Source of the DNA: Pseudomonadota bacterium
GTDB lineage: Bacteria; UBA10199; 2-02-FULL-44-16; JBDRGF01
Direction of reading: 5' to 3'
Length of the DNA stretch: 64,000 bases
Assembly (NCBI GenBank): GCA_043818055.1
Contig: JBDRGF010000075.1
Location: forward strand, 10,078 to 74,077
Shown here piece by piece: positions 1-64,000 of the stretch; within the stretch, counting starts at the first letter, position 1; every line of letters begins with the position of its first letter. The position numbers were made by a program, and so were the translations under genes. The notes under the pieces are model-generated. The model was not told where the DNA came from. It saw only the letters and a program-made list of their open reading frames with translations, and did no database searches.

Positions 1-16
1 ATAAGAGTAAGGTGTT

Positions 17-691
17 TTAGCTTTTAATGTTTTTTCTCAGAACTTCAAAGGCAGACAACTTTCCATAACAGACCAAAACGCAGGAGTCAGGAATTTTTGT
101 GCTTGCCGGAGGAAGCGACATAAGCCCTTTAGAATCTTCGAGAGATAAGACCATGATCTTGCGTTCTCTCAGGCCCGATTCCATCAACGTCTTTCCCGCC
201 AGTGGGGAAAATTCATCGACGGTCAATTTTACAATACCATAGTTATTTTTTTGATTTAAGAGCTGTTCAAGATTTGTATATTGCAGATCGGTTACCTGTG
301 TCAGTTTTCTCTTTGCCCATTTATTCAAACCGTTGTTGAACCTTGCGAACCTTGAAAGGAAATTTATCAGGGCTACGACTCCTATTACGGTCAATATGGT
401 GAATCCTGAGCTTGAAAATTTTCCCCCACCCAGAGATACGATGAATGTGGCGAGAACAGAAACGATACCTGCGTTTCCGAGTATGATGAGATAGGTGATG
501 ATCTTTCGTCTCTTGGGATGATGGAGGATCATCTCAGATTCCCTAGTCGTAAAGCCTGTGCTGGAAAATGCTGAAAGCGCCTGAAACCGAGCGACATCCT
601 GAGGCAGCCCCGTGAGCTCGAGGGCGATTCCCCCGAGTTTTACGATCGTGTATGAAAGAATTATAAAGAGGCCTAATAGTATTAAACTCAT
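17..691 (-). CDS. Membrane protein with C-terminal TrkA-C (RCK_C) domain
   Basis: FQALSAFSSTGFTTRESE channel-like motif, TM helices, C-terminal SPLAGKTL..GLRE..IMVL (RCK_C-like). Start moved to MSLILL (691); the longer ORF runs through the regulatory region. Confidence 0.75.
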   Translation of the reverse strand: MSLILLGLFIILSYTIVKLGGIALELTGLPQDVARFQALSAFSSTGFTTRESEMILHHPKRRKIITYLIILGNAGIVSVLATFIVSLGGGKFSSSGFTILTVIGVVALINFLSRFARFNNGLNKWAKRKLTQVTDLQYTNLEQLLNQKNNYGIVKLTVDEFSPLAGKTLMESGLRERKIMVLSLEDSKGLMSLPPASTKIPDSCVLVCYGKLSAFEVLRKNIKS

Positions 692-734
692 ATTTCGCAG
701 TCTAACATGATTTTGTTTTGAAAACAATGTGGAT

Positions 735-768
735 TCCAAAATCCTGGATCGGAATCCGGGATTTTGGA
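735..768 (+). promoter_or_regulatory. Paired 14-bp imperfect palindromes (putative bEBP enhancer/UAS), operon 1
   Basis: TCCAAAATCCTGGA (735-748) and TCCGGGATTTTGGA (755-768), 20-bp period; same arrangement at 11216-11249. Confidence 0.75.
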
Positions 769-845
769 CAAAATTTTTCATCATAAATATACTAGAAAAA
801 AATCGACCTGTTTATATTTCAACAACTTAATTCCCAAAACAACTT

Positions 846-861
846 TGGCACAATAATTGCT
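846..861 (+). promoter_or_regulatory. Sigma54 -24/-12 promoter, RiPP operon 1
   Basis: TGGCAC-AATAA-TTGCT matches the TGGCAC-N5-TTGC consensus, ~60 bp upstream of the first precursor. Confidence 0.85.
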
Positions 862-922
862 ATAGAGATTTTCGAAGCTCGAGCAAAAACAAATTAACCA
901 ATAACAAAGAAAGGAGAGGAAA

Positions 923-1015
923 ATGGAAGCATTAAAAAAGGGCATTACCGAAATTGAAATCGTCACAGAAGGCTCTGAAGAAGAGATGCTTTGGGGAGTT
1001 GTTGGTGGTAAGTAA
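923..1015 (+). CDS. RiPP precursor peptide A1, 30 aa: MEALKKGITEIEIVTEGSEEEMLWGVVGGK
   Basis: Hand translated; AGGAGAGG RBS; paralog of the next ORF; directly upstream of rSAM genes; too short for the ORF track. Confidence 0.88.
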   Translation: MEALKKGITEIEIVTEGSEEEMLWGVVGGK

Positions 1016-1044
1016 ACCAAAAACAATTTAAAAAGGAGAGAAAA

Positions 1045-1143
1045 ATGGAAACGTTAAGAAAAGACATCAATGAAATTGAAGTTGTCACAGAAGGTTCCGA
1101 AGAGGAGATGCTTTGGGGCGTTGGCGGCAGCAAGAACAATTAA
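1045..1143 (+). CDS. RiPP precursor peptide A2, 32 aa: METLRKDINEIEVVTEGSEEEMLWGVGGSKNN
   Basis: Hand translated; AAGGAGAG RBS; VTEGSEEEMLWGV identical to A1 despite synonymous codon changes. Confidence 0.88.
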   Translation: METLRKDINEIEVVTEGSEEEMLWGVGGSKNN

Positions 1144-1154
1144 TGAATTAATCG

Positions 1155-1191
1155 TGTATGGGGGAGTCAAACTTGCGACTCCCCTCATACA
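1155..1191 (+). terminator. GC-rich stem-loop after the precursor genes (attenuator or mRNA stabiliser)
   Basis: TGTATGGGGGAGTC / GACTCCCCTCATACA inverted repeat; no U-tract. Confidence 0.6.
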
Positions 1192-1202
1192 TCATATCTA
1201 CT

Positions 1203-2549
1203 ATGAAAAAACTACTATTAAATAAAAATGTTATTATCAGGGATGAAAGATCATTTTGGTTGATGTTTAATCCTAATAATGGAGCTACTGTTAAATTGAA
1301 CAATGATATTGGTAGTCATATCAAAAAGACACTAGATAATGATGAAAAAAAATTAAACATACCAAACATCAGCGAAAGAACGATCGATGTTTTAAACAAG
1401 GAAGGATTTCTAATAAAAGATGGATGTAATAAAGAAGTCTCCCTGAACAATCGCGTTCAAATCGGTGAAAGATGCAATTGGGTGGTTGGCCCTCAGATAG
1501 AATTCAGTTCAAAAATCTCTCCCGTAGGGTTGCTTTGGGAGATAACAAACATGTGTAATCTGAATTGTGTTTATTGTTTGCCCAATGCAAAGGAAAAAAG
1601 AAAAAACAACAAAGAGTTATCAGCTAATGAATTGAACACCATAGTCGACAATATCATAAGGGCAAAGGTTTGCAGGGTGACGATATCGGGCGGTGAGGCG
1701 TTGCTTAGAAAAGATGATATGTTTCAGATAGCCAGAAAATTAAAATCTGCAAACATAATGGTGGGAGCTATTTCGAATGGATTGATCATTGACGAAAAGA
1801 TGGCAGATGAGATTAAAGAATTGGGAATTCTCATGGGCGTTAGTTTGGATGCTCCGAAGGGAAATATCAATTGTATAACAAGGGGAAAAGGCGTTTTTGA
1901 AAAGGCTCTGACTGCTATTAGGTTGTTGAAAAAAAGAAAAATTCCATTTAATGTGATATCTACAGTTACCAATATCAACTTCGACTACCTTCCAGAATTA
2001 TTTCTGTTGCTCAGGTCTATAGGAGTTACCAATATCGGCCTTCAGGATTTAAAACCATCAAATCCGGATGTGTACGAAAAATTTAAACTTACAAGAGAAC
2101 AAGAGCTAAAAATAAATGACATGTACGCATATCTTAAATCAACTTATCCGGAGATATGCTTTAATGATAACGAATTGAGAATCTTTTCAGGATTGGTTGA
2201 TAAAAATGGATGCGAAGACAAAACGATAATGAGGTGTTTGGCAGGCACAGTTACTGGATATATCAATAGCGAAGGTGACATGTTTCCATGCACAAGTTTA
2301 AAAAGCTTAAAAATGGGGAATGCTGTTGAGGATGAAATTACACAGATGTGGCAGCATTCAGAAGCAATGAAAAAGCTAAAGAAAATGAAAAATCAAACTA
2401 CAGATGTATTAAGTGGTTGTGATCAAAGCTGTCCCATCAAGAAAACTTGCGATGGGGGCTGCCGAGGAGAAGCCTTTTATTTAAATGGAGATTGGAGTTC
2501 CTTGCATCCTAGATGCTTGAAGATATTAAGATATGAAAATAAAATTTAA
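1203..2549 (+). CDS. Radical SAM/SPASM peptide maturase (PqqE/MftC/AlbA-like), possible N-terminal RRE
   Basis: CNLNCVYC, SGGE, SPASM CLAG..GDMFPC and CDQSC..CDGGCR..C; ~100 aa N-terminal extension. Start 1203 preferred because 1158 lies in the hairpin. Confidence 0.88.
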   Translation: MKKLLLNKNVIIRDERSFWLMFNPNNGATVKLNNDIGSHIKKTLDNDEKKLNIPNISERTIDVLNKEGFLIKDGCNKEVSLNNRVQIGERCNWVVGPQIEFSSKISPVGLLWEITNMCNLNCVYCLPNAKEKRKNNKELSANELNTIVDNIIRAKVCRVTISGGEALLRKDDMFQIARKLKSANIMVGAISNGLIIDEKMADEIKELGILMGVSLDAPKGNINCITRGKGVFEKALTAIRLLKKRKIPFNVISTVTNINFDYLPELFLLLRSIGVTNIGLQDLKPSNPDVYEKFKLTREQELKINDMYAYLKSTYPEICFNDNELRIFSGLVDKNGCEDKTIMRCLAGTVTGYINSEGDMFPCTSLKSLKMGNAVEDEITQMWQHSEAMKKLKKMKNQTTDVLSGCDQSCPIKKTCDGGCRGEAFYLNGDWSSLHPRCLKILRYENKI

Positions 2550-3564
2550 CACATTTGATTTTCTGATCACAAATGCATGCGACAAAAGATGCTCGATATG
2601 CTGCACCAATCCGCATGCCATGAATGAAATCCAGCATTTAAAATTCAATGATTTTTGTGGGGTTGTCGATTGTATCGAAAAATACTTAGAAGAAAAAAAC
2701 GAAACAGGCAACTGGGGGATTTCGGGGGGAGAACCCTTTATGTATAGTGATCATGAGGTGGGAAAAAATTATACGCTGGTTGATATTGTGGAATATCTTA
2801 GCACAAAGAAATTTATAAATAGTGTTTCCATCAGAACGTCAGGCTTCGATATAAATTCAAAACAAAAATTGATTTTTGATGCATTAGAGAAACTCAGAGC
2901 ACGCAAATTTATCACTTTTACTACTAGCTACAATTTATTTCAAAAAGGAGACATCAACGAAAGATTGAAGTGGATTTTACCAATATGGCTGGAATCTCAA
3001 GATAATCTTGAGATTCAAGTTATATATAATAAATCCAATTATCAAAAGACCTTGGATGGCTTAAATCAGTTGCTAAAGACGGCAAATTTACTTGTCGATA
3101 AATCACAGACCATAAAAATCTTGCAGGAAAGATTGCACAAGTCAAATTATTATAGCTGGTCTATCGATGGAAAGAGAGTGGATATCAAAACATACCCGGC
3201 GTATTCTCATGGGAAAATTGATGGTGAAGAGTTTTTTGAGTTCAAGACAGCAAAATGCGTTTCACTATCAAAAGCGGATTCAAACGCTGTCTTAGTCGTT
3301 AATTTTGATGGAACGCTACATCATTGTTGTAATCCGTATTATAGTTTTAAAAGACGGTTTTTTTCACCAAAGATAGAAGGTCTTTTAAGTGGAGGAATAG
3401 CATTGGAAGATATCGCCAATTTGTTTTCAGATGGTATGGAAAGGGTTCTGCTTGAGCCAAAAATAAAATATAATCTCCAGAGAGATTATTGCGATATGTG
3501 TTCAGTACTACTCTTTGGACCTGTAATTACAGCAGAAGGAAAGTTTTGTGAAAAACCAAATTGA
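2533..3564 (+). CDS. Second radical SAM protein (twitch/SPASM-like C-terminus)
   Basis: CDKRCSIC motif, SGGEP, C..VVNFDGTLHHCC and terminal CDMC. Confidence 0.8.
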   Translation: MKIKFNTFDFLITNACDKRCSICCTNPHAMNEIQHLKFNDFCGVVDCIEKYLEEKNETGNWGISGGEPFMYSDHEVGKNYTLVDIVEYLSTKKFINSVSIRTSGFDINSKQKLIFDALEKLRARKFITFTTSYNLFQKGDINERLKWILPIWLESQDNLEIQVIYNKSNYQKTLDGLNQLLKTANLLVDKSQTIKILQERLHKSNYYSWSIDGKRVDIKTYPAYSHGKIDGEEFFEFKTAKCVSLSKADSNAVLVVNFDGTLHHCCNPYYSFKRRFFSPKIEGLLSGGIALEDIANLFSDGMERVLLEPKIKYNLQRDYCDMCSVLLFGPVITAEGKFCEKPN

Positions 3565-4969
3565 ACAATTGATCAGCTATTTTCCTGGCGATTATGTCGA
3601 AGCCGCGGTTCAGCATAAGATGGTAAACTCATTCTCTTTGCTAAATGGAAAAGGAGATGGAACTGATTTCAGCGGGACAAAAACTTCTGCGAGAGTGACT
3701 TTGTACAGGGGTGGACAAAGGCTTCACCTGCCGATCAGAGAAATAAATGGCAGAATTTCATTTTCGGATTTAAAAGATAAGATTTTTAATTCTCATTTCG
3801 ATAATAAATTTGATGTATATTATAATAAAAACGGTTTTCAAAGGCTCCAAAAGAAATCTAAGAATATACTCCGAGATAAAGAGGCTTTTTACTTAACAAA
3901 ATGCAAGTTGCCTTTCAATTCAATCAACAACAACACAAAAAGAGAGATATTTGCAGATAGATTGATAAAATGTGATAGGTGTAAGCCATCCTTTGTCGAT
4001 CTGATAATTTTTTATCAGGATTCTATGACAGAAACCTGCTATTATAATTCCAACAATTTCTATCATAACAGAGTGGATAGCATGATTGAATTCTCCGGTT
4101 TTCTTAAATATGAGAGAAAACTATATCCAATTTTTTCGCACAACGAAATGGCAGGATTGGAAGTTTTGGTTGATTATGTTTTTGGGAATGGATTTGAAGA
4201 AAAGATCGAGATGATAAAAGTATTTAAGAATGCATGGGCTACAAAAATAAAGTCGGGAATCTATAATGTGATCTTGGACCCAACGCTTGGTGCGGGCTTA
4301 ATTCACGAAGCATTTGGTCATACTTGTGAGGCGGACATCTCATTCAGTAAAAATGTTAAAGGTCGAAGGGAGTTATTTGCCAAATTTAGAAATGAAGACA
4401 TCACTATTGCCGATGATCCAACAATTGCTGAAAAGGGGTTTGTCTATATTGATGACGAAGGGGTTATGGCTAAAAAAAAATATCTTGTTGAAAAGGGAGT
4501 TCTTAAATCCTGCATGCATTCAATATTTACAGCTACAAACAATAATTCAGAAGTTATGGGAAATGGCAGAACATCTGATGCGAGCCAAATTCCAATTCCA
4601 AGGATGACAAACACTTATATCGAGCCAAAAAATATCAGTCTGACAGAAATGTTCAGTTCCCTTGACAATGGATTGTATCTCAAAGGTAACATTGGAGGTG
4701 GTAAAACAAACGGAAGAAAGTTTTCTTTAAATGTTGAACAAGGATACATTGTAAAAAAGGGGAAAATAACAGGGAGCCCTATCTCAAATCTTGTCATAAA
4801 GGGAGATTGTTTTGCTACGATCAATAATATTGTCAAAATAGGAAATGATTTAACATTTGTGAAAGGTTTTGGAGGATGTTCAAAAAAAGGACAAAACAAT
4901 CTTCCAGTGTCGGGTGGGTCTCCTCATCTTATGGTAAAAAATGTTTTTGTAACGCATGTTGAAAGTTGA
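3548..4969 (+). CDS. tldD: TldD/PmbA family metalloprotease (TldD-type)
   Basis: HEAFGHTCEAD zinc motif, DDEG, GNGR..PIPRMTNTY, GCSKKGQ; GTG start. Confidence 0.88.
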   Translation: MKNQIEQLISYFPGDYVEAAVQHKMVNSFSLLNGKGDGTDFSGTKTSARVTLYRGGQRLHLPIREINGRISFSDLKDKIFNSHFDNKFDVYYNKNGFQRLQKKSKNILRDKEAFYLTKCKLPFNSINNNTKREIFADRLIKCDRCKPSFVDLIIFYQDSMTETCYYNSNNFYHNRVDSMIEFSGFLKYERKLYPIFSHNEMAGLEVLVDYVFGNGFEEKIEMIKVFKNAWATKIKSGIYNVILDPTLGAGLIHEAFGHTCEADISFSKNVKGRRELFAKFRNEDITIADDPTIAEKGFVYIDDEGVMAKKKYLVEKGVLKSCMHSIFTATNNNSEVMGNGRTSDASQIPIPRMTNTYIEPKNISLTEMFSSLDNGLYLKGNIGGGKTNGRKFSLNVEQGYIVKKGKITGSPISNLVIKGDCFATINNIVKIGNDLTFVKGFGGCSKKGQNNLPVSGGSPHLMVKNVFVTHVES

Positions 4970-4974
4970 TGTAA

Positions 4975-6948
4975 ATGAATATGAAGATACTCTTAGTCAA
5001 TCCATATTGGTCCATAGTTTCTAAATATACTCCTTATAGTTTATTGCAATTGGGGTCATATATCAATGCAAAGACAATTCATAAAGCAGAAGTGTTAGAT
5101 CTCAACATTGAATTACATGATGATATGTACAATCCTCACATTCTTATTGAAAAGGCTTGTAATTTGGTTTTGCAAAAGGATTTTGACATATTAGGGATTT
5201 CGGTCACCACTATAGACCTTCCGTTTACAGTCAGCTTTACCAAAAAATTTAACAAATTGTGCAATAAGCCAGTTGTTTTAGGAGGGATTCATGCAACTCT
5301 TGCCCCAGATGAGTTATTTTCACTTTGTCCAGTTGATTACATTGTTCGTGGAGAGGGAGAGATAACTATTTCCAACCTTCTGGATAATTTGGATATAATG
5401 AACAATAAAAATCTTAAGGACATTATGGGTCTTTCTTATCGTGATGGGAGTGCGATAGTTCACAATAATAACAGAAAAGTAATTTCCGATCTTTCTATCC
5501 TGCCTCTAGTGGATTATCAACTCATAAAACCATTGAAACATTATTTTATCAACAAACTTAAAAAAAGTTATATCATGTGCAGCAGGGGATGTGGATACAA
5601 TTGCAAGTTTTGTTCAGGCAGTCGAATATGGATGAAACAGCGCAGATTTCCCATTGATAGAATATTGAATGAAATCAAATTTCTAAAAGATTCCGGATCC
5701 GAGTTCATTTCCATCCAGGATGATTGTTTGACTATGAAGCGCTCCTGGTTTTTGGAGTTGGCTGAAGGCATTGGAAAAATAGGCATTAATTGGGGATGTT
5801 TGAGCAGGCTCGACCGCATTGATGAAGATATGCTTGATACAATGAAATCAAGCAGGTGCAAAGAGGTCTATTATGGCATAGAGTCGGGTAGCCCAAGGGT
5901 AAGAAAATTTTTGGAAAAAGGACTGATGTTTTCAAATGAAATAATTATAAAAAAAGTCAAAGACACTTTGAAAAGGGGAATTAATCCAATTTGCTCTTTT
6001 ATGACAGGCATACCGACTGAAACTGAAGAAGAGTTCAATGAAACGGTTAATCTGGCCGTTGAAATTAAAAGGTGTGGTGCAAAACCTCAACTCAACCTGC
6101 TCACTCCACTTACTGGGACTAGACTCAAAGAAGAATACAAAGACAAAATTATTAAATATGACAAGTGGGAGAAAATAGGTTTTGCAGACATTTTTGCAAA
6201 GGATCAACATTGGCTATTCAACTATCTTCTGGATGAGTTGAAGGATTATCTTCCGGACTATTATTTGTTCAAAAATCAAATGCCGCTTAATAGATTTGTT
6301 TCAAAGTATATGAAAGCCAGAAAAGAGCTTTCCCTCGAGAGCAAAAGCAACAAGATGTTTTTTCTAGATAGAACAGAAGATGAGATATTGGTGCTCAATG
6401 GTGAAAGGTTGCGTGTCGATAAAAGCAGTTTTATAGAATTAAAACTCGAATGCGGCATGCTTGATGAGTACAGAGCTCAGCGCAATAAGCTTTCTTCTAA
6501 TATCATTTTTATTCAATTTAAATATTCATCCTTCAAGTGCAATATTATTCCTGAAACAAAGGAATTTTTAACAGAAATCTTAAAAGAAATTAATTCTGGG
6601 TATCGTATAATTATATTAAATCCCCTGCCGCGTTGTTCACTGTCGGATGAAGCGACGAAACTGTTACGTGAGATAACGCTCCCTCATAATTGTCTTTGGT
6701 GTTCAAATCTTTTTTATAAATGTTTGGATAAGATAAAAATGTGCTCAGCCATAGGGGATGATGTTGAGCTCAAGGTTCCATTTGAACACATAGATAGCAG
6801 GAATAGAATATATCGCTATTTTGTAAAAGAAACTTTGGATAAAAATATAATCAGTGATAAAAAGTGTAGTGAATGTTCAATGCAACGAGATTGCACTATG
6901 CTTTGCATAGGTAGAGGTGATCGACAAAACAATGAGAGTTTTGCATGA
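4975..6948 (+). CDS. Cobalamin-dependent radical SAM enzyme (class B methyltransferase-like) with Cys-rich C-terminal extension
   Basis: B12-binding N-terminus (LGGIHAT, GEGE), SRGCGYNCKFC, GIESGS; C-terminal CLWC and CSECSMQRDCTMLC. Confidence 0.88.
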   Translation: MNMKILLVNPYWSIVSKYTPYSLLQLGSYINAKTIHKAEVLDLNIELHDDMYNPHILIEKACNLVLQKDFDILGISVTTIDLPFTVSFTKKFNKLCNKPVVLGGIHATLAPDELFSLCPVDYIVRGEGEITISNLLDNLDIMNNKNLKDIMGLSYRDGSAIVHNNNRKVISDLSILPLVDYQLIKPLKHYFINKLKKSYIMCSRGCGYNCKFCSGSRIWMKQRRFPIDRILNEIKFLKDSGSEFISIQDDCLTMKRSWFLELAEGIGKIGINWGCLSRLDRIDEDMLDTMKSSRCKEVYYGIESGSPRVRKFLEKGLMFSNEIIIKKVKDTLKRGINPICSFMTGIPTETEEEFNETVNLAVEIKRCGAKPQLNLLTPLTGTRLKEEYKDKIIKYDKWEKIGFADIFAKDQHWLFNYLLDELKDYLPDYYLFKNQMPLNRFVSKYMKARKELSLESKSNKMFFLDRTEDEILVLNGERLRVDKSSFIELKLECGMLDEYRAQRNKLSSNIIFIQFKYSSFKCNIIPETKEFLTEILKEINSGYRIIILNPLPRCSLSDEATKLLREITLPHNCLWCSNLFYKCLDKIKMCSAIGDDVELKVPFEHIDSRNRIYRYFVKETLDKNIISDKKCSECSMQRDCTMLCIGRGDRQNNESFA

Positions 6949-9900
6949 AAAGGATATATACAGAAAGATTCTACATTCTTTCGGTTGCTGTCATCATCAT
7001 TCTGGCGGGTATCTATTACTCCCTAAGAATCCCCATAGAGTTATATCCCAACGCCACTCAGACGAAAATAACAGTCCAAACTCATTATAAAAGTCTATCT
7101 CCTTTCGCCTTTAAAGATCGTTATGGAGATTTGATAGAAAAAGAATTGAATGGAGAAGGCGAATTTGAAGAGGTAGATTGTAAATATCAATACGAATATG
7201 CAATTTGCAGGGGAAAGTTGCCGTTCGGTTCAGATGATCATGTAATTTTGGAAAGGGTAAAAAACAAGCTTGAACCAATTTTTTTGTCATTTCCCGCTGA
7301 ATGGAAAGAGGCAGAGGTAAACTTTGGCGATTCCAACAAGGGAGTTCTTATAATAGCATTATACTCAAAAAATATACCTCTGAAAAAGGTCTATGATGAG
7401 ATATCGCCATCGATCAATTCGTTCCTTTCGACTCATCCCGATGTCAGTGTCGGTGAAGTTTCAAATCTTTTTGAAAAAAAGATTTCAATAAGCATAAAAC
7501 CAAATGTTGAAAATAAAATCACCAAAGAAATGATCTTTAATCAACTTAGTTCTTCAAACAATGATATTAAAACCATTGGAAACATTTCCATTGAAGGAAA
7601 TATTCTTTCAATAGAAGCAAGTTCAAAATTGATAGAAAGCCTTGATGATCTCGAAAATTTCAAGCTTTTGACCAAACAAAATGAGATACTAAAGCTGAAA
7701 GATATCGCCGACGTAAAAATCATTCCAGTCGAACCTAATGAATTGTTTAAAGGAAATAATCAAAATTCACTCATAGTGTGGGTTGCTCCTCAGGCAAAGG
7801 CTAACCTGGTTAATTTTAGCGATTCCATCGAATCCAAAGTCAAAGCAGAGATTAAACGTTTCAACGGCGAAGTTACTGCTCAAACGCTTTTGAATCCGGC
7901 ATCTTTTATCAGGAACGCGGTTAAAGACATTTTGTATTCATTGATTATCAGCGTGATACTCTCTGGAATTGTCGTCTTCTTGTTTTTGGGATCCTTGAAA
8001 TATTCCACAGTTATAAATCTAGTCATGCCCTTGTCGTTATTTGGCACTATTTTATTCATGTATATCTTAGGTATAGAAGTGAACCTCATTTCAATGGGGG
8101 CAATGGCCATTGCAATAGGCATGGTTGTCGATGCATCTATAGTGGTAATAGAAAATATTTTTAGGCACCTGCAAAATACGCATCCGAAGGATTATTCCGA
8201 GAAACTTGGAATCTATGTCAAAGCTGTATCAGAAGTTAAAGGTGCACTTTTTTCGTCAACGATAACGACCATATGTGTTTTCGTGCCACTGCACTATGCC
8301 TCTCCTCTTGTCAGCGCCATCTTGGGAGATGTTGCGACGGTGATGACGCTCAGTCTTTTTCTTTCCATGATAATGGCCATCTTTTTTGTTCCTTCAATCC
8401 TTTTGTGGATAAATCCAGATATCACGCAGATGGAAAATTTAAAGCACAAGTCCAATTTTCTAAATAGATGTTTTACAAATATTCAAAAATACTACTCAGA
8501 GGCAGTTAAATGCTTTATCACAAATAAAGTCATCAATGTCCCGATTATAATAACATTGTTAATCCTCTTTTTACTATCTTTATATTTGGCTGTTTACAAG
8601 ATTGACCACGAACTTATAGCAACACCGACATCAGATATAATTGTTTTTCATAGGGGTAATTCAAAAGACGTTGACAGCATTGCTACGCAGGAAAAGGATT
8701 TTCACGATACTGAGCGGGAGGTGTTTAAGCTAACATCTGACTATGTTGATTTTACGCTTACCGTCTTGCGCAAGGATTTAGCGATGATGTTGTTGCACAT
8801 CAAAAATGAAAAATACAAAGAAACATTGAAACAACTTCTCATAAAAAAATATAAGAGCTCAGAAAAATATGAATTCAAGGTAGTCGATTGGGTTCCAACG
8901 CAATTTGAAATACCAGACCCACCACAGATGAAGGTGTTGATCGGCGGTGCAAGCCCAGCTGAAAGCAAATTGATTCAGGCTGAGGTGGAAAAATTCATTT
9001 TAGCAAACAGCAAAACGGTAAGGTCTTATTCCATTCCGACAAGCCTAACTTCGGATGAGATAATCGTTGATATAGACGTTGAAAAACTGGGTTATCAAAA
9101 CAGAATTCACGGAACATCTTATTCAAAAAAACAAATCCTTGATATCTTGAATTTTCACGCGAAAGAAAAATATTTAAGGCACATGAAGTTTGATGGAGCA
9201 AAAACAGCGGTATTTCTTGAATCGGACTATCCCAAATTAAAGAGAGAAAAGATTTCAAGCTTTAGCATACCGTTTGGGAACGGATCGCTAACGCTGGATA
9301 AAATCGCAGACATAAAATTAGTCAAATCAGATAGTGAGATTCACAGCTACAATGGTGGTATGCAATATGAAGTAGATGCCTTTTTTTCGGACAAGGGCTT
9401 CACATATTTCGATGAATTTTCAACAACATTAATTCATAAATTTGGTAAAGAGAAAATATCAACACATTATCCTTATGGACTGATAAACGATACAATAAAC
9501 AAACTCTTTTGGGCATTGGCTGTTTCCTGTTTGCTCGTATTCCTTGTGGTTTTTTTACAATACAGGAACATCTATTACACCTTAATAATATTGATGGCAA
9601 TTCCTACTAGCGTGATTGGAGCTCTCATTTCATTATATATATTCAAATCAACTCTTGGCATGAACGCGCTTTTGGGTCTCATTTTGCTTTCAGGCATAAG
9701 TGTCAACAGCACAATCATCATCATAGATTTTTACGATAAAATAGGCTCTGACGACATCGCTGACGGAATTGTTCAAACGATGAACTTGAGATTAAAGCCA
9801 ATTTGCATGACTGCCTTTACCACTGTCATAGCAATGGTACCCATCGCTGTAAAATTATTCAGCGGTTCAGAGGCGCTGCAGCCGCTGGGAATAACGATAA

Positions 9901-9998
9901 GTTGCGGATTATTTGTTTCAACACTATTGATACTCTTTATCGTTCCCTGGCTACTCTATTGTTTGCCGAAGAAGAGAGTTGGGAAATCACAGTTATGA
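6945..9998 (+). CDS. RND efflux permease (AcrB/CusA family)
   Basis: 1017 aa, GMVVDASIVVIENI, RLKPICMTAFTT, two periplasmic domains and TM blocks. Confidence 0.9.
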   Translation: MKRIYTERFYILSVAVIIILAGIYYSLRIPIELYPNATQTKITVQTHYKSLSPFAFKDRYGDLIEKELNGEGEFEEVDCKYQYEYAICRGKLPFGSDDHVILERVKNKLEPIFLSFPAEWKEAEVNFGDSNKGVLIIALYSKNIPLKKVYDEISPSINSFLSTHPDVSVGEVSNLFEKKISISIKPNVENKITKEMIFNQLSSSNNDIKTIGNISIEGNILSIEASSKLIESLDDLENFKLLTKQNEILKLKDIADVKIIPVEPNELFKGNNQNSLIVWVAPQAKANLVNFSDSIESKVKAEIKRFNGEVTAQTLLNPASFIRNAVKDILYSLIISVILSGIVVFLFLGSLKYSTVINLVMPLSLFGTILFMYILGIEVNLISMGAMAIAIGMVVDASIVVIENIFRHLQNTHPKDYSEKLGIYVKAVSEVKGALFSSTITTICVFVPLHYASPLVSAILGDVATVMTLSLFLSMIMAIFFVPSILLWINPDITQMENLKHKSNFLNRCFTNIQKYYSEAVKCFITNKVINVPIIITLLILFLLSLYLAVYKIDHELIATPTSDIIVFHRGNSKDVDSIATQEKDFHDTEREVFKLTSDYVDFTLTVLRKDLAMMLLHIKNEKYKETLKQLLIKKYKSSEKYEFKVVDWVPTQFEIPDPPQMKVLIGGASPAESKLIQAEVEKFILANSKTVRSYSIPTSLTSDEIIVDIDVEKLGYQNRIHGTSYSKKQILDILNFHAKEKYLRHMKFDGAKTAVFLESDYPKLKREKISSFSIPFGNGSLTLDKIADIKLVKSDSEIHSYNGGMQYEVDAFFSDKGFTYFDEFSTTLIHKFGKEKISTHYPYGLINDTINKLFWALAVSCLLVFLVVFLQYRNIYYTLIILMAIPTSVIGALISLYIFKSTLGMNALLGLILLSGISVNSTIIIIDFYDKIGSDDIADGIVQTMNLRLKPICMTAFTTVIAMVPIAVKLFSGSEALQPLGITISCGLFVSTLLILFIVPWLLYCLPKKRVGKSQL

Positions 9999-11233
9999 AA
10001 ATGTTAGGCGCATTAAAATTGAACAGAAATTTTTGGCTGCTCATAACAGGCCAGTTCACATCGAATATCGGCAGCACAATTTCAGAGCTGGGAATATCTT
10101 GGCTCGTCCTCAAGGAGTACTCGATCACAGAGTTTACCATATTTTCCGGAATATGCTTGCTGCCAAGGGTTATTCTGACTCCTCTGTTAGCCCCCCTCTT
10201 TGAAAGGGTGAATAAGAAGTTGCTGATGATCTTGTCTGATATCGTAAAAGGCATCTGTTTGTTTACAATGTATCTGCTCTTTCTCACGAAGGGTCTCAGA
10301 TACGAGTATATCGTTTCCTTGATGTTTGTTCACGGACTTGTCGGCGTTTTGTTCAGCATTGCGGTAGAACCTCTGTATTACGACATATTATCGTTGGACG
10401 AATATCCAAAGGGGACATCGCTCAGAGAATTATTTGGCCGCATGGCGCCTCTCATCGGACCTTCAGCGACTGCCATAATAATGGCAATATCCGGAAACAT
10501 CGGTCTTTTGCTTCTTATAGATTCAATTACTTTTTTTGTCTCAGCCCTTTGTATCGTTTTTATCCGCTTGCATATGAAAACAGACTTTGAAAAAACGCCC
10601 AAGACAACAGGGTTTAGTTCGTATGCTAAAAATCTGTTTCAGGGGTTGGCGTATGTCAGCAAAAACAAAAATCTGTTGATGCTCTTTACGTCGTTGATAG
10701 CGATTGGGTCTATGTTGGGGGTTTTGGCTTCAATAATGCCGATATACATACGGGATCATCTCTCTTCGGGAGTTGTTGGGTTGAGTATTTTTCAGTTGAT
10801 AGGTAATGCAGGCGCTATAATCGTAGCTATCGGATTGACGATTTGGCAGTACAAAAGCTCACATTCGAGTATATATTCCTTTGGCGTTGGCATCATTGGC
10901 ATTGTCGTCATGGGGCTGGTCGTCACTTCAAATTTCTATGCAGCGACATTCATATACTTTTTGCTGCAGGTGACGATCACCATCGCAAGCTATGCGGCAA
11001 AAATCCTTTTACGGGAAAATATCGAAGATGACTACAAAACCAGGGCATATTCGTTGATGTCCATGGAGCAGCTGTTGCAACCGATAACCATCTCTCTGTC
11101 AGGGCTCGCAATAAAAGCAATCGGGATTGATAGCATCGTGATGATCATAGGTATTACTATAATGATAATAGGGCTTGTTTTGTTGGTGATAAATTTTAAA
11201 ACGAGTCTTGTTTTTTCCAGAATTTTGGACTGA
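9995..11233 (+). CDS. MFS transporter (macrolide-efflux/DHA3-like)
   Basis: NRNFWLLITGQFTSNIG start, ~12 TM; ATGA overlap with the RND stop. Confidence 0.85.
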   Translation: MKMLGALKLNRNFWLLITGQFTSNIGSTISELGISWLVLKEYSITEFTIFSGICLLPRVILTPLLAPLFERVNKKLLMILSDIVKGICLFTMYLLFLTKGLRYEYIVSLMFVHGLVGVLFSIAVEPLYYDILSLDEYPKGTSLRELFGRMAPLIGPSATAIIMAISGNIGLLLLIDSITFFVSALCIVFIRLHMKTDFEKTPKTTGFSSYAKNLFQGLAYVSKNKNLLMLFTSLIAIGSMLGVLASIMPIYIRDHLSSGVVGLSIFQLIGNAGAIIVAIGLTIWQYKSSHSSIYSFGVGIIGIVVMGLVVTSNFYAATFIYFLLQVTITIASYAAKILLRENIEDDYKTRAYSLMSMEQLLQPITISLSGLAIKAIGIDSIVMIIGITIMIIGLVLLVINFKTSLVFSRILD

Positions 11234-11249
11234 AATCCAGGATTCTGGA
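11216..11249 (+). promoter_or_regulatory. Paired 14-bp palindromes (putative bEBP enhancer/UAS), operon 2
   Basis: TCCAGAATTTTGGA (11216-11229) and TCCAGGATTCTGGA (11236-11249), 20-bp period. Confidence 0.75.
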
Positions 11250-11336
11250 CAGAAAATTAGGATTTTATCCGGCTAAATTGACTGTGTAGTTGTGTAACCA
11301 TATAAAATATAACGTTTTGTGTTTTTTCCTCCACTT

Positions 11337-11352
11337 TGGCACATGGATTGCT
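11337..11352 (+). promoter_or_regulatory. Sigma54 -24/-12 promoter, RiPP operon 2
   Basis: TGGCAC-ATGGA-TTGCT; flanks ACTTTGGCAC....TTGCTATA identical to promoter 1. Confidence 0.85.
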
Positions 11353-11510
11353 ATATATTTCAAAAAGTTAAGCAACAAGTTGTAATAGAGTGCGATAATG
11401 GTGGGGTAATATAAAGTTACGTAATGAAGTTTTTATATTCAAATTGAAATTGAAATTTATTTTCTAATGAAACATGACTTACCGTAATGATAATCAATGG
11501 TAAGAGGCAT

Positions 11511-12731
11511 ATGGTAAATAATAAAAACCTTTTACAGATATCCTACTTTATTAATCAATTAGGTACTTATACAAGCTATCTTGCCATCATTGCAATAGCT
11601 CGGGAACACAATAATTCTATAAATTCTATTGCTATGGTATTGGGTGCTTCAGCGGCAGGGACAATGGTTGGGTGGCTTTTGACAATGAAATATCTTAAAA
11701 ATGTGCACGCAAAACTTCTCCTTTCGTCATCGTTGATATTGTCAGGTTTGATGATGGTATCAATTTTATGTCTGGTTAATTGGTGGCTAGTTGTTGCTGC
11801 TTTTTTTGTGTTAGGAATGTGTACCAATACCTACATGTCATCATTCTATACTTTAATTCCCAGGATGATCAAAAAAACAGATGTGCCTAATATTAATCAG
11901 AACATTCAGATATTGTCTCAATTAGCCATAGTTATAGGTGCGATTTTGGGCGGCATTTTGTTAGATCGGTTTGGGTTTAGGCTTCCGCTATTTGTTGATA
12001 TTATTTCTTATTTATTAGTTGGGGTTGTTTATATGTGTCTTTCCCATAATAGATTTGTAATTTTATCAGCAGAGAAAGCGAATGATAATACGAAAGACCA
12101 AGAAGTGGTACGTCCAAAATGTCCATTTCAAAGGACATTGTTATTTTCTCCATTGGTGTTGGCTTTTCTGGTGGCTTTTGCTGCAGGTGCATATAATGTG
12201 ATTGAAATTCCATTTTTCACCGATATTTTAGGGTTGCCCTATCGCTACATTGGATTTTATTTTTCAATTTCGGTATTGGGAATTCCAGTTTTTCATGCTT
12301 TGGTACGTAAAAAGATGTTGCAAATGGAGTCGCTGCGATCCCTGTTTATCGGTATTGCATTAGGTGGTTTGGTTTATTTAGTATGGGGTATGCAGAGCAG
12401 CTTATGGATAACTGGTCTTTTGTTAATTTTATTCAGCCTCTTTCAATTAGTTATATTCACTTCAGTGAATAATTATCTACATGCCCATGTATTGGAAGAT
12501 AATAAACTTCAAACGGTTTTTTCAACTTTGCAATTTGGGAGACGTGTGGCAGCTCTGCTGGGTAAATTAGCGATTCCCTTTATTGTAGGTTTTGCAGGAG
12601 AAAAATTTTCTTTTTCAGTGCTAGGTGTTATTATGATAATTGGATTGATTGTTGTTTTGATAACCAAAAGAGTGATAGAAGGAAGTATGAGTATTGTTGG
12701 AGATTTACAACAAAATGCCGCCGAATATTAA
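11511..12731 (+). CDS. MFS transporter
   Basis: ~12 hydrophobic segments, GGILLDRFG motif; start after AAGAGG RBS (alternative 11487). Confidence 0.8.
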   Translation: MVNNKNLLQISYFINQLGTYTSYLAIIAIAREHNNSINSIAMVLGASAAGTMVGWLLTMKYLKNVHAKLLLSSSLILSGLMMVSILCLVNWWLVVAAFFVLGMCTNTYMSSFYTLIPRMIKKTDVPNINQNIQILSQLAIVIGAILGGILLDRFGFRLPLFVDIISYLLVGVVYMCLSHNRFVILSAEKANDNTKDQEVVRPKCPFQRTLLFSPLVLAFLVAFAAGAYNVIEIPFFTDILGLPYRYIGFYFSISVLGIPVFHALVRKKMLQMESLRSLFIGIALGGLVYLVWGMQSSLWITGLLLILFSLFQLVIFTSVNNYLHAHVLEDNKLQTVFSTLQFGRRVAALLGKLAIPFIVGFAGEKFSFSVLGVIMIIGLIVVLITKRVIEGSMSIVGDLQQNAAEY

Positions 12732-12750
12732 ATTAGAGAAAGGAGGAGGT

Positions 12751-12831
12751 ATGAAGCAAATGGATTTGCTTGGATTGGACAACATTGAAATTCAGCAAGA
12801 AGGATGTTGCCCTCAGGGAATTGACGGATAA
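12751..12831 (+). CDS. RiPP precursor peptide A3, 26 aa: MKQMDLLGLDNIEIQQEGCCPQGIDG
   Basis: Hand translated; strong AGGAGGAGGT RBS; GLDNIEIQQEG matches the A1/A2 leader; followed by hairpin, methyltransferase and rSAM. Confidence 0.82.
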   Translation: MKQMDLLGLDNIEIQQEGCCPQGIDG

Positions 12832-12864
12832 TACATCAAGAATATTCATATTATTATGAATCTA

Positions 12865-12902
12865 TTATCCGGGGGATCTCATTGCTTTAGTCCCCCGGAT
12901 AA
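12865..12902 (+). terminator. Stem-loop after precursor A3
   Basis: Perfect 12-bp stem TTATCCGGGGGA / TCCCCCGGATAA; no U-tract. Confidence 0.6.
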
Positions 12903-12925
12903 CATGATTCAAAAGGAGTGATGCG

Positions 12926-13936
12926 ATGAATCCTGTAAGTCAGATGAGAAGTTGGATTAATTCTATGCACATTGCTAAGGCTGTTAATATTGGTGTTGAG
13001 GTGGGATTATTCGGTGTGATTGCTGAAATAAAATGTCCAACAACAGTTCAAGAACTAGCCAGGCAAGCTTGCTGTGATCAGGGATATGTAGAATCCTGGA
13101 TACATGTTATGCAAGCGGCAGGAATTATTGATGTTGATCAAAATGGTCATCTGTCGTTTGTTAGTGACTGGAAGGAAGCCCTTACAGATCGAGATAGTGA
13201 TAAATATGTGCCGCCGATGATGGAATGTCATTTCGCTATTGCAGATACCTATCCGAGATTTGCAAAATTTTTTAGAAATGGAAATTGCATGCATTCAAAT
13301 GAATTCAGTGAACCACTGCTGGTCGGTATTGCTGCGGATGCAGTGCGATTTGCAAACTATTTTTTGCATGTAGCTGTGGATAAGATTCCAGATTTGAAGC
13401 TAAAACTGGAAGAAGGAATAGATGTTTTAGACGTGGGTTGTGGTGGCGGGCAATTTCTTTCAAAAATAGCAACACAATTTCCAAAGTCGCGCTATGTAGG
13501 TATCGACCCGTTAGATAAAGTTATTGATATGGCTAGGGAGGAGGCCAAACATTATAAAGTAGAGAGTAGAGTAGATTTTATTGTCGGTTGCGGTTCCGAA
13601 ATCAAAAAGGAATGTGCTGATTTAATAATTCTTAATGAAGTACCTCACGAAATGGATGCTAAAGTAAGACAACCGGTGCTGGATGCTTGTTGTAAAGCAT
13701 TGAAAAAGGATGGTCTTTTGTTTCTGGTTGATATTTTGGCCCCCGAAAATGCCGGGGATTATGTACGGCCTAATTTCTTATTATCATCACTAGTTCAGTT
13801 TTTTGAAAAACCATGGGGTTCAAAATTGTTGACATACTCAGAATTGAAAATCTTAATTAGAAATGCAGGTTTTTCGGATTTGACACACTTGGTGTCAGCA
13901 GATGATGTAGTTGTCGCATATACAAAACCCATATAG
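12926..13936 (+). CDS. Class I SAM-dependent methyltransferase with N-terminal winged-helix domain
   Basis: VLDVGCGGG motif I, GID, ALKKDG; N-terminal wHTH/dimerisation-like region. Confidence 0.85.
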   Translation: MNPVSQMRSWINSMHIAKAVNIGVEVGLFGVIAEIKCPTTVQELARQACCDQGYVESWIHVMQAAGIIDVDQNGHLSFVSDWKEALTDRDSDKYVPPMMECHFAIADTYPRFAKFFRNGNCMHSNEFSEPLLVGIAADAVRFANYFLHVAVDKIPDLKLKLEEGIDVLDVGCGGGQFLSKIATQFPKSRYVGIDPLDKVIDMAREEAKHYKVESRVDFIVGCGSEIKKECADLIILNEVPHEMDAKVRQPVLDACCKALKKDGLLFLVDILAPENAGDYVRPNFLLSSLVQFFEKPWGSKLLTYSELKILIRNAGFSDLTHLVSADDVVVAYTKPI

Positions 13937-13944
13937 ATATATTA

Positions 13945-15177
13945 ATGAAAAAAAATTATCATAATATTTTAGTTGATGGAAAAAAAATTCGTTTTTATCC
14001 CGATGAAATGTTATTTTATAAAGGCAGTTCATTTCCGAAGGATGTGGATAAAGATAGAAATGTGAGGCCATCCGTTTGTAAATCGGTAAAGATCGCAAAC
14101 AGCAGGAAACTACAACTGGCGTTGACAATCACTAAGAGCTGCAACATGAAATGTACATATTGCTATGATAAGAAAAATATGAATATTTCTTCTAATTCGA
14201 AAAATATGCATTTTAGTACACTATGCGATGCAGTGAATAAGTTTTGTAATAGCAGGATTGGTAATTACAATATACATTTCATAGGTGGAGAGCCGCTTTT
14301 ATGTCTGGATTTAATCAAACAAACTGTAGATTATTGCAATAAGAAGGCTGCAATTGATAGCTCGGTATTTACATATAGTATTTCGACTAACGGTACAATA
14401 ATTGACAAAGCCATAGCAAAGTATTTTTCCGAAAATAAAATTAAAATAAGATTAACCTTTGATGGTGTAGAAGAATCTCAGAATGTCAATCGACCGATGC
14501 GCAATCGGGAGCAGAGCTTTTCTCATGTGGTACGATCGTTATCAAATCTAAGAAATGCAAGTTGTGATTTTAGTGTTATATCTGTACTTCATCCCAATTT
14601 TCTTCATAAAATGCTTAAAGCTTTTGAAAATATAATTCAATACAATCCAAATGCGATAAAATTTGTTCCTCTAATAAATATAGATGCGCTTGGATGTAAG
14701 TATGTCAGTGATCATAGTGTCATGTTTGCAGAATCTCTTCGGAATATCGCTAATCAATTGATCAGTAGAAAAGATGAAAAAACAATTATGAAAATTAAGA
14801 ATATAAGCGTGTATTTGCCTTATATTCATAATCGTATAGCGAACATCAAGGGGTGTATTGCAGTTAATAAACAATCATATGCAGTGAATGTAGATGGTTC
14901 TGTGTATCCATGCTCAACCTTTGTTGGTATAGATACTCATCGTTTGGGGATGATAAATGATTATGAACTCAATCCTAATTCCATAAAATGTGAATCAATA
15001 ACGACGAGATGTTTATCCTGCTGGGCACGAACATTATGTCCTGGAGTATGTGCTTATACTGCCGATAATAATTCAGCATGCTCATCAGCAATGAATTGTG
15101 AGTTTATAAAAGGAGAGATTACTGTTGCTTTGGAAGTATATAGCAAGTTGTATCCTCATAAAATTAGAAGGGAGTGA
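13945..15177 (+). CDS. Radical SAM/SPASM protein (anSME/ranthipeptide-maturase-like)
   Basis: CNMKCTYC, FIGGEPLL, STNGT, SPASM C..VNVDGSVYPC and CLSCWARTLCPGVC..C. Confidence 0.88.
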   Translation: MKKNYHNILVDGKKIRFYPDEMLFYKGSSFPKDVDKDRNVRPSVCKSVKIANSRKLQLALTITKSCNMKCTYCYDKKNMNISSNSKNMHFSTLCDAVNKFCNSRIGNYNIHFIGGEPLLCLDLIKQTVDYCNKKAAIDSSVFTYSISTNGTIIDKAIAKYFSENKIKIRLTFDGVEESQNVNRPMRNREQSFSHVVRSLSNLRNASCDFSVISVLHPNFLHKMLKAFENIIQYNPNAIKFVPLINIDALGCKYVSDHSVMFAESLRNIANQLISRKDEKTIMKIKNISVYLPYIHNRIANIKGCIAVNKQSYAVNVDGSVYPCSTFVGIDTHRLGMINDYELNPNSIKCESITTRCLSCWARTLCPGVCAYTADNNSACSSAMNCEFIKGEITVALEVYSKLYPHKIRRE

Positions 15178-15186
15178 CGAATTGCC

Positions 15187-16371
15187 ATGAATAACCTAAT
15201 AAAAAAAGCATTTCAACTTTGCTGTTTTTTAATTATCATACTAATACCATTTTATATTCAAGCGGATCAAAATATTACAATAGCGCTGGTGAATAATTTT
15301 TCGGATTTTAGATCTCCATGTGGTGATCCTAAAGGAGAAAACTTTTTGAATGCTTTGAATTTAGCATTGGAAGATTTTTTAAAAGATCATAAAAAATATT
15401 CAGATCAAATAATACTTAGAAAATATGATTATGGTAATTCACCACTTAATACGGAACGTATTACATTAGAAGCTGTTCGCTCCGATGCAGTAGCATTAAT
15501 TGGATATCCATGCTCTAGTTTTGCTCTTCTTGCTGCTCCAATAGCTGAGGCGCACAATGTTGCTATGATTACGCCATCGGCTACAATTGATTCATTAACC
15601 GAGAGTCGTGAATATGTATATCGCGCTTCATTTAGGGATGAAGATCAAGCTAAAGTTATGGCGGAATTTCTGGCAAATGATCTGGATAAGAAAAAGGCTG
15701 TAGTTATTGTTAATCAGAATTACCCATATTGCACTAATTTATCAGAGCAATTCCAGCATTATTTTAAAAAATATGGAGGAAAGATTGTAAAAGTGTTTAA
15801 CACGCTTTCGAGCCAAAAAAGCTATAATAAAGAAGTAAATGAAATGAATCACTTATCATATGATGTAGTTTTTATTCCTAATCATGAAATGGAGAGCGCT
15901 ACTATGGTTAAAGAAATATATAATTTGAGTATGGAAACCACTGTTGCTGGTGGAGACGGATGGGGGAATTTGTATGGGTATATTTTTCCTGCTATAGTTG
16001 GAAATAAAAAAATTGATGCGTATGCAATTGCTCATTGGAATCGTGATTCTGTTGACACTAGTTCAAAAGAATTTCAGAAAAGGTATTATAATCGTTTTGG
16101 ATTTTATCCAAACGATAATTCAGCATTAGCTTATGATGCTATGAGTCTGCTTTTACATGCAATATCTAAGGCGAAAAAAATAAATAGGAAAGAAATCAAC
16201 GCAGAGCTCAAATCAATCCGGTCTCATTTCGGTGTAACTGGGAGATTCTCTTATAATCGAGGTAATGGAACGCCTTCAAAAAATGTTTATATAGTAAAAT
16301 ATCCTCAACCCAATTTGTCTCATGAAGGTGATCGTAGATTTGAGCATTACAAGAGTGTTATCGTAAAATAA
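15187..16371 (+). CDS. Periplasmic binding protein (LivJ/branched-chain amino acid-binding family)
   Basis: Signal peptide; ALIGYPCSS, ITPSAT, GGDGW, ALAYDA, GVTG motifs; no ABC permease or ATPase nearby. Confidence 0.85.
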   Translation: MNNLIKKAFQLCCFLIIILIPFYIQADQNITIALVNNFSDFRSPCGDPKGENFLNALNLALEDFLKDHKKYSDQIILRKYDYGNSPLNTERITLEAVRSDAVALIGYPCSSFALLAAPIAEAHNVAMITPSATIDSLTESREYVYRASFRDEDQAKVMAEFLANDLDKKKAVVIVNQNYPYCTNLSEQFQHYFKKYGGKIVKVFNTLSSQKSYNKEVNEMNHLSYDVVFIPNHEMESATMVKEIYNLSMETTVAGGDGWGNLYGYIFPAIVGNKKIDAYAIAHWNRDSVDTSSKEFQKRYYNRFGFYPNDNSALAYDAMSLLLHAISKAKKINRKEINAELKSIRSHFGVTGRFSYNRGNGTPSKNVYIVKYPQPNLSHEGDRRFEHYKSVIVK

Positions 16372-16372
16372 T

Positions 16373-18154
16373 ATGCAGCTTAAATTGAGTCATAAAATAA
16401 ACTTCTATTTTATTTTAATCATGCTTCTGGTGACGCTATGTTCTGTTGTATTTATTTTTTACATGGCAAAAGTTGAACGCAGTAAGCAAATCGACATGGC
16501 GGTTTCTAAAATGAAAAATATAGCTGCTATTGAATCAGAAGATATTATTGCTCAAATTCTTTTTCATTCATACTCGTCACTCGATCTAATAAGTAAAAAA
16601 ATTCTAGAAGAAAACAAAAATATATTTGTTGATATTCGACTTAATGATTTTGTTACAGGAAATGAATTGAAATATAAATATTGTATTCCTGATAATAATG
16701 GAGTGTGCTACAACAGGGATGATGATGTGCTTCAATTCGTATATTCCTTGAATTATGGAGGTAAGGATTTAGGAAGCCTCATCATGGCACAACAGATGGG
16801 TTCTTTCACTATGCTGATTAAGCCATCAGTATCAGTAATTGTATTATTTGCATCCTTGGTAACAATAGCGATGCTCGGAATGTTTATGTTCTTTATCAGA
16901 AAAAATATCAGTCAGCCAATCAATATATGTATTCGATCATTTTCAGAAATTAAATCTGGGAAGAGAAAAAATATTCCAAAAATGAATACTCGCGATATGA
17001 ATATACTAGTTGAAAATATTAATTCACTTATGGAAGATTTAGGAATATTTCAAAAAATTGCTGAAAGAAATACACATTTAGCCGCCATAGGACAAATATC
17101 ATCCCACGTCGCACACGATATGCGATCGCCGCTGTCTGTCATACAGGGATATCTGCGGGGAAATCAAAAAAACATGAAACTTCTCGAAGCAGCAAAGGGA
17201 AGCGCAAATAAACTGAATAACATGGCCGATGAACTATTGGATTATGCCAAGGCCTCGAAGATTGAGCCGGTTGCAACATCGTTAAAAAGCCTCGTTGAAA
17301 CCACCGTCAGCAAAGAGGTTAAAAATATCGCCGATGAAAAGGGTGTAAAGCTTATTTATGATGTGAGGGATGATGTTGTTGCTAAGATAGATCATTACCG
17401 AATGGAACGTGTCCTGACCAACCTCATCACGAACGCCGTTCAGGCGATTGATGCGGAATCAGGTGAGGTAAAAGTTTCTGTTAAATCAGACAACGAAAAT
17501 CTCAAAATAACAGTTACAGATAATGGCAGGGGAATAAGCAAAGAAGATCAGAAAAAGATTTTCGATAGCTTTTTCACAAAGGGAAAGATGAGAGGGACAG
17601 GCCTTGGGCTCTCATATTGCAAAAACGTCATAGAGGCACATGGGGGCGCTATTGCAGTAGAGAGTGAAGTTGGAAGAGGAACAGAGTTTTCGATTAATAT
17701 TCCATCTTGTATTACAACACCACATGCCACATGCTACATACCACATGCTGTCCCTAGCCATCAGACATCAGCGGTCAGCGGTCAGCCGACAAAAGGCGAG
17801 TTGGACTCGGATAACGACATCCTCGTCGTCGATGATGATGTGGGAATAATTTTAATATGGTGTGGCCTGATAGAGAAGAAAACAGGAAAACCGCCCATAA
17901 CCGCAAAGAGCCCTGAAGAGATGATGAAAGCCAAAATCGATTACAGCAGGGTATCAAAGGCGATTGTTGACTATCAATATGAGGGAAGTAAGCTCACCGG
18001 CCTCGATGTCGTACAATTTTTGAAAGAGAAGGGCGTGCAGGTGATCCACATGTGCACGGGGATGTATCACGATGAAGAATTGCAATCGCAGGCGAGAAAG
18101 TTAGGCGTTGCTTCGATCATACCTAAGCCTATTAGCGCCGATACGAATATTTGA
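16373..18154 (+). CDS. Membrane hybrid sensor histidine kinase (TM-periplasmic-TM, HisKA, HATPase, REC-like)
   Basis: AHDMRSPL H-box, NLITNA, DNGRG, GTGLGL, C-terminal ILVVDDD receiver. Confidence 0.9.
   Translation: MQLKLSHKINFYFILIMLLVTLCSVVFIFYMAKVERSKQIDMAVSKMKNIAAIESEDIIAQILFHSYSSLDLISKKILEENKNIFVDIRLNDFVTGNELKYKYCIPDNNGVCYNRDDDVLQFVYSLNYGGKDLGSLIMAQQMGSFTMLIKPSVSVIVLFASLVTIAMLGMFMFFIRKNISQPINICIRSFSEIKSGKRKNIPKMNTRDMNILVENINSLMEDLGIFQKIAERNTHLAAIGQISSHVAHDMRSPLSVIQGYLRGNQKNMKLLEAAKGSANKLNNMADELLDYAKASKIEPVATSLKSLVETTVSKEVKNIADEKGVKLIYDVRDDVVAKIDHYRMERVLTNLITNAVQAIDAESGEVKVSVKSDNENLKITVTDNGRGISKEDQKKIFDSFFTKGKMRGTGLGLSYCKNVIEAHGGAIAVESEVGRGTEFSINIPSCITTPHATCYIPHAVPSHQTSAVSGQPTKGELDSDNDILVVDDDVGIILIWCGLIEKKTGKPPITAKSPEEMMKAKIDYSRVSKAIVDYQYEGSKLTGLDVVQFLKEKGVQVIHMCTGMYHDEELQSQARKLGVASIIPKPISADTNI
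17714..17790 (+). repeat. Heptamer tandem repeats in the kinase interdomain linker
   Basis: CACATGC-type then CAGCGGT-type 7-mers, in frame (TPHATCYIPHAVPSHQTSAVSGQP). Confidence 0.65.
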
Positions 18155-18177
18155 ATTCGCTGAGATGGGAGGCAAAG

Positions 18178-19584
18178 ATGAACAAAGATTATACGATACT
18201 CTGTGTTGACGATGATGAGAATTTTCTTGTTCAGCTGGAGAGTATATTTGCGGATTACACAGTTTTCAAAGCGACATGCATGGATGATGCCCTGTCGATC
18301 ATAGACCGGAACGATATCAATACAGTTCTATTGGACATCAGCCTCAACGGCGAGGATGGTCTGGATGGGTTGAACCTGATTAAAAAAAGAAATTCGTTCA
18401 TCGATGTCGTGATGGTGACAGGCCATAGGGACACCGAATATATAGTGAAGGCGATTCAAAGCGGCGCGAGCGATTATGTGTTGAAGCCTGTGGATCAGGG
18501 AGCGTTGCTCGCGTGCGTGGAAAAATCGAAACAATCCAAAAAAGAAAAGGAAAAATATAATGCTCTGCTCTGTGAGTTGAATTCAGCGGATATCGCTTCG
18601 AGGATTGTCGGCAGGAGCGCGGAGCTCTCAAAAATTCTGAATATAGCAAAGAAGGTGAAGGGACATCACAGGGCAAACATCCTGATCGAAGGAGAGAGCG
18701 GCACGGGAAAGGAACTCCTGGCGCGCTACATCCACAGGCTTGAGGAGAATACAAGGCGACCGTTCATTGCGATCAATTGTGCTGCTATTCCGGACAATCT
18801 TATAGAATCAGAATTGTTTGGCCACGAAAAAGGAGCTTTTACCGGTGCGATTGGCAAGAAGATAGGGAAATTCGTTCTTGCTGACAAAGGTGATATCTTC
18901 CTTGATGAAATCAGTTCACTAAAACCTGATCTGCAGGCAAAATTATTGCGCGTGTTTCAGGAAAAGGAATTTTGTCCCCTTGGCGGCAACGATCCAGTGA
19001 AATCGGATTTCAGGGTGATCGCCGCGACCAATGAAAATCTGGAGGAGCTGGTGAATTCAGAAAAGTTCAGGCTCGATCTCTATCATCGCATGAAGATCGT
19101 CAATCTCTACATGCCTCCACTTCGCGACCGGAAGGATGATATAGAAGAGCTTGCTCAACATTTCCTCAGAAAATATTCAGATGGGAAAAGGGGTTTGAAA
19201 ATTGCAGATAAAGCAATCGCAATATTAAAGGAATATTCCTGGCCCGGAAATGTGAGAGAACTGGAAAATATAATACACCGGGCAATCGTCCTCGCTGAGG
19301 GCTATATGCTTTCGGAGAAGGATTTTTCGCATTTGCTAACCCCTTCCTCAGCCTGCATCAATGAAGGGCAGTCCACGCCCTTTATACAATTGTTTTCGGA
19401 GATATCGCCCAAACTCTCCGGCAATGTGATGCCGCTTAAGGATTATGTCATGAAGGCCGAGACCGAATATTTAAAAGAGGTGCTCGATCTCAAGGCCGGC
19501 AACAAAGACGAGGCAGCTGTTTCTCTCAAGATGAGCCGTTCGAGTTTTTATTCAAAATTGAAACAATGCGGTTTTTTAACATGA
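18178..19584 (+). CDS. NtrC-family sigma54-dependent response regulator (REC-AAA+-HTH)
   Basis: LCVDDD receiver, GESGTGKE, GAFTGA, FLDEI, WPGNVREL, C-terminal Fis-like HTH. Confidence 0.95.
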   Translation: MNKDYTILCVDDDENFLVQLESIFADYTVFKATCMDDALSIIDRNDINTVLLDISLNGEDGLDGLNLIKKRNSFIDVVMVTGHRDTEYIVKAIQSGASDYVLKPVDQGALLACVEKSKQSKKEKEKYNALLCELNSADIASRIVGRSAELSKILNIAKKVKGHHRANILIEGESGTGKELLARYIHRLEENTRRPFIAINCAAIPDNLIESELFGHEKGAFTGAIGKKIGKFVLADKGDIFLDEISSLKPDLQAKLLRVFQEKEFCPLGGNDPVKSDFRVIAATNENLEELVNSEKFRLDLYHRMKIVNLYMPPLRDRKDDIEELAQHFLRKYSDGKRGLKIADKAIAILKEYSWPGNVRELENIIHRAIVLAEGYMLSEKDFSHLLTPSSACINEGQSTPFIQLFSEISPKLSGNVMPLKDYVMKAETEYLKEVLDLKAGNKDEAAVSLKMSRSSFYSKLKQCGFLT

Positions 19585-19682
19585 ATTGATTATCTTTTAG
19601 TTTATCGCCACTTTTCGTTGCATTCCCTTTTACAGTTAGCTAAATGGAATTGATCACAATTTCAAAACATAGGAGGGCATCG

Positions 19683-20417
19683 ATGACTAACACCTTTGAT
19701 CATCTCTTTCTGATGGGGCGGCCTGCTGCTGGAAAATCCGAATTCATAGATTTCATGAAAAAAGTTACAGACGAGGAGAGGGCGAAGAAATTTCATATCG
19801 GCCATTTTACCGAGGTCGATGATTTCGTCTGGCTTTGGGAGAAGTTCATGGAGGATCACCTCTGGGAGGAGGTCGGTTGTGAGAGGCTCTATTCATTCAA
19901 TGAGGATGACAACCCGGGACTTAAGCCCGACAAGGGAAAGCTCTTCGATATGATGATAGCCAAGATCGATCATATAGTTCGTGATAATTTTTTATCGAAG
20001 GCCGATTTTTATTCTCAAAATACCCTGATAATCGAGTTCGCGAGGGGGATGGAAACGGGATATAAACATTCATTCGATCTTATCAAAAGTGATCTTTGGG
20101 ATAAAGCCGCGATTTTGTATGTTGAGGTCGATGGTGCGGAATCATGGAAGAGGAACGTCGCAAGGTACGAGGAGAAGCTCAAACATTCGATATTAGCCCA
20201 TATGGTTCCGAAAAAGACCTTCGATGCCTTTTATTCGCATGATGACTGGCACGATCTTACTGAGAATAAGAGGGAGGGTTATTTAAACCTGAAGGGAATT
20301 GAAGTCCCATTTGTTACGATGAACAACTGTCCGGAGTCGACAGATCCGGCTGTGTTAAGCCCCCGTTACGGTCAAGCGCTCGATAACCTCATGGAATTGA
20401 AGGAGAAACTAAAATAA
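19683..20417 (+). CDS. P-loop NTPase/kinase-like protein, paralog 1
   Basis: GRPAAGKS Walker A at the N-terminus; AGGAGG RBS. Confidence 0.7.
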   Translation: MTNTFDHLFLMGRPAAGKSEFIDFMKKVTDEERAKKFHIGHFTEVDDFVWLWEKFMEDHLWEEVGCERLYSFNEDDNPGLKPDKGKLFDMMIAKIDHIVRDNFLSKADFYSQNTLIIEFARGMETGYKHSFDLIKSDLWDKAAILYVEVDGAESWKRNVARYEEKLKHSILAHMVPKKTFDAFYSHDDWHDLTENKREGYLNLKGIEVPFVTMNNCPESTDPAVLSPRYGQALDNLMELKEKLK

Positions 20418-20440
20418 TCAGCTGAAGGGAGTCTTTCGGG

Positions 20441-21163
20441 ATGAAATATTTTAAAAATCTTTTTGTTTTAGGCCGTCCTGCCTGTGGAAAATCAGAATTT
20501 CTGGATTTTATGCGAAATAAGATCTCGGATGATGAGAGGCAGGATATCTATCACATAGGAAAAATGAAGGTGATGGATGATTTCGTGTGGCTCTGGGAAA
20601 AATTCGAAGACGACGATATCTGGGAAAAGGTCACGGGGAAAAGATTTCATTCCAACAGAGATGGACATCTATATAATGCGAGGAGCGCGATTCTATATAA
20701 TTTTTTGACCGAGCGTTTGAGCGAAGAGGTAAAAAAGAATTTAAAAGATCAGGAGTTTTATAATTCAGGGACGTTGTTGATCGAATTCTCAAGGGGAGGA
20801 GAATGTTCTTATAAGGATGCCCTCAATCGCTTTGACCCCGAGGTGCTTAAAAGTTCTGCGATATTGTATATGGAGGTGGATGGGGCCGAGTCGTGGAGGA
20901 GAAATGAGGCGCGTTATCAGGAAAAGTTAAAACACTCGATTCTGGCCCACAAAGTTCCGAGAGAGACCTTCGATACATTTTATTCCTTTGATGACTGGGA
21001 TGCGCTCACTGGAAAAAAACGCGATGGTGAGCTTGATCTTCAGGGGGTCAGAGTTCCATTTGTTACGATGAATAACACCCCCGAATCAACTGATCCAGGT
21101 GTTTTAGCGCCAAGATATGGCGATGCCCTGAACCGCCTGATGGATGTTTTCAACAAGAGATAA
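20441..21163 (+). CDS. P-loop NTPase/kinase-like protein, paralog 2
   Basis: GRPACGKS; shares DDFVWLW, IEFxRG and RYxEKLKHS with its neighbours. Confidence 0.7.
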   Translation: MKYFKNLFVLGRPACGKSEFLDFMRNKISDDERQDIYHIGKMKVMDDFVWLWEKFEDDDIWEKVTGKRFHSNRDGHLYNARSAILYNFLTERLSEEVKKNLKDQEFYNSGTLLIEFSRGGECSYKDALNRFDPEVLKSSAILYMEVDGAESWRRNEARYQEKLKHSILAHKVPRETFDTFYSFDDWDALTGKKRDGELDLQGVRVPFVTMNNTPESTDPGVLAPRYGDALNRLMDVFNKR

Positions 21164-21185
21164 TCAACGAAAGGAAATTTCAACC

Positions 21186-21914
21186 ATGAACCATTTTAAA
21201 AATCTCTTCGTTCTTGGAAAACCCGCCTGCGGCAAATCTGAATTGTTGGATTTTATGACGAATAAGATCAGCTCAGAGGAGAGGTCTAAGATCTATCATA
21301 TCGGAGAGATGAAAGTTATGGATGATTTTGTCTGGCTTTGGCAAAAATTTATCGAGGATAATCTCTGGGAGCGTTTGATCGGAAAGAGATTTCATTCAAA
21401 AAGGAGCGGAAATTTGCACATAGTCGATGACGCTTCTCTATATGATTTCATGATTGAAAAGCTGAATATTGAGGCGAAAAAACTTCTTAAGAATGATGGT
21501 TTTTATGACGAACACACCCTCTTGATAGAGTTTGCCCGTGGAGGAGAGAAGCCCTATCTTCCTGCCATGAACCGATTCGATTCGGAAGTGCTGAAGTCAT
21601 CTGTGATACTCTATGTAGATGTCTCCGCTGAGGAGTCGAGGCGAAGGAATGAAGCTCGTTATCAGGAGAAGCTTAAACACTCTGTGCTATCACATAAATG
21701 TCCCGATGAGGATATGGAGCGCTTTTATCAGTCAGATGACTGGGCCGCGATAACAGGAGGTAAGGTTGATGGCTTCTTGAAACTTAATGGTGTCGATGTT
21801 CCTTTTGTCACCATGAACAATGAACCTGAGAGTAAAGATCCTGTCATATTAGGCCCAAGATATAAAAAGGCATTGGATCTCCTCTATGAGCTTTATCAAA
21901 AAAATACCCTCTGA
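21186..21914 (+). CDS. P-loop NTPase/kinase-like protein, paralog 3
   Basis: GKPACGKS; same motifs as paralogs 1 and 2. Confidence 0.7.
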   Translation: MNHFKNLFVLGKPACGKSELLDFMTNKISSEERSKIYHIGEMKVMDDFVWLWQKFIEDNLWERLIGKRFHSKRSGNLHIVDDASLYDFMIEKLNIEAKKLLKNDGFYDEHTLLIEFARGGEKPYLPAMNRFDSEVLKSSVILYVDVSAEESRRRNEARYQEKLKHSVLSHKCPDEDMERFYQSDDWAAITGGKVDGFLKLNGVDVPFVTMNNEPESKDPVILGPRYKKALDLLYELYQKNTL

Positions 21915-22123
21915 TTGCTATTTTTTTTCAAAATTCATTTATATCTCTTGCTTAAAGGATATTTTTTTCCTATAGAGTCACCAGTTGTGTTGGGGGAAAA
22001 CACCACAACTATTCATAAAAATATAATAAAAATGTCCTTTAAACCTTTACATTTAGAGCGTTTCCTATTAATAATTTCTTCTTATAGAGCTATAAGAATT
22101 TATAACCTTACCCTGGAGGATCT

Positions 22124-23281
22124 ATGAGTTTAAAAGCCTATCTCAATAAAAAAGTTGCTGCCTGTGGCATAGCAGCGCTTTGCTTCGGCTATTTTGCCTC
22201 TTATGTTCCCTATTCGATGATGACCAAGATGGTAACCAAGGGTCTTTTCACAGGGATGGACGGGACAGGTTATTCAGGCTTTGCGATTCAACCCATCGCA
22301 GTTTTGGGAAGCTTTGTTGCGATGTATTTGTTCATAACGCTGAAGGGCTGGTGGAAGTTTGCGACTCAGTGGAAAGTGGGAGGTATTTCGTTGCCGCGTC
22401 CGAGGTGGTTCACCTTTTTGTCAGGGCTTTGCACGGCAGGTATCATAGTTACAACAACCTTATCTTATTCATTCAGCGGAATAAGCATAGTTTTCGCGAT
22501 GCTTCTGATGCGTGGTGGCGTGTTGATCATAGCCCCCGTCGTAGATCTGTTTTCCAGGAGAAAGAGAAAAATCTATTGGCCGTCGCTCGTGGCATCCTTT
22601 CTCAGCGTCGGCGCTTTGCTCGTTGCCTTCTCTGGAAACGCAGGAACTGCTATGACAACCGTTGCAGCGATCGACATCGCATGTTATTTGGGATGCTACT
22701 TTTTAAGGCTCACATTCATGAGCAACAAGGCCAAGTCGAACGACATCGCGGAGAAGAGAAGATTTTTCACCGAGGAGCAGATGGTGGCGAACCCTGTTTT
22801 GTTAGTAGCGCTTTTAATCGTTGGATTGATCGGCTCGACGATGAGTCCGGATTCTATGCCGGGACTTATCTGGACTGGCTTTTCCAAAGTGCCTTTTGAA
22901 GGTTTCTTCTTCACGGTATTACTTATCGGCATATTCTCATACGGGACGGGTCTCTTTGGCAGTCTGATATTCCTCGATAAACGCGAACACACGTTCTGTG
23001 CCCCTGCAAATAGATGCTCAAGCATCGTTTCCGGAGTGATCGCCACATACCTTTTGGCCATCTTTTATGGTCAGAAATATCCCAGCACACTTCAGATCAT
23101 AGGTGTTGCCCTGATCATCGGTGCTATTCTCTTCTTGATGTATCGAGCTGTGATGGAGAGGAGAAGAAAGGGTGCGGCATCGTGTATCACATGCACGCCA
23201 GATACACCTGAGATCACAGAAGAGAGCGAAGAGGAGACGACAGAGGGCGGAAAGTTGCTATGTGATCCTCTGAAGGCTTGA
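22124..23281 (+). CDS. Polytopic membrane protein (~10 TM, DMT-like)
   Basis: Ten hydrophobic segments, GGAGG RBS, acidic tail with CxxC. Confidence 0.6.
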   Translation: MSLKAYLNKKVAACGIAALCFGYFASYVPYSMMTKMVTKGLFTGMDGTGYSGFAIQPIAVLGSFVAMYLFITLKGWWKFATQWKVGGISLPRPRWFTFLSGLCTAGIIVTTTLSYSFSGISIVFAMLLMRGGVLIIAPVVDLFSRRKRKIYWPSLVASFLSVGALLVAFSGNAGTAMTTVAAIDIACYLGCYFLRLTFMSNKAKSNDIAEKRRFFTEEQMVANPVLLVALLIVGLIGSTMSPDSMPGLIWTGFSKVPFEGFFFTVLLIGIFSYGTGLFGSLIFLDKREHTFCAPANRCSSIVSGVIATYLLAIFYGQKYPSTLQIIGVALIIGAILFLMYRAVMERRRKGAASCITCTPDTPEITEESEEETTEGGKLLCDPLKA

Positions 23282-23304
23282 TAAGATTTTGATGATTTTT
23301 TATT

Positions 23305-23338
23305 GCGGCCGGTGTTATAAAGACACCGGCCGTTTTTT
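23305..23338 (+). terminator. Rho-independent terminator
   Basis: GCGGCCGGTGT / ACACCGGCCGT stem followed by a T-run. Confidence 0.8.
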
Positions 23339-23349
23339 ATGTGCGCCCG

Positions 23350-23636
23350 GTAGGGCTCATCGATTTGGTGAAAAGAAGCGTAAGGGAGTGTATGTAAAAG
23401 TTGGAGCGTTGACCTTTCTTGGTGGATGGGATGTCGATGATGATGTTAAAGGTTTTCGCGCCAGCCCATTGGTTGTTCCTCAATTTTATCTCGGATATCA
23501 GGCTATGATGGGCGATAGATCGTCATTTGCTGTTGAGGTAGGAGCAAAAACCCTTTCATTATATACCGATAAGAGTGATGGCTGGTTTGGTGTTGCAATC
23601 CCTGTGGGCAAGGTCTCGTTTAGCTATAGCTTCTAA
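23350..23636 (+). pseudogene. Probable C-terminal remnant of an outer-membrane beta-barrel protein
   Basis: Alternating beta-strand pattern ending VSFSYSF; no credible start (ORF-track start lies upstream of a terminator). Confidence 0.4.
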
Positions 23637-24400
23637 AAATCAAAATCATCGAGACTTGGAATCCCCTCATCTACGATAACCGGTTCTTCGCGCTTTGGAG
23701 TTGGTCTTGGGCGGGCGCGCCTTGGGGCAGGTTTTGAAAAGCCGTGTCTGTATAGTGGCAGATCGTCGCTGTTTCCTTCGACAACATTTATTCTATGGCC
23801 GCTTTGAGCTTCCCATTTTTTTAGTCCCTTTTCGAGCAACGGTTGATTGAGCGACCAGAGAAGGTTGTGTTCCCCCTGAAGCTTTTGCTCTGAGAAGAGG
23901 CGATAGCTGATGGAGAAGGTCTGAAATCCGGTTTCGTCAGGGCCACCCCATATGATGAAGCTCGCCGGCTCCTGAATCTGAATCCTGATCGGGTTGTCCG
24001 GATCAGATTCCGTTCGCAGAAAACCTACGATATTGAGATTGAGTCGAGACACCCAGAGTGGCTGTTTTAGCTTTTTCAAAACAAGCATGAACTCGTCGAG
24101 GAATGTCATCTGGTTGAGGTTGTCGCGTGTGATCTGTTCGGAGGCATTATATGCGGTGACCTCGAGGTTATCCGGCACGACAAGGCCAAACATAGCGCGC
24201 AGGAAATTGAATACCTGCTCAAAGAACCAGACATTCGATTCATCCTTGGACATTCTTGTGAAATCGACACCGGAATCAAATCCCCATGTGCCGACTATAT
24301 GGCCCTTTTTTTTCGCCTGCTCCAGATAGTCATCAAGTCCGGTCGGAACCCTGATCCGGGATCGTGATGAAGGCTTTGGTCTTGGTCGTCTTCTGATCAT
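23633..24400 (-). CDS. Hypothetical protein with Arg/Pro-rich termini
   Basis: 255 aa ORF, protein-like composition, no recognised motif. Confidence 0.6.
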   Translation of the reverse strand: MIRRRPRPKPSSRSRIRVPTGLDDYLEQAKKKGHIVGTWGFDSGVDFTRMSKDESNVWFFEQVFNFLRAMFGLVVPDNLEVTAYNASEQITRDNLNQMTFLDEFMLVLKKLKQPLWVSRLNLNIVGFLRTESDPDNPIRIQIQEPASFIIWGGPDETGFQTFSISYRLFSEQKLQGEHNLLWSLNQPLLEKGLKKWEAQSGHRINVVEGNSDDLPLYRHGFSKPAPRRARPRPTPKREEPVIVDEGIPSLDDFDF

Positions 24401-24454
24401 AATCGGTGCTCAGTATATAGTAAGTGACGTGTGGTGAAAAGGGTAAAAAGGGCT

Positions 24455-24536
24455 AAAAGCGCATGTGGCATGTAGCATGTGGGCAAAAGCTTGTTTAATG
24501 AGCATTTTCCACATACTACATGCCACATGCGCTTTT
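24455..24536. repeat. Palindrome with heptamer (CATGTGG) arms
   Basis: 28-bp arms, 1 mismatch: AAAAGCGCATGTGGCATGTAGCATGTGG / CCACATACTACATGCCACATGCGCTTTT. Confidence 0.8.
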
Positions 24537-24541
24537 TGCTT

Positions 24542-25018
24542 CTACAATTCCAAATCCTCTTCCCGTTTTTTGATTCTTGAGATGAATTGGGATGTCTCTT
24601 TGATCTGGCTTAGCTCGTCCACGAGATTGGGTTCCGAGAATATTGAGGATATCTGTGATAAGAATTTAAGATGCTCAGCAAAGGCCTTCTCATTCGCAGG
24701 TGAAAAGAAGAGACAAAATATTTTTGCCTTAGAATTGCCAGACTCCGATCGATCGCTTATTCCATTTGGCGCAACTCCGATGATCAAACTTAAATCTTTT
24801 ACAAGATCGCTTCTTGCATGAGGGAGGGCAAGGCCGTTGGGTAAAAAAGTTGAGGCCAGCGACTCCCTGCTCCTGAGCTCATCGAAAAGCGCTTTTGGGT
24901 TTGTGATGTGATATGTACTCGCGAATTTATTTACCAGCTCCTGCAAAACTCCATCTTTTGTTGTGGAGATCATTGGTAGAATTATCGCATCAGGTTTTAG
25001 CCTTTCTGTGAAGTTCAT
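24542..25018 (-). CDS. PTS EIIA component (PtsN/fructose-type)
   Basis: RESLASTFLPNGLALPHAR with phosphorylatable His. Confidence 0.85.
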   Translation of the reverse strand: MNFTERLKPDAIILPMISTTKDGVLQELVNKFASTYHITNPKALFDELRSRESLASTFLPNGLALPHARSDLVKDLSLIIGVAPNGISDRSESGNSKAKIFCLFFSPANEKAFAEHLKFLSQISSIFSEPNLVDELSQIKETSQFISRIKKREEDLEL

Positions 25019-25053
25019 AGTCTGATGCGCGTATCACGCTTTCGCCTTCATTG

Positions 25054-25971
25054 TCAACTTGACGCTTCCGATTCGCGTATTGGATTTGTTTGCACAGTTA
25101 TAGTTGGATTAATTTTGTGCTCAATAGTCAGTTTTGCGAAAGAGGCAGAAATTATGAGAAGCGAGATGCCTATCCACATTATCACAGGTACAGACTCTTT
25201 CAGAATCAGAACAGAGAGGAGAGCTGCTATAGGGGCTTTGAGATTGGAGATGAGGCCGGGATAAAGAGCTCCCAGTTTATTGACGCTTCTGTTCCAGAAC
25301 CAAAATCCTATACCTGTGGCGACTACACTCAAGTATATAAGTATCGCAAAGCGTTCAGTTGAAATCCTATTCGGTGCGCCGACGACCAGAATACTTGCTA
25401 TCATGCTCATAATGCCGGCAACGATTTGTGCTGAGCCTGTGACGAATATATTGCTCGAATTCATTCTCGATCTCAAAATCACATTTGCGAAGGCGAACGA
25501 TGTGTTGCTTATTATGATGCAGATAAATCCGATGATCTGATTATATTTATCCGCTGAGTGCGATGCCGATTTATCATAGAGGACTACAGCGCCTAACGTT
25601 GCAAAGATAAATGGAATTAAAATTTTTAACAGAGGCATCTTTCTTTTGAATATTGAATCGAGTATCAGAACGATCACTGGCGTTGTGAGTGTAAGGGCCG
25701 CCACTTTTGATGCTGGGAGATATTTGATGGAGGTGAGATAGAAGAAATAGACCAGAAAAAATTCGAATATGGCGAGGAAGATAATCAACCTGACAGATTC
25801 AATCTTTAATTTTCTCTTTTCCCCTTTGAACAAGAAAAATAAAAAGAGGGCCAGCCCCCCCAATAAAAATCTAAAGGTTGTGATCCATAACGGATCAAGC
25901 TCTGCTACTAAAAAACGAGCGAGCGGAAAGGAGAGACCCCAACATAATGTGACAAGCCATATTTCTATCAT
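25054..25971 (-). CDS. EamA/DMT family transporter
   Basis: WGLSF, RFLLGG, two EamA repeats. Confidence 0.85.
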   Translation of the reverse strand: MIEIWLVTLCWGLSFPLARFLVAELDPLWITTFRFLLGGLALFLFFLFKGEKRKLKIESVRLIIFLAIFEFFLVYFFYLTSIKYLPASKVAALTLTTPVIVLILDSIFKRKMPLLKILIPFIFATLGAVVLYDKSASHSADKYNQIIGFICIIISNTSFAFANVILRSRMNSSNIFVTGSAQIVAGIMSMIASILVVGAPNRISTERFAILIYLSVVATGIGFWFWNRSVNKLGALYPGLISNLKAPIAALLSVLILKESVPVIMWIGISLLIISASFAKLTIEHKINPTITVQTNPIRESEASS

Positions 25972-25978
25972 AAATTTA

Positions 25979-26899
25979 TTAACTCTCCGACCTCAGATAT
26001 TTTATCATTCGCGACTTGGCAATTGAAAAGATCAGTGGCATTTCGGTCAAAATAACGCCGCTCATTATGAAGCAGGCTCCAATGAAAGCGAGCTTTGTCA
26101 TGATCTCGCCTCCCCACCACCATCCGAAGAGGGCTCCAAAGACTGCTTCCATTCCGAAGATGATGCCAGCCCTCGTAGGACTGATCATCCTCTGAGCAGT
26201 AGTTTGAATGAGGAAGGCAAGAGATGTGGCGAATATCCCGGTGATTATTATTGTAATAACCGCGATTTTAGAGAGATGAAGGCTGGGAACTCCCTTGATG
26301 AAACTTAGGATGCCAAACATCAGCGCAGCGAAGAATAGCTGAAACATCACGATCGGTACGATATCATGACGATGCGCCATCCGCTTGGTGAGGATGATGT
26401 GCCATGAGAAAGCGAATGCGCAGATAAGTGTTATGTAGTCTCCTACGTTGATGCCCTGTACGCCATGATAGGTCAAAAGATAGAGACCAAAAAATGAGAT
26501 CATCACTCCGATAATAGCTGGTCTGGTTATCTCTTCTCTCCCTTTTTTTGAGAGGGCTGAGAGCAGAGGAATAAGGATGATATAGAGTCCTGTTATGAAT
26601 GCGGAGTTTCCAGCTGTTGTATATTTCAATCCTTCAGTCTGGGCGAGATATCCTATTGAGAGATAGATGCTTAAATTTAATGATGCTGTGATCTCGGATT
26701 TTTTTGCCTTAAGAATTCGTTTTCTGAAGATGATGGCCAGAAACAAAAAGGCGACTAAAAATCTCAAAAAGAGAAAATAATAAGCGTCAATCTCGGTGAT
26801 CGTCCACTTCACGAGAGTGAAGGATGCCCCCCAAATAATCGTGTCGGCGACGAGCCCGATCATAGCCAAAGCCTGAATTTTGGGAGAGTAGGTTTTCAT
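25979..26899 (-). CDS. EamA/DMT family transporter
   Basis: IWGASF, RFLVA, GLKYTTAGNSAFI, EAVFGA. Confidence 0.88.
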   Translation of the reverse strand: MKTYSPKIQALAMIGLVADTIIWGASFTLVKWTITEIDAYYFLFLRFLVAFLFLAIIFRKRILKAKKSEITASLNLSIYLSIGYLAQTEGLKYTTAGNSAFITGLYIILIPLLSALSKKGREEITRPAIIGVMISFFGLYLLTYHGVQGINVGDYITLICAFAFSWHIILTKRMAHRHDIVPIVMFQLFFAALMFGILSFIKGVPSLHLSKIAVITIIITGIFATSLAFLIQTTAQRMISPTRAGIIFGMEAVFGALFGWWWGGEIMTKLAFIGACFIMSGVILTEMPLIFSIAKSRMIKYLRSES

Positions 26900-26939
26900 G
26901 CTGTGTGGGGTAATAGTAATAAATCGCAGGGCTGGCAAG

Positions 26940-28985
26940 CTAGAATATCGCTACATCCCTCCAGATGAATTTATTTCCCAGAGACTCCTGTCGAAAGGTG
27001 AGCGTTCCATTTGGATCAGTTGTTGTCTCGGATATTTGTTCACCTATTTTTACCTTATATTTTTTCTCCTTCGAAAGTCCGCCGATCTGGAAGCTTAAGC
27101 TATCCATATTTCTTATCTTAAATGATAGCCCCTCTTCCCCTTTGGTCCAGTTTTCAATCTTGCCGTTGGCCTTTATGAGAAAAGGGGTCTTTGGATAATT
27201 TGGAGTCAGGTGGATCTCAGAGATGGTGCCATTGTCTAGATGCACATATGTCACTCCCTGAAGGCTATTGAAACCTATCACCCCTTTTGATTTTTCCAAA
27301 TCTATATTACCTGTATAGTTGTCGAATCTGATGGTCCTCAAATCGCCGTTATCTGAAACCGCCCACGCGGTTTTTGAAATCTTGCTAAATTTGGTCGACA
27401 AAAAACCCTTCAGGACATGGAGATATTCAGAGAGGAAGGCCGGGTTCATCTCCTGGGTGAGTGCCCAGTCATAGGCCTTTATTATTGCATTAAGGGAGGG
27501 TTCGCGTTCCGCGTTATATATATGATAATAGACATCGATCGCACGCAGGCGAATAGGAGATCCTGTATTTTTAAATGTTTCAATTATATATTTGTATCCC
27601 CAGTAAGGTCCGCTCCACATATTGGTATAAACATTTTCGTTGCTATTGATGGCGTAGTTTTGCAGCAGGCCGTTCACATGACGAAAGAGCGGGGCGACAT
27701 AGGTGTAGCTTGGGTATTCGTTGTCGAATCTCGTATCGCCACCGTTGACATTCATTATGTTATGATCATTCACATATTTTAAAGCCTCATAGTCAGGCAG
27801 ACAATCACCCGTCCAGAAGAACATATCGACCTTTTTTCCTTTCGGAACGATGTTTTTGTTTAAATATTCGATCGATTTTCCGATCTCGAATTCAGGAGAG
27901 TACGTATAGCCGGGGACCTTGATGCCGATGAGACGATCTTTTTTCTCCCATATGAACGGGTGAGCCCAGCCGTGACTTGCGGGTTGAATATTTGGCAGCT
28001 CAAATGTCCTTTTCATTATTCCTACGATCGAGTCTCTTTCCCTCTTGCTGACCGTAGTCAAAATATCTCCAACAACAAATGATGCCGAAACCGGAAGGTT
28101 ATATTTGTTCAAAACCCTATCATACATGACCTGTCCGCAATTCTTTTTTTTGTCTATCAGGCTCATGCTTCTTACACCATCACCATCAATATGGCTGTAG
28201 AACATGCGCGTGCCATTTAGTGTTGTAACATCCGGCTTGGGAAAATCGGCGTCAAAGACAGCTGCAAAATATTTAAAAGGATTGATCAACCAACGTGTCT
28301 GGTAGTTTATTGAATTATAATATACGGCATACGATGAAAGAATATATCCGCCGACAGAGCTTTTAAAAACTGCGTCACAAACAGTTCCGGTGTCCTTTCT
28401 CTTGAGTTTTAGATATACCTTTGCCAGTTTGTCGGTTGTTTGAAGGTTAGAGAATGAATTCAAATCCTTTCCAAGCTTTCTTTCAAACTCGGTGATATCA
28501 GGATCTTTGTATTCTACATCGATCAGAATTGAGCTGGTTGTCGCGCCTCTAGGTTCATATTTTACTTTGAAAGCTTTGAAAAAATTATCCCAGATACTCT
28601 TTTTTGTTGGAATCATATTCTCATTATAATCGAAGCCGAACTGATCTATTATCATCACTTTTTTGCCGTTATTCAGCTGTCGGGTAAGCCATTTGGCATA
28701 GTTCGGAGCATTGCTAAGCACATTGTCAGTAAACCAGCTGACGATTCCTACGTATTTTTGCATCTCCTCGTCAGAGGGGAGCCTCTTTGAAATATCGACG
28801 TAATCGACCGTAAAGCCGAGATGATTGAGCGGCATCTCGACCCTTTTTGCAATCATGTTTTCGTAGATCTCTTTAATTTCGTTACCGTCGATTACAGCAA
28901 GAATGTTTCGATTCACAGCCTGAGCAAATGAGCTTGAGGAAATAAGAATGGCAACAGTAAAAATAAAATATTTTAAGTTCTTCAT
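26940..28985 (-). CDS. PelA-like polysaccharide deacetylase protein (no N-terminal hydrolase domain), paralog 1
   Basis: Signal peptide; PKPDVTTLNGTRMFYSHIDGDG, ASHGWAHPF, FWTGDC, NGGDT, NENVYTN, DVYYH motifs. Confidence 0.8.
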   Translation of the reverse strand: MKNLKYFIFTVAILISSSSFAQAVNRNILAVIDGNEIKEIYENMIAKRVEMPLNHLGFTVDYVDISKRLPSDEEMQKYVGIVSWFTDNVLSNAPNYAKWLTRQLNNGKKVMIIDQFGFDYNENMIPTKKSIWDNFFKAFKVKYEPRGATTSSILIDVEYKDPDITEFERKLGKDLNSFSNLQTTDKLAKVYLKLKRKDTGTVCDAVFKSSVGGYILSSYAVYYNSINYQTRWLINPFKYFAAVFDADFPKPDVTTLNGTRMFYSHIDGDGVRSMSLIDKKKNCGQVMYDRVLNKYNLPVSASFVVGDILTTVSKRERDSIVGIMKRTFELPNIQPASHGWAHPFIWEKKDRLIGIKVPGYTYSPEFEIGKSIEYLNKNIVPKGKKVDMFFWTGDCLPDYEALKYVNDHNIMNVNGGDTRFDNEYPSYTYVAPLFRHVNGLLQNYAINSNENVYTNMWSGPYWGYKYIIETFKNTGSPIRLRAIDVYYHIYNAEREPSLNAIIKAYDWALTQEMNPAFLSEYLHVLKGFLSTKFSKISKTAWAVSDNGDLRTIRFDNYTGNIDLEKSKGVIGFNSLQGVTYVHLDNGTISEIHLTPNYPKTPFLIKANGKIENWTKGEEGLSFKIRNMDSLSFQIGGLSKEKKYKVKIGEQISETTTDPNGTLTFRQESLGNKFIWRDVAIF

Positions 28986-28986
28986 A

Positions 28987-30384
28987 TTATGCCTCCGCCG
29001 TATCGACGTGCACGATGATCCTTTGGCTGACAAATGTATAAAAGAGAAGGTGCTTGAGTCTGTAGTTGAAAAGGATAAAGCCGGTCAGCAGTGCCAGAAA
29101 GCAGCTACCCAGATATCCATATCCATAGTAGCTATAACCTAGCTCGATAGATAATCTGGAAAGGACTATATTGGTGATTGCGAAAATCGCTGACATGATG
29201 AGGGCGTCGAGTCTGAAATCGAAATAAAGCATCATGAGGAGCAAAGGTAAAAGCAGCGACTGGAGAAATGTCGCGAGTATGACCACCTGAAATATGGCAA
29301 GCCCCATCGCCGACATCCCCACGCGTTCGTATATGCTGTTCGAAAAAACGATTCCTATGAGGGTTATAGTGCCCTGAAAGACCAACATCCTCCCCAAACT
29401 TAAGTAGAGATCCTTGAGTATGTTCTTTCTTCTCTCATCCAGTGAGACATATGGATGCTTGTTCAGGATTGAGAGAAAATATTTTTTGTAATGTATGTAG
29501 AAGCTCGTCTCAACTCTTATCGTCACCATAGCCAGAGAGGGTACGATGAAGAGGTATGCAAGAAAGACTGGGACATCATATGATGGGGAGGCATAGAGGA
29601 AGCCATGAACGTAGTCTCTGGTTTCAGGAGAGAACCAAAAAACGAATTTATCTCCCCACACACCGATGTTGTAAAATGTGGCTATGAAAGCCAGGGCCGT
29701 ATATTTTCTGAAATACTGAAAAAAATAGAATTCGATACGCTTTCTAAAATCGAATTCGGTGAAGACCTGAACGACGAGGAGGATGACCAGTGTCACCTGC
29801 CCGACGGTGAAACCGGATAACAGTCCCAACAGTCCGAAGTATTTTCCAAGAAAGAATCCGGCGAAGATGGAGAGTATTGATCCTACCATGAATGAATGTA
29901 CGATTCTTATATATTCCTTCGCGCCAGAGAGGAGGATCATGGCGATCCAGCTGATGCCGATAGTTATGAATAAGACGATAGCAGTGATTTCGATGCCAAA
30001 GCCTAAGTCCAGAAATAGTGATCCTGTCACGCCTACGATAGCATGGAGGAGTATGGACATGCAAAGAAGGCCGACGAAAGCCGGGATGAGCGCTTTGAAA
30101 TCTTTTACGAATATTCTATCCGCGATATATCTCGTTAAGACCATCTGCGAGAAAGATGAGAGTATCAGTGAAAAGCCGTATATATAAACGACTAACGTTC
30201 TAAAGACTGTAACATCGTAAGGGTCCATTTTTCCATAGGAGAGGATTGTGAGGATGAGGATCGAAAAGATTGTGAATAGCACCGGTCCGGCAGAGACGAC
30301 GGCGGAGTAGGCATACCCTTCCAACAAATTCAGGTATGAATTTCTTGATAGAATTTTTTCCAGTCTAAATCCAATTCCAGCCAT
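28987..30384 (-). CDS. pelG: Pel exopolysaccharide transporter PelG
   Basis: MAGIGFRL start, AVVSAGP, TRYIADRIF, GVWGDKFVFW, YDVPVFLAYL. Confidence 0.9.
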   Translation of the reverse strand: MAGIGFRLEKILSRNSYLNLLEGYAYSAVVSAGPVLFTIFSILILTILSYGKMDPYDVTVFRTLVVYIYGFSLILSSFSQMVLTRYIADRIFVKDFKALIPAFVGLLCMSILLHAIVGVTGSLFLDLGFGIEITAIVLFITIGISWIAMILLSGAKEYIRIVHSFMVGSILSIFAGFFLGKYFGLLGLLSGFTVGQVTLVILLVVQVFTEFDFRKRIEFYFFQYFRKYTALAFIATFYNIGVWGDKFVFWFSPETRDYVHGFLYASPSYDVPVFLAYLFIVPSLAMVTIRVETSFYIHYKKYFLSILNKHPYVSLDERRKNILKDLYLSLGRMLVFQGTITLIGIVFSNSIYERVGMSAMGLAIFQVVILATFLQSLLLPLLLMMLYFDFRLDALIMSAIFAITNIVLSRLSIELGYSYYGYGYLGSCFLALLTGFILFNYRLKHLLFYTFVSQRIIVHVDTAEA

Positions 30385-30406
30385 AAAAAACTCCAAAAAA
30401 ACAGTA

Positions 30407-30433
30407 GTAGGGGTGGTTCGCGAACCATCCTAC
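30407..30433. repeat. GTAG-type REP palindrome
   Basis: GTAGGGGTGGTTCGCGAACCATCCTAC. Confidence 0.75.
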
Positions 30434-30436
30434 CTT

Positions 30437-31906
30437 TTATATATAATGTTCATACAAATTCCGATATGAGAGTATCATATCCTCTTCATTGTAATATTTC
30501 TCAATTCTCTTTATTCCAGCCTGAGACATTTTCTCATATAACTCATCGTCATTTAATAGTTTCATAATAGATACCGCGGTCTCTTCGGGAGAATAGAACT
30601 TGCAAACTATTCCGCTCGGACCGATATCTCTGTCCTCATCATTTTTTCCCTCTAGAAGCTCTCTGCATGATCCGACATCGGTTGCGACGACAGGTATTCC
30701 GCAGGCGTTTGCTTCCAGAATAACGAGGGGTTGAGCCTCGCTGATGCTGGTCAATATGATGAGATCTATCATAGGATAATACTTTTTCACATCGACATGT
30801 CCTGTGAAAACGATATTGTCATTGAGCTTCATCATTCTTATCAGAACGCTGCATTCCTGATAGTAATCCGACTCCTCCTCCTGAGGCCCGATCAAAAAGA
30901 TCTTAAGATCGGGTACCTGTTGAACGATGATCTTACACGCCTTGATGAGAGTTTTGACATCCTTGATCGGAACAATTCGTCCAATGTAGGCGATGCTCTT
31001 TCTCTGTCCGCCCTTTTTTCTCTGCATCACGATCTCTTTGAAATCGTTTAAATTTACACCGTTTGGTATGATATCAATCTTTTTTGCGTCTGCGCCATCC
31101 AGGATTTCGGATTCTTTATTTCCTGAATAGAGAGTGGTTATGGTGTCAGCATATGAATAAGCAAGTTTACTCATCGTGTTGAAATATTTGATCCACCACT
31201 CTTTGAAGAAGCTGAGCTCCGGTGTCGCCTTTATGAATTCGCTTTCCACTTCGTAGAGCCAGCTTGCCTGTGCGATTTCGATTCTGCGCTCTTTCGTATA
31301 TATTCCGTGCTCGGTGATGATCATGTTGCTGTTGAATTTGATCTTGGCAAGGGATGCCAGAACTCCTGCGTAACCGGTGGATATGGTATGATAGACCGGG
31401 GCAGGAGGGATGTTGGCTTTGAGCACCTGCATGATAGGTAAAAAGGTGAAACGATAATTCCAGAAAAAGTCGAGAAAGCTTATATTAGTACGCGTCTTAT
31501 CATATGATGCCCTGACGGTATTCCAGAAATCCCTTGAGCTGAATGCATATGAAAGATCCAATTGATATCGTTGCTTCATGAGTCTTAAGAGAAACATCTC
31601 CATCTTATCTTTCGGAACCTCATCGATACCCTTATAGAAGAGATCGAAGAATTCAAAGAGATCTTTGATCTTTGTCGGAAAGAGTTTCGGTTTGAATTCG
31701 AAATCGTGAAGATAGACATTGATGATACTTTGCACATTGTTGGGAAGCTCATAACGCTCGATCCTCGTGTCCTTTGGCTTCGGCATGATGGAAAGGATCG
31801 AAAATTTAATCTCAGGCATGCCTTTTATGATGTTGTGCACCCAGGCGGAGACTCCTCCTCTTACATATGGATAGGTGCCCTCAAGCACCAGGCAGACATC
31901 ACTCAT
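30437..31906 (-). CDS. pelF: GT4 glycosyltransferase PelF
   Basis: LEGTYPYVRGGVSAW, TEHGIYTKER, GRIVPIKD, SISEAQPLVILEA. Confidence 0.92.
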   Translation of the reverse strand: MSDVCLVLEGTYPYVRGGVSAWVHNIIKGMPEIKFSILSIMPKPKDTRIERYELPNNVQSIINVYLHDFEFKPKLFPTKIKDLFEFFDLFYKGIDEVPKDKMEMFLLRLMKQRYQLDLSYAFSSRDFWNTVRASYDKTRTNISFLDFFWNYRFTFLPIMQVLKANIPPAPVYHTISTGYAGVLASLAKIKFNSNMIITEHGIYTKERRIEIAQASWLYEVESEFIKATPELSFFKEWWIKYFNTMSKLAYSYADTITTLYSGNKESEILDGADAKKIDIIPNGVNLNDFKEIVMQRKKGGQRKSIAYIGRIVPIKDVKTLIKACKIIVQQVPDLKIFLIGPQEEESDYYQECSVLIRMMKLNDNIVFTGHVDVKKYYPMIDLIILTSISEAQPLVILEANACGIPVVATDVGSCRELLEGKNDEDRDIGPSGIVCKFYSPEETAVSIMKLLNDDELYEKMSQAGIKRIEKYYNEEDMILSYRNLYEHYI

Positions 31907-33789
31907 ATAATCCCCTCTTTTAGGAAGGTCTGGACGATCGTTTTTGCAATCGTACCGGATTCTTTGAATTTATCTCTTTCTGCAATCTTTATCAAATATG
32001 GAAGCGCGCGTGGATCCCTGTGCGTCGTAATAATTTTCAATAAAATGTTTCGCATTTCATCATCATCGACAGCGAGCATTTCAATTAATTCCTCAAGCAG
32101 AGATTGAATCAGTTTTTCATCATTGAGGTCATACAGTTTTTTCAAAAAGAGCCTCTTCCATTTTACATCGGGCATTGTTTTGAAAAATTGCCTGGCTATT
32201 CTTTGTTTGGAAAAAAATATAGTTGTCATCTGGTCGCACACGGAGTTGATAGTCGGTTCATCATTTTCCAGACTCAATTTTGTGAATATAGCCTCAGAGA
32301 GCAATCTGTAAAATTGCAGTTTCATGACTATGGGTGTAAAGTTCAGAAGCAGAGGATATTTTTTACTATCATCGTTTTTTATATATATGAACAGAAGTTC
32401 GCTGTGATGTGTTATCAGGCTCGTGAGGGCAAGCCTTATAGCATCCCCTTCATAGTGTGAAAGCTGTTTTTGATGTGAGCTTAATAAAAACTCAAATGTT
32501 GATATCGATGGTGAAAACTCCAATAATGCCAAAGCAAGATATCGGACGTTGTTGTTATGTTCTCTTTCGAGCGTCATTTTCACGCTTTCCAGTATCTGAT
32601 CCGGTGATAGAGAGAGCCCGCTTCGGCGAATTAGAAATTTAATGATGATTTGTTTTTGCATAGGAAGTATCTGTTGTGACATGACGCTTAAAATCTTCTC
32701 CTTATCTTCGAGTCTCCATGTTCTGCAAAGAGCCCAAGTAGCATTATATGAGGTGAGAGGATCCTTCTGGATAAATTTCATCAGCATATCGATATTTGAA
32801 TGTTCTGCGAGATATCCGATAGAGTAAATGAAGGATTGTAGCAGGATCTGGTTGCTGGTCTGCATGAGGCCTTCCTTCAGAAACTGTTTATGTTTTTCAT
32901 CATCAGTTCCGAATTTACCGATCCTGAAAATTATTTCTGATTTCAGTTTTATATCGCTGATATTTCTAAGTTTGTAGAGGATCTGAGGTTTTATCAACCC
33001 CTGTACCCTGTCGAGTGTGCGTGTCGCGGTGAGTCTTGCCCTTTGATCTTTATCATACACTATTATTTTGATCAGTGGGAGGACGATTTTCCTGGTTGGT
33101 ATCCTTCCGACGAATTCAATCAGAGAGTTTCTTGTTTTGGGATCCTTTTCGGTCTTTATCGCCTTGAGAAGATGTCTTGCGCTCCATGGCGATTTTCGCA
33201 TAGCAAGGGCAAAAGCAGCTTCGGTTCGCACATCCTTATCCTTGTGATGAAGGAGTTTTAAAAATGTTCTCCAGGAGACATTGGTGGTCCACTTTGAAAG
33301 TGTTTTTATGGAATTGATGAGGAGCTTTTTGTTTGTAGATTTTAGAGTATGTTTTACAATTCCTGCCGCCATCGGATCATTAATGCTTCCTAAGGCTTCA
33401 ATGATATACGTGCTTGAAATGATATCTTCCGGATCCAGTATGTCTAAGAGGTAAGGTGTTGCAAGTCGTTCCTGCAGCATACCCAACAGGTAAATAGACG
33501 TAAGCTTTATTTCAGAATCTATTGAGTTGAGTTGGCTGATAAAATAGTTTGTTTTAAAAATTTTATCTCCGAAGTGGATACTCCTTCTGATCTCATGCCT
33601 CAACTCTCTGTCGCCGTTGAGATAGAATAAAAATATTTTGGAAATACTCTCTTCGTCGTTTGTATCATTCAGGTGTTGTATCTGGTAGATCTTGTCGTTG
33701 AGTGTAAAGTTTACCATCTCCCTTTCGAAGGTCTCAAGAGGGGCTCTCAATATCTCATTTCCTAAAATAATATTTTGTGAATAGCTCAT
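31903..33789 (-). CDS. HEAT-repeat protein within the pel operon
   Basis: Repeated helical units (DVRTEAAFAL, RARLTATRTL, NVRYLALALL); overlaps the pelF start. Confidence 0.7.
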   Translation of the reverse strand: MSYSQNIILGNEILRAPLETFEREMVNFTLNDKIYQIQHLNDTNDEESISKIFLFYLNGDRELRHEIRRSIHFGDKIFKTNYFISQLNSIDSEIKLTSIYLLGMLQERLATPYLLDILDPEDIISSTYIIEALGSINDPMAAGIVKHTLKSTNKKLLINSIKTLSKWTTNVSWRTFLKLLHHKDKDVRTEAAFALAMRKSPWSARHLLKAIKTEKDPKTRNSLIEFVGRIPTRKIVLPLIKIIVYDKDQRARLTATRTLDRVQGLIKPQILYKLRNISDIKLKSEIIFRIGKFGTDDEKHKQFLKEGLMQTSNQILLQSFIYSIGYLAEHSNIDMLMKFIQKDPLTSYNATWALCRTWRLEDKEKILSVMSQQILPMQKQIIIKFLIRRSGLSLSPDQILESVKMTLEREHNNNVRYLALALLEFSPSISTFEFLLSSHQKQLSHYEGDAIRLALTSLITHHSELLFIYIKNDDSKKYPLLLNFTPIVMKLQFYRLLSEAIFTKLSLENDEPTINSVCDQMTTIFFSKQRIARQFFKTMPDVKWKRLFLKKLYDLNDEKLIQSLLEELIEMLAVDDDEMRNILLKIITTHRDPRALPYLIKIAERDKFKESGTIAKTIVQTFLKEGII

Positions 33790-33792
33790 TTT

Positions 33793-34884
33793 CTATGCCC
33801 AGAAATTTACTACTTCATATTTTTTAAAATCTTCAATTTTGGAAAGATCCACTTTTTTTAACATCGACACAAATGCATCGTAATCCTTCAGCGCAAATAG
33901 AGTTTCCATAATCAGTTGTTGATAAGCCGGATTGTCGCCGTCTGTATCAAGACATTCCTTGATATCATTTTTTGCTTTTTCATAATCTCCGATCTCATAA
34001 TATATGTGGGCCTTTAAATATGTGTATTTTACATCTTGACTGAGCGTGCTCAGTATCCTCAACGCCTCATTATAATAATAGTATTTTGAGATATCATCCA
34101 ACAATCCGCTCTCGGCGTAAGTTACATAAAACTGGGCGAGATCAAACCCCAAAAACTTGTCATTCGGATTCAGATCATGCTTGAAAACCTTATCCTTGAT
34201 CTTTATTGCAAATTCATCTTCCAGCCTTCCCAATATGCCGGCAGCGAAGAGGCGCACCTCGATATCTTCATCCAGAAGGGCTATTCTCAATGTGCTTATG
34301 GCTTTTTGTGTGTGGATGCTTCCCAGAAGTTTTACCGCGCTCTTTTTTAGATCCTGCTGCTCCCCCCTGAAGATGTCTATAAAAGGTTCGATGTCGAGCC
34401 TGTCGAGTATTTCGAGTTGTTTAAGTCTTTTATTTTTTTCCTTAAATACATTTGGATCCTGAACGGTGATCTCGTCGCTGATGATGGGGGGAGGCCTTCT
34501 CTTTTGAACGAGCTGGATGAGATAGATGAAGAGAAACATGATGATTCCATATAGTGGCAGTGTAATGCATAGGAAGAAGGCGTAGACCCACCACACGTTG
34601 TTCCTGTATTTGCGTTTCAATTCATCACGGGCAGTTATCAAAAAGAAACCGAAGGCGCAAAGTATTGCATTGAGAGTGTGGAATATTAAAAAGAAGAAAA
34701 AACTGACATATTCAATGCCGAATATTTTTAGTGCTACAGGAATATTGCAGAGGACGGCTAGTATTATCGCTATTATTCCGATGACGATTTCAATGCGTTT
34801 CTGGGTCTTCCTCCATCGGGGAGCGTTTTTGATATATATTCTTTCGAACCAGTTCATTTTGTACCGTTTTTCCCATAAAGCCAA
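33793..34884 (-). CDS. PelE-like membrane protein with HEAT/TPR repeats
   Basis: N-terminal TMs, ALLDEDIEVRLFAA, C-terminal TPR; located between pelD-like and pelF. Confidence 0.65.
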   Translation of the reverse strand: MALWEKRYKMNWFERIYIKNAPRWRKTQKRIEIVIGIIAIILAVLCNIPVALKIFGIEYVSFFFFLIFHTLNAILCAFGFFLITARDELKRKYRNNVWWVYAFFLCITLPLYGIIMFLFIYLIQLVQKRRPPPIISDEITVQDPNVFKEKNKRLKQLEILDRLDIEPFIDIFRGEQQDLKKSAVKLLGSIHTQKAISTLRIALLDEDIEVRLFAAGILGRLEDEFAIKIKDKVFKHDLNPNDKFLGFDLAQFYVTYAESGLLDDISKYYYYNEALRILSTLSQDVKYTYLKAHIYYEIGDYEKAKNDIKECLDTDGDNPAYQQLIMETLFALKDYDAFVSMLKKVDLSKIEDFKKYEVVNFWA

Positions 34885-34894
34885 TCGCTAGAAA

Positions 34895-34918
34895 GGGCGG
34901 TTCGCGAACCGCCCCTAC
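34895..34918. repeat. GTAG-type REP palindrome
   Basis: GGGCGGTTCGCGAACCGCCCCTAC. Confidence 0.75.
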
Positions 34919-34924
34919 ATTAGT

Positions 34925-36325
34925 TTATAATCCCACCTCTTTCAACATGTCCTGCGTCGATTTAATCCTGTTGGGATTATAATCCGAAACTACAATCGTA
35001 TCTTCGAGCTTTTCATCGGTAAGCGCTCTCTTAAATTCGTATTCATTTATCTTTTTAGTTATTTTTTCCTTAAGCCCCTGAGCCTGCGGTCCGGGGGTCG
35101 TAGCTAAAAGCAGAACCAGAGGGACTTCATCCTTTGGCGTTCTCGCAAGAACGTCGAAGGATCTCAAATTCGTTTTAATAAGGGAGACGATCGATTTGAT
35201 GACTGCTTCATGTTCTTCCCCTTTGAGCTCATTCATCTTCGTCCACTTGAACGCCATGATGGAGAGCGGCAGCATGTAGTTGATCGAACGGGTGAACTCT
35301 TCATCCAGACGGGTTAGGAAGAAATGATATTTATATACATCATATAGCTCATCCTTGATCTGTTTCTCCTTCATCTTCATAAATGTGAAGGCGTTGTTGA
35401 GTGAAGATGCTGCGAGTTCGCATGTGATTCTTGCCGCCTGAATCGTAGAGTCGGTCATTTTAAGAAGCGGAATCTTCTCAATGCTCGCTACGCCGTAAAC
35501 TTTGTTCTCGATGCCGAGCACCGGTATGGCCAGGACGGAATCACCCAGAAAGGTCGATTGGTTTACGTCATATGTCTCTTTGTTTAAAACGAAATCCTTG
35601 ATGTTGAGAGTCTTCTTTGTTTCAGCAGAGAGGCCTATCAATCCCTGTCCTACTTCAAAGGATGTCGGTCGCCTGTAGTAATCCTTCCATCCCTTGGAAT
35701 GTTTTAGGTACAAAAGGTTTCCCTCGAGTGCGTAGAATGAACTCTCTTCGGCAGAGAGATAATTGGAAAAACCGTCCAGAATCCCCTTGTAGATATCGTC
35801 GGGATTGAATGACTTCAGTTTTTTGCTTATCTCGTTTAGTATCGTGATCGTGTCGTGGGTTGTGGCAACATTGACAGTGAGATCTTTATGCGCCTCTTTG
35901 ACGATTTCATTTTCTCTTGTCAAATTGTCGTTCTGATTTTCCAGCTCCTCAACGCGCGTTGTGAGATAATCCTCTCTGAGGATGTAGACGGTCTTGATCT
36001 CACCTATGAGAAATCCAACCTGAAGGAACAAAAATGGATGGATGAGTACCCACGGGTTGTCATAGAGGATGTCCGTGCCATTGAATAAGAACTGATAGGA
36101 TAAGAAGACGATCGATGTGGATATGCTGGCAAAGAGCCCCCCATTTCTTCCGTATCGGCCGGCGATTCCCAAGACTATTATCCAGTATGGGCTTGGATTG
36201 AGTCCTTCAAATGCAGGTCTGTCAGGCATGAAGGCAAGATTGATTCCGATCAATATCATCAGCCCCAGAACTGTCTCAATGATATAAAGCTTAGTGCGTT
36301 TTATTCTGATTATTCGATCATACAT
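34925..36325 (-). CDS. PelD-like c-di-GMP receptor (TM, GAF, degenerate GGDEF)
   Basis: N-terminal TMs with IAGRYG, coiled coil, GAF, RSFD (RxxD I-site) before a degenerate active site. Confidence 0.75.
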   Translation of the reverse strand: MYDRIIRIKRTKLYIIETVLGLMILIGINLAFMPDRPAFEGLNPSPYWIIVLGIAGRYGRNGGLFASISTSIVFLSYQFLFNGTDILYDNPWVLIHPFLFLQVGFLIGEIKTVYILREDYLTTRVEELENQNDNLTRENEIVKEAHKDLTVNVATTHDTITILNEISKKLKSFNPDDIYKGILDGFSNYLSAEESSFYALEGNLLYLKHSKGWKDYYRRPTSFEVGQGLIGLSAETKKTLNIKDFVLNKETYDVNQSTFLGDSVLAIPVLGIENKVYGVASIEKIPLLKMTDSTIQAARITCELAASSLNNAFTFMKMKEKQIKDELYDVYKYHFFLTRLDEEFTRSINYMLPLSIMAFKWTKMNELKGEEHEAVIKSIVSLIKTNLRSFDVLARTPKDEVPLVLLLATTPGPQAQGLKEKITKKINEYEFKRALTDEKLEDTIVVSDYNPNRIKSTQDMLKEVGL

Positions 36326-36327
36326 AT

Positions 36328-36705
36328 CTACTCAGTCAATATTTCACGCACCTTTTCAAGGAGTCGGTGCGGTTCAAATGGCTTTGACATGACAAAGGCC
36401 TTCATATTTTTACAAAAATCTGTTTCATCCTTGGTCAGCTGTCTGCTGCTTAGGATCATCACCGGTAATTTTTGAAGTGAGGCTTCCCGTCTCAATTTTT
36501 CAAGCAGTGCGAATCCATCGAGTTTGGGCATCATGAGGTCGAGGATCAAAAGGGAGTAATCTGTCTTTTTAAGTTCTTCGATTGCTAAGGTAGAATCATC
36601 GAGGCGCACTACTTCGAAGCCGCCGTTGGATAGGACAAATTCGACGATATATATGATATCGATTTCGTCGTCGACATGAAGGATCTTCTTTGATTGTTCA
36701 GCCAT
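36328..36705 (-). CDS. Single-domain response regulator
   Basis: ILHVDDE, LDLMMP, KPF. Confidence 0.9.
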   Translation of the reverse strand: MAEQSKKILHVDDEIDIIYIVEFVLSNGGFEVVRLDDSTLAIEELKKTDYSLLILDLMMPKLDGFALLEKLRREASLQKLPVMILSSRQLTKDETDFCKNMKAFVMSKPFEPHRLLEKVREILTE

Positions 36706-36739
36706 AGTTTAACCTCTAAAACAGTTGCTTGTTAATAAT

Positions 36740-36800
36740 GTAGGGGCACACCCACGTGTTTGCCCGTCTTTTTCGGGCGGACACATGGGTCCGCCCCTAC
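36740..36800. repeat. GTAG-type REP doublet (REPIN-like)
   Basis: GTAGGGGCACACCC... and ...GGGTCCGCCCCTAC in inverted orientation. Confidence 0.75.
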
Positions 36801-36814
36801 AACCATCAACATTT

Positions 36815-39736
36815 TTAATAAAACCTATACAACACCCCAAGGTTGAAATACTGAAATCTTCCGGTCTCATCGGTCAGGCTCTCACTCGAATATGTATAAT
36901 CTCCGAAGATTTCAAGCCTTTCGCTCAATTTTAACCTATTTGAGATATTAAAACCATATAAATCTAAACCGCTCAACGTCAGATTTCTTTTCCTATCCTC
37001 TCCGACAAAGCCCCCGACATAAGTGCTGATCCACTTATTCCATTCATGGTAGATTTCTGTCGTGATGTCATGTTGTTCTGTTTCTTCTATCAACGGTATT
37101 ATCGACAGATAATTGTTTTTGATATGCAGTTTGCCATATGTGAATTCATAGCCAAGTCTGATTTCCGGGCGTTTAAGGATGATGAACCTCAAAGATGCAT
37201 TGATATTATCATCCCTGCCGAAGTCGTTTCCTATATTCTGAGGTGTCTTGCTGCTGTTCACCCAGTACCAGTTGCTCCTGTAACTGGCATTCAGGATGGC
37301 CCTCTCATAAAATATTTTTTCATAGAAGAGCCCGGCGGTTGCCATTTTGCCGTCGTAATAGAGTGCGTCAACCGGGTCTTCCAGGATTTTGTTGTAGCTG
37401 TAATCCAACTGGAGCAGCCCGAATTTTCTGTCTTTCCACTCAAAGAAGAGATTTCCTGCAGGGTAATATTTTTTATCGACCATCTGGTTAGAAATTCCAG
37501 CCCCCAGCGTGATCGAATGATATGGTTTGAATTTTATCATGGCGTCTACGACATTCGTCAAAGTCCAGAATCTCTTGTTGATCAGCGGCAGATCTGCGCC
37601 ATCTCTTCTTATTGTGTAGCCAGCTTCAAACGTCCATTGGCAGTTGAATGGATGTACATATCTTGCATATGGGCCGGAAAAGTTCTGGCTTCCGCTTATG
37701 CTTCCATCCGCTCCGGCTGTGATATAAGGCTTAAATTCCTTGTCTAGTTCACCCAAAATCTCCTTTACGGTCTCATCTCCCGGATAGAGCTCTTTGAATT
37801 TGGTGAACATAGGATACGCCCGGCACCAGTCTCCGAGCTCGTAAAGAATTGATGCATATGTGATCTGTAGCCTGCTGTCGTTTGGAAACCTCTCAAGCAG
37901 AGGTTCAAGCTCCTGCCTGGCCTTCTTGTATTCCTGTTTTGTGATGTAGATTCTTGCTATGTTGTTGATGAGGACGACGTCGTAAGGAAATCTTTTCCTG
38001 TAATCTGAAGCAAGATCATGTGCCTCACTGAGTCTTTTGGTGTCGATGAGGGTTTCGATGTATTGGTTAGCGATATCTATATTGTCAGGGTGTGCCTTTA
38101 TGAGTTTCCCAAACAATTCATCGGATAGCTCCTTCTGACCGAGCAAGGCGTAAATTCTGGCCTTGTGGGTAGCAAAGGTGAAGTCATCATCTCTTGTCGC
38201 ACCTTTTTCGATCTCCTCTCTGTACATCAGGTCGAGAGCGGTTTTTAATTCTCCCTCTGATTTTTTCTTCTCGTTCATGGAGATGTAATACTCGCCCAAT
38301 CTGTAATGAGGATAGTAATCGAGAGGATTTTTGGCCGAGTATTCATTATACGCTTTTATAGCAGCTAAAGGATTATTCTGATAGAGGTAGATATCTCCCA
38401 TATATCGATAGATCGAGGGATTGTCGTACTGCCTGTCGATCAGCATCTGAAAGACCTTGTTGGCCTTTTCCATCTGTCCAGCCCATACATATCTCTCTCC
38501 CAGATCTAAATACATCGCAGGGTCGTTCGTGCTCTTCGCACATTTTTCAATGACCGCTATGGCCGCGTCGGTATTCCCCTCCATGTCATAAAGGGCAGCG
38601 AGATCTATCGCAAACTCTTTATTTTTAGGCATCATCTCTGTCAGCGTTGTCAGCACACCCTTTGCGACGTCATATTTTTTCAGTTCCAACAATATATAGA
38701 CCAGTTCATCCTTATCTTCGAATGTAGCCGGGTTTGCGTAGAACTCCTTCAGATAGATGGGGAGCAGCTTTTCCTTCACGTCGTTCCATTTATATAGCTC
38801 GGAGAGCATCTTGAGGTAATAAGGATCTTCGATTTTTGATTTTGCAAGGAGATCTTCGATATAGCCCATAGCCCTTTTTTGTTGTTCCGTGCCGACATAC
38901 CATTCTATGAGGTTCTTTTTCAGCTCCAGGTTACCTGGCTCCCTCTTTATCCATTTTTTGAACCACTTGTCGGCATCATCATATTCCTTTGCCATCGTCT
39001 TGTATTCGATCATCCTCTCCCATTCCTTCGTATCTTTCGGATTCTTGTTGATGTTTTTTTCGAGGATTTTCTCAAGCGATTTTCCTCTGCCACTGATTTT
39101 GGCGAGGCTCATATATTTTTCAAGCGCCTCTATATTTTCGCTGTCGGCCTGCAACACCTTTTCGATCAGTGCGATTGTCGTATTCAGGTCTCCTGATTTT
39201 TCGTATAGAATGAGCAGCTCATTGTCGATAGTTTTGATCTCTTCAGGTTTATATCTCTTCTGTCTTTGAAGAACATCTATTGCGCTTTTGTATTTCTGAT
39301 CCATGAGGAAGAAGCCATAGAGGTCGTTCAATATCTGTTTTCCATCCTCATCGTCGAAAGAGATGCCGCTCTTTGTGCGATAGTCATACCAGCCTTCATA
39401 AGCTTTTTTGGTCTTGTCCGGCTGTTCTGTCCATGTGTAGAATCGCACTACCTCTTTGAAATTTTCATCAGAGGGTTTTAGCGTTAACAATTTTTCAAAA
39501 TATCTTCCCGCCTCTTCGGTCTCCCCGATATTTTCAAGGCTTTTAGCAAGCATGTTGATTGCGCGATAATTGTCAGGCTCCTCTGTAAGTATCGTTTTGA
39601 ATTTCTCTATCGCCTCATGAACCTTGGCGCTCTTGTAGAGCATCCATCCCTCTCTCATCTTCGATGGATGTAAAATCACACCTACGATCAGAATCAGGAG
39701 GACAAAGAGTGCTATGTACCACGATTTAAGACTCAT
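36815..39736 (-). CDS. PelB-like TPR plus C-terminal beta-barrel export protein
   Basis: Long TPR region, then beta-strand domain ending FNLGVLYRFY; pel context. Confidence 0.75.
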   Translation of the reverse strand: MSLKSWYIALFVLLILIVGVILHPSKMREGWMLYKSAKVHEAIEKFKTILTEEPDNYRAINMLAKSLENIGETEEAGRYFEKLLTLKPSDENFKEVVRFYTWTEQPDKTKKAYEGWYDYRTKSGISFDDEDGKQILNDLYGFFLMDQKYKSAIDVLQRQKRYKPEEIKTIDNELLILYEKSGDLNTTIALIEKVLQADSENIEALEKYMSLAKISGRGKSLEKILEKNINKNPKDTKEWERMIEYKTMAKEYDDADKWFKKWIKREPGNLELKKNLIEWYVGTEQQKRAMGYIEDLLAKSKIEDPYYLKMLSELYKWNDVKEKLLPIYLKEFYANPATFEDKDELVYILLELKKYDVAKGVLTTLTEMMPKNKEFAIDLAALYDMEGNTDAAIAVIEKCAKSTNDPAMYLDLGERYVWAGQMEKANKVFQMLIDRQYDNPSIYRYMGDIYLYQNNPLAAIKAYNEYSAKNPLDYYPHYRLGEYYISMNEKKKSEGELKTALDLMYREEIEKGATRDDDFTFATHKARIYALLGQKELSDELFGKLIKAHPDNIDIANQYIETLIDTKRLSEAHDLASDYRKRFPYDVVLINNIARIYITKQEYKKARQELEPLLERFPNDSRLQITYASILYELGDWCRAYPMFTKFKELYPGDETVKEILGELDKEFKPYITAGADGSISGSQNFSGPYARYVHPFNCQWTFEAGYTIRRDGADLPLINKRFWTLTNVVDAMIKFKPYHSITLGAGISNQMVDKKYYPAGNLFFEWKDRKFGLLQLDYSYNKILEDPVDALYYDGKMATAGLFYEKIFYERAILNASYRSNWYWVNSSKTPQNIGNDFGRDDNINASLRFIILKRPEIRLGYEFTYGKLHIKNNYLSIIPLIEETEQHDITTEIYHEWNKWISTYVGGFVGEDRKRNLTLSGLDLYGFNISNRLKLSERLEIFGDYTYSSESLTDETGRFQYFNLGVLYRFY

Positions 39737-39743
39737 AATAAAT

Positions 39744-39794
39744 GTAGCCGCGGGCTTTAGCCCGCGTCTTGCGCAGGCTGAAGCCTGCGGCTAC
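39744..39794. repeat. GTAG-type REP doublet
   Basis: GTAGCCGCGGGCTTTAGCCCGCG...GCAGGCTGAAGCCTGCGGCTAC. Confidence 0.75.
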
Positions 39795-39797
39795 TTT

Positions 39798-41870
39798 TTA
39801 ATTAATGATTACATTCACCCATTCGTACTTATTTCCCAAAATCTCTTCTAGTATCGAAATCTCACCGTTGGCATCTGCCTTTACCATAAAGGGCATGTTG
39901 TTGATCTTGATTGAATATTCCTTCTCCTTTACCATTCCCCCGATTGTAAAATTAACCCTTCCAACTGTATTGAGTTTGAACGCGACCTTCGCACTCTGAG
40001 CATTGAGCTTAAATTCTTTTACGTGGCCGTTTGCCTTGACGAGATAGGGTCTCGTCGGTCTTTGGCTCGTCAGGACGACCTGGGATTTTTTGCCGTTGTC
40101 GAGGTGGACATATAGCGAATTCTGATAATGCAGGAAGCCTAAGACCCCCTGCGATTTCGCGAGATCGACATAGCTTTTATTATTGTCAAATCTAATCGTC
40201 ATGAGATTGTTGTTATCTGTTATTAGCCAGTTGGTTGGTGAGAGTTTGTTGATATTCGTCGATAAGAAGCCGTTGGCAATTTGGACATATTCGGATGTGA
40301 AGACGGGGGCTATCTCCTGTGTGAGGGACCATTCATATGCAGATTTTATAGCGTCGATCGCTTCCTGATATTCCATCACATAGAAGTGATAGTAAACATC
40401 TACGGGGGTAAGTCTGATCGGGCGTTCCGTGTTTTTGAAGGTGTTTATTACGAATTTTATTCCATAATATGGCCCCGTCCATTCATTCGTGTATGGAATC
40501 TCGTTGGATGCGCTAGCTAGATGTTGCCTTAAGCCGTCGACATTTCGAAAGATAGGGGCGACATATGTGTAGCTTGGAAAATGATCGTCGAAACGAGTGT
40601 CTCCCCCGTTGAGATCGTAGATGTTGTGATCATATACGTATTTTAGAGCTCCATAATCCGGCTCGCAGTCACCCGTCCAGAGAAGGATTTTTGCTTTTTT
40701 GTCAGGAGGAACAAGGTTTTTATTTATATAATCCAGCGCATTTCCAATCTCATTCTGCGGCGTATATTTATATCCCGTCGTTCGCATACCCATCGAGCTC
40801 TTATCCCCCAGTCTCCACGTGTAGGGATGTGCCCAGCCGTGGCTGGCAGGTTCGACATTGGGGAGTTTGAACATTTTTTTTATCGTGCTGGTGAGTCTTT
40901 CTTTCTCTCCACCTACAGACATCAATATATCTCCGACGACGATGGATGCGGTGATAGGAAGGTTATATTTTGTCATGAGCTGATCGAAGACCAGTTCTCC
41001 ACAGGGGGTTTTTTTATCTGTGTAGCTCATATTTCTTATGCCATCCCCATCGATCTGGCTGTAGAATAGCCGCATGCCGTTTAGCGTAGTTGAATCGGGT
41101 TTTGGAAAATCAGCCTTGAAGACCTCTTTGAAAAAGATAAATGGGTTAATTTTCCATCGGGATTGATAATCGCCCGGATTTAGATAGGCTGCGTAATCGG
41201 TCAGGACAAAACCCCCTTTTGAATGCACGAATACGGCATCGCATTTTATGCCGTTATCCTTTCTTTTGAGTTTGAGATAAACCTTGGCGTTTTTATCGAG
41301 CACTTTTAGATTTTCAAAATTTGTGAGCTCACCTTTGAGAGGCCGTTCGAACTCAGTCATCTTTGGATCGTTATATGTGATTTCGATTAGCAGGGGGCTG
41401 TTTGTAGTTTCAGAGCCATCGAAGGAGATTCTGAACGCATTGAAAAATTTATCCATGACCGCTTCGGGTGTCGGCTTATTTTTTTCATCCGCGTCAAAGC
41501 CAAAATCATCTAAAATCAGCAGCTTTTTTCCTTTGCCAAGCTGTTTTGTCAGCCAGTTGGCATAGTCGGCTGCACCTTTAAGCTGGTTGTCAGTAAACCA
41601 GCTGATTATGCCGAAGTATTTCGTCATCTCCTGATCTGTTGGCAGGTGCTTCGATACATCGACATAATCGACTTTGAATCCAAGATAGTTGAGAGGCATC
41701 TCGGCCCATTTGAAAATCCTGTTGTCGAAATCCTCTCTGATCTCGGATCCATCGATAACTGCGAGGATGTTTCTGTTAACAGGGGCTCCAAATGCCGGAA
41801 AGAGTGGTGTGATAGAAAAAACAACAAAAAATATTACTGAAAAAGGCAAAAAAAACCCCATCTTATTCAT
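39798..41870 (-). CDS. PelA-like polysaccharide deacetylase protein, paralog 2
   Basis: Colinear with 26940-28985 (VNRNILAVIDG, IDGDG, ASHGWAHP, WTGDC, NGGDTRFD). Confidence 0.8.
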   Translation of the reverse strand: MNKMGFFLPFSVIFFVVFSITPLFPAFGAPVNRNILAVIDGSEIREDFDNRIFKWAEMPLNYLGFKVDYVDVSKHLPTDQEMTKYFGIISWFTDNQLKGAADYANWLTKQLGKGKKLLILDDFGFDADEKNKPTPEAVMDKFFNAFRISFDGSETTNSPLLIEITYNDPKMTEFERPLKGELTNFENLKVLDKNAKVYLKLKRKDNGIKCDAVFVHSKGGFVLTDYAAYLNPGDYQSRWKINPFIFFKEVFKADFPKPDSTTLNGMRLFYSQIDGDGIRNMSYTDKKTPCGELVFDQLMTKYNLPITASIVVGDILMSVGGEKERLTSTIKKMFKLPNVEPASHGWAHPYTWRLGDKSSMGMRTTGYKYTPQNEIGNALDYINKNLVPPDKKAKILLWTGDCEPDYGALKYVYDHNIYDLNGGDTRFDDHFPSYTYVAPIFRNVDGLRQHLASASNEIPYTNEWTGPYYGIKFVINTFKNTERPIRLTPVDVYYHFYVMEYQEAIDAIKSAYEWSLTQEIAPVFTSEYVQIANGFLSTNINKLSPTNWLITDNNNLMTIRFDNNKSYVDLAKSQGVLGFLHYQNSLYVHLDNGKKSQVVLTSQRPTRPYLVKANGHVKEFKLNAQSAKVAFKLNTVGRVNFTIGGMVKEKEYSIKINNMPFMVKADANGEISILEEILGNKYEWVNVIIN

Positions 41871-41996
41871 AACTTGGAGCTTACCATCAATTCGAAATAT
41901 GTGCAATGAATTCAACAGAGAAAAAGCGCATGTAGCATGAAAACGTGAAGCGTCCACCCGTGAAGCGCAAAGAAGGTGTTTTTACGTTTCACGCTT

Positions 41997-44051
41997 TTAG
42001 TTGATGATTACCAGCTTATTGATATCCACTGTGATGTCGAATTCGATCTGGTTGGCGTTTTGTGTGAATGCGATCGTCTCTGGCGCGGCTAGCCTTGAGG
42101 ATGTGGCTATGACGCTTGATACAGATGGAAGGGATGAAATGTCGAGGGCGACGTGAATGGTCTGGGGTATTATGGAAAAATCTCCGTTCGCGCCGACTAA
42201 GTTTACTATGTGCAAAACTAATTTATTATCTCTCTTATAAAGCGCCATGTGCACATAGTCGTCCGCATCTGTCTGTATCAGACTGGAAGAATAATTTGTT
42301 ACGGCTGTCGAAAATTTGTTGAATGCATTTGAGTCACTGGAGACGAAGTAGCTTTTTCCAATCTGCGATTTGCAGTAGGTCGAGCTTCCCTGCCCATATG
42401 TTTTTTCTGAGCAAGTCCCGGCGGGTGTGTCGATGTCGAGGATTTCGGCCAGAGCATTTGTTCCTCTCAATACCGCATTTTCATCGAGCGTTCCAGGGGC
42501 TTCACCTGTGATAAAAGCATGGCCTCCGTTTTGTACATAGGCTTTTATCAGCGTGGCTTCGGCATCTGTCAGCGAACGGTAATCGGGCAGGACGATCATC
42601 TCATAATTATTTAGGATCGCTTCAGTGATGAGTCGGGATGGCTGTATGTCGAACGGCTGATGCAGGTGGACGAGCGCTTTTGTAAACCCTTTGTATTCTG
42701 CGATATAGTTTGAATAGTCGATGGAATCGGGTTCGCTGTTGGTCCACCACGCCATGTTGGGGTCGGGCCTGTTCCATTTGGAATATAAGGATACTCCGCA
42801 GGATCCTGCAACGATGCATGTGCCATCTATATAATCCCTTGATGATGATGAGTGAATCAACGCAATCTTTGCCTGTGATGTCGATCGAAAGATCTCATCC
42901 TGATAATCGAGTATCCACCCGAAGACTCGTGTTCTGTAATCAGCGCCGACCGTCGTCGTCATCTGGGGAATTTTTAATTCGTATGGATTGCATTGCGCTG
43001 CCAAAGCCAGCGTCAGGACTGTTTCGGCATCCTCTGGCTCGTAACCATAGACAAATGCCCAGGCTGGTCTTCCACGATCTGCACCTCTTCCGTATTTGAA
43101 CATCGCGAGCATGCTGAGCCAGTCATCGTGGGGGGCGTTGACCATGGAATTTGTGTCGGAGATCGCATCGACCTCCCACACGTGCCAGAAGCCATCAAGC
43201 GGCCCTGTGAAGCTCCCGTCAAGCCCCTCGTTTACAGCCGCGTTATAATCCATCGTGACTGTTTCTACAGTGATGTAAAAATCAGGGTTGACCTCTCTCG
43301 CTGCTGCAAAAATATCTTTTTGAAATGTGTCGATGATATCGTGGCGCCACTGGATCCATCTCCACCATGCGGCATCCGGAGTCTCAGAAACTGTAGGCAT
43401 GTTATAGCCCGTATCGGCTTTGAACTGGGCCTTTTCCTCGGGCGTATGGCTCGTCCATTTTCCGACGATATCGTTATACAGAGGGACATCAACCCATATT
43501 CCATCGATGCCGGTCGCCGCTATCTTTTTGACCCTGTCCAGATAGTACTGCCTGTAAGGTGTTAAGGGACTAAGCCACGCGCTTTCATCTCCCGGATCAA
43601 CCCAGAAGACGAGGCTGCCGTAGAAGACATTGACAGTTCCATCGATGCTCAGCTGCACCCATGTCGGATGATCTTTGTACATAGAGGAGGTGGATTCTTC
43701 ACCGCCGATAGTGATCGATTCGAGGCTTGGATAATACCACACAACTTTGAGATTTTTGTCATGGGCGTAGGTGGCAACCTTTCGCATTATTTCGAGCTCT
43801 CTTTCGAAGACCTCCTCAGTGATATATTCAGAGAGTGTTCCATCGACTTCGACCACAGTAGCGTTCTGATTAACGAAGTCGTTGAGCAGGGCTATCATTT
43901 CAGAATCTGAGATCTCCTGATCGAGCGCCAAACCTCCGACGGTCGCGACATTCATCCAGTCCGCAGGCGGAACAGGCATTTTACTCCCTCCGCCTCCCGA
44001 ACAGGTGAGCCCCATGAGTATGACTATTAATAAGAGGATTTTAATATACAT
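41997..44051 (-). CDS. Putative lipoprotein glycoside hydrolase-like protein (TIM barrel plus GATase-like domain)
   Basis: Lipobox-like MGLTC then SGGGG; GIDGIWVD; YVQNGG trimerisation-like domain. Confidence 0.6.
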   Translation of the reverse strand: MYIKILLLIVILMGLTCSGGGGSKMPVPPADWMNVATVGGLALDQEISDSEMIALLNDFVNQNATVVEVDGTLSEYITEEVFERELEIMRKVATYAHDKNLKVVWYYPSLESITIGGEESTSSMYKDHPTWVQLSIDGTVNVFYGSLVFWVDPGDESAWLSPLTPYRQYYLDRVKKIAATGIDGIWVDVPLYNDIVGKWTSHTPEEKAQFKADTGYNMPTVSETPDAAWWRWIQWRHDIIDTFQKDIFAAAREVNPDFYITVETVTMDYNAAVNEGLDGSFTGPLDGFWHVWEVDAISDTNSMVNAPHDDWLSMLAMFKYGRGADRGRPAWAFVYGYEPEDAETVLTLALAAQCNPYELKIPQMTTTVGADYRTRVFGWILDYQDEIFRSTSQAKIALIHSSSSRDYIDGTCIVAGSCGVSLYSKWNRPDPNMAWWTNSEPDSIDYSNYIAEYKGFTKALVHLHQPFDIQPSRLITEAILNNYEMIVLPDYRSLTDAEATLIKAYVQNGGHAFITGEAPGTLDENAVLRGTNALAEILDIDTPAGTCSEKTYGQGSSTYCKSQIGKSYFVSSDSNAFNKFSTAVTNYSSSLIQTDADDYVHMALYKRDNKLVLHIVNLVGANGDFSIIPQTIHVALDISSLPSVSSVIATSSRLAAPETIAFTQNANQIEFDITVDINKLVIIN

Positions 44052-44120
44052 TATCAATTCCGGCATTATACAGATTTAATACTGCAAATTGCAATAGAAC
44101 GATAACGTAAAAACGAGTCG

Positions 44121-44355
44121 CTAGCCTGTATTCTTCACAAGGTTGTGAAAAATACAGGAAATCACAAACTACAAACTCCAAATTTCAAATAAATCCCAAA
44201 ATACAAATATCAAAATATTCAAGAGAGTCTGTCTTAGATGTTTGAGTTTTGATTTTTTGTTTGAAGTTTGAAATTTGTTATTTATTTGGGATTTGGTGCT
44301 TGATATTTGGAACTTTAAAACATTTCTCAACGTTGTTGTGAGAAATCCGGGCTAG
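44121..44355. mobile_element. MITE-like palindromic element with CTAG ends and internal heptamer repeats
   Basis: Terminal IR CTAGCCTGTATTCTTCACAA / TTGTGAGAAATCCGGGCTAG (16/20); internal CAAA/TTTG-rich 7-mer arms. Confidence 0.55.
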
Positions 44356-44379
44356 CGACCAGCAACCAGTGACTGATTT

Positions 44380-45222
44380 TTACTGCGGATGAAAGAAAAT
44401 TTTATCGAGTTCGATGGTAGAGATATAAGGAATTAGATTTTGTGACCTTGCCATTTCAGAAATCTTTTCGATAGTTTTTTTATCTCCCGGACTTACATAA
44501 TCGAGAGCCAGTACCGGCTTTTGGAAAGTTTCCTGAAATAGTTTGATGGGGGCAAGCCTCTCCCTTGTCCATTCTTCGGATGTGAGTGAATACTTTTTAT
44601 TTTTGAAATCAAAAGTTGTGTAGATGTCCTCAACGACTAAAGCATCTATTTCATCCCCAACCATATCCGTCAGGAAGAGTCCGTTGTTGAGGACTATTAT
44701 GATGTTCGGGAATTTTTTTCGGATCTGCTTTATGAGTTTTACAGCCCCCTTGATCGATCCCTTTACCCCTTTTTGAGTCTCAAGATATTCGGCAGTATCT
44801 ATAGTGTCGAGAAAGAGGCCGTCAAATCCCCTTGCCAGAATCTCAGGTATGATCTCTTTGATGAGCGATTTGAGCCATTTTTTATTTTTTATATCTATCC
44901 TGAATGCCCCCGGCCAGTTCTCATTCTCTTCGACGAAAATGTTTTTGGCCTTCATCTCCTCGAAGTACCAGTTGTGTTTAGCGATCTCACCGAGGCTCAA
45001 ATAACCTACTACCTTGCTCCCTTTGTTTTTAAGCGGTTCGATTTGGGGGTGATTGATGCTGTCGAGAATGTAGAGGTCAAATTTAGGTATGTTTTCAGCC
45101 GGAAATTCGCCGCCATAGAAGCAGAGCCAGGAATTTATTTTATCAGTTCTATTTTCTGCATGGGATATTTGCATATTCAAAATCAGCGGGGAAAAGGCTA
45201 AAATGAAAGTCAGCCATTTCAT
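44380..45222 (-). CDS. Endo-alpha-1,4-polygalactosaminidase-like hydrolase (stand-alone PelA hydrolase domain, GH114/GH166-like)
   Basis: Signal peptide, GYLSLGE, NENWPG, GFDGLFLDTID, VLALDY. Confidence 0.85.
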   Translation of the reverse strand: MKWLTFILAFSPLILNMQISHAENRTDKINSWLCFYGGEFPAENIPKFDLYILDSINHPQIEPLKNKGSKVVGYLSLGEIAKHNWYFEEMKAKNIFVEENENWPGAFRIDIKNKKWLKSLIKEIIPEILARGFDGLFLDTIDTAEYLETQKGVKGSIKGAVKLIKQIRKKFPNIIIVLNNGLFLTDMVGDEIDALVVEDIYTTFDFKNKKYSLTSEEWTRERLAPIKLFQETFQKPVLALDYVSPGDKKTIEKISEMARSQNLIPYISTIELDKIFFHPQ

Positions 45223-45584
45223 TTCAGGAAGCCCTCAATCTTCTTCATCAGATCATCCACAGAATAAGGTTTTACGATGTAGTCATTTGCGCCGGCGGCA
45301 ATGGCCTTTTCCACATCCTCATCCCTGCCCAAAGCTGAGATGACAATTATCGGCACCTTTTTCAGATTGCTGTCGGAGCGGATTATCTTGATCATCTGCA
45401 TGCCATCTATTTCAGGCATCAAAAGGTCGGCTATGATGAGATCCGGGCCTTCAGATATGGCTTTAAACGCCCCATCCTTTCCATTATCCGCTATGAGGAC
45501 CTCGTAGCCTTTAAATTTCAGGCGATCCTTCATCATCTCCAAAAGGAGAATCTCATCCTCTACGACCAGAATCTTCTTTGCCAT
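45219..45584 (-). CDS. Single-domain response regulator
   Basis: ILVVEDE, DLLMP, AGANDYIVKP. Confidence 0.9.
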   Translation of the reverse strand: MAKKILVVEDEILLLEMMKDRLKFKGYEVLIADNGKDGAFKAISEGPDLIIADLLMPEIDGMQMIKIIRSDSNLKKVPIIVISALGRDEDVEKAIAAGANDYIVKPYSVDDLMKKIEGFLK

Positions 45585-45667
45585 TGATGCCTCCAGTGAT
45601 TTTGTGTTACCTTGCTAACAGAAGAGAGTCATCTTATCAAGATGATTTGGAAGATGGGGAGATACGA

Positions 45668-46588
45668 ATGTCAAAATTTTTTATAACAGGTGGTGCAGGG
45701 TTTATCGGTTCTCACGTGGCAGAGGAGCTTCTTAAGGGAGGTTGGGGCGAGGTCGTGATATACGACGATCTTTCAGGAGGTTTTAAGAGGAATCTCGATG
45801 CCTTGAAAGGCACATTCAAACTCATAAAGGGGGATGTTCGAAAATACTCTAAATTGGAAAAATCGATGAAGGATGCAGATTATGTTGTTCATCTCGCAGC
45901 CTTCGTCTCCGCATTCGATTCCTACAACAAGCCACAACTCACTCATGAAATAAACATTCAGGGGACAAACAACGTCCTTGAAGCTGCAAATAATTGCGGC
46001 GTCAGGCGAGTCGTTTTGGCATCCTCGGCAGCAATCTATGGCACCGAAGCAAATCTTCCCAACACAGAAGCGCTGCTCCCACGCCCTGAGAGCCCCTACG
46101 CCATATCGAAGATCTGCAACGAATATCAGGCCTTCATGTTTACAAAGATTTATGGATTGAAAACGGTCGCCTTGAGGCTCTTCAATGTCTTTGGCCCGCG
46201 GCAGAGCGATACATCCCAATATTCAGGCGTGATATCAAGATTCTTGAGCGCATTTCAGAACAAGGCGAATCCCGAAATTTATGGCGACGGCAGCCAGACG
46301 AGGGACTTCATATCGGTCAAGGATGTAGCGAGGTCTATAATTCTTGCCTTGACCAATGATAGATGCGGCTTAGGCGAGGTGATGAATATCGGCACAGGCA
46401 GAGAGACAAATCTCTTGCAGATACTCACCGCCTTTGACGAGATCTATGGCGTAAAACAGACGCGCACTTTCAAGCCATGGAGGGATGGCGATATAAAAAG
46501 GTCCGTAGCCAACGTCACCCGCGCAAAAGAGCTCCTAGGCTTTGAGGCACAGATCAGTTTAAAAGATGGATTGAGGTTGATGGCGTAA
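45668..46588 (+). CDS. NAD-dependent UDP-sugar 4-epimerase (PelX/WbpP-like)
   Basis: TGGAGFIGSH, SSAAIYG, YAISK, FNVFGPRQ, GDGSQTRDF. Confidence 0.88.
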   Translation: MSKFFITGGAGFIGSHVAEELLKGGWGEVVIYDDLSGGFKRNLDALKGTFKLIKGDVRKYSKLEKSMKDADYVVHLAAFVSAFDSYNKPQLTHEINIQGTNNVLEAANNCGVRRVVLASSAAIYGTEANLPNTEALLPRPESPYAISKICNEYQAFMFTKIYGLKTVALRLFNVFGPRQSDTSQYSGVISRFLSAFQNKANPEIYGDGSQTRDFISVKDVARSIILALTNDRCGLGEVMNIGTGRETNLLQILTAFDEIYGVKQTRTFKPWRDGDIKRSVANVTRAKELLGFEAQISLKDGLRLMA

Positions 46589-46603
46589 AAACGCCATTTT
46601 TTT
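46580..46603 (+). terminator. Probable Rho-independent terminator
   Basis: ATGGCGT-AAAA-ACGCCAT followed by a T-run, overlapping the stop codon. Confidence 0.55.
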
Positions 46604-46640
46604 GCGCTTCACGCTTCACGGGCGGACGCTTCACGTATTA

Positions 46641-47999
46641 TCACTTTCCCAAATTCTCTTCCACAGTATGTGATAGCTTTTTTACCAGCTTGTTCGTGAG
46701 TTTTTCGTCCTTTGATTCTACTGTGATCCTCGCGATGTTCTCCGTCCCTGAGTATCTGATGATGAGCCTTCCTTTACCCTTGAGCTCCTTTTCCGTCTCC
46801 ATTTTTACCTTCGCGATATTCTTCACATTATCAAAATCGACCTTCCTCTTGACCTCAACGTTGACAGTCTTTTGCGGGAAAGGATGATAGCCCTTCACAA
46901 TTTCGCTAAGAGGCCTTTGCTGCTGCTGCATGATCGACAGGACTCGGAGTGCTGCCAAGATCCCATCCCCGGTTGAGCTGTGATGCAGGTATATCAGATG
47001 TCCGCATGATTCCCCGCCGAGATTGATTCCGTGCCCTCTCATGTATGATATCACATTGTGATCTCCCACATCGGTTCTTATCAGTTTGATTCCCTCTTTT
47101 TTCAGTGCTAGATCGAGTCCCTGATTCGACATGATCGTTCCGACTACCGACGACCGGCCGAGCTGCTTTTTTGAGTTCAGATGTTTTGCCGAGATATAGA
47201 GTATCGCATCTCCATCGACCACATTCCCCTTTTCATCGGACAATATCACCCTGTCTGCATCTCCGTCGAATGTGATGCCGATATCAGTATGCATCTTCTT
47301 TGTGTATTCGCATATTTTTTCAGGATATAACGAACCGCAATTTTTGTTGATGTTATGGCCATCCGGCTCATTGTTGATGGTGAATACATCGGCCCCGAGC
47401 TCCGAGAAGACCTTAGGAGCCACGCTGTACGCCGCTCCATTGGCGCAGTCGAGCGCGATTTTCACATCGTTTAAGTTATGTCCGTGCGGAAATCTCTCTT
47501 TGAGGTATTGAACATATCTTCCATCCGCGTCGTGTATCTGCGTGATCTTTCCCACACAGTTTGGCTTGGCCAGATTTTTCTTGTACATATCGCTCACCAT
47601 CAGATCCTCGATGAAGAGCTCCTCTTTTAAACTCAGCTTGAAGCCGTGTTGATCGAAGAGCTTGATGCCGTTTTCATCGGAGGGATTATGGGAGGCTGAG
47701 ATCATGATCCCCATTCTCGCCCTCATGGAGTTGCATATGAAGGCGATCCCCGGTGTGGGAAGGGGACCTGTCTTGATGACGTTCAATCCCATGGATGTGA
47801 TTCCGCTGGCGATCGCCGTTTCGATCATGTAGCCGGAGAGCCTCGGATCCTTTCCGATGACGATCTGCGGCAGCTGATTGAAGTTGCGGACATAATTAGC
47901 TACAGCGCGTCCAAGTGATACACCGATCTCTGTGTTCATATGATCTGAGTTTGCTTTGCCCCGGATGCCATCCGTACCGAAATAACTTATCTTGTTCAT
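46641..47999 (-). CDS. glmM: Phosphoglucosamine mutase
   Basis: YFGTDGIRG, ISASHNP, FDGDADR, GGESCGH, RYSGTE. Confidence 0.92.
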   Translation of the reverse strand: MNKISYFGTDGIRGKANSDHMNTEIGVSLGRAVANYVRNFNQLPQIVIGKDPRLSGYMIETAIASGITSMGLNVIKTGPLPTPGIAFICNSMRARMGIMISASHNPSDENGIKLFDQHGFKLSLKEELFIEDLMVSDMYKKNLAKPNCVGKITQIHDADGRYVQYLKERFPHGHNLNDVKIALDCANGAAYSVAPKVFSELGADVFTINNEPDGHNINKNCGSLYPEKICEYTKKMHTDIGITFDGDADRVILSDEKGNVVDGDAILYISAKHLNSKKQLGRSSVVGTIMSNQGLDLALKKEGIKLIRTDVGDHNVISYMRGHGINLGGESCGHLIYLHHSSTGDGILAALRVLSIMQQQQRPLSEIVKGYHPFPQKTVNVEVKRKVDFDNVKNIAKVKMETEKELKGKGRLIIRYSGTENIARITVESKDEKLTNKLVKKLSHTVEENLGK

Positions 48000-48141
48000 T
48001 TGCCCTCCTGTGAAAAATGTGAGGTCATCTTATCATATTTTATATAATATCAAAAGATACTTGTTGAAAATGCCCCATAAAGTGGTACTTTTGAAAAAAG
48101 TCGCTGGATGGCTTATCTCCAAAAATGACCCGGATGTTATA

Positions 48142-48900
48142 ATGGCTCAAAAGAGAAAAACAAATTCAAGGATCGAGAATTTCAACTTCCTCACCGGAAG
48201 GGTACTTGCAAATAAATACGAGGTAAAACGACGCCTCGGTTCCGGTTGGGAGGGTGAGGTCTATCTCCTTCAGGAAAAAAATACAGGGATTGAAAGGGCT
48301 GCAAAGTTTTTCTTCCCTCACCGAAACCCCAACAACCGCAAGCTCAAATTTTACGCGAAAAAGCTCCATCAGCTCCGCCACTGTCCCATCATGATTCCGT
48401 ATCACACGCAGGAGACGATACAGGTTCGCAATATTCCGATCACATTTTTGGTCTCCGACTATGTCGATGGAGAGCTTTTGAGTGAATTTCTAAAGAGGCA
48501 GCCCGGGGGGAGACTTCATATCTTTCAGGGACTTCATCTGCTGCATGCGCTGGCTGAAGGTTTCGATGCGATTCATCAGCTAAAGGAATACCACGGCGAT
48601 CTTCACTCCGACAACATCATCGTTCAGAGATATGGACTAGGCTTTGATCTCAAGCTTCTCGACCTCTATCGGTGGGATTCTACGAGGACGGAGAACATTC
48701 AGGACGATGTCTGCGATATGATTAGAATTTTCTATGATGCTATCGGTGGACAGAGACATTACGCAAAGCATCCTGCTCAGGTTAAGAATATCTGCTGCGG
48801 TCTGAAGAAATCTATGATAATAAGAAAATTCAGGACAGCTGGAAGACTCAGGGATTATCTTGAGACCATGGAGTGGGGGGAAAAGGATGAAAAGAGGTAA
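48142..48900 (+). CDS. Ser/Thr protein kinase-like protein
   Basis: LGSGWEGEVY, AAK, HGDLHSDN catalytic loop. Confidence 0.8.
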   Translation: MAQKRKTNSRIENFNFLTGRVLANKYEVKRRLGSGWEGEVYLLQEKNTGIERAAKFFFPHRNPNNRKLKFYAKKLHQLRHCPIMIPYHTQETIQVRNIPITFLVSDYVDGELLSEFLKRQPGGRLHIFQGLHLLHALAEGFDAIHQLKEYHGDLHSDNIIVQRYGLGFDLKLLDLYRWDSTRTENIQDDVCDMIRIFYDAIGGQRHYAKHPAQVKNICCGLKKSMIIRKFRTAGRLRDYLETMEWGEKDEKR

Positions 48901-51673
48901 GAAGATCAAAAAAAGTTCTCAAAATGCCGGAAAAAAAGGCAAAATTTCCAGGAAGGCGCGTAAGGGGCTTTCCTCTCTCAATGATGATATAAATAATACA
49001 AAGGCTAAAAATCTTTATGGTAAAGCTGCCGAAAACGCGCTCGCCAAAAGAGAAAAACGTCTGGGGGATTTTTCTCTTTGGAATCGCGAAGAGCTGGTTC
49101 ACGAGCTCGAGGTCCATCAGATAGAGCTCGAGATGCAAAATGATGAGTTGAAGAGGGCTCAAACCGAGATTGAAAACTCCCGCGTCGAGTATGCCGATCT
49201 CTACGACTTTGCACCTGTGACCTACTTCACGCTCGATAAAAACGGCCTGATACTTAAAATTAATCTGACGGGCGCCTCCCTTCTGGGGAGGGAGAGATCG
49301 CATCTTATCAACAAGCCCTTCTCGCTCTTCATCGCAGAGGAGAGCAAGTCGCTCTTTTATTCCCACCTGAGAAGGGTATTTAAAACGAAGGATGTCGAAT
49401 CAAATGAAGTGATTATTAAAACAAAGAGCGGGGTTGAGTTAAAGGTCATTTCAAAGAGCCTCTTTTTGGAAGGCAAGGCGAACGGTCAACAATGTATCAC
49501 AGTTGCCGTTGACATATCGAACACGAAGAGGCTCGAGCGGGAGCTGCTGTCGTCCTTTGAAAACTGGAGAAAGACCTTCGACTCGGATAAAGACCTGATC
49601 ATGCTTCTCGATAAGGATTTTACGATACAGAAGGTGAATATCTCTGTTATGGATTTTCTCGGAAAAAAAGAAGAGGAGCTGATCGGGAAAAAATGTTTTC
49701 AGTTGATGCACGGTATGAATACCTCTCCCGATTTTTGTCCATTTAATAGAGTTAAAAAATCCAAAAGACGTGAGATGGCAGATGCCTTTATTGAAGAAAG
49801 GGGTCTCTGGATAAGGGTTACGGTCGATCCGATTCTCGACAATAAGGGGGATTTCACCGGGGCAGTTCACATTGTGGAGGATATCACTGAAGAGAAAAAA
49901 ACACATGATGATCTTAGAGAGAATGAAAAAAGATTTCGTATGCTCTTTGAGAATATGACCAGCGCCGTGGCGATCTATGAAGCGGTCGATGGAGGAGAGG
50001 ATTTTATCTTCAAAGAATTCAACATGAGTGCTGAGAGGACTGAAAAGATCAAAAGGGAGGAGCTCTTAGGAAAGAGAGTCAAAAAGGTCTTTCCGGGGGT
50101 CGAAACCTTTGGCATATTCGATGTCTTTAAAAGGGTTTGGAAGACAGGAAAACCCGAACATTTTCCGGTTAACCTATACAAAGATAAGAGGATTCAGGGC
50201 TGGCGGGATAACCATATCTATAAACTGCCATCAGGCGAGGTTGTCGCGATCTATGACGATGTCACTGAAAAAATGCAGGCCGCTCAAGGCGTAGAATTCG
50301 AACACAAACAGCTCCTCTCCATCTTCGATTCCATTCAGGAGGTGATCTATGTCACGGATCCAAAGACGTATGAAGTCATATACGTGAATAAGTATTGGAG
50401 GGATGTTTTGGGAAAGGATCCCATCGGGAAAAAATGTTACGAGGCGTTTCAGGGATACAAACATCCATGCGGATTTTGCACAAACAAGATCATCACAAAG
50501 CTCAAGGGAAAGCCATACACATGGGAGTATTATAATCCAATGGTGGGTCGGGATTACATGATCGTCGACAGGATCATAAAGTGGCCTGATGGCAGGGATG
50601 TGCGGTTTGAATTCGCACTTGATATCACGGATAGAAAAAAGGCGGAGAGCGAACTTAGATTGGCAAAATTCTCAATCGATCGCGCATCCGACTCCGTCTT
50701 CTGGGCTGATTCTAACGCAAATATCGTCAATGTGAATGATGCGGCCTGCCGCTCCCTTGGATACTCCAAAAAAGAGCTGCTTAAGATGAAGGTCCATGAC
50801 TTTGACCCCGATTTTACAAGGCAGAGATGGCCATCTCACTGGGAGGATCTAAAAAAGCGCAAATCCCTTATAATCGAAACACGCCATAGGAGAAAGGACG
50901 GGACGATATTCCCTGTCGAGATGCTTCTTAATTACTTCGATTACGGAGGCAAGGAGATGAATTTCGCATTTGCGAGAGATATCTCCGAGAGGAAGAGGAT
51001 AGATGAGATGAAGGACAATCTGGTGCGCAACGTGACTCACGAGTTCAAGACTCCGGTTGCGATGATGCAGATGGCGCTTGAGATATCGCAATTAGGTTTT
51101 GAAAATAAGGATCTCAAGGAGATTTACCGGGGACAGAAGATCGCCATGAAGAATGTCGAAAGGCTCCGCCGCGACATGGATCATATACTCGAGATGTTTA
51201 AACTGGAGATCGACCCGCGTTCAAAAAAGAAGAAGAGTTGTCATTTAAAGGGAATTGTAAAAGATATTGCGAAAAGTTTGAAACAGATGTGTGTTAATAA
51301 TCACGTATCGATAGCAGTCGAGATTTCAGAGCGTGCAAATAAGGTGCCGATGAGGGAGAGCGATGCCCGGACTATGCTCAGCAATCTCATTGAGAATGCG
51401 GTGAAATTTACGAATAATGGAAAGGTATCTGTTTCCAGTGGCATAAAGGGGAATAAGCTGGTATTAAAGGTCAAGGATACAGGCTGCGGTATTATAAAAG
51501 AAAACAGGAAGAGGGTTTTTGAGAAGTTTGAACAACGACATGCCTCGATTCCCGGAACGGGTTTGGGACTCTTTATAGTAAAAGAGATCGCTGAAAGCTA
51601 TAATGGCAAAATAAAGCTGGATTCAAAGGGAAGAGGAAAGGGCGTGACATTCACTGTCGAATTGCCGATATAA
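48887..51673 (+). CDS. Cytoplasmic multi-PAS histidine kinase
   Basis: HELEVHQIELEMQN coil, several PAS/PAC units, THEFKTP, NAVKFT, GTGLGL. Confidence 0.9.
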   Translation: MKRGKKIKKSSQNAGKKGKISRKARKGLSSLNDDINNTKAKNLYGKAAENALAKREKRLGDFSLWNREELVHELEVHQIELEMQNDELKRAQTEIENSRVEYADLYDFAPVTYFTLDKNGLILKINLTGASLLGRERSHLINKPFSLFIAEESKSLFYSHLRRVFKTKDVESNEVIIKTKSGVELKVISKSLFLEGKANGQQCITVAVDISNTKRLERELLSSFENWRKTFDSDKDLIMLLDKDFTIQKVNISVMDFLGKKEEELIGKKCFQLMHGMNTSPDFCPFNRVKKSKRREMADAFIEERGLWIRVTVDPILDNKGDFTGAVHIVEDITEEKKTHDDLRENEKRFRMLFENMTSAVAIYEAVDGGEDFIFKEFNMSAERTEKIKREELLGKRVKKVFPGVETFGIFDVFKRVWKTGKPEHFPVNLYKDKRIQGWRDNHIYKLPSGEVVAIYDDVTEKMQAAQGVEFEHKQLLSIFDSIQEVIYVTDPKTYEVIYVNKYWRDVLGKDPIGKKCYEAFQGYKHPCGFCTNKIITKLKGKPYTWEYYNPMVGRDYMIVDRIIKWPDGRDVRFEFALDITDRKKAESELRLAKFSIDRASDSVFWADSNANIVNVNDAACRSLGYSKKELLKMKVHDFDPDFTRQRWPSHWEDLKKRKSLIIETRHRRKDGTIFPVEMLLNYFDYGGKEMNFAFARDISERKRIDEMKDNLVRNVTHEFKTPVAMMQMALEISQLGFENKDLKEIYRGQKIAMKNVERLRRDMDHILEMFKLEIDPRSKKKKSCHLKGIVKDIAKSLKQMCVNNHVSIAVEISERANKVPMRESDARTMLSNLIENAVKFTNNGKVSVSSGIKGNKLVLKVKDTGCGIIKENRKRVFEKFEQRHASIPGTGLGLFIVKEIAESYNGKIKLDSKGRGKGVTFTVELPI

Positions 51674-51675
51674 AA

Positions 51676-51699
51676 GTAGGGGCGGTTCGCGAACCGCCC
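51676..51699. repeat. GTAG-type REP palindrome
   Basis: GTAGGGGCGGTTCGCGAACCGCCC, exact reverse complement of 34895-34918. Confidence 0.78.
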
Positions 51700-51724
51700 A
51701 ATCTATTAGTAATAGGAGGCTTTT

Positions 51725-52087
51725 ATGAAAAAGATTTTAATCGTAGAAGATGACAAGGATATGCAGGAGGTCTATCGCAGCTTTTTTGAGGATGAGAAGG
51801 AAAAATACGAGATCGCTGTTATGGATGATGCTACGGATGCCCTGACAGTCCTCAAGGATGGTGGCTATGATCTGGTCGTTCTGGACATAATAATGGAGCC
51901 GATGACTGGGGACAGCTTCTTCGTCTATGCTAAGGATGATATCAAGACCATGAACATACCGATAATAATAGTGAGCGTCTTGAGCCAGGATATCATGACG
52001 AATCTCAACCACATCGGCAAATTCGAATATCTACAAAAGCCGATTTCGAAGGAACAGCTGATAAACAAAATTGAGGATTTGATATAA
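51725..52087 (+). CDS. Single-domain response regulator
   Basis: ILIVEDD, LDIIM, KP; AGGAGG RBS. Confidence 0.9.
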   Translation: MKKILIVEDDKDMQEVYRSFFEDEKEKYEIAVMDDATDALTVLKDGGYDLVVLDIIMEPMTGDSFFVYAKDDIKTMNIPIIIVSVLSQDIMTNLNHIGKFEYLQKPISKEQLINKIEDLI

Positions 52088-52266
52088 GGGAACCTCTAAA
52101 AACTTATGAGAACCGCAGATTGTCATTCTGAGCGAAGCGAAGGATCCTAAGTTTTTGAAATTACAAGATTCTTCGCTACGCTCAGAATGACAGAACATAC
52201 AAAATCCTAATTGCGACACAGTCTCTTCGCTCAGGATGACAGAGGAGATTTTTAGAGGTGCCCATA
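52085..52266. mobile_element. MITE-like element with nested palindrome
   Basis: IR GGGAACCTCTAAAAA / TTTTTAGAGGTGCCC; internal TGTCATTCTGAGCGAAGCGAAG...CTTCGCTACGCTCAGAATGACA. Confidence 0.65.
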
Positions 52267-52294
52267 AGAAGTCAGTATTTCTGAGAATGTTGCT

Positions 52295-53977
52295 ATGCCA
52301 AAGAAAATAAAGAAAAAGATCAAAAAAGTTGTGGCAAAGACAAAGCTCCCCATGAGCATCAGGAAGAGGGTTGCCACACCTTCAAAAAGCCCTCGAGAGC
52401 TGTTGATCCTCTATGATCTTTCAAATGCGATTTTTTCAACCACCGACGAAGATAAGCTGATGGATGTGACGATGGAATCCCTTAAGAGGATGGTCGATTA
52501 CGATCTCTCCGGCACAATATTGCTAAAAGATGGCAGCGCCTCTGTAGTCTTAAAAACCCTTCATAATGAGTGTTGTAAGTTTCTGGATGATATAAAGGAG
52601 AGGTTGATAAGTCGGGCATCTGAATTGACGGGGGAAAATGTAGGTGAAAAGAATATTGTTGTTCGTAAAGAGAGTTTTGATCTCGGGAAAAAGGTAAAAA
52701 GGGTTAAGGAAATAAAAGAGAAGGGACTTATATCGATTTTCAGAGTTCCGTTTATCGTTCTGGGAAATGCTATCGGCGTTCTCATTGTGGCCAGCTGTAA
52801 GAAGAAGGCATTCACCAATGAAGAGATCAGGTTTATGTACATAGTTGTGAATCAGGTTTCGCAGGCGATTGAAAGGCTGAGGATAATGCTGGCGAACGAG
52901 CAATCTAAGATGCTCTCGATGGTCGAGTCTATGACTGAGGGTGTTATTTTTACCGATAGTTCAAGGGAGATTATCGTCATAAACCCAGCTGCCAGCATGA
53001 TGTTGGGATTGGCCCGGATGAAGAGCATTTCGCTCAGGGATATAGAGAAAAAATTTTATGAAATAGATATGGATGATATCGTGATCAGGAGAATGAAATT
53101 TGAAAGCGAGGAAGAAGGGGATATCTCAAGACAGGTCACATTTAAAGATTTGGCGCTTCAGATCTTTCAGGAAGCGGTTTGTGATAGAGAGGGGAAAAAG
53201 ATCGGCTTTGTAACATTTCTCAAGGATATCACAGAGCAAAAGAAGCTCGAACGACTAAAAGATGAGTTCATCTCTTCGGTATCGCATGAGCTGCGCACCC
53301 CTCTGACCACCATAAAGAACGTCGTATCTAACGCGCTGGCAGGAATCACCGGGGAAATATCTGAAAGCCTAAAGACGTATCTTCATATGGCAAACTCCGA
53401 GATCGACAGATTAACGCGAATCATAAACGACCTTTTGGATATTTCGAAGATAGAATCCGGAAAATTTGAGTTAAGAAGGGATTTCGTGGATATCAGCAAA
53501 CTTCTCGATTGTGTGGTCAAGGTCTTTGCCGATTTTGCCCTCAAGAAGGGGGTTGAATTAAAAAAGTCATATGTCGGCGTAAAAAAGCTCCCCATTTATA
53601 TAGATCCCGACAGAATTACACAGGTTGTTTTCAATCTTGTCGATAACGCGATTAAATTTACGCCGACCGGCGGATCGGTCTCGATCAATATTGAAGATCT
53701 TAAAAATGAGATCGAGGTGCGTGTGAGCGATACCGGTATGGGAATTTCACCCGAGGGAGCAAATATTGTTTTTGAAAAGTTCAGGCAGGTGGGAAGGATC
53801 GAAGGGAGTGGCATAAAGGGAACAGGCTTGGGGCTGGCTATAGCAAGGGAGCTCATCGAGATGCACGGCGGTAAGATTTGGCTCTCTAGCGAGTTGGGGA
53901 AAGGGTCGGTCTTTGGATTCAGGCTCCCTAAGATCAGCTCAAAAGAGGTTGCGAAGATTAAAGCTGAAAAGAGCTGA
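52295..53977 (+). CDS. GAF-PAS histidine kinase
   Basis: SHELRTPLT, NLVDNAIKFT, DTGMG, GTGLGL. Confidence 0.92.
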   Translation: MPKKIKKKIKKVVAKTKLPMSIRKRVATPSKSPRELLILYDLSNAIFSTTDEDKLMDVTMESLKRMVDYDLSGTILLKDGSASVVLKTLHNECCKFLDDIKERLISRASELTGENVGEKNIVVRKESFDLGKKVKRVKEIKEKGLISIFRVPFIVLGNAIGVLIVASCKKKAFTNEEIRFMYIVVNQVSQAIERLRIMLANEQSKMLSMVESMTEGVIFTDSSREIIVINPAASMMLGLARMKSISLRDIEKKFYEIDMDDIVIRRMKFESEEEGDISRQVTFKDLALQIFQEAVCDREGKKIGFVTFLKDITEQKKLERLKDEFISSVSHELRTPLTTIKNVVSNALAGITGEISESLKTYLHMANSEIDRLTRIINDLLDISKIESGKFELRRDFVDISKLLDCVVKVFADFALKKGVELKKSYVGVKKLPIYIDPDRITQVVFNLVDNAIKFTPTGGSVSINIEDLKNEIEVRVSDTGMGISPEGANIVFEKFRQVGRIEGSGIKGTGLGLAIARELIEMHGGKIWLSSELGKGSVFGFRLPKISSKEVAKIKAEKS

Positions 53978-54072
53978 TGCTCTATAAAACTTGAGGTGCT
54001 TTTTTCTAAAGATGTGTTATGATTTTAGATTGGAAGGTTGATAAGACAAAATTATTTTAAAAGGAATTTACT

Positions 54073-54453
54073 ATGGCGGAAAAAAAGAAGAAAAAAATTC
54101 TGGTGATCGATGATGAGAACAGCTTTGTATCGACAATGAAAATCGCGCTCGAATTTCAGGGGTATGAGATTCTGACAGCCGTGAATGGTCAGGAGGGTAT
54201 CGAGGTAGTGAGGGAAGAGAAGCCCGACATCGTGCTCCTCGATATCATGATGGCGAAGATCGACGGCTTTCAGGTCTGCAGGATATTAAAATTTGACAAA
54301 CGCTATCAGGAAATCCCTATCATAATGGTCACGGCAAAGGGCCAGGAGAAGGACAAGACGATCGGCCACCAGGTAGGTGCTGACGCCTACATCACCAAAC
54401 CATTTGAGATGCCCGCTCTGCTTGAGAAAATAAAATCTTTGTTGAAGGAGTAA
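54073..54453 (+). CDS. Single-domain response regulator
   Basis: ILVIDDE, LDIMM, GADAYITKPF. Confidence 0.9.
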   Translation: MAEKKKKKILVIDDENSFVSTMKIALEFQGYEILTAVNGQEGIEVVREEKPDIVLLDIMMAKIDGFQVCRILKFDKRYQEIPIIMVTAKGQEKDKTIGHQVGADAYITKPFEMPALLEKIKSLLKE

Positions 54454-55152
54454 GTGTCAGAATCTTCGGAGATCGTTATGAATAAGGAAGTCCTCTCGCC
54501 AGCGCAAGCGGCAGCAAAGATAAAGGAAAACGATGTTTTGATGATAGGCGGATTTCTCACCGTCGGAGAACCTACAAAGATCATAGAGGCGCTTGTCAAA
54601 TTGGGAACGAAGGGGCTTACCATCATCGGCAACGATTCAGGTTACGATCTCCCCCTGCCCGATGGCTCTAGGCGTGTGGAAGGGATCGGCAAGCTCACAA
54701 AGAACGATCAGGTCAGAAAGATCATCGCCTCATACATCGGTGCCAACGTAAAAAATCAGGAAAAGATGGCAACATCGGAGATCGAGACAGATCTCACGCC
54801 GCAAGGCACGCTCGCGGAACAGATTCGTGCAGCAGGGGTAGGGTTGGGCGGTGTGCTCACGCCAACAGGGGTTGGCACATTGAGGGCGAAGGGTAGAAAA
54901 ATTCTCACGATCGACGGTAAAAAATATCTGTTGGAAAAACCTCTTCATGCAGATGTAGCGCTCATCAGGGCAAAGAGGGCAGACCGCTCCGGCAACCTCG
55001 TCTATCACGGTACTGCACAAAATTTTAATCCGCTGATGGCGATGGCGGCTAAACTCGTGATCGCCGAGGTGGATGAGATTATAGATGTAGGCGAGATTCA
55101 TCCGGGCGATGTTGTAACGCCGGGGATTTTTGTAGATTATTTGGTGATGTAG
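54454..55152 (+). CDS. atoD: Acetate/3-oxoacid CoA-transferase alpha subunit (AtoD/ScoA-like)
   Basis: MIGGF, PQGTLAEQIRAAG, TPTGVGT, NFNPLMAMAA; start 54454 (GTG) or 54478. Confidence 0.85.
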   Translation: MSESSEIVMNKEVLSPAQAAAKIKENDVLMIGGFLTVGEPTKIIEALVKLGTKGLTIIGNDSGYDLPLPDGSRRVEGIGKLTKNDQVRKIIASYIGANVKNQEKMATSEIETDLTPQGTLAEQIRAAGVGLGGVLTPTGVGTLRAKGRKILTIDGKKYLLEKPLHADVALIRAKRADRSGNLVYHGTAQNFNPLMAMAAKLVIAEVDEIIDVGEIHPGDVVTPGIFVDYLVM

Positions 55153-55248
55153 AGGAGTTAACTGTCCAAGTGCTTGAGTGTGTAAGTGTCTAAGTAAAAA
55201 CTAAAAGACTTTGCCGAAACTTAAGCACTTACGCACTATCATTAATTT

Positions 55249-55908
55249 ATGGATAAAAAAGAGATTCGAACAATCATCGCAAAGAGGATCGCCCGAGAGC
55301 TCAAAGAGGGTGATGTCGTGAATTTGGGCATCGGCATGCCGACCCTCGTGGCCAACTTTGTCCCGAGGGATGTTCATATCATACTTCATTCCGAAAACGG
55401 GATCTTGAGGATGGGACCCACACCTCCGAAAGGGGGCGAAGACCTTGAACTGACAAATGCGGGAAATGCCCCTGTCACCATATTACCCGGCGGCATGTTC
55501 TTCGATTCGGCTTTCAGTTTTGGCATCATACGCGGCGGGCATCTCGATGTTACTGTCTTGGGCGGGCTCCAAGTCGATTCACATGGCAACCTCGCCAACT
55601 GGATGATCCCGGGCAAGAAGGTCCCGGGCATGGGTGGCGGAATGGATCTGGCGTTCGGCGCGAAGAGGGTTATAGTCGCGATGGAACACACGCAAAACGG
55701 AAAGCCAAAGATCTTAAAAAAATGCACATTGCCACTGACCGCCCCCAAATGCGTCGATCTCATATGCACCGAGATGGCCCTCATCGAAGTCACGCCAAAG
55801 GGATTGCTTCTTAAAGAGAGAAACCCGTCATTCACTATCGAAGAGATCCAATCAGCCACAGAGGCAAAGCTTATTATCCCAGATCATGTCGGAGAGATGA
55901 AATCATAA
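55249..55908 (+). CDS. atoA: Acetate/3-oxoacid CoA-transferase beta subunit (AtoA/ScoB-like)
   Basis: VNLGIGMP, SENG catalytic Glu, GMGGGMDL. Confidence 0.88.
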   Translation: MDKKEIRTIIAKRIARELKEGDVVNLGIGMPTLVANFVPRDVHIILHSENGILRMGPTPPKGGEDLELTNAGNAPVTILPGGMFFDSAFSFGIIRGGHLDVTVLGGLQVDSHGNLANWMIPGKKVPGMGGGMDLAFGAKRVIVAMEHTQNGKPKILKKCTLPLTAPKCVDLICTEMALIEVTPKGLLLKERNPSFTIEEIQSATEAKLIIPDHVGEMKS

Positions 55909-56023
55909 AAAGCTCACATGCTATATATGCTTTTCCCCCCCTTTCATAACCGTAAAAGGCATGTTGATTTTTTTAGAATGAAGAGTAAAACTTCGAATGA
56001 GTCTTTACTGGAAAGGAAAATAT

Positions 56024-56293
56024 ATGCAGGAACAAAGAATGGCTTGGGAAAATATAAAGGAAAAGTACCCTGATCAATGGGTATCATTGAACGATGTTGA
56101 TAAAGATGAAGATGGAAAGATCAGGTCGGCTATAGTTGTGGCTTCGGGTTTAGATTTGAAGGCGTTGACTTTAAAGTTAAAGAAAAGGAATTCTATAGTT
56201 GATAGTTTTGAATATACAGGGCAGGTGAAACAGTTTTTGGGATTTGCCAGGTGGGATATTGAGGAAGTAAAAAATGCTCCACAAATTAGCTAA
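56024..56293 (+). CDS. Small protein (DUF5678-like) paired with an aspartyl protease
   Basis: IKEKYPDQWV..IVVASG; overlaps the protease start. Confidence 0.6.
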   Translation: MQEQRMAWENIKEKYPDQWVSLNDVDKDEDGKIRSAIVVASGLDLKALTLKLKKRNSIVDSFEYTGQVKQFLGFARWDIEEVKNAPQIS

Positions 56294-56687
56294 TGAAGGC
56301 GAGCTATTTATAGTCGAAGTATTTTTGCCTTTCAAAAAAATAAGAAGAGAACATTCAGTGAAGCTTGTGTTGGACACGGGCGCGGCTATGACAATAGTCG
56401 ATACTAATATTATCAATTATCTGGGGTATTCAGCAAGAGATGATGGTATTAGAAGATCGTCTCTTGACGGGGCAGGCGGTAAATCTGTTGGATACGTTAT
56501 CAGGGCTCCAAATTTTAGATGTTTAAATTTTGAACTCACAGACTTTGAAATAGCCTGTCATGATATGAATACAAGGTTAGGAGTTGCAGGTCTCTTGGGT
56601 ATGAATTTTTTAAAATTGTTTCGTTTGGACATAGATTTCAACACAGGTCAGATCAACAAAATAGAAAAATCATTAAAGGGTGTTTAA
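56274..56687 (+). CDS. Retropepsin-like (clan AA) aspartyl protease
   Basis: LVLDTGA and GLLGMNFL motifs. Confidence 0.85.
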   Translation: MLHKLANEGELFIVEVFLPFKKIRREHSVKLVLDTGAAMTIVDTNIINYLGYSARDDGIRRSSLDGAGGKSVGYVIRAPNFRCLNFELTDFEIACHDMNTRLGVAGLLGMNFLKLFRLDIDFNTGQINKIEKSLKGV

Positions 56688-56901
56688 ACTATATTCTCTG
56701 ATAATTTTCCTGATTAAGTCCAAATAATCTTCTGATAATCTTTCGCATGAAGGCGTTTTGTCCGGATAACTATCCTTGATCCTGCCCCAGTTATCACAGT
56801 CATTCGACGGGACAAGTATGGCAGGGTAAAAGCGAGGGTTTTGATCGAAGGGTTCAGAATTACTTGTAAAATTTAATCTTTTTCGAAAATACCCCGACCG
56901 C

Positions 56902-59124
56902 TCAATAAATTACATGTGCCAGGAATACGAATTTTTTTGCTTCGTGCTCACTGTGTACTGAAATGTGCACGCTGTTTTCATTGCTGTCGCTCGAGAGTTT
57001 TGTTTCATGAGTTTGACCAGCAACTAGTGTGACCAGATCGCTTACATCAAGGGAATCGTTTGGATTAACGCCCGATCGTATGAAATAGGTGTTCACCTTG
57101 TCATTTTTAAATTCCGATTTTCCTGCCCGTGTGATTTCAATATACGGCCTATGAGATGGGAATAATCCGAGAATGTTTGGCCATTGATCATTGCTATGGA
57201 GCTGTTTTGTTTTTAGCGTTACGGTAATGTCAGTTCCTTTTAATTTTTTCGGCTCGTTTCGTTTTAAACTCAACTCTTCCCCCACCATTTTTTCATCTTT
57301 TTTAAACCATCCTTTTTTAACTTTAACCTTGTAGGAAATATTCATCCGCATTTCATCTCTTTTTGGGTAGAGTATGTATAGCAGTTGTCTGAGCTGATTT
57401 GGGGAGAGATATCTGTTCCAGAGAATATCCATGATATCGATGTTCTCGTTGAAAATATCCTTTTTTCTGTTTGTGATCATTGTTCTAAATTTTCCATTCG
57501 AATCTCTGTAGAGATGAAGATAGAATTCCGAATCGAATGAGCCGTGACCATTTTTTCCCAAATAGACCTTCAATCCGATGATTTTTCTATTTTTATCTGT
57601 TTTGAGGTCGACGAATCTGCTGTTTTCTGAGAGCTCTCTTTTTTGTTCCAGATGACCGATCTCTGCAATCGAAAGAGGTTCATCGCAGTGATCCCTCTCT
57701 GCTATTGTATGAAGAATCGTTCTATTGATTTGCCACAGATCTGAATCCCAGTATTCCTCAACGGCGAGTTTATGAAAGTAGCCATGTTTTGCTCTTTCGA
57801 GCATGGTTCTCACCTGTGCAATGTTTAAAATCCCATCATAGAGCATATCACCAAGTGTATAGACTCTGTAGCCTTCCTCTTTTCTCTCAATGAAGGTTCC
57901 GTTTGAGTCGACCTGCCAATTCCTATCCAACTCCTTGGGTAAAAGTTGGACCTCTCCCGTATCGGGGTCTTCAAAAATAATCGGTGACGGCTCGGAGGCT
58001 CGATATTCGGAAAGGGTTCCATTTGGGGTTAATTGTATAAGTTTATAATTGAATGTGTTGCTATACATGAGCGGAGTTAAAAGACCTCTGGTGATGTATT
58101 CCCACCGTTTGATTTTTTCGGTAACAGATTGAGTGGCGCTGTAAACTTCGATTTTACCATCAGAGAGCAACACCCAATGTGTACCTTCCGGCGTTGTCGT
58201 GTTAGGCAGCATGATCTTTTCCCCTGTTATTGGATCTTTCAACAGCATCGGTAGATTCCTCGGTGTTGTAAAATCAAGCAGTGAATTATCGCTGCCAAGA
58301 TAGTAGATTTCGAGGTTGGGAATGGTCTTGCAATCCAAAGCCCTGTAAAGGGATATGAGTTGATGCGGTGTTAGAATGCCTTTCTTAAAGATTTGAAAGG
58401 GGGTGATCTGTTCGCTATCACTTCGATAATGCTTACACCACCGAACAAAATATATTACATCACTTCGAAATTCTATTGAGTTGCGCATGAGATGGTCAGA
58501 TGACTGCAAAAAAAAGTGATAACTGTCTCCTCTGGAAGGATTTGGTCTGACGTAACGGGTACCGGGAACATTGTTTTGCTCTGGAAAGACCTCGCCAGAT
58601 AATTTTACCCAAAAGCCTTTATCACAATTGGTTTTATCATTTTCCTCAAGTATCGCAGCAAAACCGACGAGTTTCTCGACGGGAGTATCAGCTTCAAAAA
58701 TCTCAGTAACAACTATCTCAGGTTGTTTCTCAATCTCAAGCAGTTGCGCAGCGATTGTCTCAACGGATCTTATGATTCCCACAGTAGCCAGATCCCAATC
58801 ATCGAGGTTGAGTATGTTTTTTAGAGCAACTGCACATCCCAGAAAGATTCCCTTGCCCGGATCAAGCGTTGGTTCCAATGCATCGAGAATGCAGCTTTCG
58901 AAGAGATCATATCCTCGTGAGAGGGTGTAAAAGTTATTCATCTCCCCCATGCGATTGGCCAGCGGTGTGTAGCCGGATTTCTGTAGAACGCCTTTCCATG
59001 CATGTATGACATCCGTTGCCTGCTGTAAGGGGGCATCCGGTGCCTGTTTGACATGATTCACCCATCCCTTGACGCCATTGAAAGGACTCATTCCCTGCCC
59101 GATGTTAAATCCGATATTCTTCAT
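56902..59124 (-). CDS. Hypothetical 740 aa protein with internal repeats
   Basis: Long ORF; repeated GxLxxxQ and DPxTGE segments; no family recognised. Confidence 0.65.
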   Translation of the reverse strand: MKNIGFNIGQGMSPFNGVKGWVNHVKQAPDAPLQQATDVIHAWKGVLQKSGYTPLANRMGEMNNFYTLSRGYDLFESCILDALEPTLDPGKGIFLGCAVALKNILNLDDWDLATVGIIRSVETIAAQLLEIEKQPEIVVTEIFEADTPVEKLVGFAAILEENDKTNCDKGFWVKLSGEVFPEQNNVPGTRYVRPNPSRGDSYHFFLQSSDHLMRNSIEFRSDVIYFVRWCKHYRSDSEQITPFQIFKKGILTPHQLISLYRALDCKTIPNLEIYYLGSDNSLLDFTTPRNLPMLLKDPITGEKIMLPNTTTPEGTHWVLLSDGKIEVYSATQSVTEKIKRWEYITRGLLTPLMYSNTFNYKLIQLTPNGTLSEYRASEPSPIIFEDPDTGEVQLLPKELDRNWQVDSNGTFIERKEEGYRVYTLGDMLYDGILNIAQVRTMLERAKHGYFHKLAVEEYWDSDLWQINRTILHTIAERDHCDEPLSIAEIGHLEQKRELSENSRFVDLKTDKNRKIIGLKVYLGKNGHGSFDSEFYLHLYRDSNGKFRTMITNRKKDIFNENIDIMDILWNRYLSPNQLRQLLYILYPKRDEMRMNISYKVKVKKGWFKKDEKMVGEELSLKRNEPKKLKGTDITVTLKTKQLHSNDQWPNILGLFPSHRPYIEITRAGKSEFKNDKVNTYFIRSGVNPNDSLDVSDLVTLVAGQTHETKLSSDSNENSVHISVHSEHEAKKFVFLAHVIY

Positions 59125-59379
59125 TTGTACGTATGTTATCGGTTAAGCTTCAAAAATGTTGCTTAACTTTTCTACAAAACAAGAGGCCAAACCTGTAAGA
59201 TTGATTATACTTTATTAAAAATCATTAACCACGAGCTAAATAATAGTGTGAAATTTGGTTCATGTTCCATAGATTAATTAAGATATCGAAAACGCTGTCT
59301 TTTTTCCCTGCTGTTTAACTGAATCACGAGAATTTTCATCACAATTGATCTTGTCTTATCTCTATGTTATTCATCCTAT

Positions 59380-59613
59380 GTGAAAACAGAAAGCGTCGAA
59401 AAAATAAGGTCCAGATTTGATCATGAATGGCTGCTGATAGCCGTAGATGAGGTAGATGAAGCGACAAGCACGCCTACAAAGGGACATCTGATCGCCCACA
59501 GTCCCCGAAAAGAGGAGATTCACGAAGAATCCCAAAAATATCCTGACATCGCTTATGTAGTTTATTCAGAGGATTGGCCTGAAGACATGGCTGCCTGTTT
59601 TATAATTTTATGA
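59380..59613 (+). CDS. Small protein (DUF5678-like), second copy
   Basis: IRSRFDHEWLLI..GHLIAHS; GTG start; ATGA overlap with the protease. Confidence 0.6.
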   Translation: MKTESVEKIRSRFDHEWLLIAVDEVDEATSTPTKGHLIAHSPRKEEIHEESQKYPDIAYVVYSEDWPEDMAACFIIL

Positions 59614-60103
59614 GCATTTTAAATTTCCCGAAAAACGTTCAATCGATAATAGTCTCTGTAAAAATCAAAGGTCCAAAAAACATTCGCTTTGCAAGGATGA
59701 TTTTGGATACGGGTGCGACTTATACAATGATTTGCCCTGAAATTCTGATTGAAGCCGGTTATGACCTGTCCCAGCCAAAACGAAAACTGCCAATCACCAC
59801 AGCTAGCACCTCATCTATTAAATTCTTTATAGTGAGGAAGGGCACAAGTGCTCGTAACAATTTAATATTTATTATATACCACCTGTGGTAATTAAATTGA
59901 CGAAGCACTAGCAGCATTGAATACACACACCGTTTTATATAGTAGAACAGCTGGATGCTGCTGGTAAGTCGCTTAAAAACATAGAGGTAGCATCCCACTC
60001 ATTTCCTCCAAGAGTTCCAGCTGATGGTTTGCTCGGACTCAACTTTTTGAGAAAATTCAAACTCACGCTACACGTTGATGAGGGTTATCTGGAATTGGAG
60101 TGA
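59610..60103 (+). pseudogene. Interrupted clan AA aspartyl protease
   Basis: N-half ILDTGA..PITTAS; C-half FYIVEQ..DGLLGLNFLRKF..LE* ends at 60103; separated by a 105-bp insertion and a 2-bp frameshift. Confidence 0.8.
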
Positions 60104-60411
60104 TTGTGGCGATCGAACAGAAGATTAATATCCTCGTTCTGCTTCAAAAGATAGCGATCCCTATTTTCTCAGCGCGCGGAATTAAGAGAAAAGCTAGAAA
60201 GCAGGTTGCTAAATGGCAACTTACAAAAATGGTTGGCCACTAACCCGTCACAGAGACAAAGCTTATCATTCCGGATCATGTTAGAGATATGGGATAAAAG
60301 CATAAATACTCCATTTCGTTTTATAAATTCAAATGGAGTATTTGTGGCAAAAGATGGCTATCAAAACATGTTCATTTTTACATCTTTCTAGTTTATAACT
60401 AATTAATATAT

Positions 60412-60440
60412 TTGACAAATTTGCAGATAATATTTATACT
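60412..60440 (+). promoter_or_regulatory. Sigma70 promoter for the ATPase gene
   Basis: TTGACA-17 bp-TATACT. Confidence 0.7.
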
Positions 60441-60474
60441 CCACTTGATGTTAAGTAAATGAAATGGAGTATTT

Positions 60475-61896
60475 ATGCAAAAACGAAAATTCATCGATCG
60501 TAAAGAAGAATTGAAAAAGCTAAAGGAATGTTACAATGAGAAATCATCACAATTTGTGGTGTTGTATGGAAGGCGACGTGTTGGAAAATCTTTCCTGCTC
60601 AGACATTTTTGTGAAGGGGAAAAACATCTCTATTTTACAGGAAGGCGAGATGAGGCATTGGACATCACGTATGAAAGATTCACAAAAGCAATGTCTGAAG
60701 CACTTGAGAACCCTATCTTAGCTAAAATTAAAGTTTCCAGCTGGGATGAAATATTCAAGTTATTAGATGATCAACTGGGATTAAAAAAGCTCATAATCGT
60801 GTTGGATGAATTTCAGTGGATGCATCCGAAAAAATCACAGTTGATATCCATCCTGCAGGAAAAATGGGATAATGAATGGAAACACAATTCAAAAATATTC
60901 CTTGTGTTGTGCGGTTCGATCATAAGCTTCATGGAAAAGGAAATACTGTCTGAAAAAAGCCCACTTTACGGCAGAAGGACATTTTCATTTGAGCTCGAAC
61001 CTATGGCCGCCCCCTTTGCCAAAGGTTTTTTTTTAGAAAAAAGTATAATTGAACAGTGCAAGATAATCATGACATTGGGGGGGGTTCCCAGTTATCTTGA
61101 ACTTATAAGAGATAAACAATCATTCGCCCAAAACATCAACAGAATTGCTCTCACAAAGGATGGCTATCTTGTTGATGAGATTAGGTACATACTTAGGGAG
61201 CAGGTTAAAGTTCCCGCCAATTATCAATTGCTTTTAGAAACTCTTTCAAGAAAGTCCTGCACCAGGGCGGAACTTGCAAAGGAAATGCAAATCAAAAATA
61301 GCGGTGCGCTTAATCTGTATTTAAAAAATCTCACTGATTTGCAACTGGTCAGACATAGAAGCCTTATTACAAAAAAGAACTTGGAGTCATTAAAAAGCTC
61401 AAAATATTTTATATGGGATGAATATTTGAGATTTTATTTTACTTTCATCCTTCCCAACATGGAGCGAATACGACAAAACGTAGACGATTGGTTGTATGAT
61501 GCTATCATGGCTCCAAAATGGGAGAATTACTGTGGCTATTCGTTTGAGCTTTTTTGTTGGAAAAATATCAAAACTATTATTTCTATACTTGGCATCAAAA
61601 AAGTTTTTCAACAAAGTGGGTCATTCTGGCAGAAACAAACAAAGGCAAAAGCCGGTGTTCAAATCGATCTTGTCATTGAAAGGACGGATGGTATAACGCA
61701 TATCGGCGAGTGTAAGTGGTCGAGCGGTAAGATTGGAATGTCGATAATTGAAGAGCTTAAGCGAAAGAAAGATCTCTATCCAAATCCAAAAAAACACACG
61801 CTAAAAACGCTGCTGATAACAACACACGGTGTAACAGAGCAGGTGGCAAAGTCAGACGGGATCGACGATGTGATCACGCTCAATGAGATGTTCTAA
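60475..61896 (+). CDS. Archaeal-type AAA ATPase with wHTH and C-terminal DUF234/PD-(D/E)xK-like domain
   Basis: FIDRKEEL, YGRRRVGKS, LDEFQ, SPLYGR, QIDLV..GECKW. Confidence 0.88.
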   Translation: MQKRKFIDRKEELKKLKECYNEKSSQFVVLYGRRRVGKSFLLRHFCEGEKHLYFTGRRDEALDITYERFTKAMSEALENPILAKIKVSSWDEIFKLLDDQLGLKKLIIVLDEFQWMHPKKSQLISILQEKWDNEWKHNSKIFLVLCGSIISFMEKEILSEKSPLYGRRTFSFELEPMAAPFAKGFFLEKSIIEQCKIIMTLGGVPSYLELIRDKQSFAQNINRIALTKDGYLVDEIRYILREQVKVPANYQLLLETLSRKSCTRAELAKEMQIKNSGALNLYLKNLTDLQLVRHRSLITKKNLESLKSSKYFIWDEYLRFYFTFILPNMERIRQNVDDWLYDAIMAPKWENYCGYSFELFCWKNIKTIISILGIKKVFQQSGSFWQKQTKAKAGVQIDLVIERTDGITHIGECKWSSGKIGMSIIEELKRKKDLYPNPKKHTLKTLLITTHGVTEQVAKSDGIDDVITLNEMF

Positions 61897-61913
61897 CATG
61901 TATCTCCTATGGT

Positions 61914-62019
61914 AAAGGACCCCATAGTCATTCGACGGGGCAGACAAGGATCAATTTTCAAATCTTACCGCCTGGACCCTGGCTACTTGCCTGCCCCGTC
62001 GAATGACTTGGGGTCCTTT
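61914..62019. repeat. Long intergenic palindrome; partial copy near 56798-56815
   Basis: AAAGGACCCC..AGTCATTCGACGGGGCAG / CTGCCCCGTCGAATGACT..GGGGTCCTTT. Confidence 0.7.
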
Positions 62020-62094
62020 TACTACATACCACATACGCCTTTCTCTTCTTCTTCCCCTTGCAGAAGCCTCTTAAATCGTGATAAGACCTCTCAA

Positions 62095-63546
62095 ATGTCC
62101 AAAAAACATATACATATGCTAGGCATCTGCGGGACCGGCATGGGGTCTTTGGCGGGGCTTCTTAAAGAGAAGGGTTTTGAGGTCACAGGCTCGGACGAGC
62201 ATGTCTATCCGCCGATGAGTACTCAGTTAGAGAGGCTTGGGATTAAGCTCTATAACGGTTACAGCGCATCTAACATACCAAAGAGTCAGCCCGATGTCGT
62301 CGTCATAGGCAACGTCATAAGGCGCGAGAACCCCGAGGCGAAAGAGGTTGAGGGGTTAAAAATTCCCTTTAAATCGATGCCGCAGATACTCATCGACGAG
62401 GTGGTGGGAGAGAAAAAGACTATAGTTGTTACAGGGACGCATGGCAAGACCACGACGACTAGCCTGATTGGCTGGCTGCTCTATGCCATGAATGCCGATC
62501 CGGGATTTCTGGTTGGCGGCGTCCCTCTCAATTTTGAAAAGAGCTATCACGTTGGCAAGGGGGAGTATTTTGTCATCGAGGGTGATGAATACGACACCGC
62601 CTATTTTGAAAAGACGCCTAAGTTTCTGCATTACAGGCCACGTTTTGTGATCATCACGTCGATCGAGTTCGATCATGCCGATATCTATAAGAACAAGGAT
62701 GAGATAATAGATAGCTTTAAAAAACTGATCGCCATCGTGCCTGACGATGGCCTGATAGTTGCCAATTATGATGACGATGTTGTGAGGGAGATCGTAAAAG
62801 CGGCCAGATGCAAGGTGATCGGATATTCTACGCACGACAAGGGTGATTACAACGCGACGATGGGTTGTGCAGACGAATCCGGGACGCAGTTTACGATCAA
62901 GAGCAAAGAAAAGAATTTTGATTTTCTATCGAAGCAGTATGGCGAGCACAATATTCAGAACACGGTTGCAGCGGTAGCCCTTCTCTTGAACATCGGTTTC
63001 GAGGCGACAAATATAGAAAAGGCTTTGAAGACTTTTAAGGGGATAACCAGAAGGCAGCAGCTCGTCGGCGAGGTGAGATCGGTGAAGGTGATAGACGACT
63101 TTGCACATCACCCGACCGCGATCAGGGAGACGATACTGGCCATGCGGCTTAGGTATCCGAATTCCCGAATATGGTCGATCTTTGAGCCGCGTTCGAACAC
63201 GAGCCGCAGGAACATCTTTCAGAAGGAGTTTGTGGATGCGCTCTCGTTATCGGATCGTATCATCATAGCGCCGGTTTTCAAGAAGGAGGCTATTGCTGCA
63301 GATGAGCGCCTCGACACAGAGAGAATTGCAAGTGAGCTCACCAGAAGGGGAAAATTTGCCTTCGCGATCTCGAACGTCGATTACATCATAGAGTTTGTTT
63401 TGCGCTCTATTGCGCACGATGATGTTTTGCTCATCATGTCGAACGGCAGCTTCGATGATATCCATAATAAATTTTTGTCGGCCCTGAATATAAGGCGCAT
63501 CTCGAAAAATCAGGACGATGTCAAGCCGACGCGGGTTCCCGGATGA
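62095..63546 (+). CDS. mpl: UDP-MurNAc:L-Ala-gamma-D-Glu-mDAP ligase (murein peptide ligase)
   Basis: GICGTGMGSLA, YPPMSTQL, GTHGKTTT, EGDEYDTA, DDFAHHPT, FEPRSNT. Confidence 0.9.
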   Translation: MSKKHIHMLGICGTGMGSLAGLLKEKGFEVTGSDEHVYPPMSTQLERLGIKLYNGYSASNIPKSQPDVVVIGNVIRRENPEAKEVEGLKIPFKSMPQILIDEVVGEKKTIVVTGTHGKTTTTSLIGWLLYAMNADPGFLVGGVPLNFEKSYHVGKGEYFVIEGDEYDTAYFEKTPKFLHYRPRFVIITSIEFDHADIYKNKDEIIDSFKKLIAIVPDDGLIVANYDDDVVREIVKAARCKVIGYSTHDKGDYNATMGCADESGTQFTIKSKEKNFDFLSKQYGEHNIQNTVAAVALLLNIGFEATNIEKALKTFKGITRRQQLVGEVRSVKVIDDFAHHPTAIRETILAMRLRYPNSRIWSIFEPRSNTSRRNIFQKEFVDALSLSDRIIIAPVFKKEAIAADERLDTERIASELTRRGKFAFAISNVDYIIEFVLRSIAHDDVLLIMSNGSFDDIHNKFLSALNIRRISKNQDDVKPTRVPG

Positions 63547-64000
63547 CGCAACTAAAATCACATCCTCTGCGAAATCTCATAATTACCCTTATCACCTTCT
63601 TTCTTTTTTTTTGGGGTGTGCTCTCGCTCATCAATAGTCCCGCAACTCTCAAAAAGATCATCCCCCTGATCAATGAGCGAATCACTGTAGAGATCGGGCT
63701 GGAGCGCTTCAAGTGGACGCCTGTTCTCAACAAAATTAGGCTGACCAACTTCTCGCTCAAGACAAAAAATGGGGAGATTATCTTTCCCGAGGTAAATTTG
63801 AGCTACAGTTTACTGGGATTGCTCTCCGGAAAGATTGTCATATCTGAACTCGAAATCAACTCTCCAGACATACATCTCAAAAAGGGTGAAAAGAAAGATA
63901 AGAAGAGGGGGGAGCTCAGCCGGATGCATCTCTTCTTCCTAAAGCAGCTTGTGATAGAGGAGGGGGAGGTTACATCCCCGAAGATCGAGATAGATGGACA
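63543..64000 (+). CDS. AsmA/TamB-like protein N-terminus (truncated by window end)
   Basis: MTQLKSHPLRNLIITLITFFLFFWG anchor, then LLGLLSGKIVISELEINSPDIHL; open to the end of the window. Confidence 0.55.
   Translation, partial: MTQLKSHPLRNLIITLITFFLFFWGVLSLINSPATLKKIIPLINERITVEIGLERFKWTPVLNKIRLTNFSLKTKNGEIIFPEVNLSYSLLGLLSGKIVISELEINSPDIHLKKGEKKDKKRGELSRMHLFFLKQLVIEEGEVTSPKIEIDG

Follow-up and report, generated by a model that had tools for sequence, protein, structure and literature searches.

An uncultured groundwater bacterium carries, within a 64,000-nucleotide stretch of DNA that was analysed as a whole (the window), a two-operon radical SAM peptide cluster. This raises the question of whether the two operons form one system, and of what that system makes. 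It is a real radical SAM RiPP cluster. We consider it probable that this is a two-operon cluster whose peptides are matured by radical SAM enzymes and whose transcription is driven by one dedicated sigma-54 regulon; two kinds of short peptide, each modified by enzymes, are most likely its output, with a single dedicated switch for both.

The cluster comprises two exact sigma-54 promoters, three small open reading frames (ORFs) that each have a Shine-Dalgarno site, and genes for four radical SAM enzymes, a TldD-type protease, a methyltransferase, three exporters, a binding protein, a kinase and an NtrC-type activator. The first-pass annotation had placed these genes, small ORFs and promoters on one strand; inspection of ORFs and of Pfam and NCBIfam matches finds all of them on the + strand at the coordinates given below. 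It had also judged the precursors to be unlike known families, which agrees with the present searches: none of the three small ORFs, all very short, matches an NCBIfam model, and a literature search found no published description of the cluster. None of the cluster's enzymes reaches a curated family cut-off in NCBIfam and its products are unseen, so every chemical step described here is a guess.

The signals and genes that bear on regulation are the following.

735..768, no strand: putative upstream activator site 1, two 14-bp palindromes, TCCAAAATCCTGGA and TCCGGGATTTTGGA
846..860, + strand: sigma-54 promoter P1, TGGCACaataaTTGC, an exact TGGCAC-N5-TTGC
11217..11250, no strand: putative upstream activator site 2, palindromes TCCAGAATTTTGGA and TCCAGGATTCTGGA
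11337..11351, + strand: sigma-54 promoter P2, TGGCACatggaTTGC, an exact TGGCAC-N5-TTGC
15187..16371, + strand: secreted Peripla_BP_6 binding protein of LivJ type (Pfam/NCBIfam; signal peptide read by eye)
16373..18154, + strand: hybrid sensor histidine kinase (HisKA, HATPase and a weak receiver domain)
18151..19584, + strand: NtrC-type sigma-54 activator (receiver, AAA+ and Fis-type HTH domains)

The palindromes of site 1 are 20 bp apart, start to start, and the promoter-proximal one begins 91 bp before the -24 element; the spacing in site 2 is also 20 bp, and the corresponding distance is 100 bp. This tandem pattern is found at these two places only in the genome of 2,927,731 bases (the reversed control gives 0). 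Across the 64 kb window the promoter sequence TGGCAC-N5-TTGC matches exactly twice (846 and 11337), where 0.06 matches would be expected, and 0 of 100 shuffles gave two or more. To judge from sequence, the locus has the components of a sigma-54 operon: promoters with -24 GG and -12 GC, an upstream site at a distance of about 100 bp and the gene for an activator; the genome also has rpoN. That the same upstream sites stand before both promoters and are unique to them supports the proposal that the two operons form one regulon.

The binding protein, kinase and activator may act on the two promoters, as their adjacency suggests. The secreted binding protein and the hybrid kinase, which has two membrane segments (read by eye) ahead of HisKA, would feed the NtrC-type activator, and this would bind the palindromes and turn both operons on. 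No Hpt protein is among the cluster's Pfam matches, though the kinase is of the hybrid type. The activator gene is in operon 2, and the loop would thus reinforce itself.

Three putative precursor genes, two in operon 1 and one in operon 2, could supply the peptides.

923..1015, + strand: precursor A1, 30 aa, MEALKKGITEIEIVTEGSEEEMLWGVVGGK, preceded by AAAGGAGAGG
1045..1143, + strand: precursor A2, 32 aa, METLRKDINEIEVVTEGSEEEMLWGVGGSKNN, preceded by AAAGGAGAGA
12751..12831, + strand: precursor C, 26 aa, MKQMDLLGLDNIEIQQEGCCPQGIDG, preceded by AAAGGAGGAGG
12865..12902, + strand: 13-bp RNA hairpin after precursor C, without a U tract

Precursor A1 has the leader strand TEIEIVTEG and the core ...MLWGVVGGK; A2 is its tandem paralogue, with the core ...MLWGVGGSKNN. 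Codons 14-26 of the two (VTEGSEEEMLWGV) differ in four codons, all synonymously. Precursor C has the leader DNIEIQQEG and the core CCPQGIDG. All three have strong ribosome-binding sites, and of the six matches to IE[IV]xxEG in the six-frame translation of the whole genome, three are these ORFs. For precursor C, it is the shared motif, the ribosome-binding site and the position that suggest a precursor. The 94-nt spacer that follows it folds at -31.6 kcal/mol (z -4.4; 0 of 200 shuffles as good). A terminator scan made no call at the hairpin, which is probably a transcript-stabilising or attenuating stem-loop.

The first-pass annotation had read the small ORFs as precursors, a reading that homologous enzyme loci should bear out by carrying such ORFs. 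The comparison covered eleven near-full-length relatives, 31-35% identical to the first SPASM enzyme, and nine of the eleven loci have such ORFs: 13 small ORFs on the same strand, with an acidic leader strand and a core of [W/F]-G-x-G-G type. In the 404,292 residues that a six-frame translation of these loci yields, the narrow core pattern matches 11 times, always on the strand of the maturase, against 1.4 expected at the rate in the bacterium's own genome. The small ORFs are thus supported by sequence comparison as real precursor genes. A second radical SAM gene is directly downstream in 5 of the 11 loci, and MFS genes adjoin six. L015, L018 and L021 have sigma-54-like promoters a short way upstream of the precursor or enzyme gene, and an NtrC-type gene adjoins L018. 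A module of precursor, SPASM maturase with a predicted N-terminal peptide-binding domain, often a second, twitch-like radical SAM enzyme, and an MFS exporter is thus conserved in other uncultured bacteria. Homologues of the B12 radical SAM enzyme, TldD, methyltransferase and binding protein were not found in the 11 loci, so these steps would be specific to this cluster.

It is unlikely that the two operons are separate neighbouring clusters, with the adjacent kinase and activator controlling something else. The activator gene has a host-like GC content (45%) and the biosynthetic genes 33-39%, the genome has about 14 sigma-54 activators of NtrC type, and homologues of the operon 2 enzymes are absent from the related loci, all of which would fit such a separation. 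However, the palindromes with their 20-bp spacing tie the two promoters together, the three precursors share a motif that is rare in the genome, and L013, L014 and L019 each have a Cys-peptide-type SPASM enzyme beside an MftC-like one, so that the pairing of the two enzyme types recurs.

The first SPASM enzyme of the cluster would act on A1 and A2.

1158..2549, + strand: radical SAM/SPASM maturase with a predicted N-terminal leader-binding domain (Pfam, NCBIfam, model)

Its start may be the ATG at 1203, as the database copy has 448 aa. The SPASM domain (PF13186) scores 31.5 bits against a cut-off of 21.5, and seven C-terminal Cys are invariant (C360, C378, C421, C425, C431, C435 and C453). Both SPASM enzymes of the cluster have the CX3CX2C motif and the seven C-terminal Cys, including C-x(2-3)-C-x5-C-x3-C, that characterize this class. 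A fused RiPP recognition element (RRE) is an N-terminal domain of about 85-100 residues that takes up the leader as an extra beta-strand. The N-terminal domain here has no PqqD/RRE match in Pfam; in alignments of the maturase profile with SuiB and TigE, their N-terminal domains are matched from position 7-8 onward.

Modelling of the maturase with A2 gives a complex with a score of 0.75, the best of three controls reaching 0.01. Among solved complexes, 116 of 157 reach the score mark passed here, as do 2 of 215 mismatched pairs; these counts hold only roughly because our own alignments were used in the modelling. At least 78% of contacts agree among runs, with a partner pLDDT of at least 59. 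Leader residues 10-17 of A2 are predicted to contact maturase residues 43-48 and 75-82, leader placement spanning 33-82, and core residues to contact barrel residues 173-336. Similar enzyme-leader complexes have been solved (CteB, 5WGG; SuiB, 5V1T), and the favourable score may therefore reflect likeness to these. The N-terminal domain would hold the leader strand (N/T)EIE(I/V)VTE of A1 and A2 as a beta-strand, with the WGV(V/G)G core reaching into the barrel, where the maturase would abstract a hydrogen within this core motif.

The best guess for the outcome is a C-C link from the Trp ring to the residue two places on, i.e. a three-residue cyclophane; alternatively, the Val could be cyclopropanated or an epimerisation could take place. 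The motif of triceptides (XyeB, GrrM/OscB, AmcB, YhhB) is an aromatic-X-X triad, and here also there is such a triad, W-G-V, at a conserved site, together with a SPASM enzyme that has a predicted leader-binding domain. The maturase nevertheless scores far below the cut-offs for GrrM/OscB (TIGR04261, 71.6 against 310) and AmcB (NF041718, 69.4 against 425). A place among the Lys-Trp crosslink maturases (WgkB, NF050035), whose substrate cores have a conserved Trp and Lys, is not supported either: the score is 117.7 bits, below the cut-off of 650, and a Lys following the motif is found only in the window's two precursors, with no conservation in the compared core stretch of the related loci. Neither a Trp crosslink nor Val cyclopropanation fits all members, since the L018 core, AAAGVGG...GVGGGG, has two motifs and no aromatic residue, and Ala takes the central position in L014 and L019, whose precursors read WGAGGC.

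Equally improbable as separate clusters is a maturase that is a cyclopropyl synthase like TvgB/TigE, converting the Val/Ile of x-V-G-G to (methyl)cyclopropylglycine. There are similarities: the target of a SPASM enzyme with an RRE, which is only predicted here, is a short Gly-flanked Val/Ile motif, putatively GVGG here and, in TvgA, a TVGG repeat as described (PMC9062424). TigE (PDB 8VPO) is among the PDB sequence matches, its N-terminal domain included (E 6e-10 with the single protein, 7e-15 with the profile), and Val or Ile is at the motif position in the window and in L011, L012, L015, L017, L018, L020 and L021. However, GYW, a motif described as invariant in cyclopropyl synthases and restricted to them, with its Tyr ligating auxiliary cluster I (PMC10878394), is found in none of the 12 aligned family members; at 367-369 the window protein reads GYI. 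Ala replaces Val/Ile in some members (L014 and L019), and anSME and SkfB outscore TigE. In addition, the motif occurs here once rather than in repeats (twice in L018), mostly after Trp or Phe, and the maturase has a second radical SAM partner.

Slightly less probable still is that operon 1 makes an intracellular peptide-derived redox cofactor, like mycofactocin or PQQ, instead of a secreted peptide. MftC (TIGR03962) is the best curated match of the maturase, but at 135.3 bits the score is half of the 265 cut-off. MftA is a short, acidic, Gly-rich precursor that ends in Gly-Val-Tyr; the precursors here are likewise short and acidic with a Gly-rich end, yet they have no C-terminal Val-Tyr, and 0 of 15 aligned precursors end in Tyr. 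Exporters occur both in the window (RND and two MFS) and in six of the eleven related loci, and the Pfam tables of the cluster and related loci have no partner dehydrogenase or MftB/D/E/F-like gene. That the small ORFs are chance frames, with radical SAM enzymes using non-peptide substrates, is very improbable: shortness and lack of NCBIfam matches would allow it, but homologous same-strand ORFs recur in the related loci, the conserved part shows synonymous changes alone, ribosome-binding sites are strong on all three, and the modelled complex surpasses its controls.

If operon 1 makes a secreted peptide, as is preferred here, its remaining genes can be given the following roles.

2533..3564, + strand: second, divergent radical SAM enzyme, twitch-like (CDKRCSICC, GGE, Cys-bearing C-terminal part)
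3548..4969, + strand: TldD-type HExxxH metalloprotease (HEAFGH)
4975..6948, + strand: B12-binding radical SAM enzyme (best curated match ApyD, 157 bits, below the 750 cut-off)
6945..9998, + strand: RND permease (Pfam, NCBIfam)
9995..11233, + strand: MFS transporter 1 (Pfam, NCBIfam)

The second radical SAM enzyme, with a weak Pfam match (23.9 bits, below the 29.5 cut-off), has CDKxCxxCC (CX3CX2C) and GGE invariant in 6 of 6 family members, and its model predicts a radical SAM fold that matches MoaA, ChlB, SkfB and EpeE. It may add a further modification. A SPASM maturase with a shorter second radical SAM enzyme recalls the His-Xaa-Ser system (HxsB SPASM and HxsC); however, HxsC, the best curated match, is very weak (30.9 bits against 267.9), and the precursors have no His-Xaa-Ser repeats.

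The B12 enzyme is likely a C-methyltransferase and would methylate the operon 1 peptide; ApyD is described as performing B12 radical SAM C-methylation (10.1101/2023.10.30.564719). No PmbA/TldD-family gene was found in the genome besides that of the TldD-type protease, which is likely the leader peptidase and would cut off the leader on its own. PbsP is a precedent for a stand-alone TldD-type leader protease, and by its description that RiPP cluster also combines an HExxxH TldD-type protease with a B12 radical SAM enzyme and lacks TldE; the pathway, to biphenomycin-like RiPPs, differs in its use of an MNIO enzyme and Phe/Tyr chemistry (PMC12257519). The RND permease and MFS transporter 1 would export the product. 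No adaptor or outer-membrane gene for the permease is found within the cluster; a homologue, 33% identical, adjoins the L015 cluster. The listed ORF of MFS transporter 1 begins at TTG 9803, and ATG 9995 overlaps the RND stop codon.

Operon 2 would process precursor C with a different set of enzymes.

11487..12731, + strand: MFS transporter 2 (Pfam, NCBIfam)
12926..13936, + strand: class I SAM methyltransferase with an N-terminal winged-helix dimerisation domain (Pfam, NCBIfam)
13945..15177, + strand: PapB-like radical SAM/SPASM enzyme (CX2CX5CX3C; Pfam, NCBIfam)

The PapB-like enzyme has PapB (NF047865) as its best curated match, at 178.6 bits with a cut-off of 340. It has invariant Cys at C304, C323, C356, C359, C365, C369 and C385, and four orthologue-like relatives exist. 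About 55 residues precede the core, for which a low-confidence model predicts three strands without helices. The enzyme is likely a thioether former. PapB is described as linking Cys to Asp and as tolerating expanded and contracted CX3D motifs (PMC9413430), and the precursor C core, which reads as CX4D and CX5D, offers the Cys thiol and carboxylate of a PapB substrate. The enzyme would couple the Asp side chain of CCPQGID to the sulfur of one of its Cys residues. The product would be methylated by the methyltransferase and exported by MFS transporter 2. The likeness to PapB ranthipeptides as described for freyrasin (PMC9413430) lies in the canonical CX2CX5CX3C and in Cys and Asp within an eight-residue core; the differences are CX4D/CX5D in place of CX3D, the low score, a single ring at most, a coupled methyltransferase and, according to the model, no full RRE.

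The first-pass annotation had called the locus a candidate new system. The novelty holds at the level of the family, which is rare and unstudied; the kind of system, leader-guided radical SAM peptide maturation, is well known. The cluster is thus a new family within that kind, and a good lead for genome mining.

The region 735–19584 is a radical SAM RiPP cluster that belongs to a rare, conserved precursor/enzyme family and is itself under a dedicated sigma-54 regulon. All of its genes of at least 100 aa that were accepted as real are on the + strand, and Pfam and NCBIfam matches for all but the three small ORFs uphold the one-strand gene set proposed in the first-pass annotation:

923–1015, +, small ORF, precursor A1
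1045–1143, +, small ORF, precursor A2
1158–2549, +, radical SAM/SPASM enzyme (enzyme 1)
2533–3564, +, radical SAM protein, weak match (second radical SAM enzyme)
3548–4969, +, TldD-type metalloprotease with HEAFGH
4975–6948, +, B12-binding radical SAM enzyme
6945–9998, +, RND permease
ending at 11233, +, MFS transporter 1
11487–12731, +, MFS transporter 2
12751–12831, +, small ORF, precursor C
12926–13936, +, class I methyltransferase
13945–15177, +, second SPASM enzyme (PapB-like)
15187–16371, +, Peripla_BP_6 binding protein
16373–18154, +, hybrid histidine kinase
18151–19584, +, NtrC-type activator

Operon 1 extends from the A precursors to MFS transporter 1, and operon 2 from MFS transporter 2 to the activator. 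The NCBIfam search brought no cluster protein to the curated cut-off of any equivalog. The top curated matches are MftC for enzyme 1 (135 bits against a cut-off of 265), ApyD for the B12 enzyme (157 against 750) and PapB for the second SPASM enzyme (178.6 against 340). The TldD-type protease has no other family member in the genome (93.6% complete), and PbsP (PMC12257519) is a precedent for a stand-alone protease of this type. Directly 3′ of the activator gene are three tandem paralogous genes (19644–21914; 257, 240 and 256 aa) that match neither Pfam nor NCBIfam.

An AGGAG-type site is found 6–9 bases 5′ of each small ORF. The leader motif IE[IV]..EG occurs six times in a six-frame translation of the whole genome, and three of these occurrences are the three small ORFs, which bears out the proposal of precursors with strong ribosome-binding sites and a common leader motif. 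A1 and A2 are tandem paralogues with four changed codons within VTEGSEEEMLWGV, all four of them synonymous, and in the precursor alignment precursor C has its strand in the same register as the A1/A2 leader strand.

Enzyme 1 has about ten relatives, at 33–37% identity, in a collection of 5.8 billion protein clusters, and one among 60 related genomes. When one genome per species was scanned, 44 loci emerged, of which 11 have a near-full-length match. The first-pass annotation had proposed a search for small ORFs near homologous enzymes; 13 are present on the enzyme's strand in nine of these 11 loci. Each has an acidic alternating strand (e.g. DDIVEV, KEFEII, MIDILIE, DYEIV or VDIEVV) and, about 10 residues past it, a core such as WGVGG, WGIGG, WGAGG, FGVGG or FGCVGA, or AAAGVGGHASGVGGGG in the related locus L018; strand and core align with no gap between them. 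A narrow core pattern has 11 matches in the related loci against 1.4 expected, 11 of 11 on the enzyme's strand, and one of these, inside an MFS gene of locus L017, is probably due to chance. Neither regular expressions nor a listing of small ORFs with ribosome-binding sites revealed a precursor in L013 and L016.

MFS genes adjoin six of the 11 loci, RND pumps three and S9 peptidases two. The leader protease appears to be interchangeable across the family, with a Rce1-like CAAX-type membrane protease in L014 (9923–10954) and S9 peptidases in L013 and L015 as opposed to the TldD-type protease of the window. Three loci, L013, L014 and L019, have a SPASM enzyme of the Cys-peptide type (best matches TIGR04463, Clo7bot and CefB) just upstream of the MftC-like enzyme, and therefore the pairing of two SPASM enzyme types in the window is not a one-off, although the enzymes are not orthologous. 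The L014 and L019 precursors have WGAGGC. At L016:3642–12101, an enzyme 1 relative is embedded in an NRPS-PKS cluster that has condensation, adenylation, carrier and ketosynthase domains together with a hexapeptide transferase and a hydrolase.

Five of the 11 loci have a homologue of the second radical SAM gene immediately downstream. All six true family members share an invariant CDKxCxxCC, GGE and H-C pair; a 345-aa protein of L013 and a 330-aa protein of L018, which were rejected as relatives, are without the Cys motif and are left out of the alignment of this enzyme (A5). Its predicted structure (pLDDT 63, pTM 0.71) matches MoaA, ChlB, SkfB, EpeE and viperin. About ten proteins make up this family, every one of them labelled hypothetical. 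Two, by their NCBI names, come from cultured Bradyrhizobium strains and might make the family accessible in culture. Leader strand, aromatic-Gly-x-Gly-Gly core, RRE-SPASM enzyme and twitch-like partner form a module that has about a dozen members among the 5.8 billion protein clusters and carries no curated name. The richest version seen is that of the window, where four radical SAM enzymes are accompanied by a stand-alone TldD protease and by a second type of peptide that carries the common leader motif.

With respect to leader recognition, the family profile of enzyme 1 can be aligned, from its start onward, with the SuiB and TigE N-terminal domains. A Pfam search of three terminal segments (enzyme 1, N-terminal 110 residues; B12 enzyme, C-terminal 217; PapB-like enzyme, first 57) gave no PqqD match. 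In the PapB-like enzyme, only about 55 residues precede the core, and the model shows them as three strands of low confidence; this enzyme might borrow the leader-reading domain of enzyme 1. A modelled complex of whole enzyme 1 with precursor A2 scored 0.75 (best control 0.01), a mark that 116 of 157 solved complexes attain, as do 2 of 215 mismatched pairs; these counts hold only roughly since our own alignments were used. Contact agreement between runs is at least 78% and the partner pLDDT at least 59. The model places leader residues 10–17 (EIEVVTEG) on enzyme residues 43–48 and 75–82, and the core against barrel residues 173–336. It should be pointed out that like complexes have been solved (CteB, SuiB), and thus the score is a sign of likeness, not of binding.

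The PDB matches of enzyme 1 include the cyclopropyl synthase TigE, whose relative TvgB acts on TVGG (PMC9062424). However, the GYW motif said to define cyclopropyl synthases (PMC10878394) is missing in 12 of 12 family members and some cores have Ala; enzyme 1 is therefore not filed as a cyclopropyl synthase. The best guess is that the operon 1 core would carry a cyclophane from the aromatic to the third residue, which the L018 core does not fit. In precursor C, a Cys-to-Asp thioether might be formed, and this fits the tolerance of PapB for varied motifs (PMC9413430). The B12 enzyme most resembles RiPP C-methylases such as ApyD (10.1101/2023.10.30.564719).

For the PapB-like enzyme, a word-index search found only the enzyme itself at E ≤ 1e-30, and a full HMMER search added four orthologue-like representatives (P0013–P0016). 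A metagenome scan with the alignment of these four gave at least 80 loci, all distant (19–34% identity) among the matches listed, and at E ≤ 1e-40 the enzyme was not found in 92 further genomes from the phylum.

The two matching sigma-54 promoters that had been claimed are present: TGGCAC-N5-TTGC has two exact matches in the 64 kb window, at 846 (P1) and 11337 (P2), against 0.06 expected, and none of 100 shuffles gave two. Two 14-bp palindromes of the form TCCRRRATYYTGGA, 20 bp apart, precede P1 at 91 bp and P2 at 100 bp. These pairs, upstream activator sites 1 and 2, are at 735–768 and 11217–11250. With up to two mismatches allowed, the 2.93 Mb assembly has this tandem pattern at no other place (reversed control, 0). 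The genome has rpoN and about 14 sigma-54 activators. Both operons are predicted to be under one dedicated sigma-54 regulon with its own putative sensor genes. Scans for sigma-70 promoters (71 against 68.6 expected) and terminators (11 against 11.9) were at chance level. Upstream, a divergent gene (17–784, − strand) codes for a TrkA-C-domain membrane protein of 255 aa, and its start codon region overlaps upstream activator site 1.

Among the related loci, a relaxed pattern picks out candidate sigma-54-like promoters in L015, L018 and L021, 62–101 nt 5′ of the precursor or the enzyme, and L018 has an NtrC-type gene. Of the related genomes in the same order, G014 alone has the SPASM enzyme; a few kb from its cluster (L010:14495–18865, on the contig shared with L021) it encodes a secreted protein of 368 aa and a hybrid histidine kinase, a pair that echoes the binding protein and kinase of the window.

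The biosynthetic stretch (735–17000) has a GC content of 35.7% against 43.3% for the genome, in which only 2.8% of 5-kb windows have 36% or less. MFS transporter 1, at 41.9%, and the activator gene, at 45%, depart from this, and the activator gene and the flanks are host-like. This suggests a mosaic origin, in which horizontally acquired genes were joined to a resident-like regulator. The source genome is a 166-contig assembly, and none of the other genomes compared is of the same family. It has further SPASM radical SAM gene groups at C3:194–4466 (three in tandem), C33:49000–52100, C159:34900–46500 (four) and C128:3995–5005, as well as 11 further B12-binding radical SAM paralogues, and the organism is thus unusually rich in radical SAM enzymes.

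Groundwater and biofilm metagenome runs contain near-identical DNA. In one metatranscriptome run (X4), contigs of at least 99% identity lie on parts of both operons, and 25 of 30 bins have some depth; bins without cover carry no meaning. Such a library can contain DNA and the contigs show neither starts nor levels, so this cover is not evidence of transcription. A single joint that skips from 1356 to 8802, with 21 letters on one side, is probably an artefact.

The first-pass annotation had claimed a new RiPP family making two chemically different peptides under one regulator. What stands is an undescribed family with a unique regulon; the kind of system is already known, and the novelty is a variant within it. 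No description of the precursor motif or cluster type was found in the literature searched, which covers few subscription-journal papers, and the family is undescribed as far as these searches reach.

A joint reading can be proposed, albeit as an unlikely one. The paired radical SAM enzymes would install an undescribed modification on aromatic-Gly-x-Gly-Gly, defining a new RiPP class, and the Cys-Asp peptide of operon 2, thioether-closed and methylated, would be a secreted signal for the binding protein, kinase and sigma-54 activator. If so, one RiPP would be the autoinducer of itself and of a second RiPP, both with one leader code. If the product is what the sensor reads, an uncultured lineage would have a peptide autoinduction loop that runs through sigma-54. 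Radical SAM peptide-modifying enzymes are a continuing source of new carbon–carbon and carbon–sulfur chemistry and of new antibiotics.

Follow-up and report, generated by a model that had tools for sequence, protein, structure and literature searches.

There are two predicted sigma-54 promoters in the 64,000-nucleotide stretch of DNA analysed here (the window), and each of them is preceded by a tandem pair of palindromes. The best explanation, to which we assign a probability of about 0.62, is that the palindromes are dyad sites of the LurR/NrfR type and that they are bound mainly by an enhancer-binding protein whose gene is located in the second of the two operons. This activator would switch on both peptide-maturation operons together with its own genes. 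The promoter anatomy is ordinary by itself, and its value lies in exact predicted sites through which two uncharacterised operons for peptide maturation can be linked to one named activator. Judged from sequence, the mechanism would be a textbook one and the site class a known one, and the peptide-signalling network behind them is unproven.

Promoters, paired dyad sites and an IHF-like box

The sequence ACTTTGGCAC-N5-TTGCTATA is found twice, at positions 842-864 and 11333-11355, and the pattern TGGCAC-N5-TTGC has only two matches within the whole window, which are these same promoters. The -24/-12 elements, with the GG-N10-GC arrangement of NtrC-type promoters, are located on the forward strand at 846-860 (operon 1) and 11337-11351 (operon 2), and the predicted transcription start sites (+1) are at 872 and 11363. 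Upstream there are four 14-bp palindromes, at 735-748 and 755-768 for promoter 1 and at 11216-11229 and 11236-11249 for promoter 2, with a period of 20 bp in both pairs. These are better read as the cores of 16-bp dyads, which constitute the predicted upstream activator sites 1a (734-749), 1b (754-769), 2a (11215-11230) and 2b (11235-11250), none of them assigned to a strand. Their centres are at -130.5 and -110.5 (promoter 1) and at -140.5 and -120.5 (promoter 2) relative to the predicted +1, which places all four (-110 to -140) within the NtrC-type geometry of some 100-150 bp upstream. Site 2a overlaps the final codons of an MFS transporter gene (9803-11233). Both elements are very probably functional sigma-54 enhancers.

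A preliminary description of the window had reported the two promoters, the four 14-bp palindromes and their 20-bp period, and all of these are confirmed. The distances it gave from the last palindrome base to the T of TGGCAC (78 bp at promoter 1 and 88 bp at promoter 2) are also reproduced by recount. It further called the architecture duplicated, which is not supported: an alignment of the two promoter spacers scores no higher than one of shuffled sequences (z 0.3), and the spacers thus lack detectable homology, such that a recent local duplication from promoter 1 to promoter 2 is ruled out. Helical phasing of the site-promoter distance is weakly supported. The gaps at 25 de-duplicated outside loci fall mostly at 70-77 (13 loci) and 84-89 (8 loci), with a single one at 78-83 (p about 0.04), and the distance between the two modes is closer to 13 bp than to 10.5 bp.

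Between the dyads and the promoter of operon 1 there is an IHF-like box, TTTCAACAACTTA, on the forward strand at 817-829, 16 nt before the TGG. It has one mismatch to the IHF consensus WATCAANNNNTTR, in agreement with the near-IHF site described earlier for this operon. The equivalent position of promoter 2 has three mismatches to the consensus and no convincing box. A box with at most one mismatch, located 15-18 nt before the TGG, is found at 8 of 16 family promoters versus 2 of 51 other sigma-54-like matches, and the genome carries five genes of the IHF/HU family.

A family of nine promoters and its chance controls

There are nine places in the genome where a pair of dyads and a sigma-54 consensus are found 60-100 bp apart, whereas 102 locally shuffled genomes each gave a count of zero. 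The genome has 29 strict sigma-54 matches, versus a shuffle mean of 4.0, and an rpoN gene is present (contig C104, E 1.5e-65). The window promoters thus share their design with seven further promoters of the genome. A matrix trained on those seven, with the window pairs left out, returns 11 pairs genome-wide, including both window pairs, and 10 of the 11 have a sigma-54 match within 200 bp. Clusters with radical-SAM or methyltransferase genes lie behind six of the nine promoters, and three of these clusters also include a binding protein and a kinase. The recurrence of the design at nine co-designed promoters, here brought to light in one genome, suggests that several sets of genes for making and sensing peptides may be under a common switch.

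The window pairs are a distinct subtype of this site, with a period of 20 and a relaxed outer base. No other strong pair with this period is linked to a sigma-54 site in the genome, the other family promoters having a period of 21-22, and the outer G is missing in 5 of 8 window half-sites versus 1 of 28 half-sites elsewhere in the family. The claim that the two operons define a closed regulon is not supported, because there are nine promoters and six close activator paralogues. The supposed candidate operator is an activator site of the published LurR/NrfR class and no new motif. A strict pattern made from this genome's sites has six matches here and no match in 92 further genomes from the phylum, and one built for the ancestral type of site, also strict, has none in 22 genomes; both are too strict to show absence, and looser scoring does recover pairs of the ancestral kind. 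Viral contigs searched with the site pattern gave no match.

Tandem palindromes could also form an RNA hairpin or terminator, or belong to a dispersed repeat whose proximity to a sigma-54-like sequence is accidental. As RNA, each of the two pairs folds strongly (z -3.4 and -4.9), pair 2 is located at the end of operon 1, and some family promoters have been copied together with their flanks (C73:228 and C35:228, z 16). However, at their free central bases the two sites of a pair are no more complementary than expected by chance, both in the nine pairs of this genome (16 observed, 16.8 permuted) and in 23 outside pairs (31 versus 29), which rules out an RNA hairpin as the selected feature. Pair 2 is absent from terminator-like sites, the window promoters keep their motifs although their spacers are unrelated, and the proximity of nearly every matrix-derived pair to a sigma-54 match speaks against accident. 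A common dispersed repeat, the outcome that the preliminary description had itself named as fatal to its interpretation, would show a conserved body or a promoter-independent hairpin, and neither was found. We consider this explanation extremely improbable.

Another scenario makes the dyads operators of a regulator unconnected with sigma-54, such as the nucleotidyltransferase-domain protein encoded on contig C92. A period-20 pair, the third-best match of the window-trained matrix, is located directly before the C92 gene and lacks a sigma-54 site, and a sigma-70-like match overlaps site 1b. Such matches occur in the region at chance, however (69 found, 69.5 expected), a distance of 110-140 bp to a -24/-12 element downstream is the geometry of activator sites, and the site class has been validated for enhancer-binding proteins. 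An operator of this kind is thus very improbable.

Gene content and a possible peptide-sensing loop

All genes named here are on the forward strand. Operon 1 opens with two precursor-like ORFs, ORF A (923-1015, 30 amino acids, with a strong RBS and no Pfam or NCBIfam match) and ORF B (1045-1143, 32 amino acids), which is 77% identical to A over 30 amino acids. On the 3' side of this pair there is a strong stem-loop (1154-1192, z -6.6). The further genes encode a radical SAM/SPASM enzyme (1158-2549), a divergent radical SAM protein that scores under the Pfam cut-off (2533-3564), a TldD/PmbA-type peptidase (3548-4969), a B12-binding radical SAM enzyme (4975-6948), an RND transporter of the AcrB family (6945-9998) and the MFS transporter whose final codons contain site 2a.

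Operon 2 encodes another MFS transporter (11487-12731) and ORF C (12751-12831), a precursor-like peptide of 26 amino acids with a Cys-Cys pair, which has an IEIxxEG motif in common with A and B and is followed on its 3' side by a strong stem-loop (12865-12902, z -5.1). Then come a SAM-dependent methyltransferase (12926-13936) and a radical SAM enzyme (13945-15177) whose best NCBIfam match, PapB, is below the cut-off. The last three genes encode a periplasmic binding protein (15187-16371; Peripla_BP_6, branched-chain amino-acid-binding type), a membrane hybrid histidine kinase with an invariant His248 and a C-terminal receiver (16373-18154) and the NtrC-type enhancer-binding protein (18178-19584, in a frame open from 18151). 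The latter has the characteristic NtrC-type features, namely a receiver, an AAA+ domain with GAFTGA and a Fis-type HTH (HTH_8, helix SRSSFYSK). The two neighbouring operons are likely to make small modified peptides.

No relative was found when metagenomes were searched with the radical SAM enzyme of operon 2. One metatranscriptome contained the stretch, as contigs only, and these cover 23 of 30 bins of positions 1-20000 and 25 of 30 bins of a comparison stretch (44001-64000). Because some pieces cross intergenic DNA and the comparison stretch is covered similarly, they are uninformative on transcription starts or levels. A gap in these contigs over the precursor genes carries no evidential weight.

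In sigma-54 systems, a phosphorylated activator binds two dyads as two dimers and then oligomerises. Perhaps, in the window, the binding protein delivers a ligand to the kinase, which would phosphorylate the activator and allow it to reach the closed complex via a DNA loop, assisted by IHF in operon 1. The ligand may be the modified product of the 26-amino-acid peptide, which would create an autoinduction loop. We put forward such peptide autoinduction tentatively, as something short of an even bet.

One alternative keeps the same wiring with a nutrient or host-derived amino acid as the input, such that there would be positive autoregulation and no quorum-like loop. The closest solved relatives of the binding protein bind branched-chain amino acids, in keeping with its type, and the phylum has several related operons with a binding protein, a kinase and an activator for which the retrieved stretch contains no radical-SAM gene. 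On the other hand, methyltransferase, radical SAM enzyme, binding protein and kinase are kept together in three other genomes (G008, G014 and G085), and in four other cassettes of the present genome a tiny ORF directly precedes the gene for the methyltransferase or for a binding protein of the peptide type (family 5). An amino-acid input is less likely than not.

The cassette of G008, from another family, is orthologous to that of the window (methyltransferase 39% identical), and it has a sigma-54-like element that is preceded at 15 nt by an exact IHF box and at 73 nt by a degenerate dyad. The related cassette G014:C49 showed no sigma-54 element in its upstream region. There are also kinase-only cassettes (C35 and G008:C9) that have the promoter design and no adjoining activator, which indicates that action in trans occurs in the family.

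The activator, its paralogues and known systems

The activator gene sits inside operon 2, one of its putative targets. Its recognition helix (SRSSFY, versus xR[TA]TL[YF] in the paralogues) is the most divergent of the set, and the activators beside database matches of the design carry SKSSLY, SKSVFY, SRSTLY or PRSSFY, a helix-to-motif association based on four lineages. A search of solved structures with the HTH alone gave no match. We consider it likely that the local activator binds the window dyads, and it is probably also their main activator. There are six close paralogues in the genome (E<=1e-95); cross-activation is therefore likely, and the paralogues probably cross-bind to some degree.

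Taken further, this overlap might mean that the window sites are driven mainly by one or more paralogues, with the orphan on C51 as the foremost candidate, and that the nine promoters form one regulon served by several kinases. A single site class is found at all nine promoters, and 87 nt before the C51 promoter there is a near-copy of window site 1b, compared with 86 nt at promoter 2. The C75 and C51 activators are sisters in an AAA+/HTH tree (97/86) that leaves out three distant in-genome activators, and there are seven kinase-family genes versus six close activators (three such kinases and one activator in G008). A precedent for cross-recognition is that NrfR binds LurR sites (PMC6456213). 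However, the subtype differences in period and outer base follow the loci, the local helix is the one that has diverged most, and the C75-C51 pairing is without resolution in a full-length quick tree, which lacks three rows. When five paralogues of this genome were tested as one clade, the p-AU was 0.20, and the upstream analysis of activator orthologues leaves out 3 of 27 loci that were not parsed. Such a shared pool of activators is unlikely, and we prefer the local activator as the main driver.

NtrB/NtrC with the glnAp2 enhancer, and IHF-assisted sigma-54 promoters such as nifH, have paired dyads about 110-140 bp upstream, a -24/-12 element, an IHF box between them and an activator within its own regulon. 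The window differs in its site sequence, its membrane hybrid kinase and periplasmic binding protein, and its biosynthetic cargo. Gram-positive bacteria have radical-SAM peptide operons controlled by agr/com and Rgg-SHP systems, with LytTR or Rgg regulators at sigma-70-type promoters. These likewise are loci that control themselves and combine a precursor with its maturation enzymes, an exporter, a sensor and a regulator; operon 2 has this agr-type gene set, which is presumably co-regulated. However, the regulator in the window is an AAA+ sigma-54 activator and not a LytTR protein at sigma-70 promoters, and the bacterium that carries this enhancer system has periplasmic binding proteins.

A more doubtful extension is that this uncultured Gram-negative bacterium has built a multi-channel peptide signalling network from sigma-54 parts. 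Several cassettes would each produce a tiny peptide with a radical-SAM or methyl modification and sense it by a binding protein and hybrid kinase of their own, and the signals would pass to paralogous enhancer-binding proteins, with recognition helices and sites that diverge in step (ancestral GTTCRG pairs with period 19, GTCYRR with 21-22 and NTCCRR with 20). The network would activate natural-product clusters, a giant RHS protein and surface proteins, and the window would be one channel caught gaining its own specificity. If true, agr-like peptide signalling would be wired via sigma-54 in a Gram-negative lineage, for which we found no case in a literature search with most subscription journals outside its scope. 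It would also offer a natural series for the study of insulation between duplicated activators and their sites, and a ready switch to express peptide clusters in a laboratory host.

The window sites have the form GTCYRR-N4-YYRGAC and fall in the 16-bp GTCY-N8-RGAC class, which has been validated by EMSA for LurR and NrfR in Desulfovibrio (PMC6456213); the outer base is often A/T, as in one LurR site. LurSR (DVU3022/3023) and NrfSR of Desulfovibrio vulgaris resemble the window in that a two-component sigma-54 activator gene adjoins its target, several such sites lie upstream of a sigma-54 promoter, and related activators cross-bind, shown there and proposed here (PMC6456213; PMC4641369). The DVU0653 sites listed in supplement 3 of PMC4641369 share the same shape. 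In contrast, the targets there are lactate or nitrite genes or a non-coding RNA, the LurR sites are 39-100 bp apart versus a tight 20-bp tandem, and the outer G/C is relaxed in the window; the likeness is one of site sequences. Lactate-utilisation targets, as in the LurR regulon proper, are not what the window carries, its cargo being peptide maturation and sensing.

Vibrio LuxPQ-LuxU-LuxO also links a periplasmic binding protein, a hybrid kinase and a sigma-54 activator, and several kinases could converge on related activators (PMC5394107). The window locus differs in having no stand-alone HPt (the two Hpt matches in the genome, which is 93.6% complete, are both within long frames on other contigs), apparently operons and not Qrr RNAs as targets, a putative peptide-derived signal, and several activator paralogues versus one. 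A 21-bp inverted repeat is reported for GabR (PMC4279683), and the rows listed in a Clostridiales supplement (PMC6615313) include no site of this type. Another similar design is that of a Sutcliffiella/Bacillus locus where a PAS-domain activator (helix SKSSLY) is divergent from an operon for a permease and a short-chain dehydrogenase, functions that were judged by eye. Its sensing domain is unrelated, its cargo is apparently catabolic and its position in the tree is distant, yet it has period-20 TCC-N8-GGA pairs located 87-89 nt from a sigma-54 element.

Promoter anatomy and the 16-bp site class

The two extended sigma-54 elements (842-864 and 11333-11355), the four palindromes, whose period is 20 bp, and the 13-mer resembling an IHF site (817-829) all lie where the preliminary description placed them; every element that it observed is confirmed, but its interpretation is supported only in part. 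Transcription is predicted to start at 872 (promoter 1) and 11363 (promoter 2), which puts the site centres at -110 to -140. Across the 2.93-Mb genome, nine places combine a site pair with a sigma-54 consensus 60-100 bp away, and none of 102 locally shuffled versions contains this combination; the genome also encodes rpoN and five IHF/HU-family proteins. On every feature testable from sequence, the promoter elements are members of the sigma-54 enhancer family, and they would work like NtrC-activated glnAp2. Divergent from operon 1 is a TrkA-C domain membrane protein gene (17-784, minus strand) whose true start is probably near 691, which would make the operon 1 dyad sites intergenic.

As 16-mers, the palindromes match GTCYRR-N4-YYRGAC. 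Pairs scoring at least 21/24 are found within 200 bp of 10 of the 163 sigma-54-like matches in the genome, nine of them at 70-86 nt; the tenth, on contig C99, is at 185 nt, and at 73 nt this promoter has an extra single site. With a matrix built from seven non-window promoters alone, 11 pairs are recovered genome-wide, namely those of the training promoters, C35, both window pairs and one on C92. This last pair (C92:2037-2072 of the same genome, stretch L089) has period 20 and no sigma-54 site, lies directly 5' of a nucleotidyltransferase-domain gene and is probably a look-alike operator. By pattern scan, the paired design occurs at 13 places in 185,579 genomes and in 25 metagenome stretches, one of which is identical to promoter 1. 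EMSA-validated LurR sites, also bound by NrfR, are 16-mers of the same form (PMC6456213), as are those in the DVU0653 and DVU3023 rows of supplement 3 of PMC4641369. Cross-prediction, published sites and database matches together indicate that the motif is genuine, has the form of a functional site and belongs to a known class. The site is of the LurR/NrfR type, but the element is not a LurR regulon; both the sigma-54 enhancer mechanism and the site class are known already.

The promoters had been called duplicated, but their spacers are no more alike in alignment than shuffled sequences (z 0.3), which rules out recent duplication of one from the other. A dispersed repeat is likewise not supported, because the two have unrelated spacers and share motifs alone. 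The promoters at C73:228 and C35:228 are clear copies (z 16), and those on C60 and C88 resemble promoter 1; by such comparisons, copies of the module have spread through the genome, with only motifs common to promoters 1 and 2. Each window dyad pair also folds as RNA, but a hairpin function is rejected by chance-level inter-site complementarity at the free central bases across the family.

An IHF box (at most one mismatch) lies 15-18 nt 5' of the TGG at 8/16 promoters picked by their dyads, which include related copies and so are not independent, versus 2/51 other strict sigma-54-like matches; in 2000 shuffles the count never exceeded 2/16. It is present at promoter 1 and absent at promoter 2. 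The proposed difference of one helical turn between the two spacings fits the 10-bp difference seen, with site-to-promoter gaps of 70-76 for most in-genome promoters and 86 for promoter 2. Gaps at outside loci are bimodal (13/25 at 70-77, 8/25 at 84-89), but their periodicity test is marginal (p about 0.04).

Candidate activators of the window pairs

The enhancer-binding protein encoded at 18178-19584 (+) has a receiver, a GAFTGA motif and an HTH_8 domain, and six close paralogues in the genome, one of them truncated at a contig end. In trees, a vertical clade, mostly single-copy, is separate from an expanded clade with this genome's paralogues and three from genome G014. The recognition helix of vertical orthologues is xRTT[LF]Y. 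Among the 13 single-copy orthologue loci that were parsed, five have a GTTCRG-type pair (period 19, score at least 21) 84-105 nt 5' of their own sigma-54 promoter; a sixth period-19 pair is at 43 nt. The window pairs form a subtype with period 20, in which the outer G is absent in 5/8 half-sites versus 1/28 elsewhere, and the window activator alone has an SRSSFY helix. Similar serine-rich helices occur in activators detected beside database matches of the paired design (8/13 genome loci, seven from one lineage, and 2/25 metagenome loci, mostly short). Against an exclusive local activator, the promoter of the orphan paralogue on C51 carries a near-identical site, and cassettes on C35 and in genome G008 show the promoter design although no activator gene lies next to them. 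The C51 protein is sister to the window activator in one tree (97/86), but another tree gives no such resolution. We judge, with a probability of about two in three, that the local protein is the main activator of the window pairs.

In relatives (G008:C15, L043:2204-8123; L120; L121), the vertical activator gene is the first of its own operon, and further genes and a family kinase come after it; in G008 the intervening genes encode a protein weakly resembling methyltransferases and a binding protein.

Gene content of the two operons

Operon 1 opens with two precursor-like ORFs of 30-32 aa and a strong stem-loop, and encodes three radical SAM enzymes (one B12-binding), a TldD-type peptidase, and RND and MFS transporters. 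Operon 2 begins with an MFS gene, a 26-aa Cys-Cys ORF (12751..12831, plus strand) that shares an IEIxxEG motif with the operon 1 ORFs, and a stem-loop. Genes for a methyltransferase, a PapB-like radical SAM enzyme, a periplasmic binding protein of amino-acid-binding type, a hybrid kinase and the activator follow. The locus would work like an agr loop and appears built from parts of LuxPQ/LuxO type, but belongs outside both families. No peptide or RiPP cluster under sigma-54 two-component control was found in the literature, judged by titles and abstract starts, with subscription journals and preprint supplements outside the search.

Directly after the activator are three tandem paralogous ORFs (19644-21914, plus strand; 46-53% identical) that begin with a P-loop-like segment and match no Pfam family; a fourth relative is on C2. 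A pel-like exopolysaccharide operon (26940-45222, minus strand) encodes PelG, a DUF3492 glycosyltransferase, and GGDEF, TPR and GH114 proteins.

Other promoters of the family

Radical-SAM or methyltransferase clusters lie behind six of the nine promoters (both window operons, C73:228, C35:228, C33 and C3:5617). Three of these clusters include a binding protein and a same-family kinase, and C99 adds a fourth cassette of this kind. Behind the other three promoters are genes for a 4124-aa Lnt-RHS protein, an Ig/LamG lipoprotein and a 94-aa protein of unknown type. On C35, C42, C73 and C99, tiny ORFs lie ahead of the methyltransferase or binding-protein gene; the one on C73 has no clear RBS. The kinase family is present in 26/93 genomes of the phylum; among 20 outside kinase loci, several cut by contig ends, a sigma-54 element with an upstream dyad pair is clear in four and weaker in two. 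This gene logic suggests putative self-sensing loops, but the operon 2 binding protein belongs to an amino-acid-binding type. A multi-cassette peptide signalling network is judged less likely than not.

Behind the C33 promoter lies an unexplained biosynthetic cluster (C33:45439-53262, minus strand; L077) with four radical SAM genes and one gene each of aminoacyl-tRNA-synthetase-like and ATP-grasp type. On C3, one family promoter is followed by a 24-aa ORF, a PqqD-like protein, three radical-SAM-motif ORFs and an MFS gene (80-5578, minus strand; L078). The 4124-aa ORF (C3:24670-37044, minus strand; L079:671-13045), which follows its family promoter and lies downstream of a same-family kinase with a Cache domain, fuses apolipoprotein N-acyltransferase (Lnt) domains, DUF6531 and RHS repeats. 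The promoter on C60, related to promoter 1 and with one good dyad, fronts genes for an alanine racemase, an ABC transporter and a RimK-like ATP-grasp protein, together with unknown genes (35933-44749, plus strand; L082). On C38 (165-6830, minus strand; L088), several tandem Cys-rich short ORFs, a radical SAM gene, a family-5 binding protein and a methyltransferase lie behind a sigma-54 element with weak dyads.

Follow-up and report, generated by a model that had tools for sequence, protein, structure and literature searches.

The question raised by this locus is whether two very short open reading frames, standing one after the other in front of a set of radical SAM genes, encode the peptides on which these enzymes act, and which chemistry would be carried out on them. 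The window, as the analysed stretch is called here, is 64,000 nucleotides of one strand from a Pseudomonadota bacterium (GCA_043818055.1, JBDRGF010000075.1:10078-74077). The host is an uncultured environmental bacterium, and near-identical DNA is present in contigs from groundwater and biofilm metagenome runs. Its closest named GlmM homologues (64-69% identity) belong to metagenome-assembled genomes labelled Pseudomonadota or Deltaproteobacteria. The features on which the argument is built are listed by their position in the window.

735..768: inverted repeat of 34 bases with a 15-pair hairpin, 5' of the promoter.
846..860, plus strand: sigma-54 type promoter, exact TGGCAC-N5-TTGC, 63 bases 5' of the A1 start codon.
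923..1015, plus strand: putative precursor A1, 30 amino acids, with leader strand E10-G17, linker S18-L23 and core W24-G-V-V-G-G-K30.
1045..1143, plus strand: putative precursor A2, 32 amino acids, with leader and linker as in A1 and core W24-G-V-G-G-S-K-N-N.
1154..1192, plus strand: strong RNA hairpin without a T-run, between the precursors and the enzyme genes.
1203..2549, plus strand: radical SAM/SPASM maturase with an RRE-like N-terminal domain (residues 1-72), CX3CX2C at residues 118-125 and a seven-Cys SPASM region.
2533..3564, plus strand: compact second radical SAM enzyme (rSAM2), in which CDKxCxxCC, GGE and a C-terminal HC are invariant.
3548..4969, plus strand: TldD-like metalloprotease with HEAFGH in the translation.
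4975..6948, plus strand: B12-binding radical SAM enzyme, best named match ApyD.
6945..9998, plus strand: RND-type efflux permease (Pfam and NCBIfam scans).
9995..11233, plus strand: MFS transporter (Pfam).
12751..12831, plus strand: third precursor, 26 amino acids with a Cys-Cys core, accompanied by a methyltransferase gene and one for a PapB-like radical SAM enzyme.
16373..19584: sensor kinase and sigma-54 activator, the activator gene itself at 18151..19584.

We consider A1 and A2 to be paralogues, both of them precursor peptides in an uncharacterised family of radical-SAM RiPPs, and give the precursor-enzyme relationship a probability of about 0.85. Both frames read exactly as the preliminary description had translated them, and an AGGAG-type ribosome-binding site lies a few bases 5' of each. 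When 30 codons were compared between A1 and A2, 16 were identical, seven differed synonymously only and seven non-synonymously. The core had been described as invariant despite silent codon changes, and this was borne out over codons 14-26 (VTEGSEEEMLWGV), where four differences are synonymous (GGC/GGT, TCT/TCC, GAA/GAG and GGA/GGC) and none is non-synonymous. The overall dN/dS was about 0.07 by a rough Nei-Gojobori estimate over few sites. About 65% of the synonymous sites have diverged as against about 10% of the non-synonymous sites, which indicates that the duplication is old and the peptide has been preserved. A1 and A2 are thus strongly supported as real genes under purifying selection. 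The C-termini differ, A1 ending in GGK and A2 in SKNN. A degenerate DNA pattern for EEEMLWG matched twice in the window with 0.02 matches expected, and these two are the only copies of the EEEMLWG type genome-wide (2.9-Mb draft, 166 contigs). The third precursor has the leader stretch N/T-x-I-E-I/V-x-x-E-G in common with A1 and A2 and a different core; the residues up to about G17 are therefore assigned to the leader.

Pfam and NCBIfam scans matched A1 and A2 to no family, and an Rfam scan over 600-1400 returned just two sub-threshold chance matches. One groundwater RNA library has contigs that match stretches of four enzyme genes with at least 99% identity, which is at most a weak hint of transcription of the cluster. 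No contig of that metatranscriptome was seen on A1 or A2, RNA libraries being able to carry DNA and gaps in them proving nothing. Frames that are short, match no family and show no RNA contig could also be the product of a recent DNA duplication in the 5' untranslated region, open by accident and without function. The excess of synonymous over non-synonymous divergence speaks against such an origin, and so do the peptides of the same build that precede homologous enzymes in other phyla and the strongly positive complex model, both described below. We regard it as scarcely credible.

The maturase encoded next to A2 carries the Pfam domains Radical_SAM, Fer4_12 and SPASM. The motifs CX3CX2C and CX9-15GX4C were found in all 12 members of its family and CX2CX5CX3C in 11 of the 12, the window copy having one extra residue. 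An additional N-terminal strand-helix domain is present in its AlphaFold model (pLDDT 79). The best Foldseek matches to this model were full-length, RRE-bearing peptide maturases, SuiB (E 2e-18) and then CteB. Later matches included TigE (8vpo, eighth), anSME and SkfB, and the triceptide synthase ChlB came at places 20-21. SuiB was also aligned over maturase residues 5 to 420 by a profile search of PDB sequences; the identity is 14-15%, and the likeness is one of overall architecture. No PqqD match was obtained with Pfam in the maturase, even at E<=10, so the assignment of the RRE is a structural one; a lenient Pfam scan of the N-terminal 105 residues gave nothing useful.

None of the NCBIfam models reached its cutoff for the maturase. 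The highest score was that of MftC (TIGR03962; 135.5 bits, cutoff 265), and WgkB (NF050035) was the fifth-best match (117.9 bits, cutoff 650). Lower scores were obtained with the nif11-class maturase 3 model (88.7, cutoff 725, below many other SPASM families), DynA (79, cutoff 450), GrrM/OscB (71.5, cutoff 310) and AmcB (69.6, cutoff 425), and YhhB was missing from the 25 families listed. By these scores and by the Foldseek place of ChlB, the maturase is not close to any known cyclophane synthase.

Homologues of the maturase are rare and usually accompanied by a small peptide upstream. Among 5.8 billion proteins, 11 relatives were found at about 33-37% identity, all of them from metagenome-assembled genomes. 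Eleven close loci in genome contigs and eight in metagenomes (E<=1e-58) were collected, counts that include some duplicates of each other or of the window (L010 is the same DNA as L030). The assembled genomes are labelled Gammaproteobacteria, Bacteroidota, Holosporaceae, Oligoflexia, Myxococcales and archaea. The upstream peptides, encoded close to the maturase gene and in its orientation, have a common build, in which a strand motif [D/E]-[I/V/F]-x-[I/V]-[I/V] is followed by a linker of nearly constant length (7-8 residues) and then by [W/F]-G-[V/A/C]-x-G. When 16 loci were translated in six frames, 13 matches to the strict motif [WF]G[VAC][VG]G were obtained. Of these, 12 are placed immediately 5' of the maturase gene and in its orientation, with about 0.2 expected by chance, a contrast whose P value is inflated because the motif was defined from those same sequences. 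Nine of the 16 close loci have the strict motif upstream and two more have variant peptides.

A profile built from 14 peptides and run against 1.84 billion proteins returned eight matches at E<=0.001, seven of them of this build, and one match is a 116-amino-acid protein with two full leader-linker-WGVGGSK units. In L012, L033 and L037 the surroundings of the maturase yielded no peptide with the motif, and the profile had no match anywhere in the genomes of L012 and L013. The two Oligoflexia loci L013 and L014 have double-Gly-leader peptides with G-I and G-V motifs and no aromatic-Gly. It is strongly supported that the maturase represents a rare family travelling with small peptides of a common build.

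Association of the peptide with the enzyme was also predicted by structure modelling. With alignments supplied for both enzyme and peptide, the complex scored 0.71 against 0.01 for the best control, a pass that may partly reflect likeness because solved complexes of this kind exist (SuiB-SuiA). Of 157 solved complexes, 116 attain 0.71, and so do 2 of 215 mismatched pairs. At least 73% of the contacts agreed between runs, and the pLDDT of the partner was at least 60. The contacts of top confidence were made by peptide residues 10-17 with the enzyme strand 28-33 and helix 56-67. Peptide residues up to 27 touched the ends of the barrel strands (109, 158-160, 186-190, 210-212, 248-252, 276-281 and 319-321), the core contacts being given as a residue list only. 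The modelled arrangement would be the classical one, with the leader on the RRE and the core in the radical SAM barrel, and it supports binding rather than demonstrating it. The proposal that A1 and A2 are selected precursors feeding the adjacent radical SAM enzymes, made at the outset from the sequence alone, is well supported by this score and by the homologous pairs in other phyla. Because the linker length is fixed and the model predicts binding, the leader strand may serve as an anchor, and the linker would act as a ruler placing W24-G25-V26 at the active site.

Residue counts in the core were made over 14 sources, namely 11 loci together with P0136, P0141 and P0142. Position 24 is Trp in 10 sources, Phe in two and Gly in two (L015 and L034, the less certain candidates). 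The Gly-24 peptides, at 4243-4311 in L015 and 2492-2581 in L034, both head operons, and that of L034 has a ribosome-binding site and a hairpin. Positions 25 and 28 are Gly in all sources in an alignment of 14-15 peptides and are the sole invariant residues; the preliminary description had drawn no attention to them. Position 26 is Val in eight sources, Ala in three, and Cys, Ile and Gly in one each, the Gly being that of L034, where an Ile stands beside it. Cys is conserved at no position of the peptide family. A1 and A2 have W24 and K30 six residues apart and no Cys, as had been noticed, and the early view that the chemistry is not thioether formation is reasonable because the two peptides lack Cys and Cys is unconserved in the family.

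A seven-residue macrocycle between Trp24 and Lys30, comparable with those of streptide (Lys-Trp) or tryglysin, was among the chemistries first suggested. The spacing of six is kept in A1, in A2 and in P0136, both units of which read WGVGGSK; the top structural match, SuiB, is a Lys-Trp cross-linking enzyme, and WgkB ranks fifth in NCBIfam. Among the 14 sources, however, Lys stands at W+6 in two only, the window and P0136. The peptides of L016 and L007 stop five residues past the aromatic residue and have no Lys, and elsewhere the position is taken by Ser (L008, L036 and P0141), Asn (L011) or, in the WGAGGC peptides, Gly, Met or Ala. The loss of conservation of Trp and Lys among homologous precursors had been named in advance as the result that would tell against the idea; the Trp/Phe-Gly-Val triad stood up to this comparison and Lys did not. 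The WgkB score is far under its cutoff and the likeness to SuiB is architectural. A Trp-Lys link is thus unsupported as the chemistry of the family, and for A1 and A2 themselves we hold it to be very improbable.

The known systems with similar parts each differ from the present one. In streptide (StrA/StrB, SuiA/SuiB), whose enzyme SuiB is the best structural match including the RRE domain, the leader binds the RRE as a strand, as is predicted here; the Lys of streptide precedes the Trp, whereas the unconserved Lys of A1 and A2 follows it. The streptococcal WGK RaS-RiPP tryglysin (WgkA/WgkB) is alike in the Trp-Gly-X of its core and in its radical SAM-SPASM enzyme, which works with an RRE, a putative one in the present case. 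It differs in that X is Val, Ala or Cys here and not Lys, no relative having WGK, and in its shp/rgg quorum sensing as against the predicted sigma-54 regulation in the window; the hosts here are uncultured environmental bacteria.

The pattern that does persist is an aromatic residue followed by Gly and a small residue. Our preferred and still tentative proposal is that the SPASM enzyme makes a three-residue cyclophane by a C-C bond between the side chains of Trp24 and Val26, with a mass change of -2 Da. A crosslink between these residues is favoured because of the SPASM domain, the aromatic-X-X3 pattern and the known Trp-x motifs. A full two-cluster SPASM domain fits an oxidative reaction of -2 Da. 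In this proposal the maturase would remove a side-chain hydrogen of residue 26 (at the C-beta of Val), the carbon left behind would bond to the ring of residue 24, be it indole or phenyl, and one electron would be lost to the SPASM clusters. The product would be a three-residue cyclophane, as in triceptides and tryglysin. The W-x-V cyclophane named as a candidate at the outset is still the best of the chemistries then offered, the Trp/Phe-Gly-Val triad having survived the comparison of homologues.

The closest parallel for such a reaction is found in the triceptides (XncB, OscB/GrrM, HaaB, HtkB, YhhB and ChlB), where an aromatic-X-X3 motif in a short peptide lies next to a radical SAM-SPASM enzyme. 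There too Trp and Phe are interchangeable, X3 is variable and includes Ala, and -2 Da is expected; in the present family the aromatic-X-X arrangement is met in 12 of the 14 sources (W or F, then G, then V, A or C). This interchange of Trp and Phe at Omega, as the aromatic position is called here, and the variability of the X3 residue support the cyclophane. Ala at X3 has a precedent in the HAA cyclophane, and HtkB accepts substitutions of His by Phe and by Trp (both described in PMC11499958). WGK and WPR are Trp-x-X3 motifs that are cross-linked by the related enzymes WgkB and WprB, as described in PMC11851443. The differences are that the window maturase falls outside the triceptide enzyme families, all its NCBIfam scores being far below the cutoffs, and that each peptide here carries a single motif, in the longer form Omega-G-x-x-G whose two Gly never vary, at a constant spacing from the leader strand. 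In two of the related peptides there is no aromatic residue, and the crosslink here is a candidate.

Against the cyclophane stand the Gly at position 24 in L015 and L034, the lack of aromatic-Gly in L013 and L014, the low scores with cyclophane-synthase models and the late place of ChlB in Foldseek. If the Gly-24 and Oligoflexia peptides are substrates of the same enzyme family, an aromatic ring is not required. In the main rival reading, the enzyme would modify the aliphatic Val26 or Val27 by epimerisation (0 Da), by formation of cyclopropylglycine between the Val methyls (-2 Da, as by TvgB on TVGG) or by dehydrogenation, and the aromatic residue would serve for recognition only or be the target of rSAM2. 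We hold this as a possible reading and a doubtful one. It covers the two non-aromatic sources, which the cyclophane does not, as well as the G-I and G-V peptides of the Oligoflexia. All the peptides have an aliphatic or small residue at position 26, which is flanked by both invariant Gly, TigE is the eighth match in Foldseek, and the finding of rSAM2 only with Trp-type peptides, described below, would fit a division of labour. If the ring played no part, it would be difficult to understand why W or F is retained in 12 of 14 sources over distant phyla. Radical SAM epimerases are not known to carry a full seven-Cys SPASM domain.

A related case is that of mycofactocin (MftA/MftC), whose MftC gave the highest NCBIfam score. 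MftC attacks the Val of a C-terminal Gly-Val-Tyr by hydrogen abstraction. Here the MftC cutoff is not reached, the C-termini are variable and do not end in Val-Tyr, and the genes for MftB, MftD, MftE and MftF are absent.

The cyclopropylglycine RiPPs TvgA/TvgB (TVGG) and TigB/TigE (TIGSVS) give a precedent for a reaction at Val26, since the radical SAM-SPASM enzymes TvgB and TigE act on Val or Ile beside Gly (PMC9062424; PMC10878394), and the GVGG of the present family resembles TVGG. The cyclopropyl synthases are described in PMC10878394 as having a strictly conserved and diagnostic Gly-Tyr-Trp, which provides a tyrosyl ligand to the Aux-I cluster. This GYW motif was found in none of the 12 maturase members, all of the Aux-I cysteines being kept instead, and in the window enzyme GYI stands within a Cys-ligated motif of the canonical kind. 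The peptides here also have a single motif and no repeat, and the Ala found at position 26 in three of 14 sources cannot form a cyclopropane. Within a reaction at Val, epimerisation or dehydrogenation is therefore likelier than a cyclopropane.

The invariance of Gly25 and Gly28 also calls for attention to Gly25 itself. Abstraction of its C-alpha hydrogen could lead to backbone cleavage or amidation, to a splicease-like excision (PlpX, X-Tyr-Gly) or to an alpha-carbon crosslink. Aromatic-Gly resembles the Tyr-Gly splice motif, and the nif11-class maturase 3 model does score with the enzyme. Its 88.7 bits are far under the cutoff, no verified precedent was found for Trp or Phe in the place of Tyr, and invariant Gly could equally be a steric or turn requirement. 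A reaction centred on Gly25 thus seems unlikely to us, if marginally less so than the Trp-Lys macrocycle.

The second radical SAM enzyme may bear on the role of the Trp. The rSAM2 protein scored 23.9 bits with the Pfam radical SAM model, which is below threshold, with CDKRCSICC and GGE present. Its model has a pLDDT of 54.6, and the ESM Atlas groups it with small radical SAM/SPASM-like clusters for which no function is named. Homologues adjoin the SPASM enzyme in L008, L009, L010, L011 and L036, so that with the window rSAM2 is found in all six readable Trp loci; L031 was left out of this count, as an IS-like gene interrupts the locus. It is missing from all four non-Trp loci, namely L007 and L016 (Phe) and L015 and L034 (Gly). 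A genome-wide search found no rSAM2 in four of five non-Trp genomes, and the genome of L016 had one weak partial match at a contig end (E 1e-8, radical SAM N-terminal region only). The loci that combine a Trp-type peptide with rSAM2 are spread over three or more lineages of the maturase tree, whose deep nodes are unresolved. The association of Trp-type peptides with rSAM2 is suggestive only, as it amounts to about three lineages versus three and is not statistically strong.

A bolder reading is that the Omega-G-x-x-G peptides form a new RiPP class with two dedicated radical SAM enzymes. The RRE-SPASM enzyme would install a ruler-guided novel crosslink, which could for example span a Gly and join Trp or Phe to an unactivated Val or Ala at its C-beta or C-gamma, and rSAM2 would carry out a Trp-specific reaction. 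We think this rather unlikely; if true, it would mean a doubly radical-modified Trp, in this genome then C-methylated by the B12 enzyme.

The genes that follow A2 are tightly packed in the order SPASM enzyme, rSAM2, protease, B12-radical SAM enzyme, RND and MFS, and MFS genes 3' of the maturase are also present in L007, L010, L015 and L016. The L016 system consists of peptide, enzyme and MFS only, and its peptide ends in Phe-Gly-Val-Gly-Gly-Ser. After formation of the proposed cyclophane, rSAM2 and the B12-radical SAM enzyme would tailor the peptide. The latter is probably a C-methyltransferase. Its score with the ApyD model is weak (157, cutoff 750), and C-methylation of the core by this enzyme is a reasonable guess by analogy with ApyD, which methylates Tyr at C-beta (bioRxiv 10.1101/2023.10.30.564719). 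The TldD-like protease is a probable leader peptidase that would cut off the leader, and the RND and MFS pumps would export the product. Lenient Pfam scans gave nothing useful for the C-terminal 217 residues of the B12 enzyme or for the N-terminal half of the protease.

Expression would be turned on by the cluster's own sigma-54 two-component system. TGGCAC-N5-TTGC, which we take to be a sigma-54 promoter from the consensus, has a second exact match at 11337-11351, behind which lie another MFS gene, the third precursor, the methyltransferase and the PapB-like radical SAM-SPASM enzyme. The inverted repeat at 735..768 is possibly a binding site for the sigma-54 activator. The hairpin at 1154..1192 has a folding energy of -24.8 kcal/mol (z -5.8), none of 200 shuffles folding equally well, and is probably a transcript-stabilising or attenuating stem. 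A comparable hairpin lies 3' of the peptide in L034.

No description of the Omega-G-x-x-G family was found in the full-text literature, where the supplementary tables of PMC10288494 and PMC9062424 may list the enzyme group as an unnamed cluster, and the peptides fall under no model of Pfam or NCBIfam. The family has a new core motif and a predicted chemistry, and it belongs to the well-known radical-SAM-modified RiPPs, in which many orphan families exist. New peptide cross-linking chemistry, as in darobactin, streptide, the triceptides and cyclopropylglycine, comes mainly from radical SAM-SPASM enzymes. The family is easy to test by co-expression because the core is tiny, six residues in the shortest members, and the residues of prime experimental interest are W24, G25, V26 and G28, not K30. 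The fixed spacing from leader to core makes it a convenient system for studying how such an enzyme chooses its site. For the organism, the product may be an antibiotic or a signal, and both roles would fit the exporters and the sigma-54 sensor system encoded in the cluster.

Some precursor peptides of this maturase family occur in multiples. P0136, a 116-aa protein from the profile search of 1.84 billion proteins with the peptide alignment, contains two complete leader-linker-WGVGGSK units in tandem within one polypeptide and, judged from its sequence, is a fused double precursor. Its core is identical to that of A2, the second of the twin precursor peptides of the window. Tandem precursor pairs also recur in the family, because the Gammaproteobacteria MAG loci L006 and L010 carry two tandem precursor genes of the WGAGGC type some 2 kb ahead of the maturase gene. 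The same upstream region of L006 and L010 also encodes a LuxR-type regulator, and in both loci an extra radical SAM enzyme is encoded immediately 5′ of the maturase gene. In a further locus, L031 (5308-7055), the gene after the maturase encodes an Rce1-like membrane protease and is split by an IS-like gene of 342 aa on the opposite strand.

The third precursor of the cluster (12751-12831, plus strand), which has a Cys-Cys core, shares a leader motif with A1 and A2. In the peptide alignment the Q-G-I-D-G end of the third precursor fell in the W-G-V-V-G columns, a match of residues that may be coincidental. A GC-rich hairpin is also located 3′ of this gene, at 12869-12902.

The C-terminus of the B12-binding radical SAM enzyme (4975-6948) is Cys-rich in translation, with a SPASM-motif-like CX2CX5CX3C spacing. 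No Pfam family was matched by the last 217 residues of the enzyme. The co-occurrence of a SPASM-like tail with B12 and radical SAM domains in one enzyme would be unusual.

Upstream of the window, the contig L063 contains deoxynucleoside-kinase-like genes (3293-5001) and, immediately before the cluster, a gene for a CdaA-type diadenylate cyclase (8861-10081). Within the window lies the following feature:

19644-21914, three tandem ORFs

The one of these ORFs that was scanned, 19644-20417, had no Pfam match.

An IF-2/aIF5B-type GTPase gene was located at 2641-4428 of L009, near the maturase locus of a MAG labelled as archaeal, and the maturase family is therefore possibly present in archaea. The label of this MAG may be correct rather than a binning error, and the family may truly extend to archaea.

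Follow-up and report, generated by a model that had tools for sequence, protein, structure and literature searches.

The locus described here lies in a 64,000-nucleotide stretch of DNA (the whole of which we call the window) and encodes a 26-residue peptide, A3, with two adjacent cysteines, together with a methyltransferase (MT) and a radical SAM/SPASM enzyme (rSAM), raising the question of what is made from so small a peptide and which genes take part. In an initial annotation, these three genes were seen as a second cassette whose precursor shares its leader with two other peptides of the window, A1 and A2, and might thereby recruit the TldD-like protease of the A1/A2 operon (operon 1). From that model, A3 as a precursor, the thioether suggested by family likeness and the lack of a protease stand, whereas the extent of the cassette was incomplete, and conservation of the leader and leader-based TldD recruitment are not supported. 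Our main reading, to which we assign a probability of roughly 0.4, is that a cassette comprising MT, Cys peptide, rSAM, a periplasmic binding protein (SBP) and a histidine kinase (HK) both produces and detects a small modified peptide of its own, and is more than an add-on to operon 1.

Organization of the operon

The genes are arranged in the order MFS transporter, A3, MT, rSAM, SBP, hybrid HK and sigma-54-dependent response regulator (Table 1), with short or overlapping junctions of 19 (from the end of the MFS gene to A3), 94, 8, 9, 1 and -4 nt, the last being the overlap of the regulator gene with the kinase gene. They form one sigma-54 operon running from the MFS gene through the regulator, so that a cassette of A3, MT and rSAM only is too small; the earlier statement that no protease is encoded in it holds. 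A second exact match to the sigma-54 promoter pattern is found at 846-860, upstream of A1, and an alignment of the two promoter regions shows conservation of both the inverted repeat and the -24/-12 box.

Table 1. Features of the A3 operon and its control region (positions in the window)
Feature	Position	Strand	Description
Inverted repeat, upstream activator-type, of the second sigma-54 promoter	11211..11254	+	Near-copy of the 735-768 element upstream of A1
Sigma-54 type promoter, operon head	11337..11351	+	TGGCAC-N5-TTGC, exact pattern match
MFS transporter	11487..12731	+	Pfam MFS_1, 97.8 bits; first operon gene; candidate peptide exporter
A3 ORF	12751..12831	+	26-aa precursor-like; leader DLLGLD and NIEIQQEG, core CCPQGIDG
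Hairpin between A3 and MT	12865..12902	+	13-bp stem, 12-nt loop
MT	12926..13936	+	Class I SAM methyltransferase, O-methyltransferase-like, Rv2258c-like; Pfam Methyltransf_31/25/12/2, HTH_65
rSAM	13945..15177	+	Radical SAM/SPASM peptide maturase, unnamed family; nearest PapB, nif11-type, QhpD, CteB, anSME
SBP	15187..16371	+	Periplasmic binding protein, Peripla_BP_6; Pfam 127.7 bits; N-terminal signal-like sequence
Hybrid HK	16373..18154	+	HisKA, HATPase_c, receiver
Sigma-54-dependent response regulator	18151..19584	+	Receiver, AAA+ sigma-54 activator, Fis-type HTH

The hairpin noticed earlier after A3 is real, the 106-nt stretch that contains it folding at -34.1 kcal/mol (z-score of -3.7 against shuffles). 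It carries no T-run and is not called a terminator, and Rfam gave no match in the region around A3 (11200-13100); possibly, it is a transcript-stabilising or attenuating element that would raise the peptide:enzyme ratio. A groundwater metatranscriptome library contains contigs with full identity to stretches of both operons, 12986-13252 and 13312-13572 among them; as library contigs, these leave transcription unproven, and the seven of 30 operon bins with no such contig are uninformative. A DNA contig from a separate study spans 12580-13068 with zero differences.

The A3 peptide and its leader

Our translation of A3 is identical to the earlier one, and the readings of A1 (923-1015) and A2 (1045-1143) likewise agree. 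The A3 ATG is directly preceded on its 5' side by GGAGGAGG, and its ribosome-binding site is strong; alternative in-frame starts are an ATG at 12715, giving a 38-aa form, and a TTG at 12694. The core is numbered C19-C20-P-Q-G-I-D25-G26. A3 matched no family in NCBIfam or Pfam, and it falls outside the SCIFF peptides, with two Cys in 26 residues against about six in about 45 and no match to a SCIFF precursor model. As had been proposed, it could plausibly serve the adjacent anSME/CteB-like SPASM enzyme as precursor, and it is probably a true rSAM substrate.

The motif IE[IV]xxEG, by which A3 had been linked to A1 and A2, occurs more often in them than chance would allow: the 5,854,798 six-frame residues of the whole genome contain six occurrences, half of them being those in A1, A2 and A3; of the remaining three, two are interrupted by an internal stop codon. 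The last position of the motif is residue 17 or 18 in A1, A2 and A3 alike. The accompanying expectation that the leader similarity would extend to homologues is contradicted by the sole A1/A2 homologue found (in genome G014), which has Y-E-I-V-C-G-P where IEIxxEG would stand, and by three related cassette peptides, described below, which also lack it.

A conserved cassette in related genomes

An MT-family profile matched five of 93 genomes of the phylum, including the window's own, and in four of these five (G000, G008, G014 contig 49 and G086) the MT gene lies beside those for an rSAM, a Peripla_BP_6 protein and a hybrid kinase. The block of MT, small Cys peptide, rSAM, SBP and HK thereby recurs in three other genomes of the phylum (loci L195, L196 and L197), and in these and the window the five genes are adjacent, co-oriented and homologous over their full length. 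Identities to the window proteins are 33-38% for MT, 24-25% for rSAM and 21-31% for HK, the L195 kinase reaching 31% over its whole length from residue 3; for SBP they are 31-33%, a range that also includes the SBP of a further locus, L185.

All three related cassettes have a small ORF between MT and rSAM, so the window differs in the position of its peptide gene, A3 lying before MT and the related genes after it; no A3-like ORF was found upstream of MT in L195, L196 or L197, and none in another MT-bearing locus, L184. Judging by the ORF maps of the loci at the extent retrieved, the MFS gene is absent from L195-L197, and L195 showed no response regulator gene adjoining the operon. Common to the four cassette peptides are the motif D-x-L-x-(L/I)-(D/R) in the leader and a Gly-Cys pair at a distance of 4-7 residues from the C-terminus; D, L, G and C do not vary in this small sample of four aligned sequences, and A3 and the L195 peptide both contain Q-x-D-x-L-G-L-D. 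The ORF of the L196 peptide requires a frame change within an A-run. The related peptides are longer than A3 and have one core Cys, and the stop codon of the L197 gene overlaps the rSAM start; they also contain an uncharged stretch of 17-20 residues, which A3 lacks. After the conserved Cys, the four peptides have C, T, S or A, and the related cores have no conserved acidic acceptor, Asp being present in one of three. Since the Gly-Cys follows the uncharged stretch, the related peptides were considered as lipoproteins; the usual lipobox constrains positions -3 and -2, none of the three fits there, and the idea was rejected.

The radical SAM/SPASM enzyme

The radical SAM/SPASM gene reported in the initial annotation is full, its CxxxCxxC motif (C66, C70, C73) and seven SPASM cysteines (C304, C323, C356, C359, C365, C369, C385) being invariant in an alignment of seven sequences, while the Pfam SPASM model gave no match on the window rSAM. 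Its best NCBIfam score is to PapB (NF047865), at 178.6 bits against a cut-off of 340. The PapB model scored highest for all seven rSAMs scanned (142.6-174.9 bits for the six relatives), always below the cut-off, followed in all seven by the nif11-type maturase and in six by QhpD; for the window rSAM the third place is taken by the anaerobic sulfatase maturase (TIGR03942; 118.4 bits against a cut-off of 349.45, with no sulfatase gene among the ORFs of positions 1-26000) and the fourth by QhpD (114.8 bits). The enzyme lies below every NCBIfam cut-off. In a profile search against solved structures, 5wgg (1.3e-43) and 4k37 (8.8e-33) were recovered, and a Foldseek search with the modelled fold gave TM values of 0.68-0.73 for anSME (4k36) and 0.72-0.77 for 5why/5wgg; anSME was the top Foldseek match, and the label anSME-like given earlier is fair. 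The N-terminal extension of about 55 residues is modelled as three short strands, without helices.

The family is rare, with four close relatives (five clusters found) among 1.84 billion protein representatives. These closest relatives, P0012-P0015, are four singletons from Logan or JGI assemblies. One of them is on a contig of the same size (7817) as a close MT homologue (49% identity), a weak form of linkage; the contigs of 33158, 19115 and 6223 have no same-sized partner among the 46 MT-family proteins listed. Direct search of genome_contigs yielded no rSAM-related loci, alignment scans of genome_contigs and metagenome_contigs gave only distant rSAMs with at most 34% identity over parts, tblastn of P0012-P0015 against 170 loci found none of them, and a degenerate family DNA pattern (two conserved motifs 63 nt apart) had zero matches in genome_contigs.

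By family likeness, a thioether is the most likely chemistry, as had been suggested earlier, and on this analysis we would give it an even chance. Ranthipeptides as a class carry a thioether between the Cys sulfur and a non-alpha carbon of the acceptor. PapB accepts Cys-Xn-Asp with n = 0-6 (PMC9413430); a C-terminal Gly can likewise be joined to Cys by PapB in vitro, for which a free carboxylate is required, whereas C-terminal L-residues other than Gly are left unprocessed (PMC12373016). A3 resembles the PapB substrate in that its donor Cys lies N-terminal to a carboxylate residue, and C20-X4-D25, C19-X5-D25 and the C-terminal Gly are all of a kind that PapB accepts in vitro; the window rSAM, for its part, has the radical SAM core and full SPASM cysteine set of PapB. 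The differences are that the A3 core is a single 8-residue stretch, in contrast to the six repeated C-X3-D motifs of freyrasin, and that a methyltransferase is added in the window cassette, together with linkage to a binding protein and a kinase.

A different radical reaction on Cys, such as anSME-like oxidation to an aldehyde or a C-C or C-H modification with no thioether formed, appears distinctly unlikely; the MT may then cap a thiol or other group. anSME oxidises Cys and forms no crosslink, Foldseek places it first or level with 5why, and its model reaches 118.4 bits on the window rSAM; C, T, S or A after the conserved Cys resembles the position that follows the target residue in the sulfatase motif, and no acceptor residue is common to the related cores. 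Against this, the profile ranking is consistent, PapB coming first and the nif11-type maturase second throughout, while third place belongs to QhpD in six of the seven enzymes scanned and to anSME in the window rSAM; A3 conforms to the PapB rules for Cys-Xn-Asp and C-terminal Gly, and the remainder of the sulfatase motif is missing. anSME (4k36-4k39) acts on Cys in a short peptide motif, as the window rSAM would, and differs in that the candidate substrate here is a stand-alone 26-aa peptide with no sulfatase nearby.

Structure prediction of A3 with the rSAM, which had been put forward as a check, favours the pairing. The complex, modelled with the 38-aa form of A3 (from ATG 12715), three 4Fe-4S clusters and SAM, scored 0.78, compared with 0.43 for the best of three controls; the mark for this score is reached by 116 of 157 solved complexes and two of 215 mismatched pairs, and across runs contact agreement was at least 80% and partner pLDDT at least 64. 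The DLLGLD stretch of A3 is predicted to sit on the cassette's own rSAM, with the tightest modelled contacts formed by Leu7 and Leu9 to residues 278-296 and 402-403, a family-specific stretch. Because peptide complexes of related enzymes have already been solved, this pass may reflect the likeness to them.

The model also bears on whether A3 is instead a regulatory upstream ORF whose tandem Cys codons and hairpin tune MT and rSAM expression, with no product. A strong hairpin does follow the tandem Cys codons; however, it lacks a T-run and showed no alternative pairing, the homologous cassettes encode longer peptides with one core Cys (in L197 running into the rSAM start), and the predicted rSAM-A3 complex passes its controls, all of which make this explanation very improbable.

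The methyltransferase

The gene after the hairpin does encode a class I methyltransferase, as annotated, with an N-terminal domain of Rv2258c-like winged-HTH type. Its best solved relative is 5f8c, and the nearest solved relatives are small-molecule O-methyltransferases. In the family alignment, identities to the window MT are 39-49%, and 45 further MT-family proteins were found at E<=1e-20. It does not belong to the ApyS-type RiPP methyltransferases (NF050150), its match to that model being confined to the SAM-binding part (38.7 bits against a cut-off of 400).

Members of the MT family are also found at three loci that have no rSAM. In L184, two tandem MT genes are followed by an MFS gene; in L185, an SBP gene comes directly after MT, and the best rSAM match of that genome reaches no more than 88 bits; the L186 MT gene is followed by a CN-hydrolase-like ORF. 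Within the order of the L185 genome, the MT family is present in one of 151 genomes, namely the L185 genome itself. An ORF with a Cys-rich tail upstream of the L185 MT was discounted for want of a convincing start or ribosome-binding site, and the L184 MFS was rejected as a specific relative of the window MFS genes (E values of 0.077 and 0.042).

The occurrence of the family without an rSAM renders peptide methylation less certain than initially assumed, and the case for A3 being methylated is evenly poised. The alternative that MT belongs with the sensor genes and makes or modifies a small-molecule ligand, peptide and rSAM being a separate add-on, has a precedent in Ralstonia, where a methyltransferase-made quorum signal is known. 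It draws on the L185 arrangement, with an SBP directly after MT in a genome without the family rSAM, on the other contexts in L184 and L186, and on the small-molecule substrates of the nearest solved relatives. We regard it as quite unlikely, given that MT is directly beside peptide and rSAM in four of the five phylum genomes with the MT family, that the window MT and rSAM genes are 8 nt apart, and that the closest MT homologue (49%) is on a contig of the same size as that of an rSAM family member.

Sensor genes and the relation to operon 1

SBP matches a single NCBIfam model, that of a branched-chain amino-acid binding protein, reaching 61.6 bits where the cut-off is 477. The sigma-54 regulator of the operon probably activates both sigma-54 promoters, and gene linkage suggests, tentatively, that the peptide product is the ligand of the cassette's own sensor.

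Operon 1 contains a TldD-like gene (3548-4969) with an HExxxH motif, the only PF19289 match in the genome; no TldE partner or second TldD family member was found in this genome.

Another way to relate the two operons is to regard A3 as the second product of one antibiotic-like pathway, in which the IEIxxEG leader hands A3 to the TldD-like protease and exporters of operon 1, MT and rSAM tailor it, and SBP, kinase and regulator serve only for regulation, the cue coming from outside or being the end product itself, the latter as is the case in lantibiotic autoinduction. IEIxxEG recurs in A1, A2 and A3 far beyond chance, both operons have the same promoter and upstream repeat, and the cassette, having no protease, could be served by the single TldD-like gene. 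Yet the cassette is present in G008 and G086, where the operon-1 rSAM (rSAM1) used as a query gave no operon-1 rSAM at E<=1e-40; IEIxxEG is absent from the G014 A1/A2 homologue and the three cassette peptides; and in the modelled complex DLLGLD docks on the cassette's own enzyme. Moreover, TldD/E recognition is described as sequence-independent (PMC10885120), so that a shared leader is not needed for recruitment, contrary to the earlier proposal. This single-pathway account is therefore somewhat unlikely.

Proposed mechanism

Under our main reading, of a cassette that makes and senses its own peptide, the rSAM would bind the DLLGLD part of the A3 leader, as modelled, and tie the thiol of Cys19 and/or Cys20 to a carbon adjoining a downstream carboxylate, namely the C-beta of Asp25 or the C-alpha of the C-terminal Gly26, giving, by likeness to PapB and QhpD, a thioether ring of 6-8 residues. 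The O-methyltransferase-like enzyme would methylate a group common to the four cassette peptides, most simply the C-terminal carboxylate. Leader cleavage would take place in the immediate area of the conserved Gly-Cys junction or exactly there, with the operon 1 TldD-like protease as a possible agent, and the peptide would be exported through the MFS protein. SBP, kinase and sigma-54 regulator, as their linkage suggests, would then sense the peptide and switch on both sigma-54 promoters with their common upstream repeat, raising the cassette itself as well as the A1/A2 operon. The product would be a small thioether-cyclised, possibly methyl-esterified peptide detected by the cassette's own sensor, and the MFS exporter in front and the sigma-54 response regulator behind would be extensions of the cassette in this genome.

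A broader and more speculative extension, which we consider improbable as a whole, is that the family makes pheromones of 5-8 residues in which an N-terminal Cys is joined by an rSAM-made thioether to the C-terminal residue, the adjoining free carboxylate is then methyl-esterified, and SBP and hybrid kinase provide the read-out. The sigma-54 regulator would here also turn on a second RiPP operon, and the uncharged stretch of the related peptides would be an export signal, replaced in the window by a short leader and an MFS exporter. Such a product would be the natural counterpart of the in-vitro C-terminal macrocyclisation by PapB and a stable analogue of thiolactone autoinducers. As the related cores have no conserved acidic acceptor and PapB takes only Gly among C-terminal L-residues, a reaction from Cys to the C-terminal residue is not backed there by the PapB data.

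Comparison with known systems and significance

The maturase of SCIFF (thermocellin) peptides in 5wgg/5why, which we take to be CteB, is the best solved profile relative of the window rSAM and is itself a peptide-binding SPASM thioether enzyme, but identity in the structural alignment is only 18-19% and the N-extension of the window rSAM is short. In a table of one review (PMC8326336), SCIFF ranthipeptides are placed under quorum sensing.

Small peptide genes combined with a sensor kinase and a regulator are found in bacteriocin three-component systems and in those for agr-type cyclic peptides. The A3 operon is like these pheromone systems in that one operon combines a peptide gene with kinase and regulator genes whose products would control a second peptide operon, and in that the presumed mature peptide has 5-8 residues with a Cys placed for a ring onto the C-terminal end. 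It is unlike them in that the ring would be a radical-made thioether rather than a thiolactone, that sensing would use a periplasmic binding protein and a sigma-54 regulator, and that the lineage is labelled Deltaproteobacteria or Myxococcales by its submitters. As in microcin B17-type TldD/E systems, a TldD-like protein of a co-regulated operon could trim the A3 leader to the modified core; here, however, the TldE partner is lacking, and sequence-independent recognition leaves the shared leader motif unexplained. A full-text literature search, covering papers not restricted to subscribers, found none describing such a cassette.

If the proposal is true, the rSAM would represent an undescribed and very rare radical SAM/SPASM maturase family with an unusually small substrate that is easily synthesised and assayed. 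Having two donor Cys and, further along, two carboxylates within 8 residues, the core would be a compact test bed for thioether-forming enzymes, which are of biotechnological interest. A RiPP-type modification would be tied directly to a periplasmic binding protein/kinase sensor in a little-studied, uncultured groundwater lineage, offering a testable case of peptide signalling outside the Firmicutes.

A conserved cassette with a small Cys peptide

A profile of the methyltransferase (MT) family, built from the family alignment (45 further family proteins at E <= 1e-20), matches 5 of 93 phylum genomes, that of the window included. In G008, G014 (contig 49) and G086 (loci L195 to L197, with L195 in G008), MT directly adjoins the radical SAM enzyme that was the best distant match to the window radical SAM/SPASM enzyme (rSAM), and ORF maps and Pfam scans give the order MT, rSAM, Peripla_BP_6 periplasmic binding protein (SBP) and hybrid histidine kinase (HK) in all three. 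Identities to the window proteins are 33-38% (MT), 24-25% (rSAM), about 31% (SBP) and 21-31% (HK), and the L195 HK aligns with the window HK from the N-terminus on. In four genomes, from three families of the phylum, SBP and HK accompany MT, the peptide and rSAM. In the fifth genome, G009, MT lies at a contig end and is followed by a CN-hydrolase-like ORF. The contigs of two relatives are identical to public records, labelled by their submitters as an uncultured Myxococcales MAG and a Deltaproteobacteria groundwater MAG.

Two other loci were also compared. L185 (6001-8024, from a Desulfobacteraceae-labelled MAG) encodes a 38%-identical MT and, 14 nt downstream, a 33%-identical SBP, within whose gene the contig ends; no rSAM lies between them, and no rSAM of the family was found in that genome. 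In L184 (the reverse complement of G014 contig 92), a short element that carries a small ORF of its own occurs twice (~1819-2055 and ~4599-4772). It seems to interrupt a second MT paralogue and an MFS gene, and so resembles a miniature mobile insert.

In each of the three related cassettes, a small ORF lies in the 180-270 nt that separate MT from rSAM. Those of L195 (57 aa) and L197 (53 aa) have a good ribosome-binding site, and the stop of the latter overlaps the rSAM start; in L196 (5050-5233, minus strand), a one-base frame change in an A-run, which could reflect misassembly or slippage, joins an ATG-led start to the conserved body, and only the unshifted 41 residues were used. These peptides share a Lys-rich start, the motif D-x-L-x-(L/I)-(D/R), 17-20 uncharged residues, Gly-Cys and a further 4-5 residues to the end. 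The window peptide A3, whose translation is the one reported in the initial annotation, precedes MT and does without the uncharged stretch. It retains the leader motif as well as Gly-Cys near the C-terminus and has Q-x-D-x-L-G-L-D in common with the L195 peptide; since D, L, G and C are also invariant across all four aligned peptides, A3 is read as a short member of the cassette peptide family. The sequence GGAGGAGG stands immediately 5' of its ATG, and the frame is open upstream, with possible alternative starts at ATG 12715 (38 aa) and TTG 12694.

Features of the two operons (window positions)
Feature	Position	Strand	Description
Inverted repeat	735-768		~85-110 bp upstream of sigma-54 site
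Sigma-54 site	846-860		exact TGGCAC-N5-TTGC, before A1
A1	923-1015		peptide ORF
A2	1045-1143		peptide ORF
Inverted repeat	11211-11254		same repeat, ~85-110 bp upstream of sigma-54 site
Sigma-54 site	11337-11351		exact TGGCAC-N5-TTGC
MFS gene	11487-12731		first gene after the 11337 promoter
A3	12751-12831	+	26-residue translation
Hairpin	12865-12902		13-bp stem, z -3.7
MT	12926-13936		class I methyltransferase, Rv2258c-like winged-HTH N-domain, O-methyltransferase-type matches
rSAM	13945-15177		radical SAM, CxxxCxxC motif
SBP	15187-16371		Peripla_BP_6 binding protein, after rSAM
HK	16373-18154		hybrid histidine kinase, after SBP
Response regulator	18151-19584		sigma-54 type, after HK

Operon organization

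From the 11337 promoter, the order is MFS, A3, hairpin, MT, rSAM, SBP, HK and sigma-54 response regulator, with gaps from MFS through the regulator of 19, 94, 8, 9, 1 and -4 nt. Given this order and the short or overlapping gaps, the A3-MT-rSAM stretch lies in the middle of a single sigma-54 operon, whose last gene encodes its own probable activator. The hairpin lacks a T-run and was neither called as a terminator nor matched by Rfam. Upstream of the G008 MT (L195, ~5090-5125) there is a near-consensus sigma-54 site that differs from TGGCAC-N5-TTGC by one mismatch, suggesting that sigma-54 control may be a family trait. Directly 3' of the regulator, 19644-21914 contains three tandem paralogues of ~240-257 aa with a P-loop-like start.

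The enzymes and their predicted chemistry

Domain matches and invariant cysteines confirm that, as initially annotated, an MT and an rSAM/SPASM enzyme follow the A3 hairpin. The closest solved relative of MT is 5f8c, followed by small-molecule O-methyltransferases. An alignment of 7 sequences shows the CxxxCxxC motif and the seven SPASM cysteines of rSAM to be invariant, and the nearest folds to its AlphaFold model (mean pLDDT 74.1) are anSME (4k36) and 5why/5wgg. Among 1.84 billion protein representatives, its only close relatives are P0012-P0015 (32-38% identical, 206-248 bits), all singletons from Logan or JGI assemblies; P0012, P0013 and P0015 align over the full length and P0014 (324 aa) over rSAM residues 107-406, and the next match falls to 142.5 bits. 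No member of this narrow family was found in the other 92 phylum genomes (best non-self match 176 bits vs 623 for self). The PapB ranthipeptide-maturase model scores highest for all seven rSAMs scanned, at 142.6-178.6 bits against a cut-off of 340, with the nif11-type maturase second in all seven and QhpD third in six; for the window rSAM, anaerobic sulfatase maturase is third and QhpD fourth. By these profile matches, the family is an unnamed relative of PapB and not a PapB member.

PapB is reported to accept Cys-Xn-Asp with n = 0-6 (PMC9413430) and, in vitro, to link Cys to a C-terminal Gly whose free carboxylate is needed, refusing other C-terminal L-residues (PMC12373016). The A3 core, with two donor Cys and two carboxylates of the accepted kind (Asp25 and C-terminal Gly26), fits these rules, so that the most economical prediction by analogy is one or two small thioether rings. 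Because Cys and the nearby C-terminus are the only features open to both enzymes in all four peptides, the O-methyltransferase-like MT would, if rSAM uses the thiol, most simply esterify the C-terminal carboxylate. Against this view, rSAM is equally close in modelled fold to anSME, an enzyme that oxidises without crosslinking, and the MT family is also found without any rSAM. The related cores, moreover, have no common acidic residue, and the C-terminal limit described for PapB points the same way.

The initial annotation had proposed structure prediction of peptide-enzyme complexes as a check. The complex was modelled from rSAM (7-row alignment), A3, three 4Fe-4S clusters and SAM; since modelling needs chains of at least 30 residues, the 38-aa reading from ATG 12715 was used. 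The model scored 0.78, against 0.43 for the best of three controls, a mark that 116 of 157 solved complexes attained, as did 2 of 215 mismatched pairs; contact agreement among runs was at least 80% and partner pLDDT at least 64. The confident contacts listed involve A3 residues 4-10 (M-D-L-L-G-L-D) and 12-26; the initial 15 residues of the longer form (12 extra plus M-K-Q of A3) contribute to none of them. The tightest join Leu7 and Leu9 to rSAM residues 278-296 and 402-403, a stretch conserved in the P0004/P0012-15 group. The part placed on rSAM is therefore the cassette-family motif and not IEIxxEG. The model supports A3 binding by rSAM, although its pass may partly reflect likeness to related enzymes whose peptide complexes are already solved.

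The motif shared with A1 and A2

A1 and A2, the precursor-like peptides heading the neighbouring operon 1, also read as originally stated. In the whole 2.93-Mb assembly (5,854,798 six-frame residues), IE[IV]xxEG occurs six times; three matches are A1, A2 and A3, and two of the other three contain an internal stop, so the motif common to A1-A3 is beyond chance. Leader likeness in homologues, set beforehand as a test, failed to appear: IEIxxEG is kept neither in the three related cassette peptides aligned with A3 nor in the sole A1/A2 homologue found (G014), which has Y-E-I-V-C-G-P at that place and adjoins an operon-1-type rSAM (35% identical) and a sigma-54-like promoter. In the sequences compared, the A1/A2-type leader likeness is consequently a feature of this genome only. 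Operon-1 proteins could use the motif as an additional recognition element, or recombination between precursor genes could have left it behind.

This G014 homologue is a 25-aa ORF in an operon 1 relative, L183 (G014 contig 8, 9023-10564, minus strand), where it and the sigma-54-like site precede the rSAM, which is 35% identical to that at window 1158-2549. As the end of this ORF matches the A1/A2 cores (aromatic-G-V-G-G-S; window 923-1143), the core seems conserved and the leader not.

Proposed leader removal, export and sensing

The cassette genes include no protease, in line with the initial annotation, which suggested that the shared leader may recruit operon 1 machinery such as TldD. In this 93.6%-complete genome, a PF19289 (PmbA/TldD-family) scan matched only the TldD-like gene of operon 1 (3548-4969), which carries an HExxxH motif, and found no TldE-like partner; the three cassette-bearing relatives each have two PF19289-family genes elsewhere in the genome. 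TldD/E is reported to trim leaders independently of sequence until modification blocks trimming (PMC10885120). By analogy, the operon-1 protein could serve A3, as proposed, but the shared motif would not be needed for it.

Within the cassette loci compared, an MFS gene occurs in the window cassette alone, and A3 is the one peptide without the uncharged stretch, from which one may speculate that a dedicated exporter took the place of a built-in export signal. No ABC transporter is present for the cassette SBP to serve. Considering this absence, the association of SBP and HK with MT, peptide and rSAM, the sigma-54 promoter and regulator at the two ends of the operon, and the recurrence of the promoter's upstream repeat before the A1/A2 operon, SBP, HK and regulator would sense the cassette's own peptide. 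Such an arrangement of promoter, sensor and regulator is the layout of peptide-pheromone circuits controlling bacteriocin operons. Against a peptide ligand, the only named relative of SBP, a weak match (61.6 bits vs a cut-off of 477), binds branched-chain amino acids. SCIFF ranthipeptides are placed under quorum sensing in a review table (PMC8326336).

Occurrence and significance

Among the four runs examined, contigs identical or nearly identical to the 700-19700 locus were found in metagenomes of groundwater and biofilm from two studies, and a 489-base contig from a study other than the one with the best match covers 12580-13068 with no difference. A third study provides a groundwater metatranscriptome library in which some contigs match parts of both operons exactly, two of them within the MT gene, with depth in 23 of 30 bins, which is compatible with transcription. 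Runs of a fourth study contained no more than a small share of the search words. Overall, the initial observation is confirmed, and its first reading is supported only in part. With its chemistry and signalling role as predictions, the cassette is an unnamed, very rare rSAM/SPASM Cys-peptide maturation system that combines a minimal substrate with a built-in, conserved sensor.
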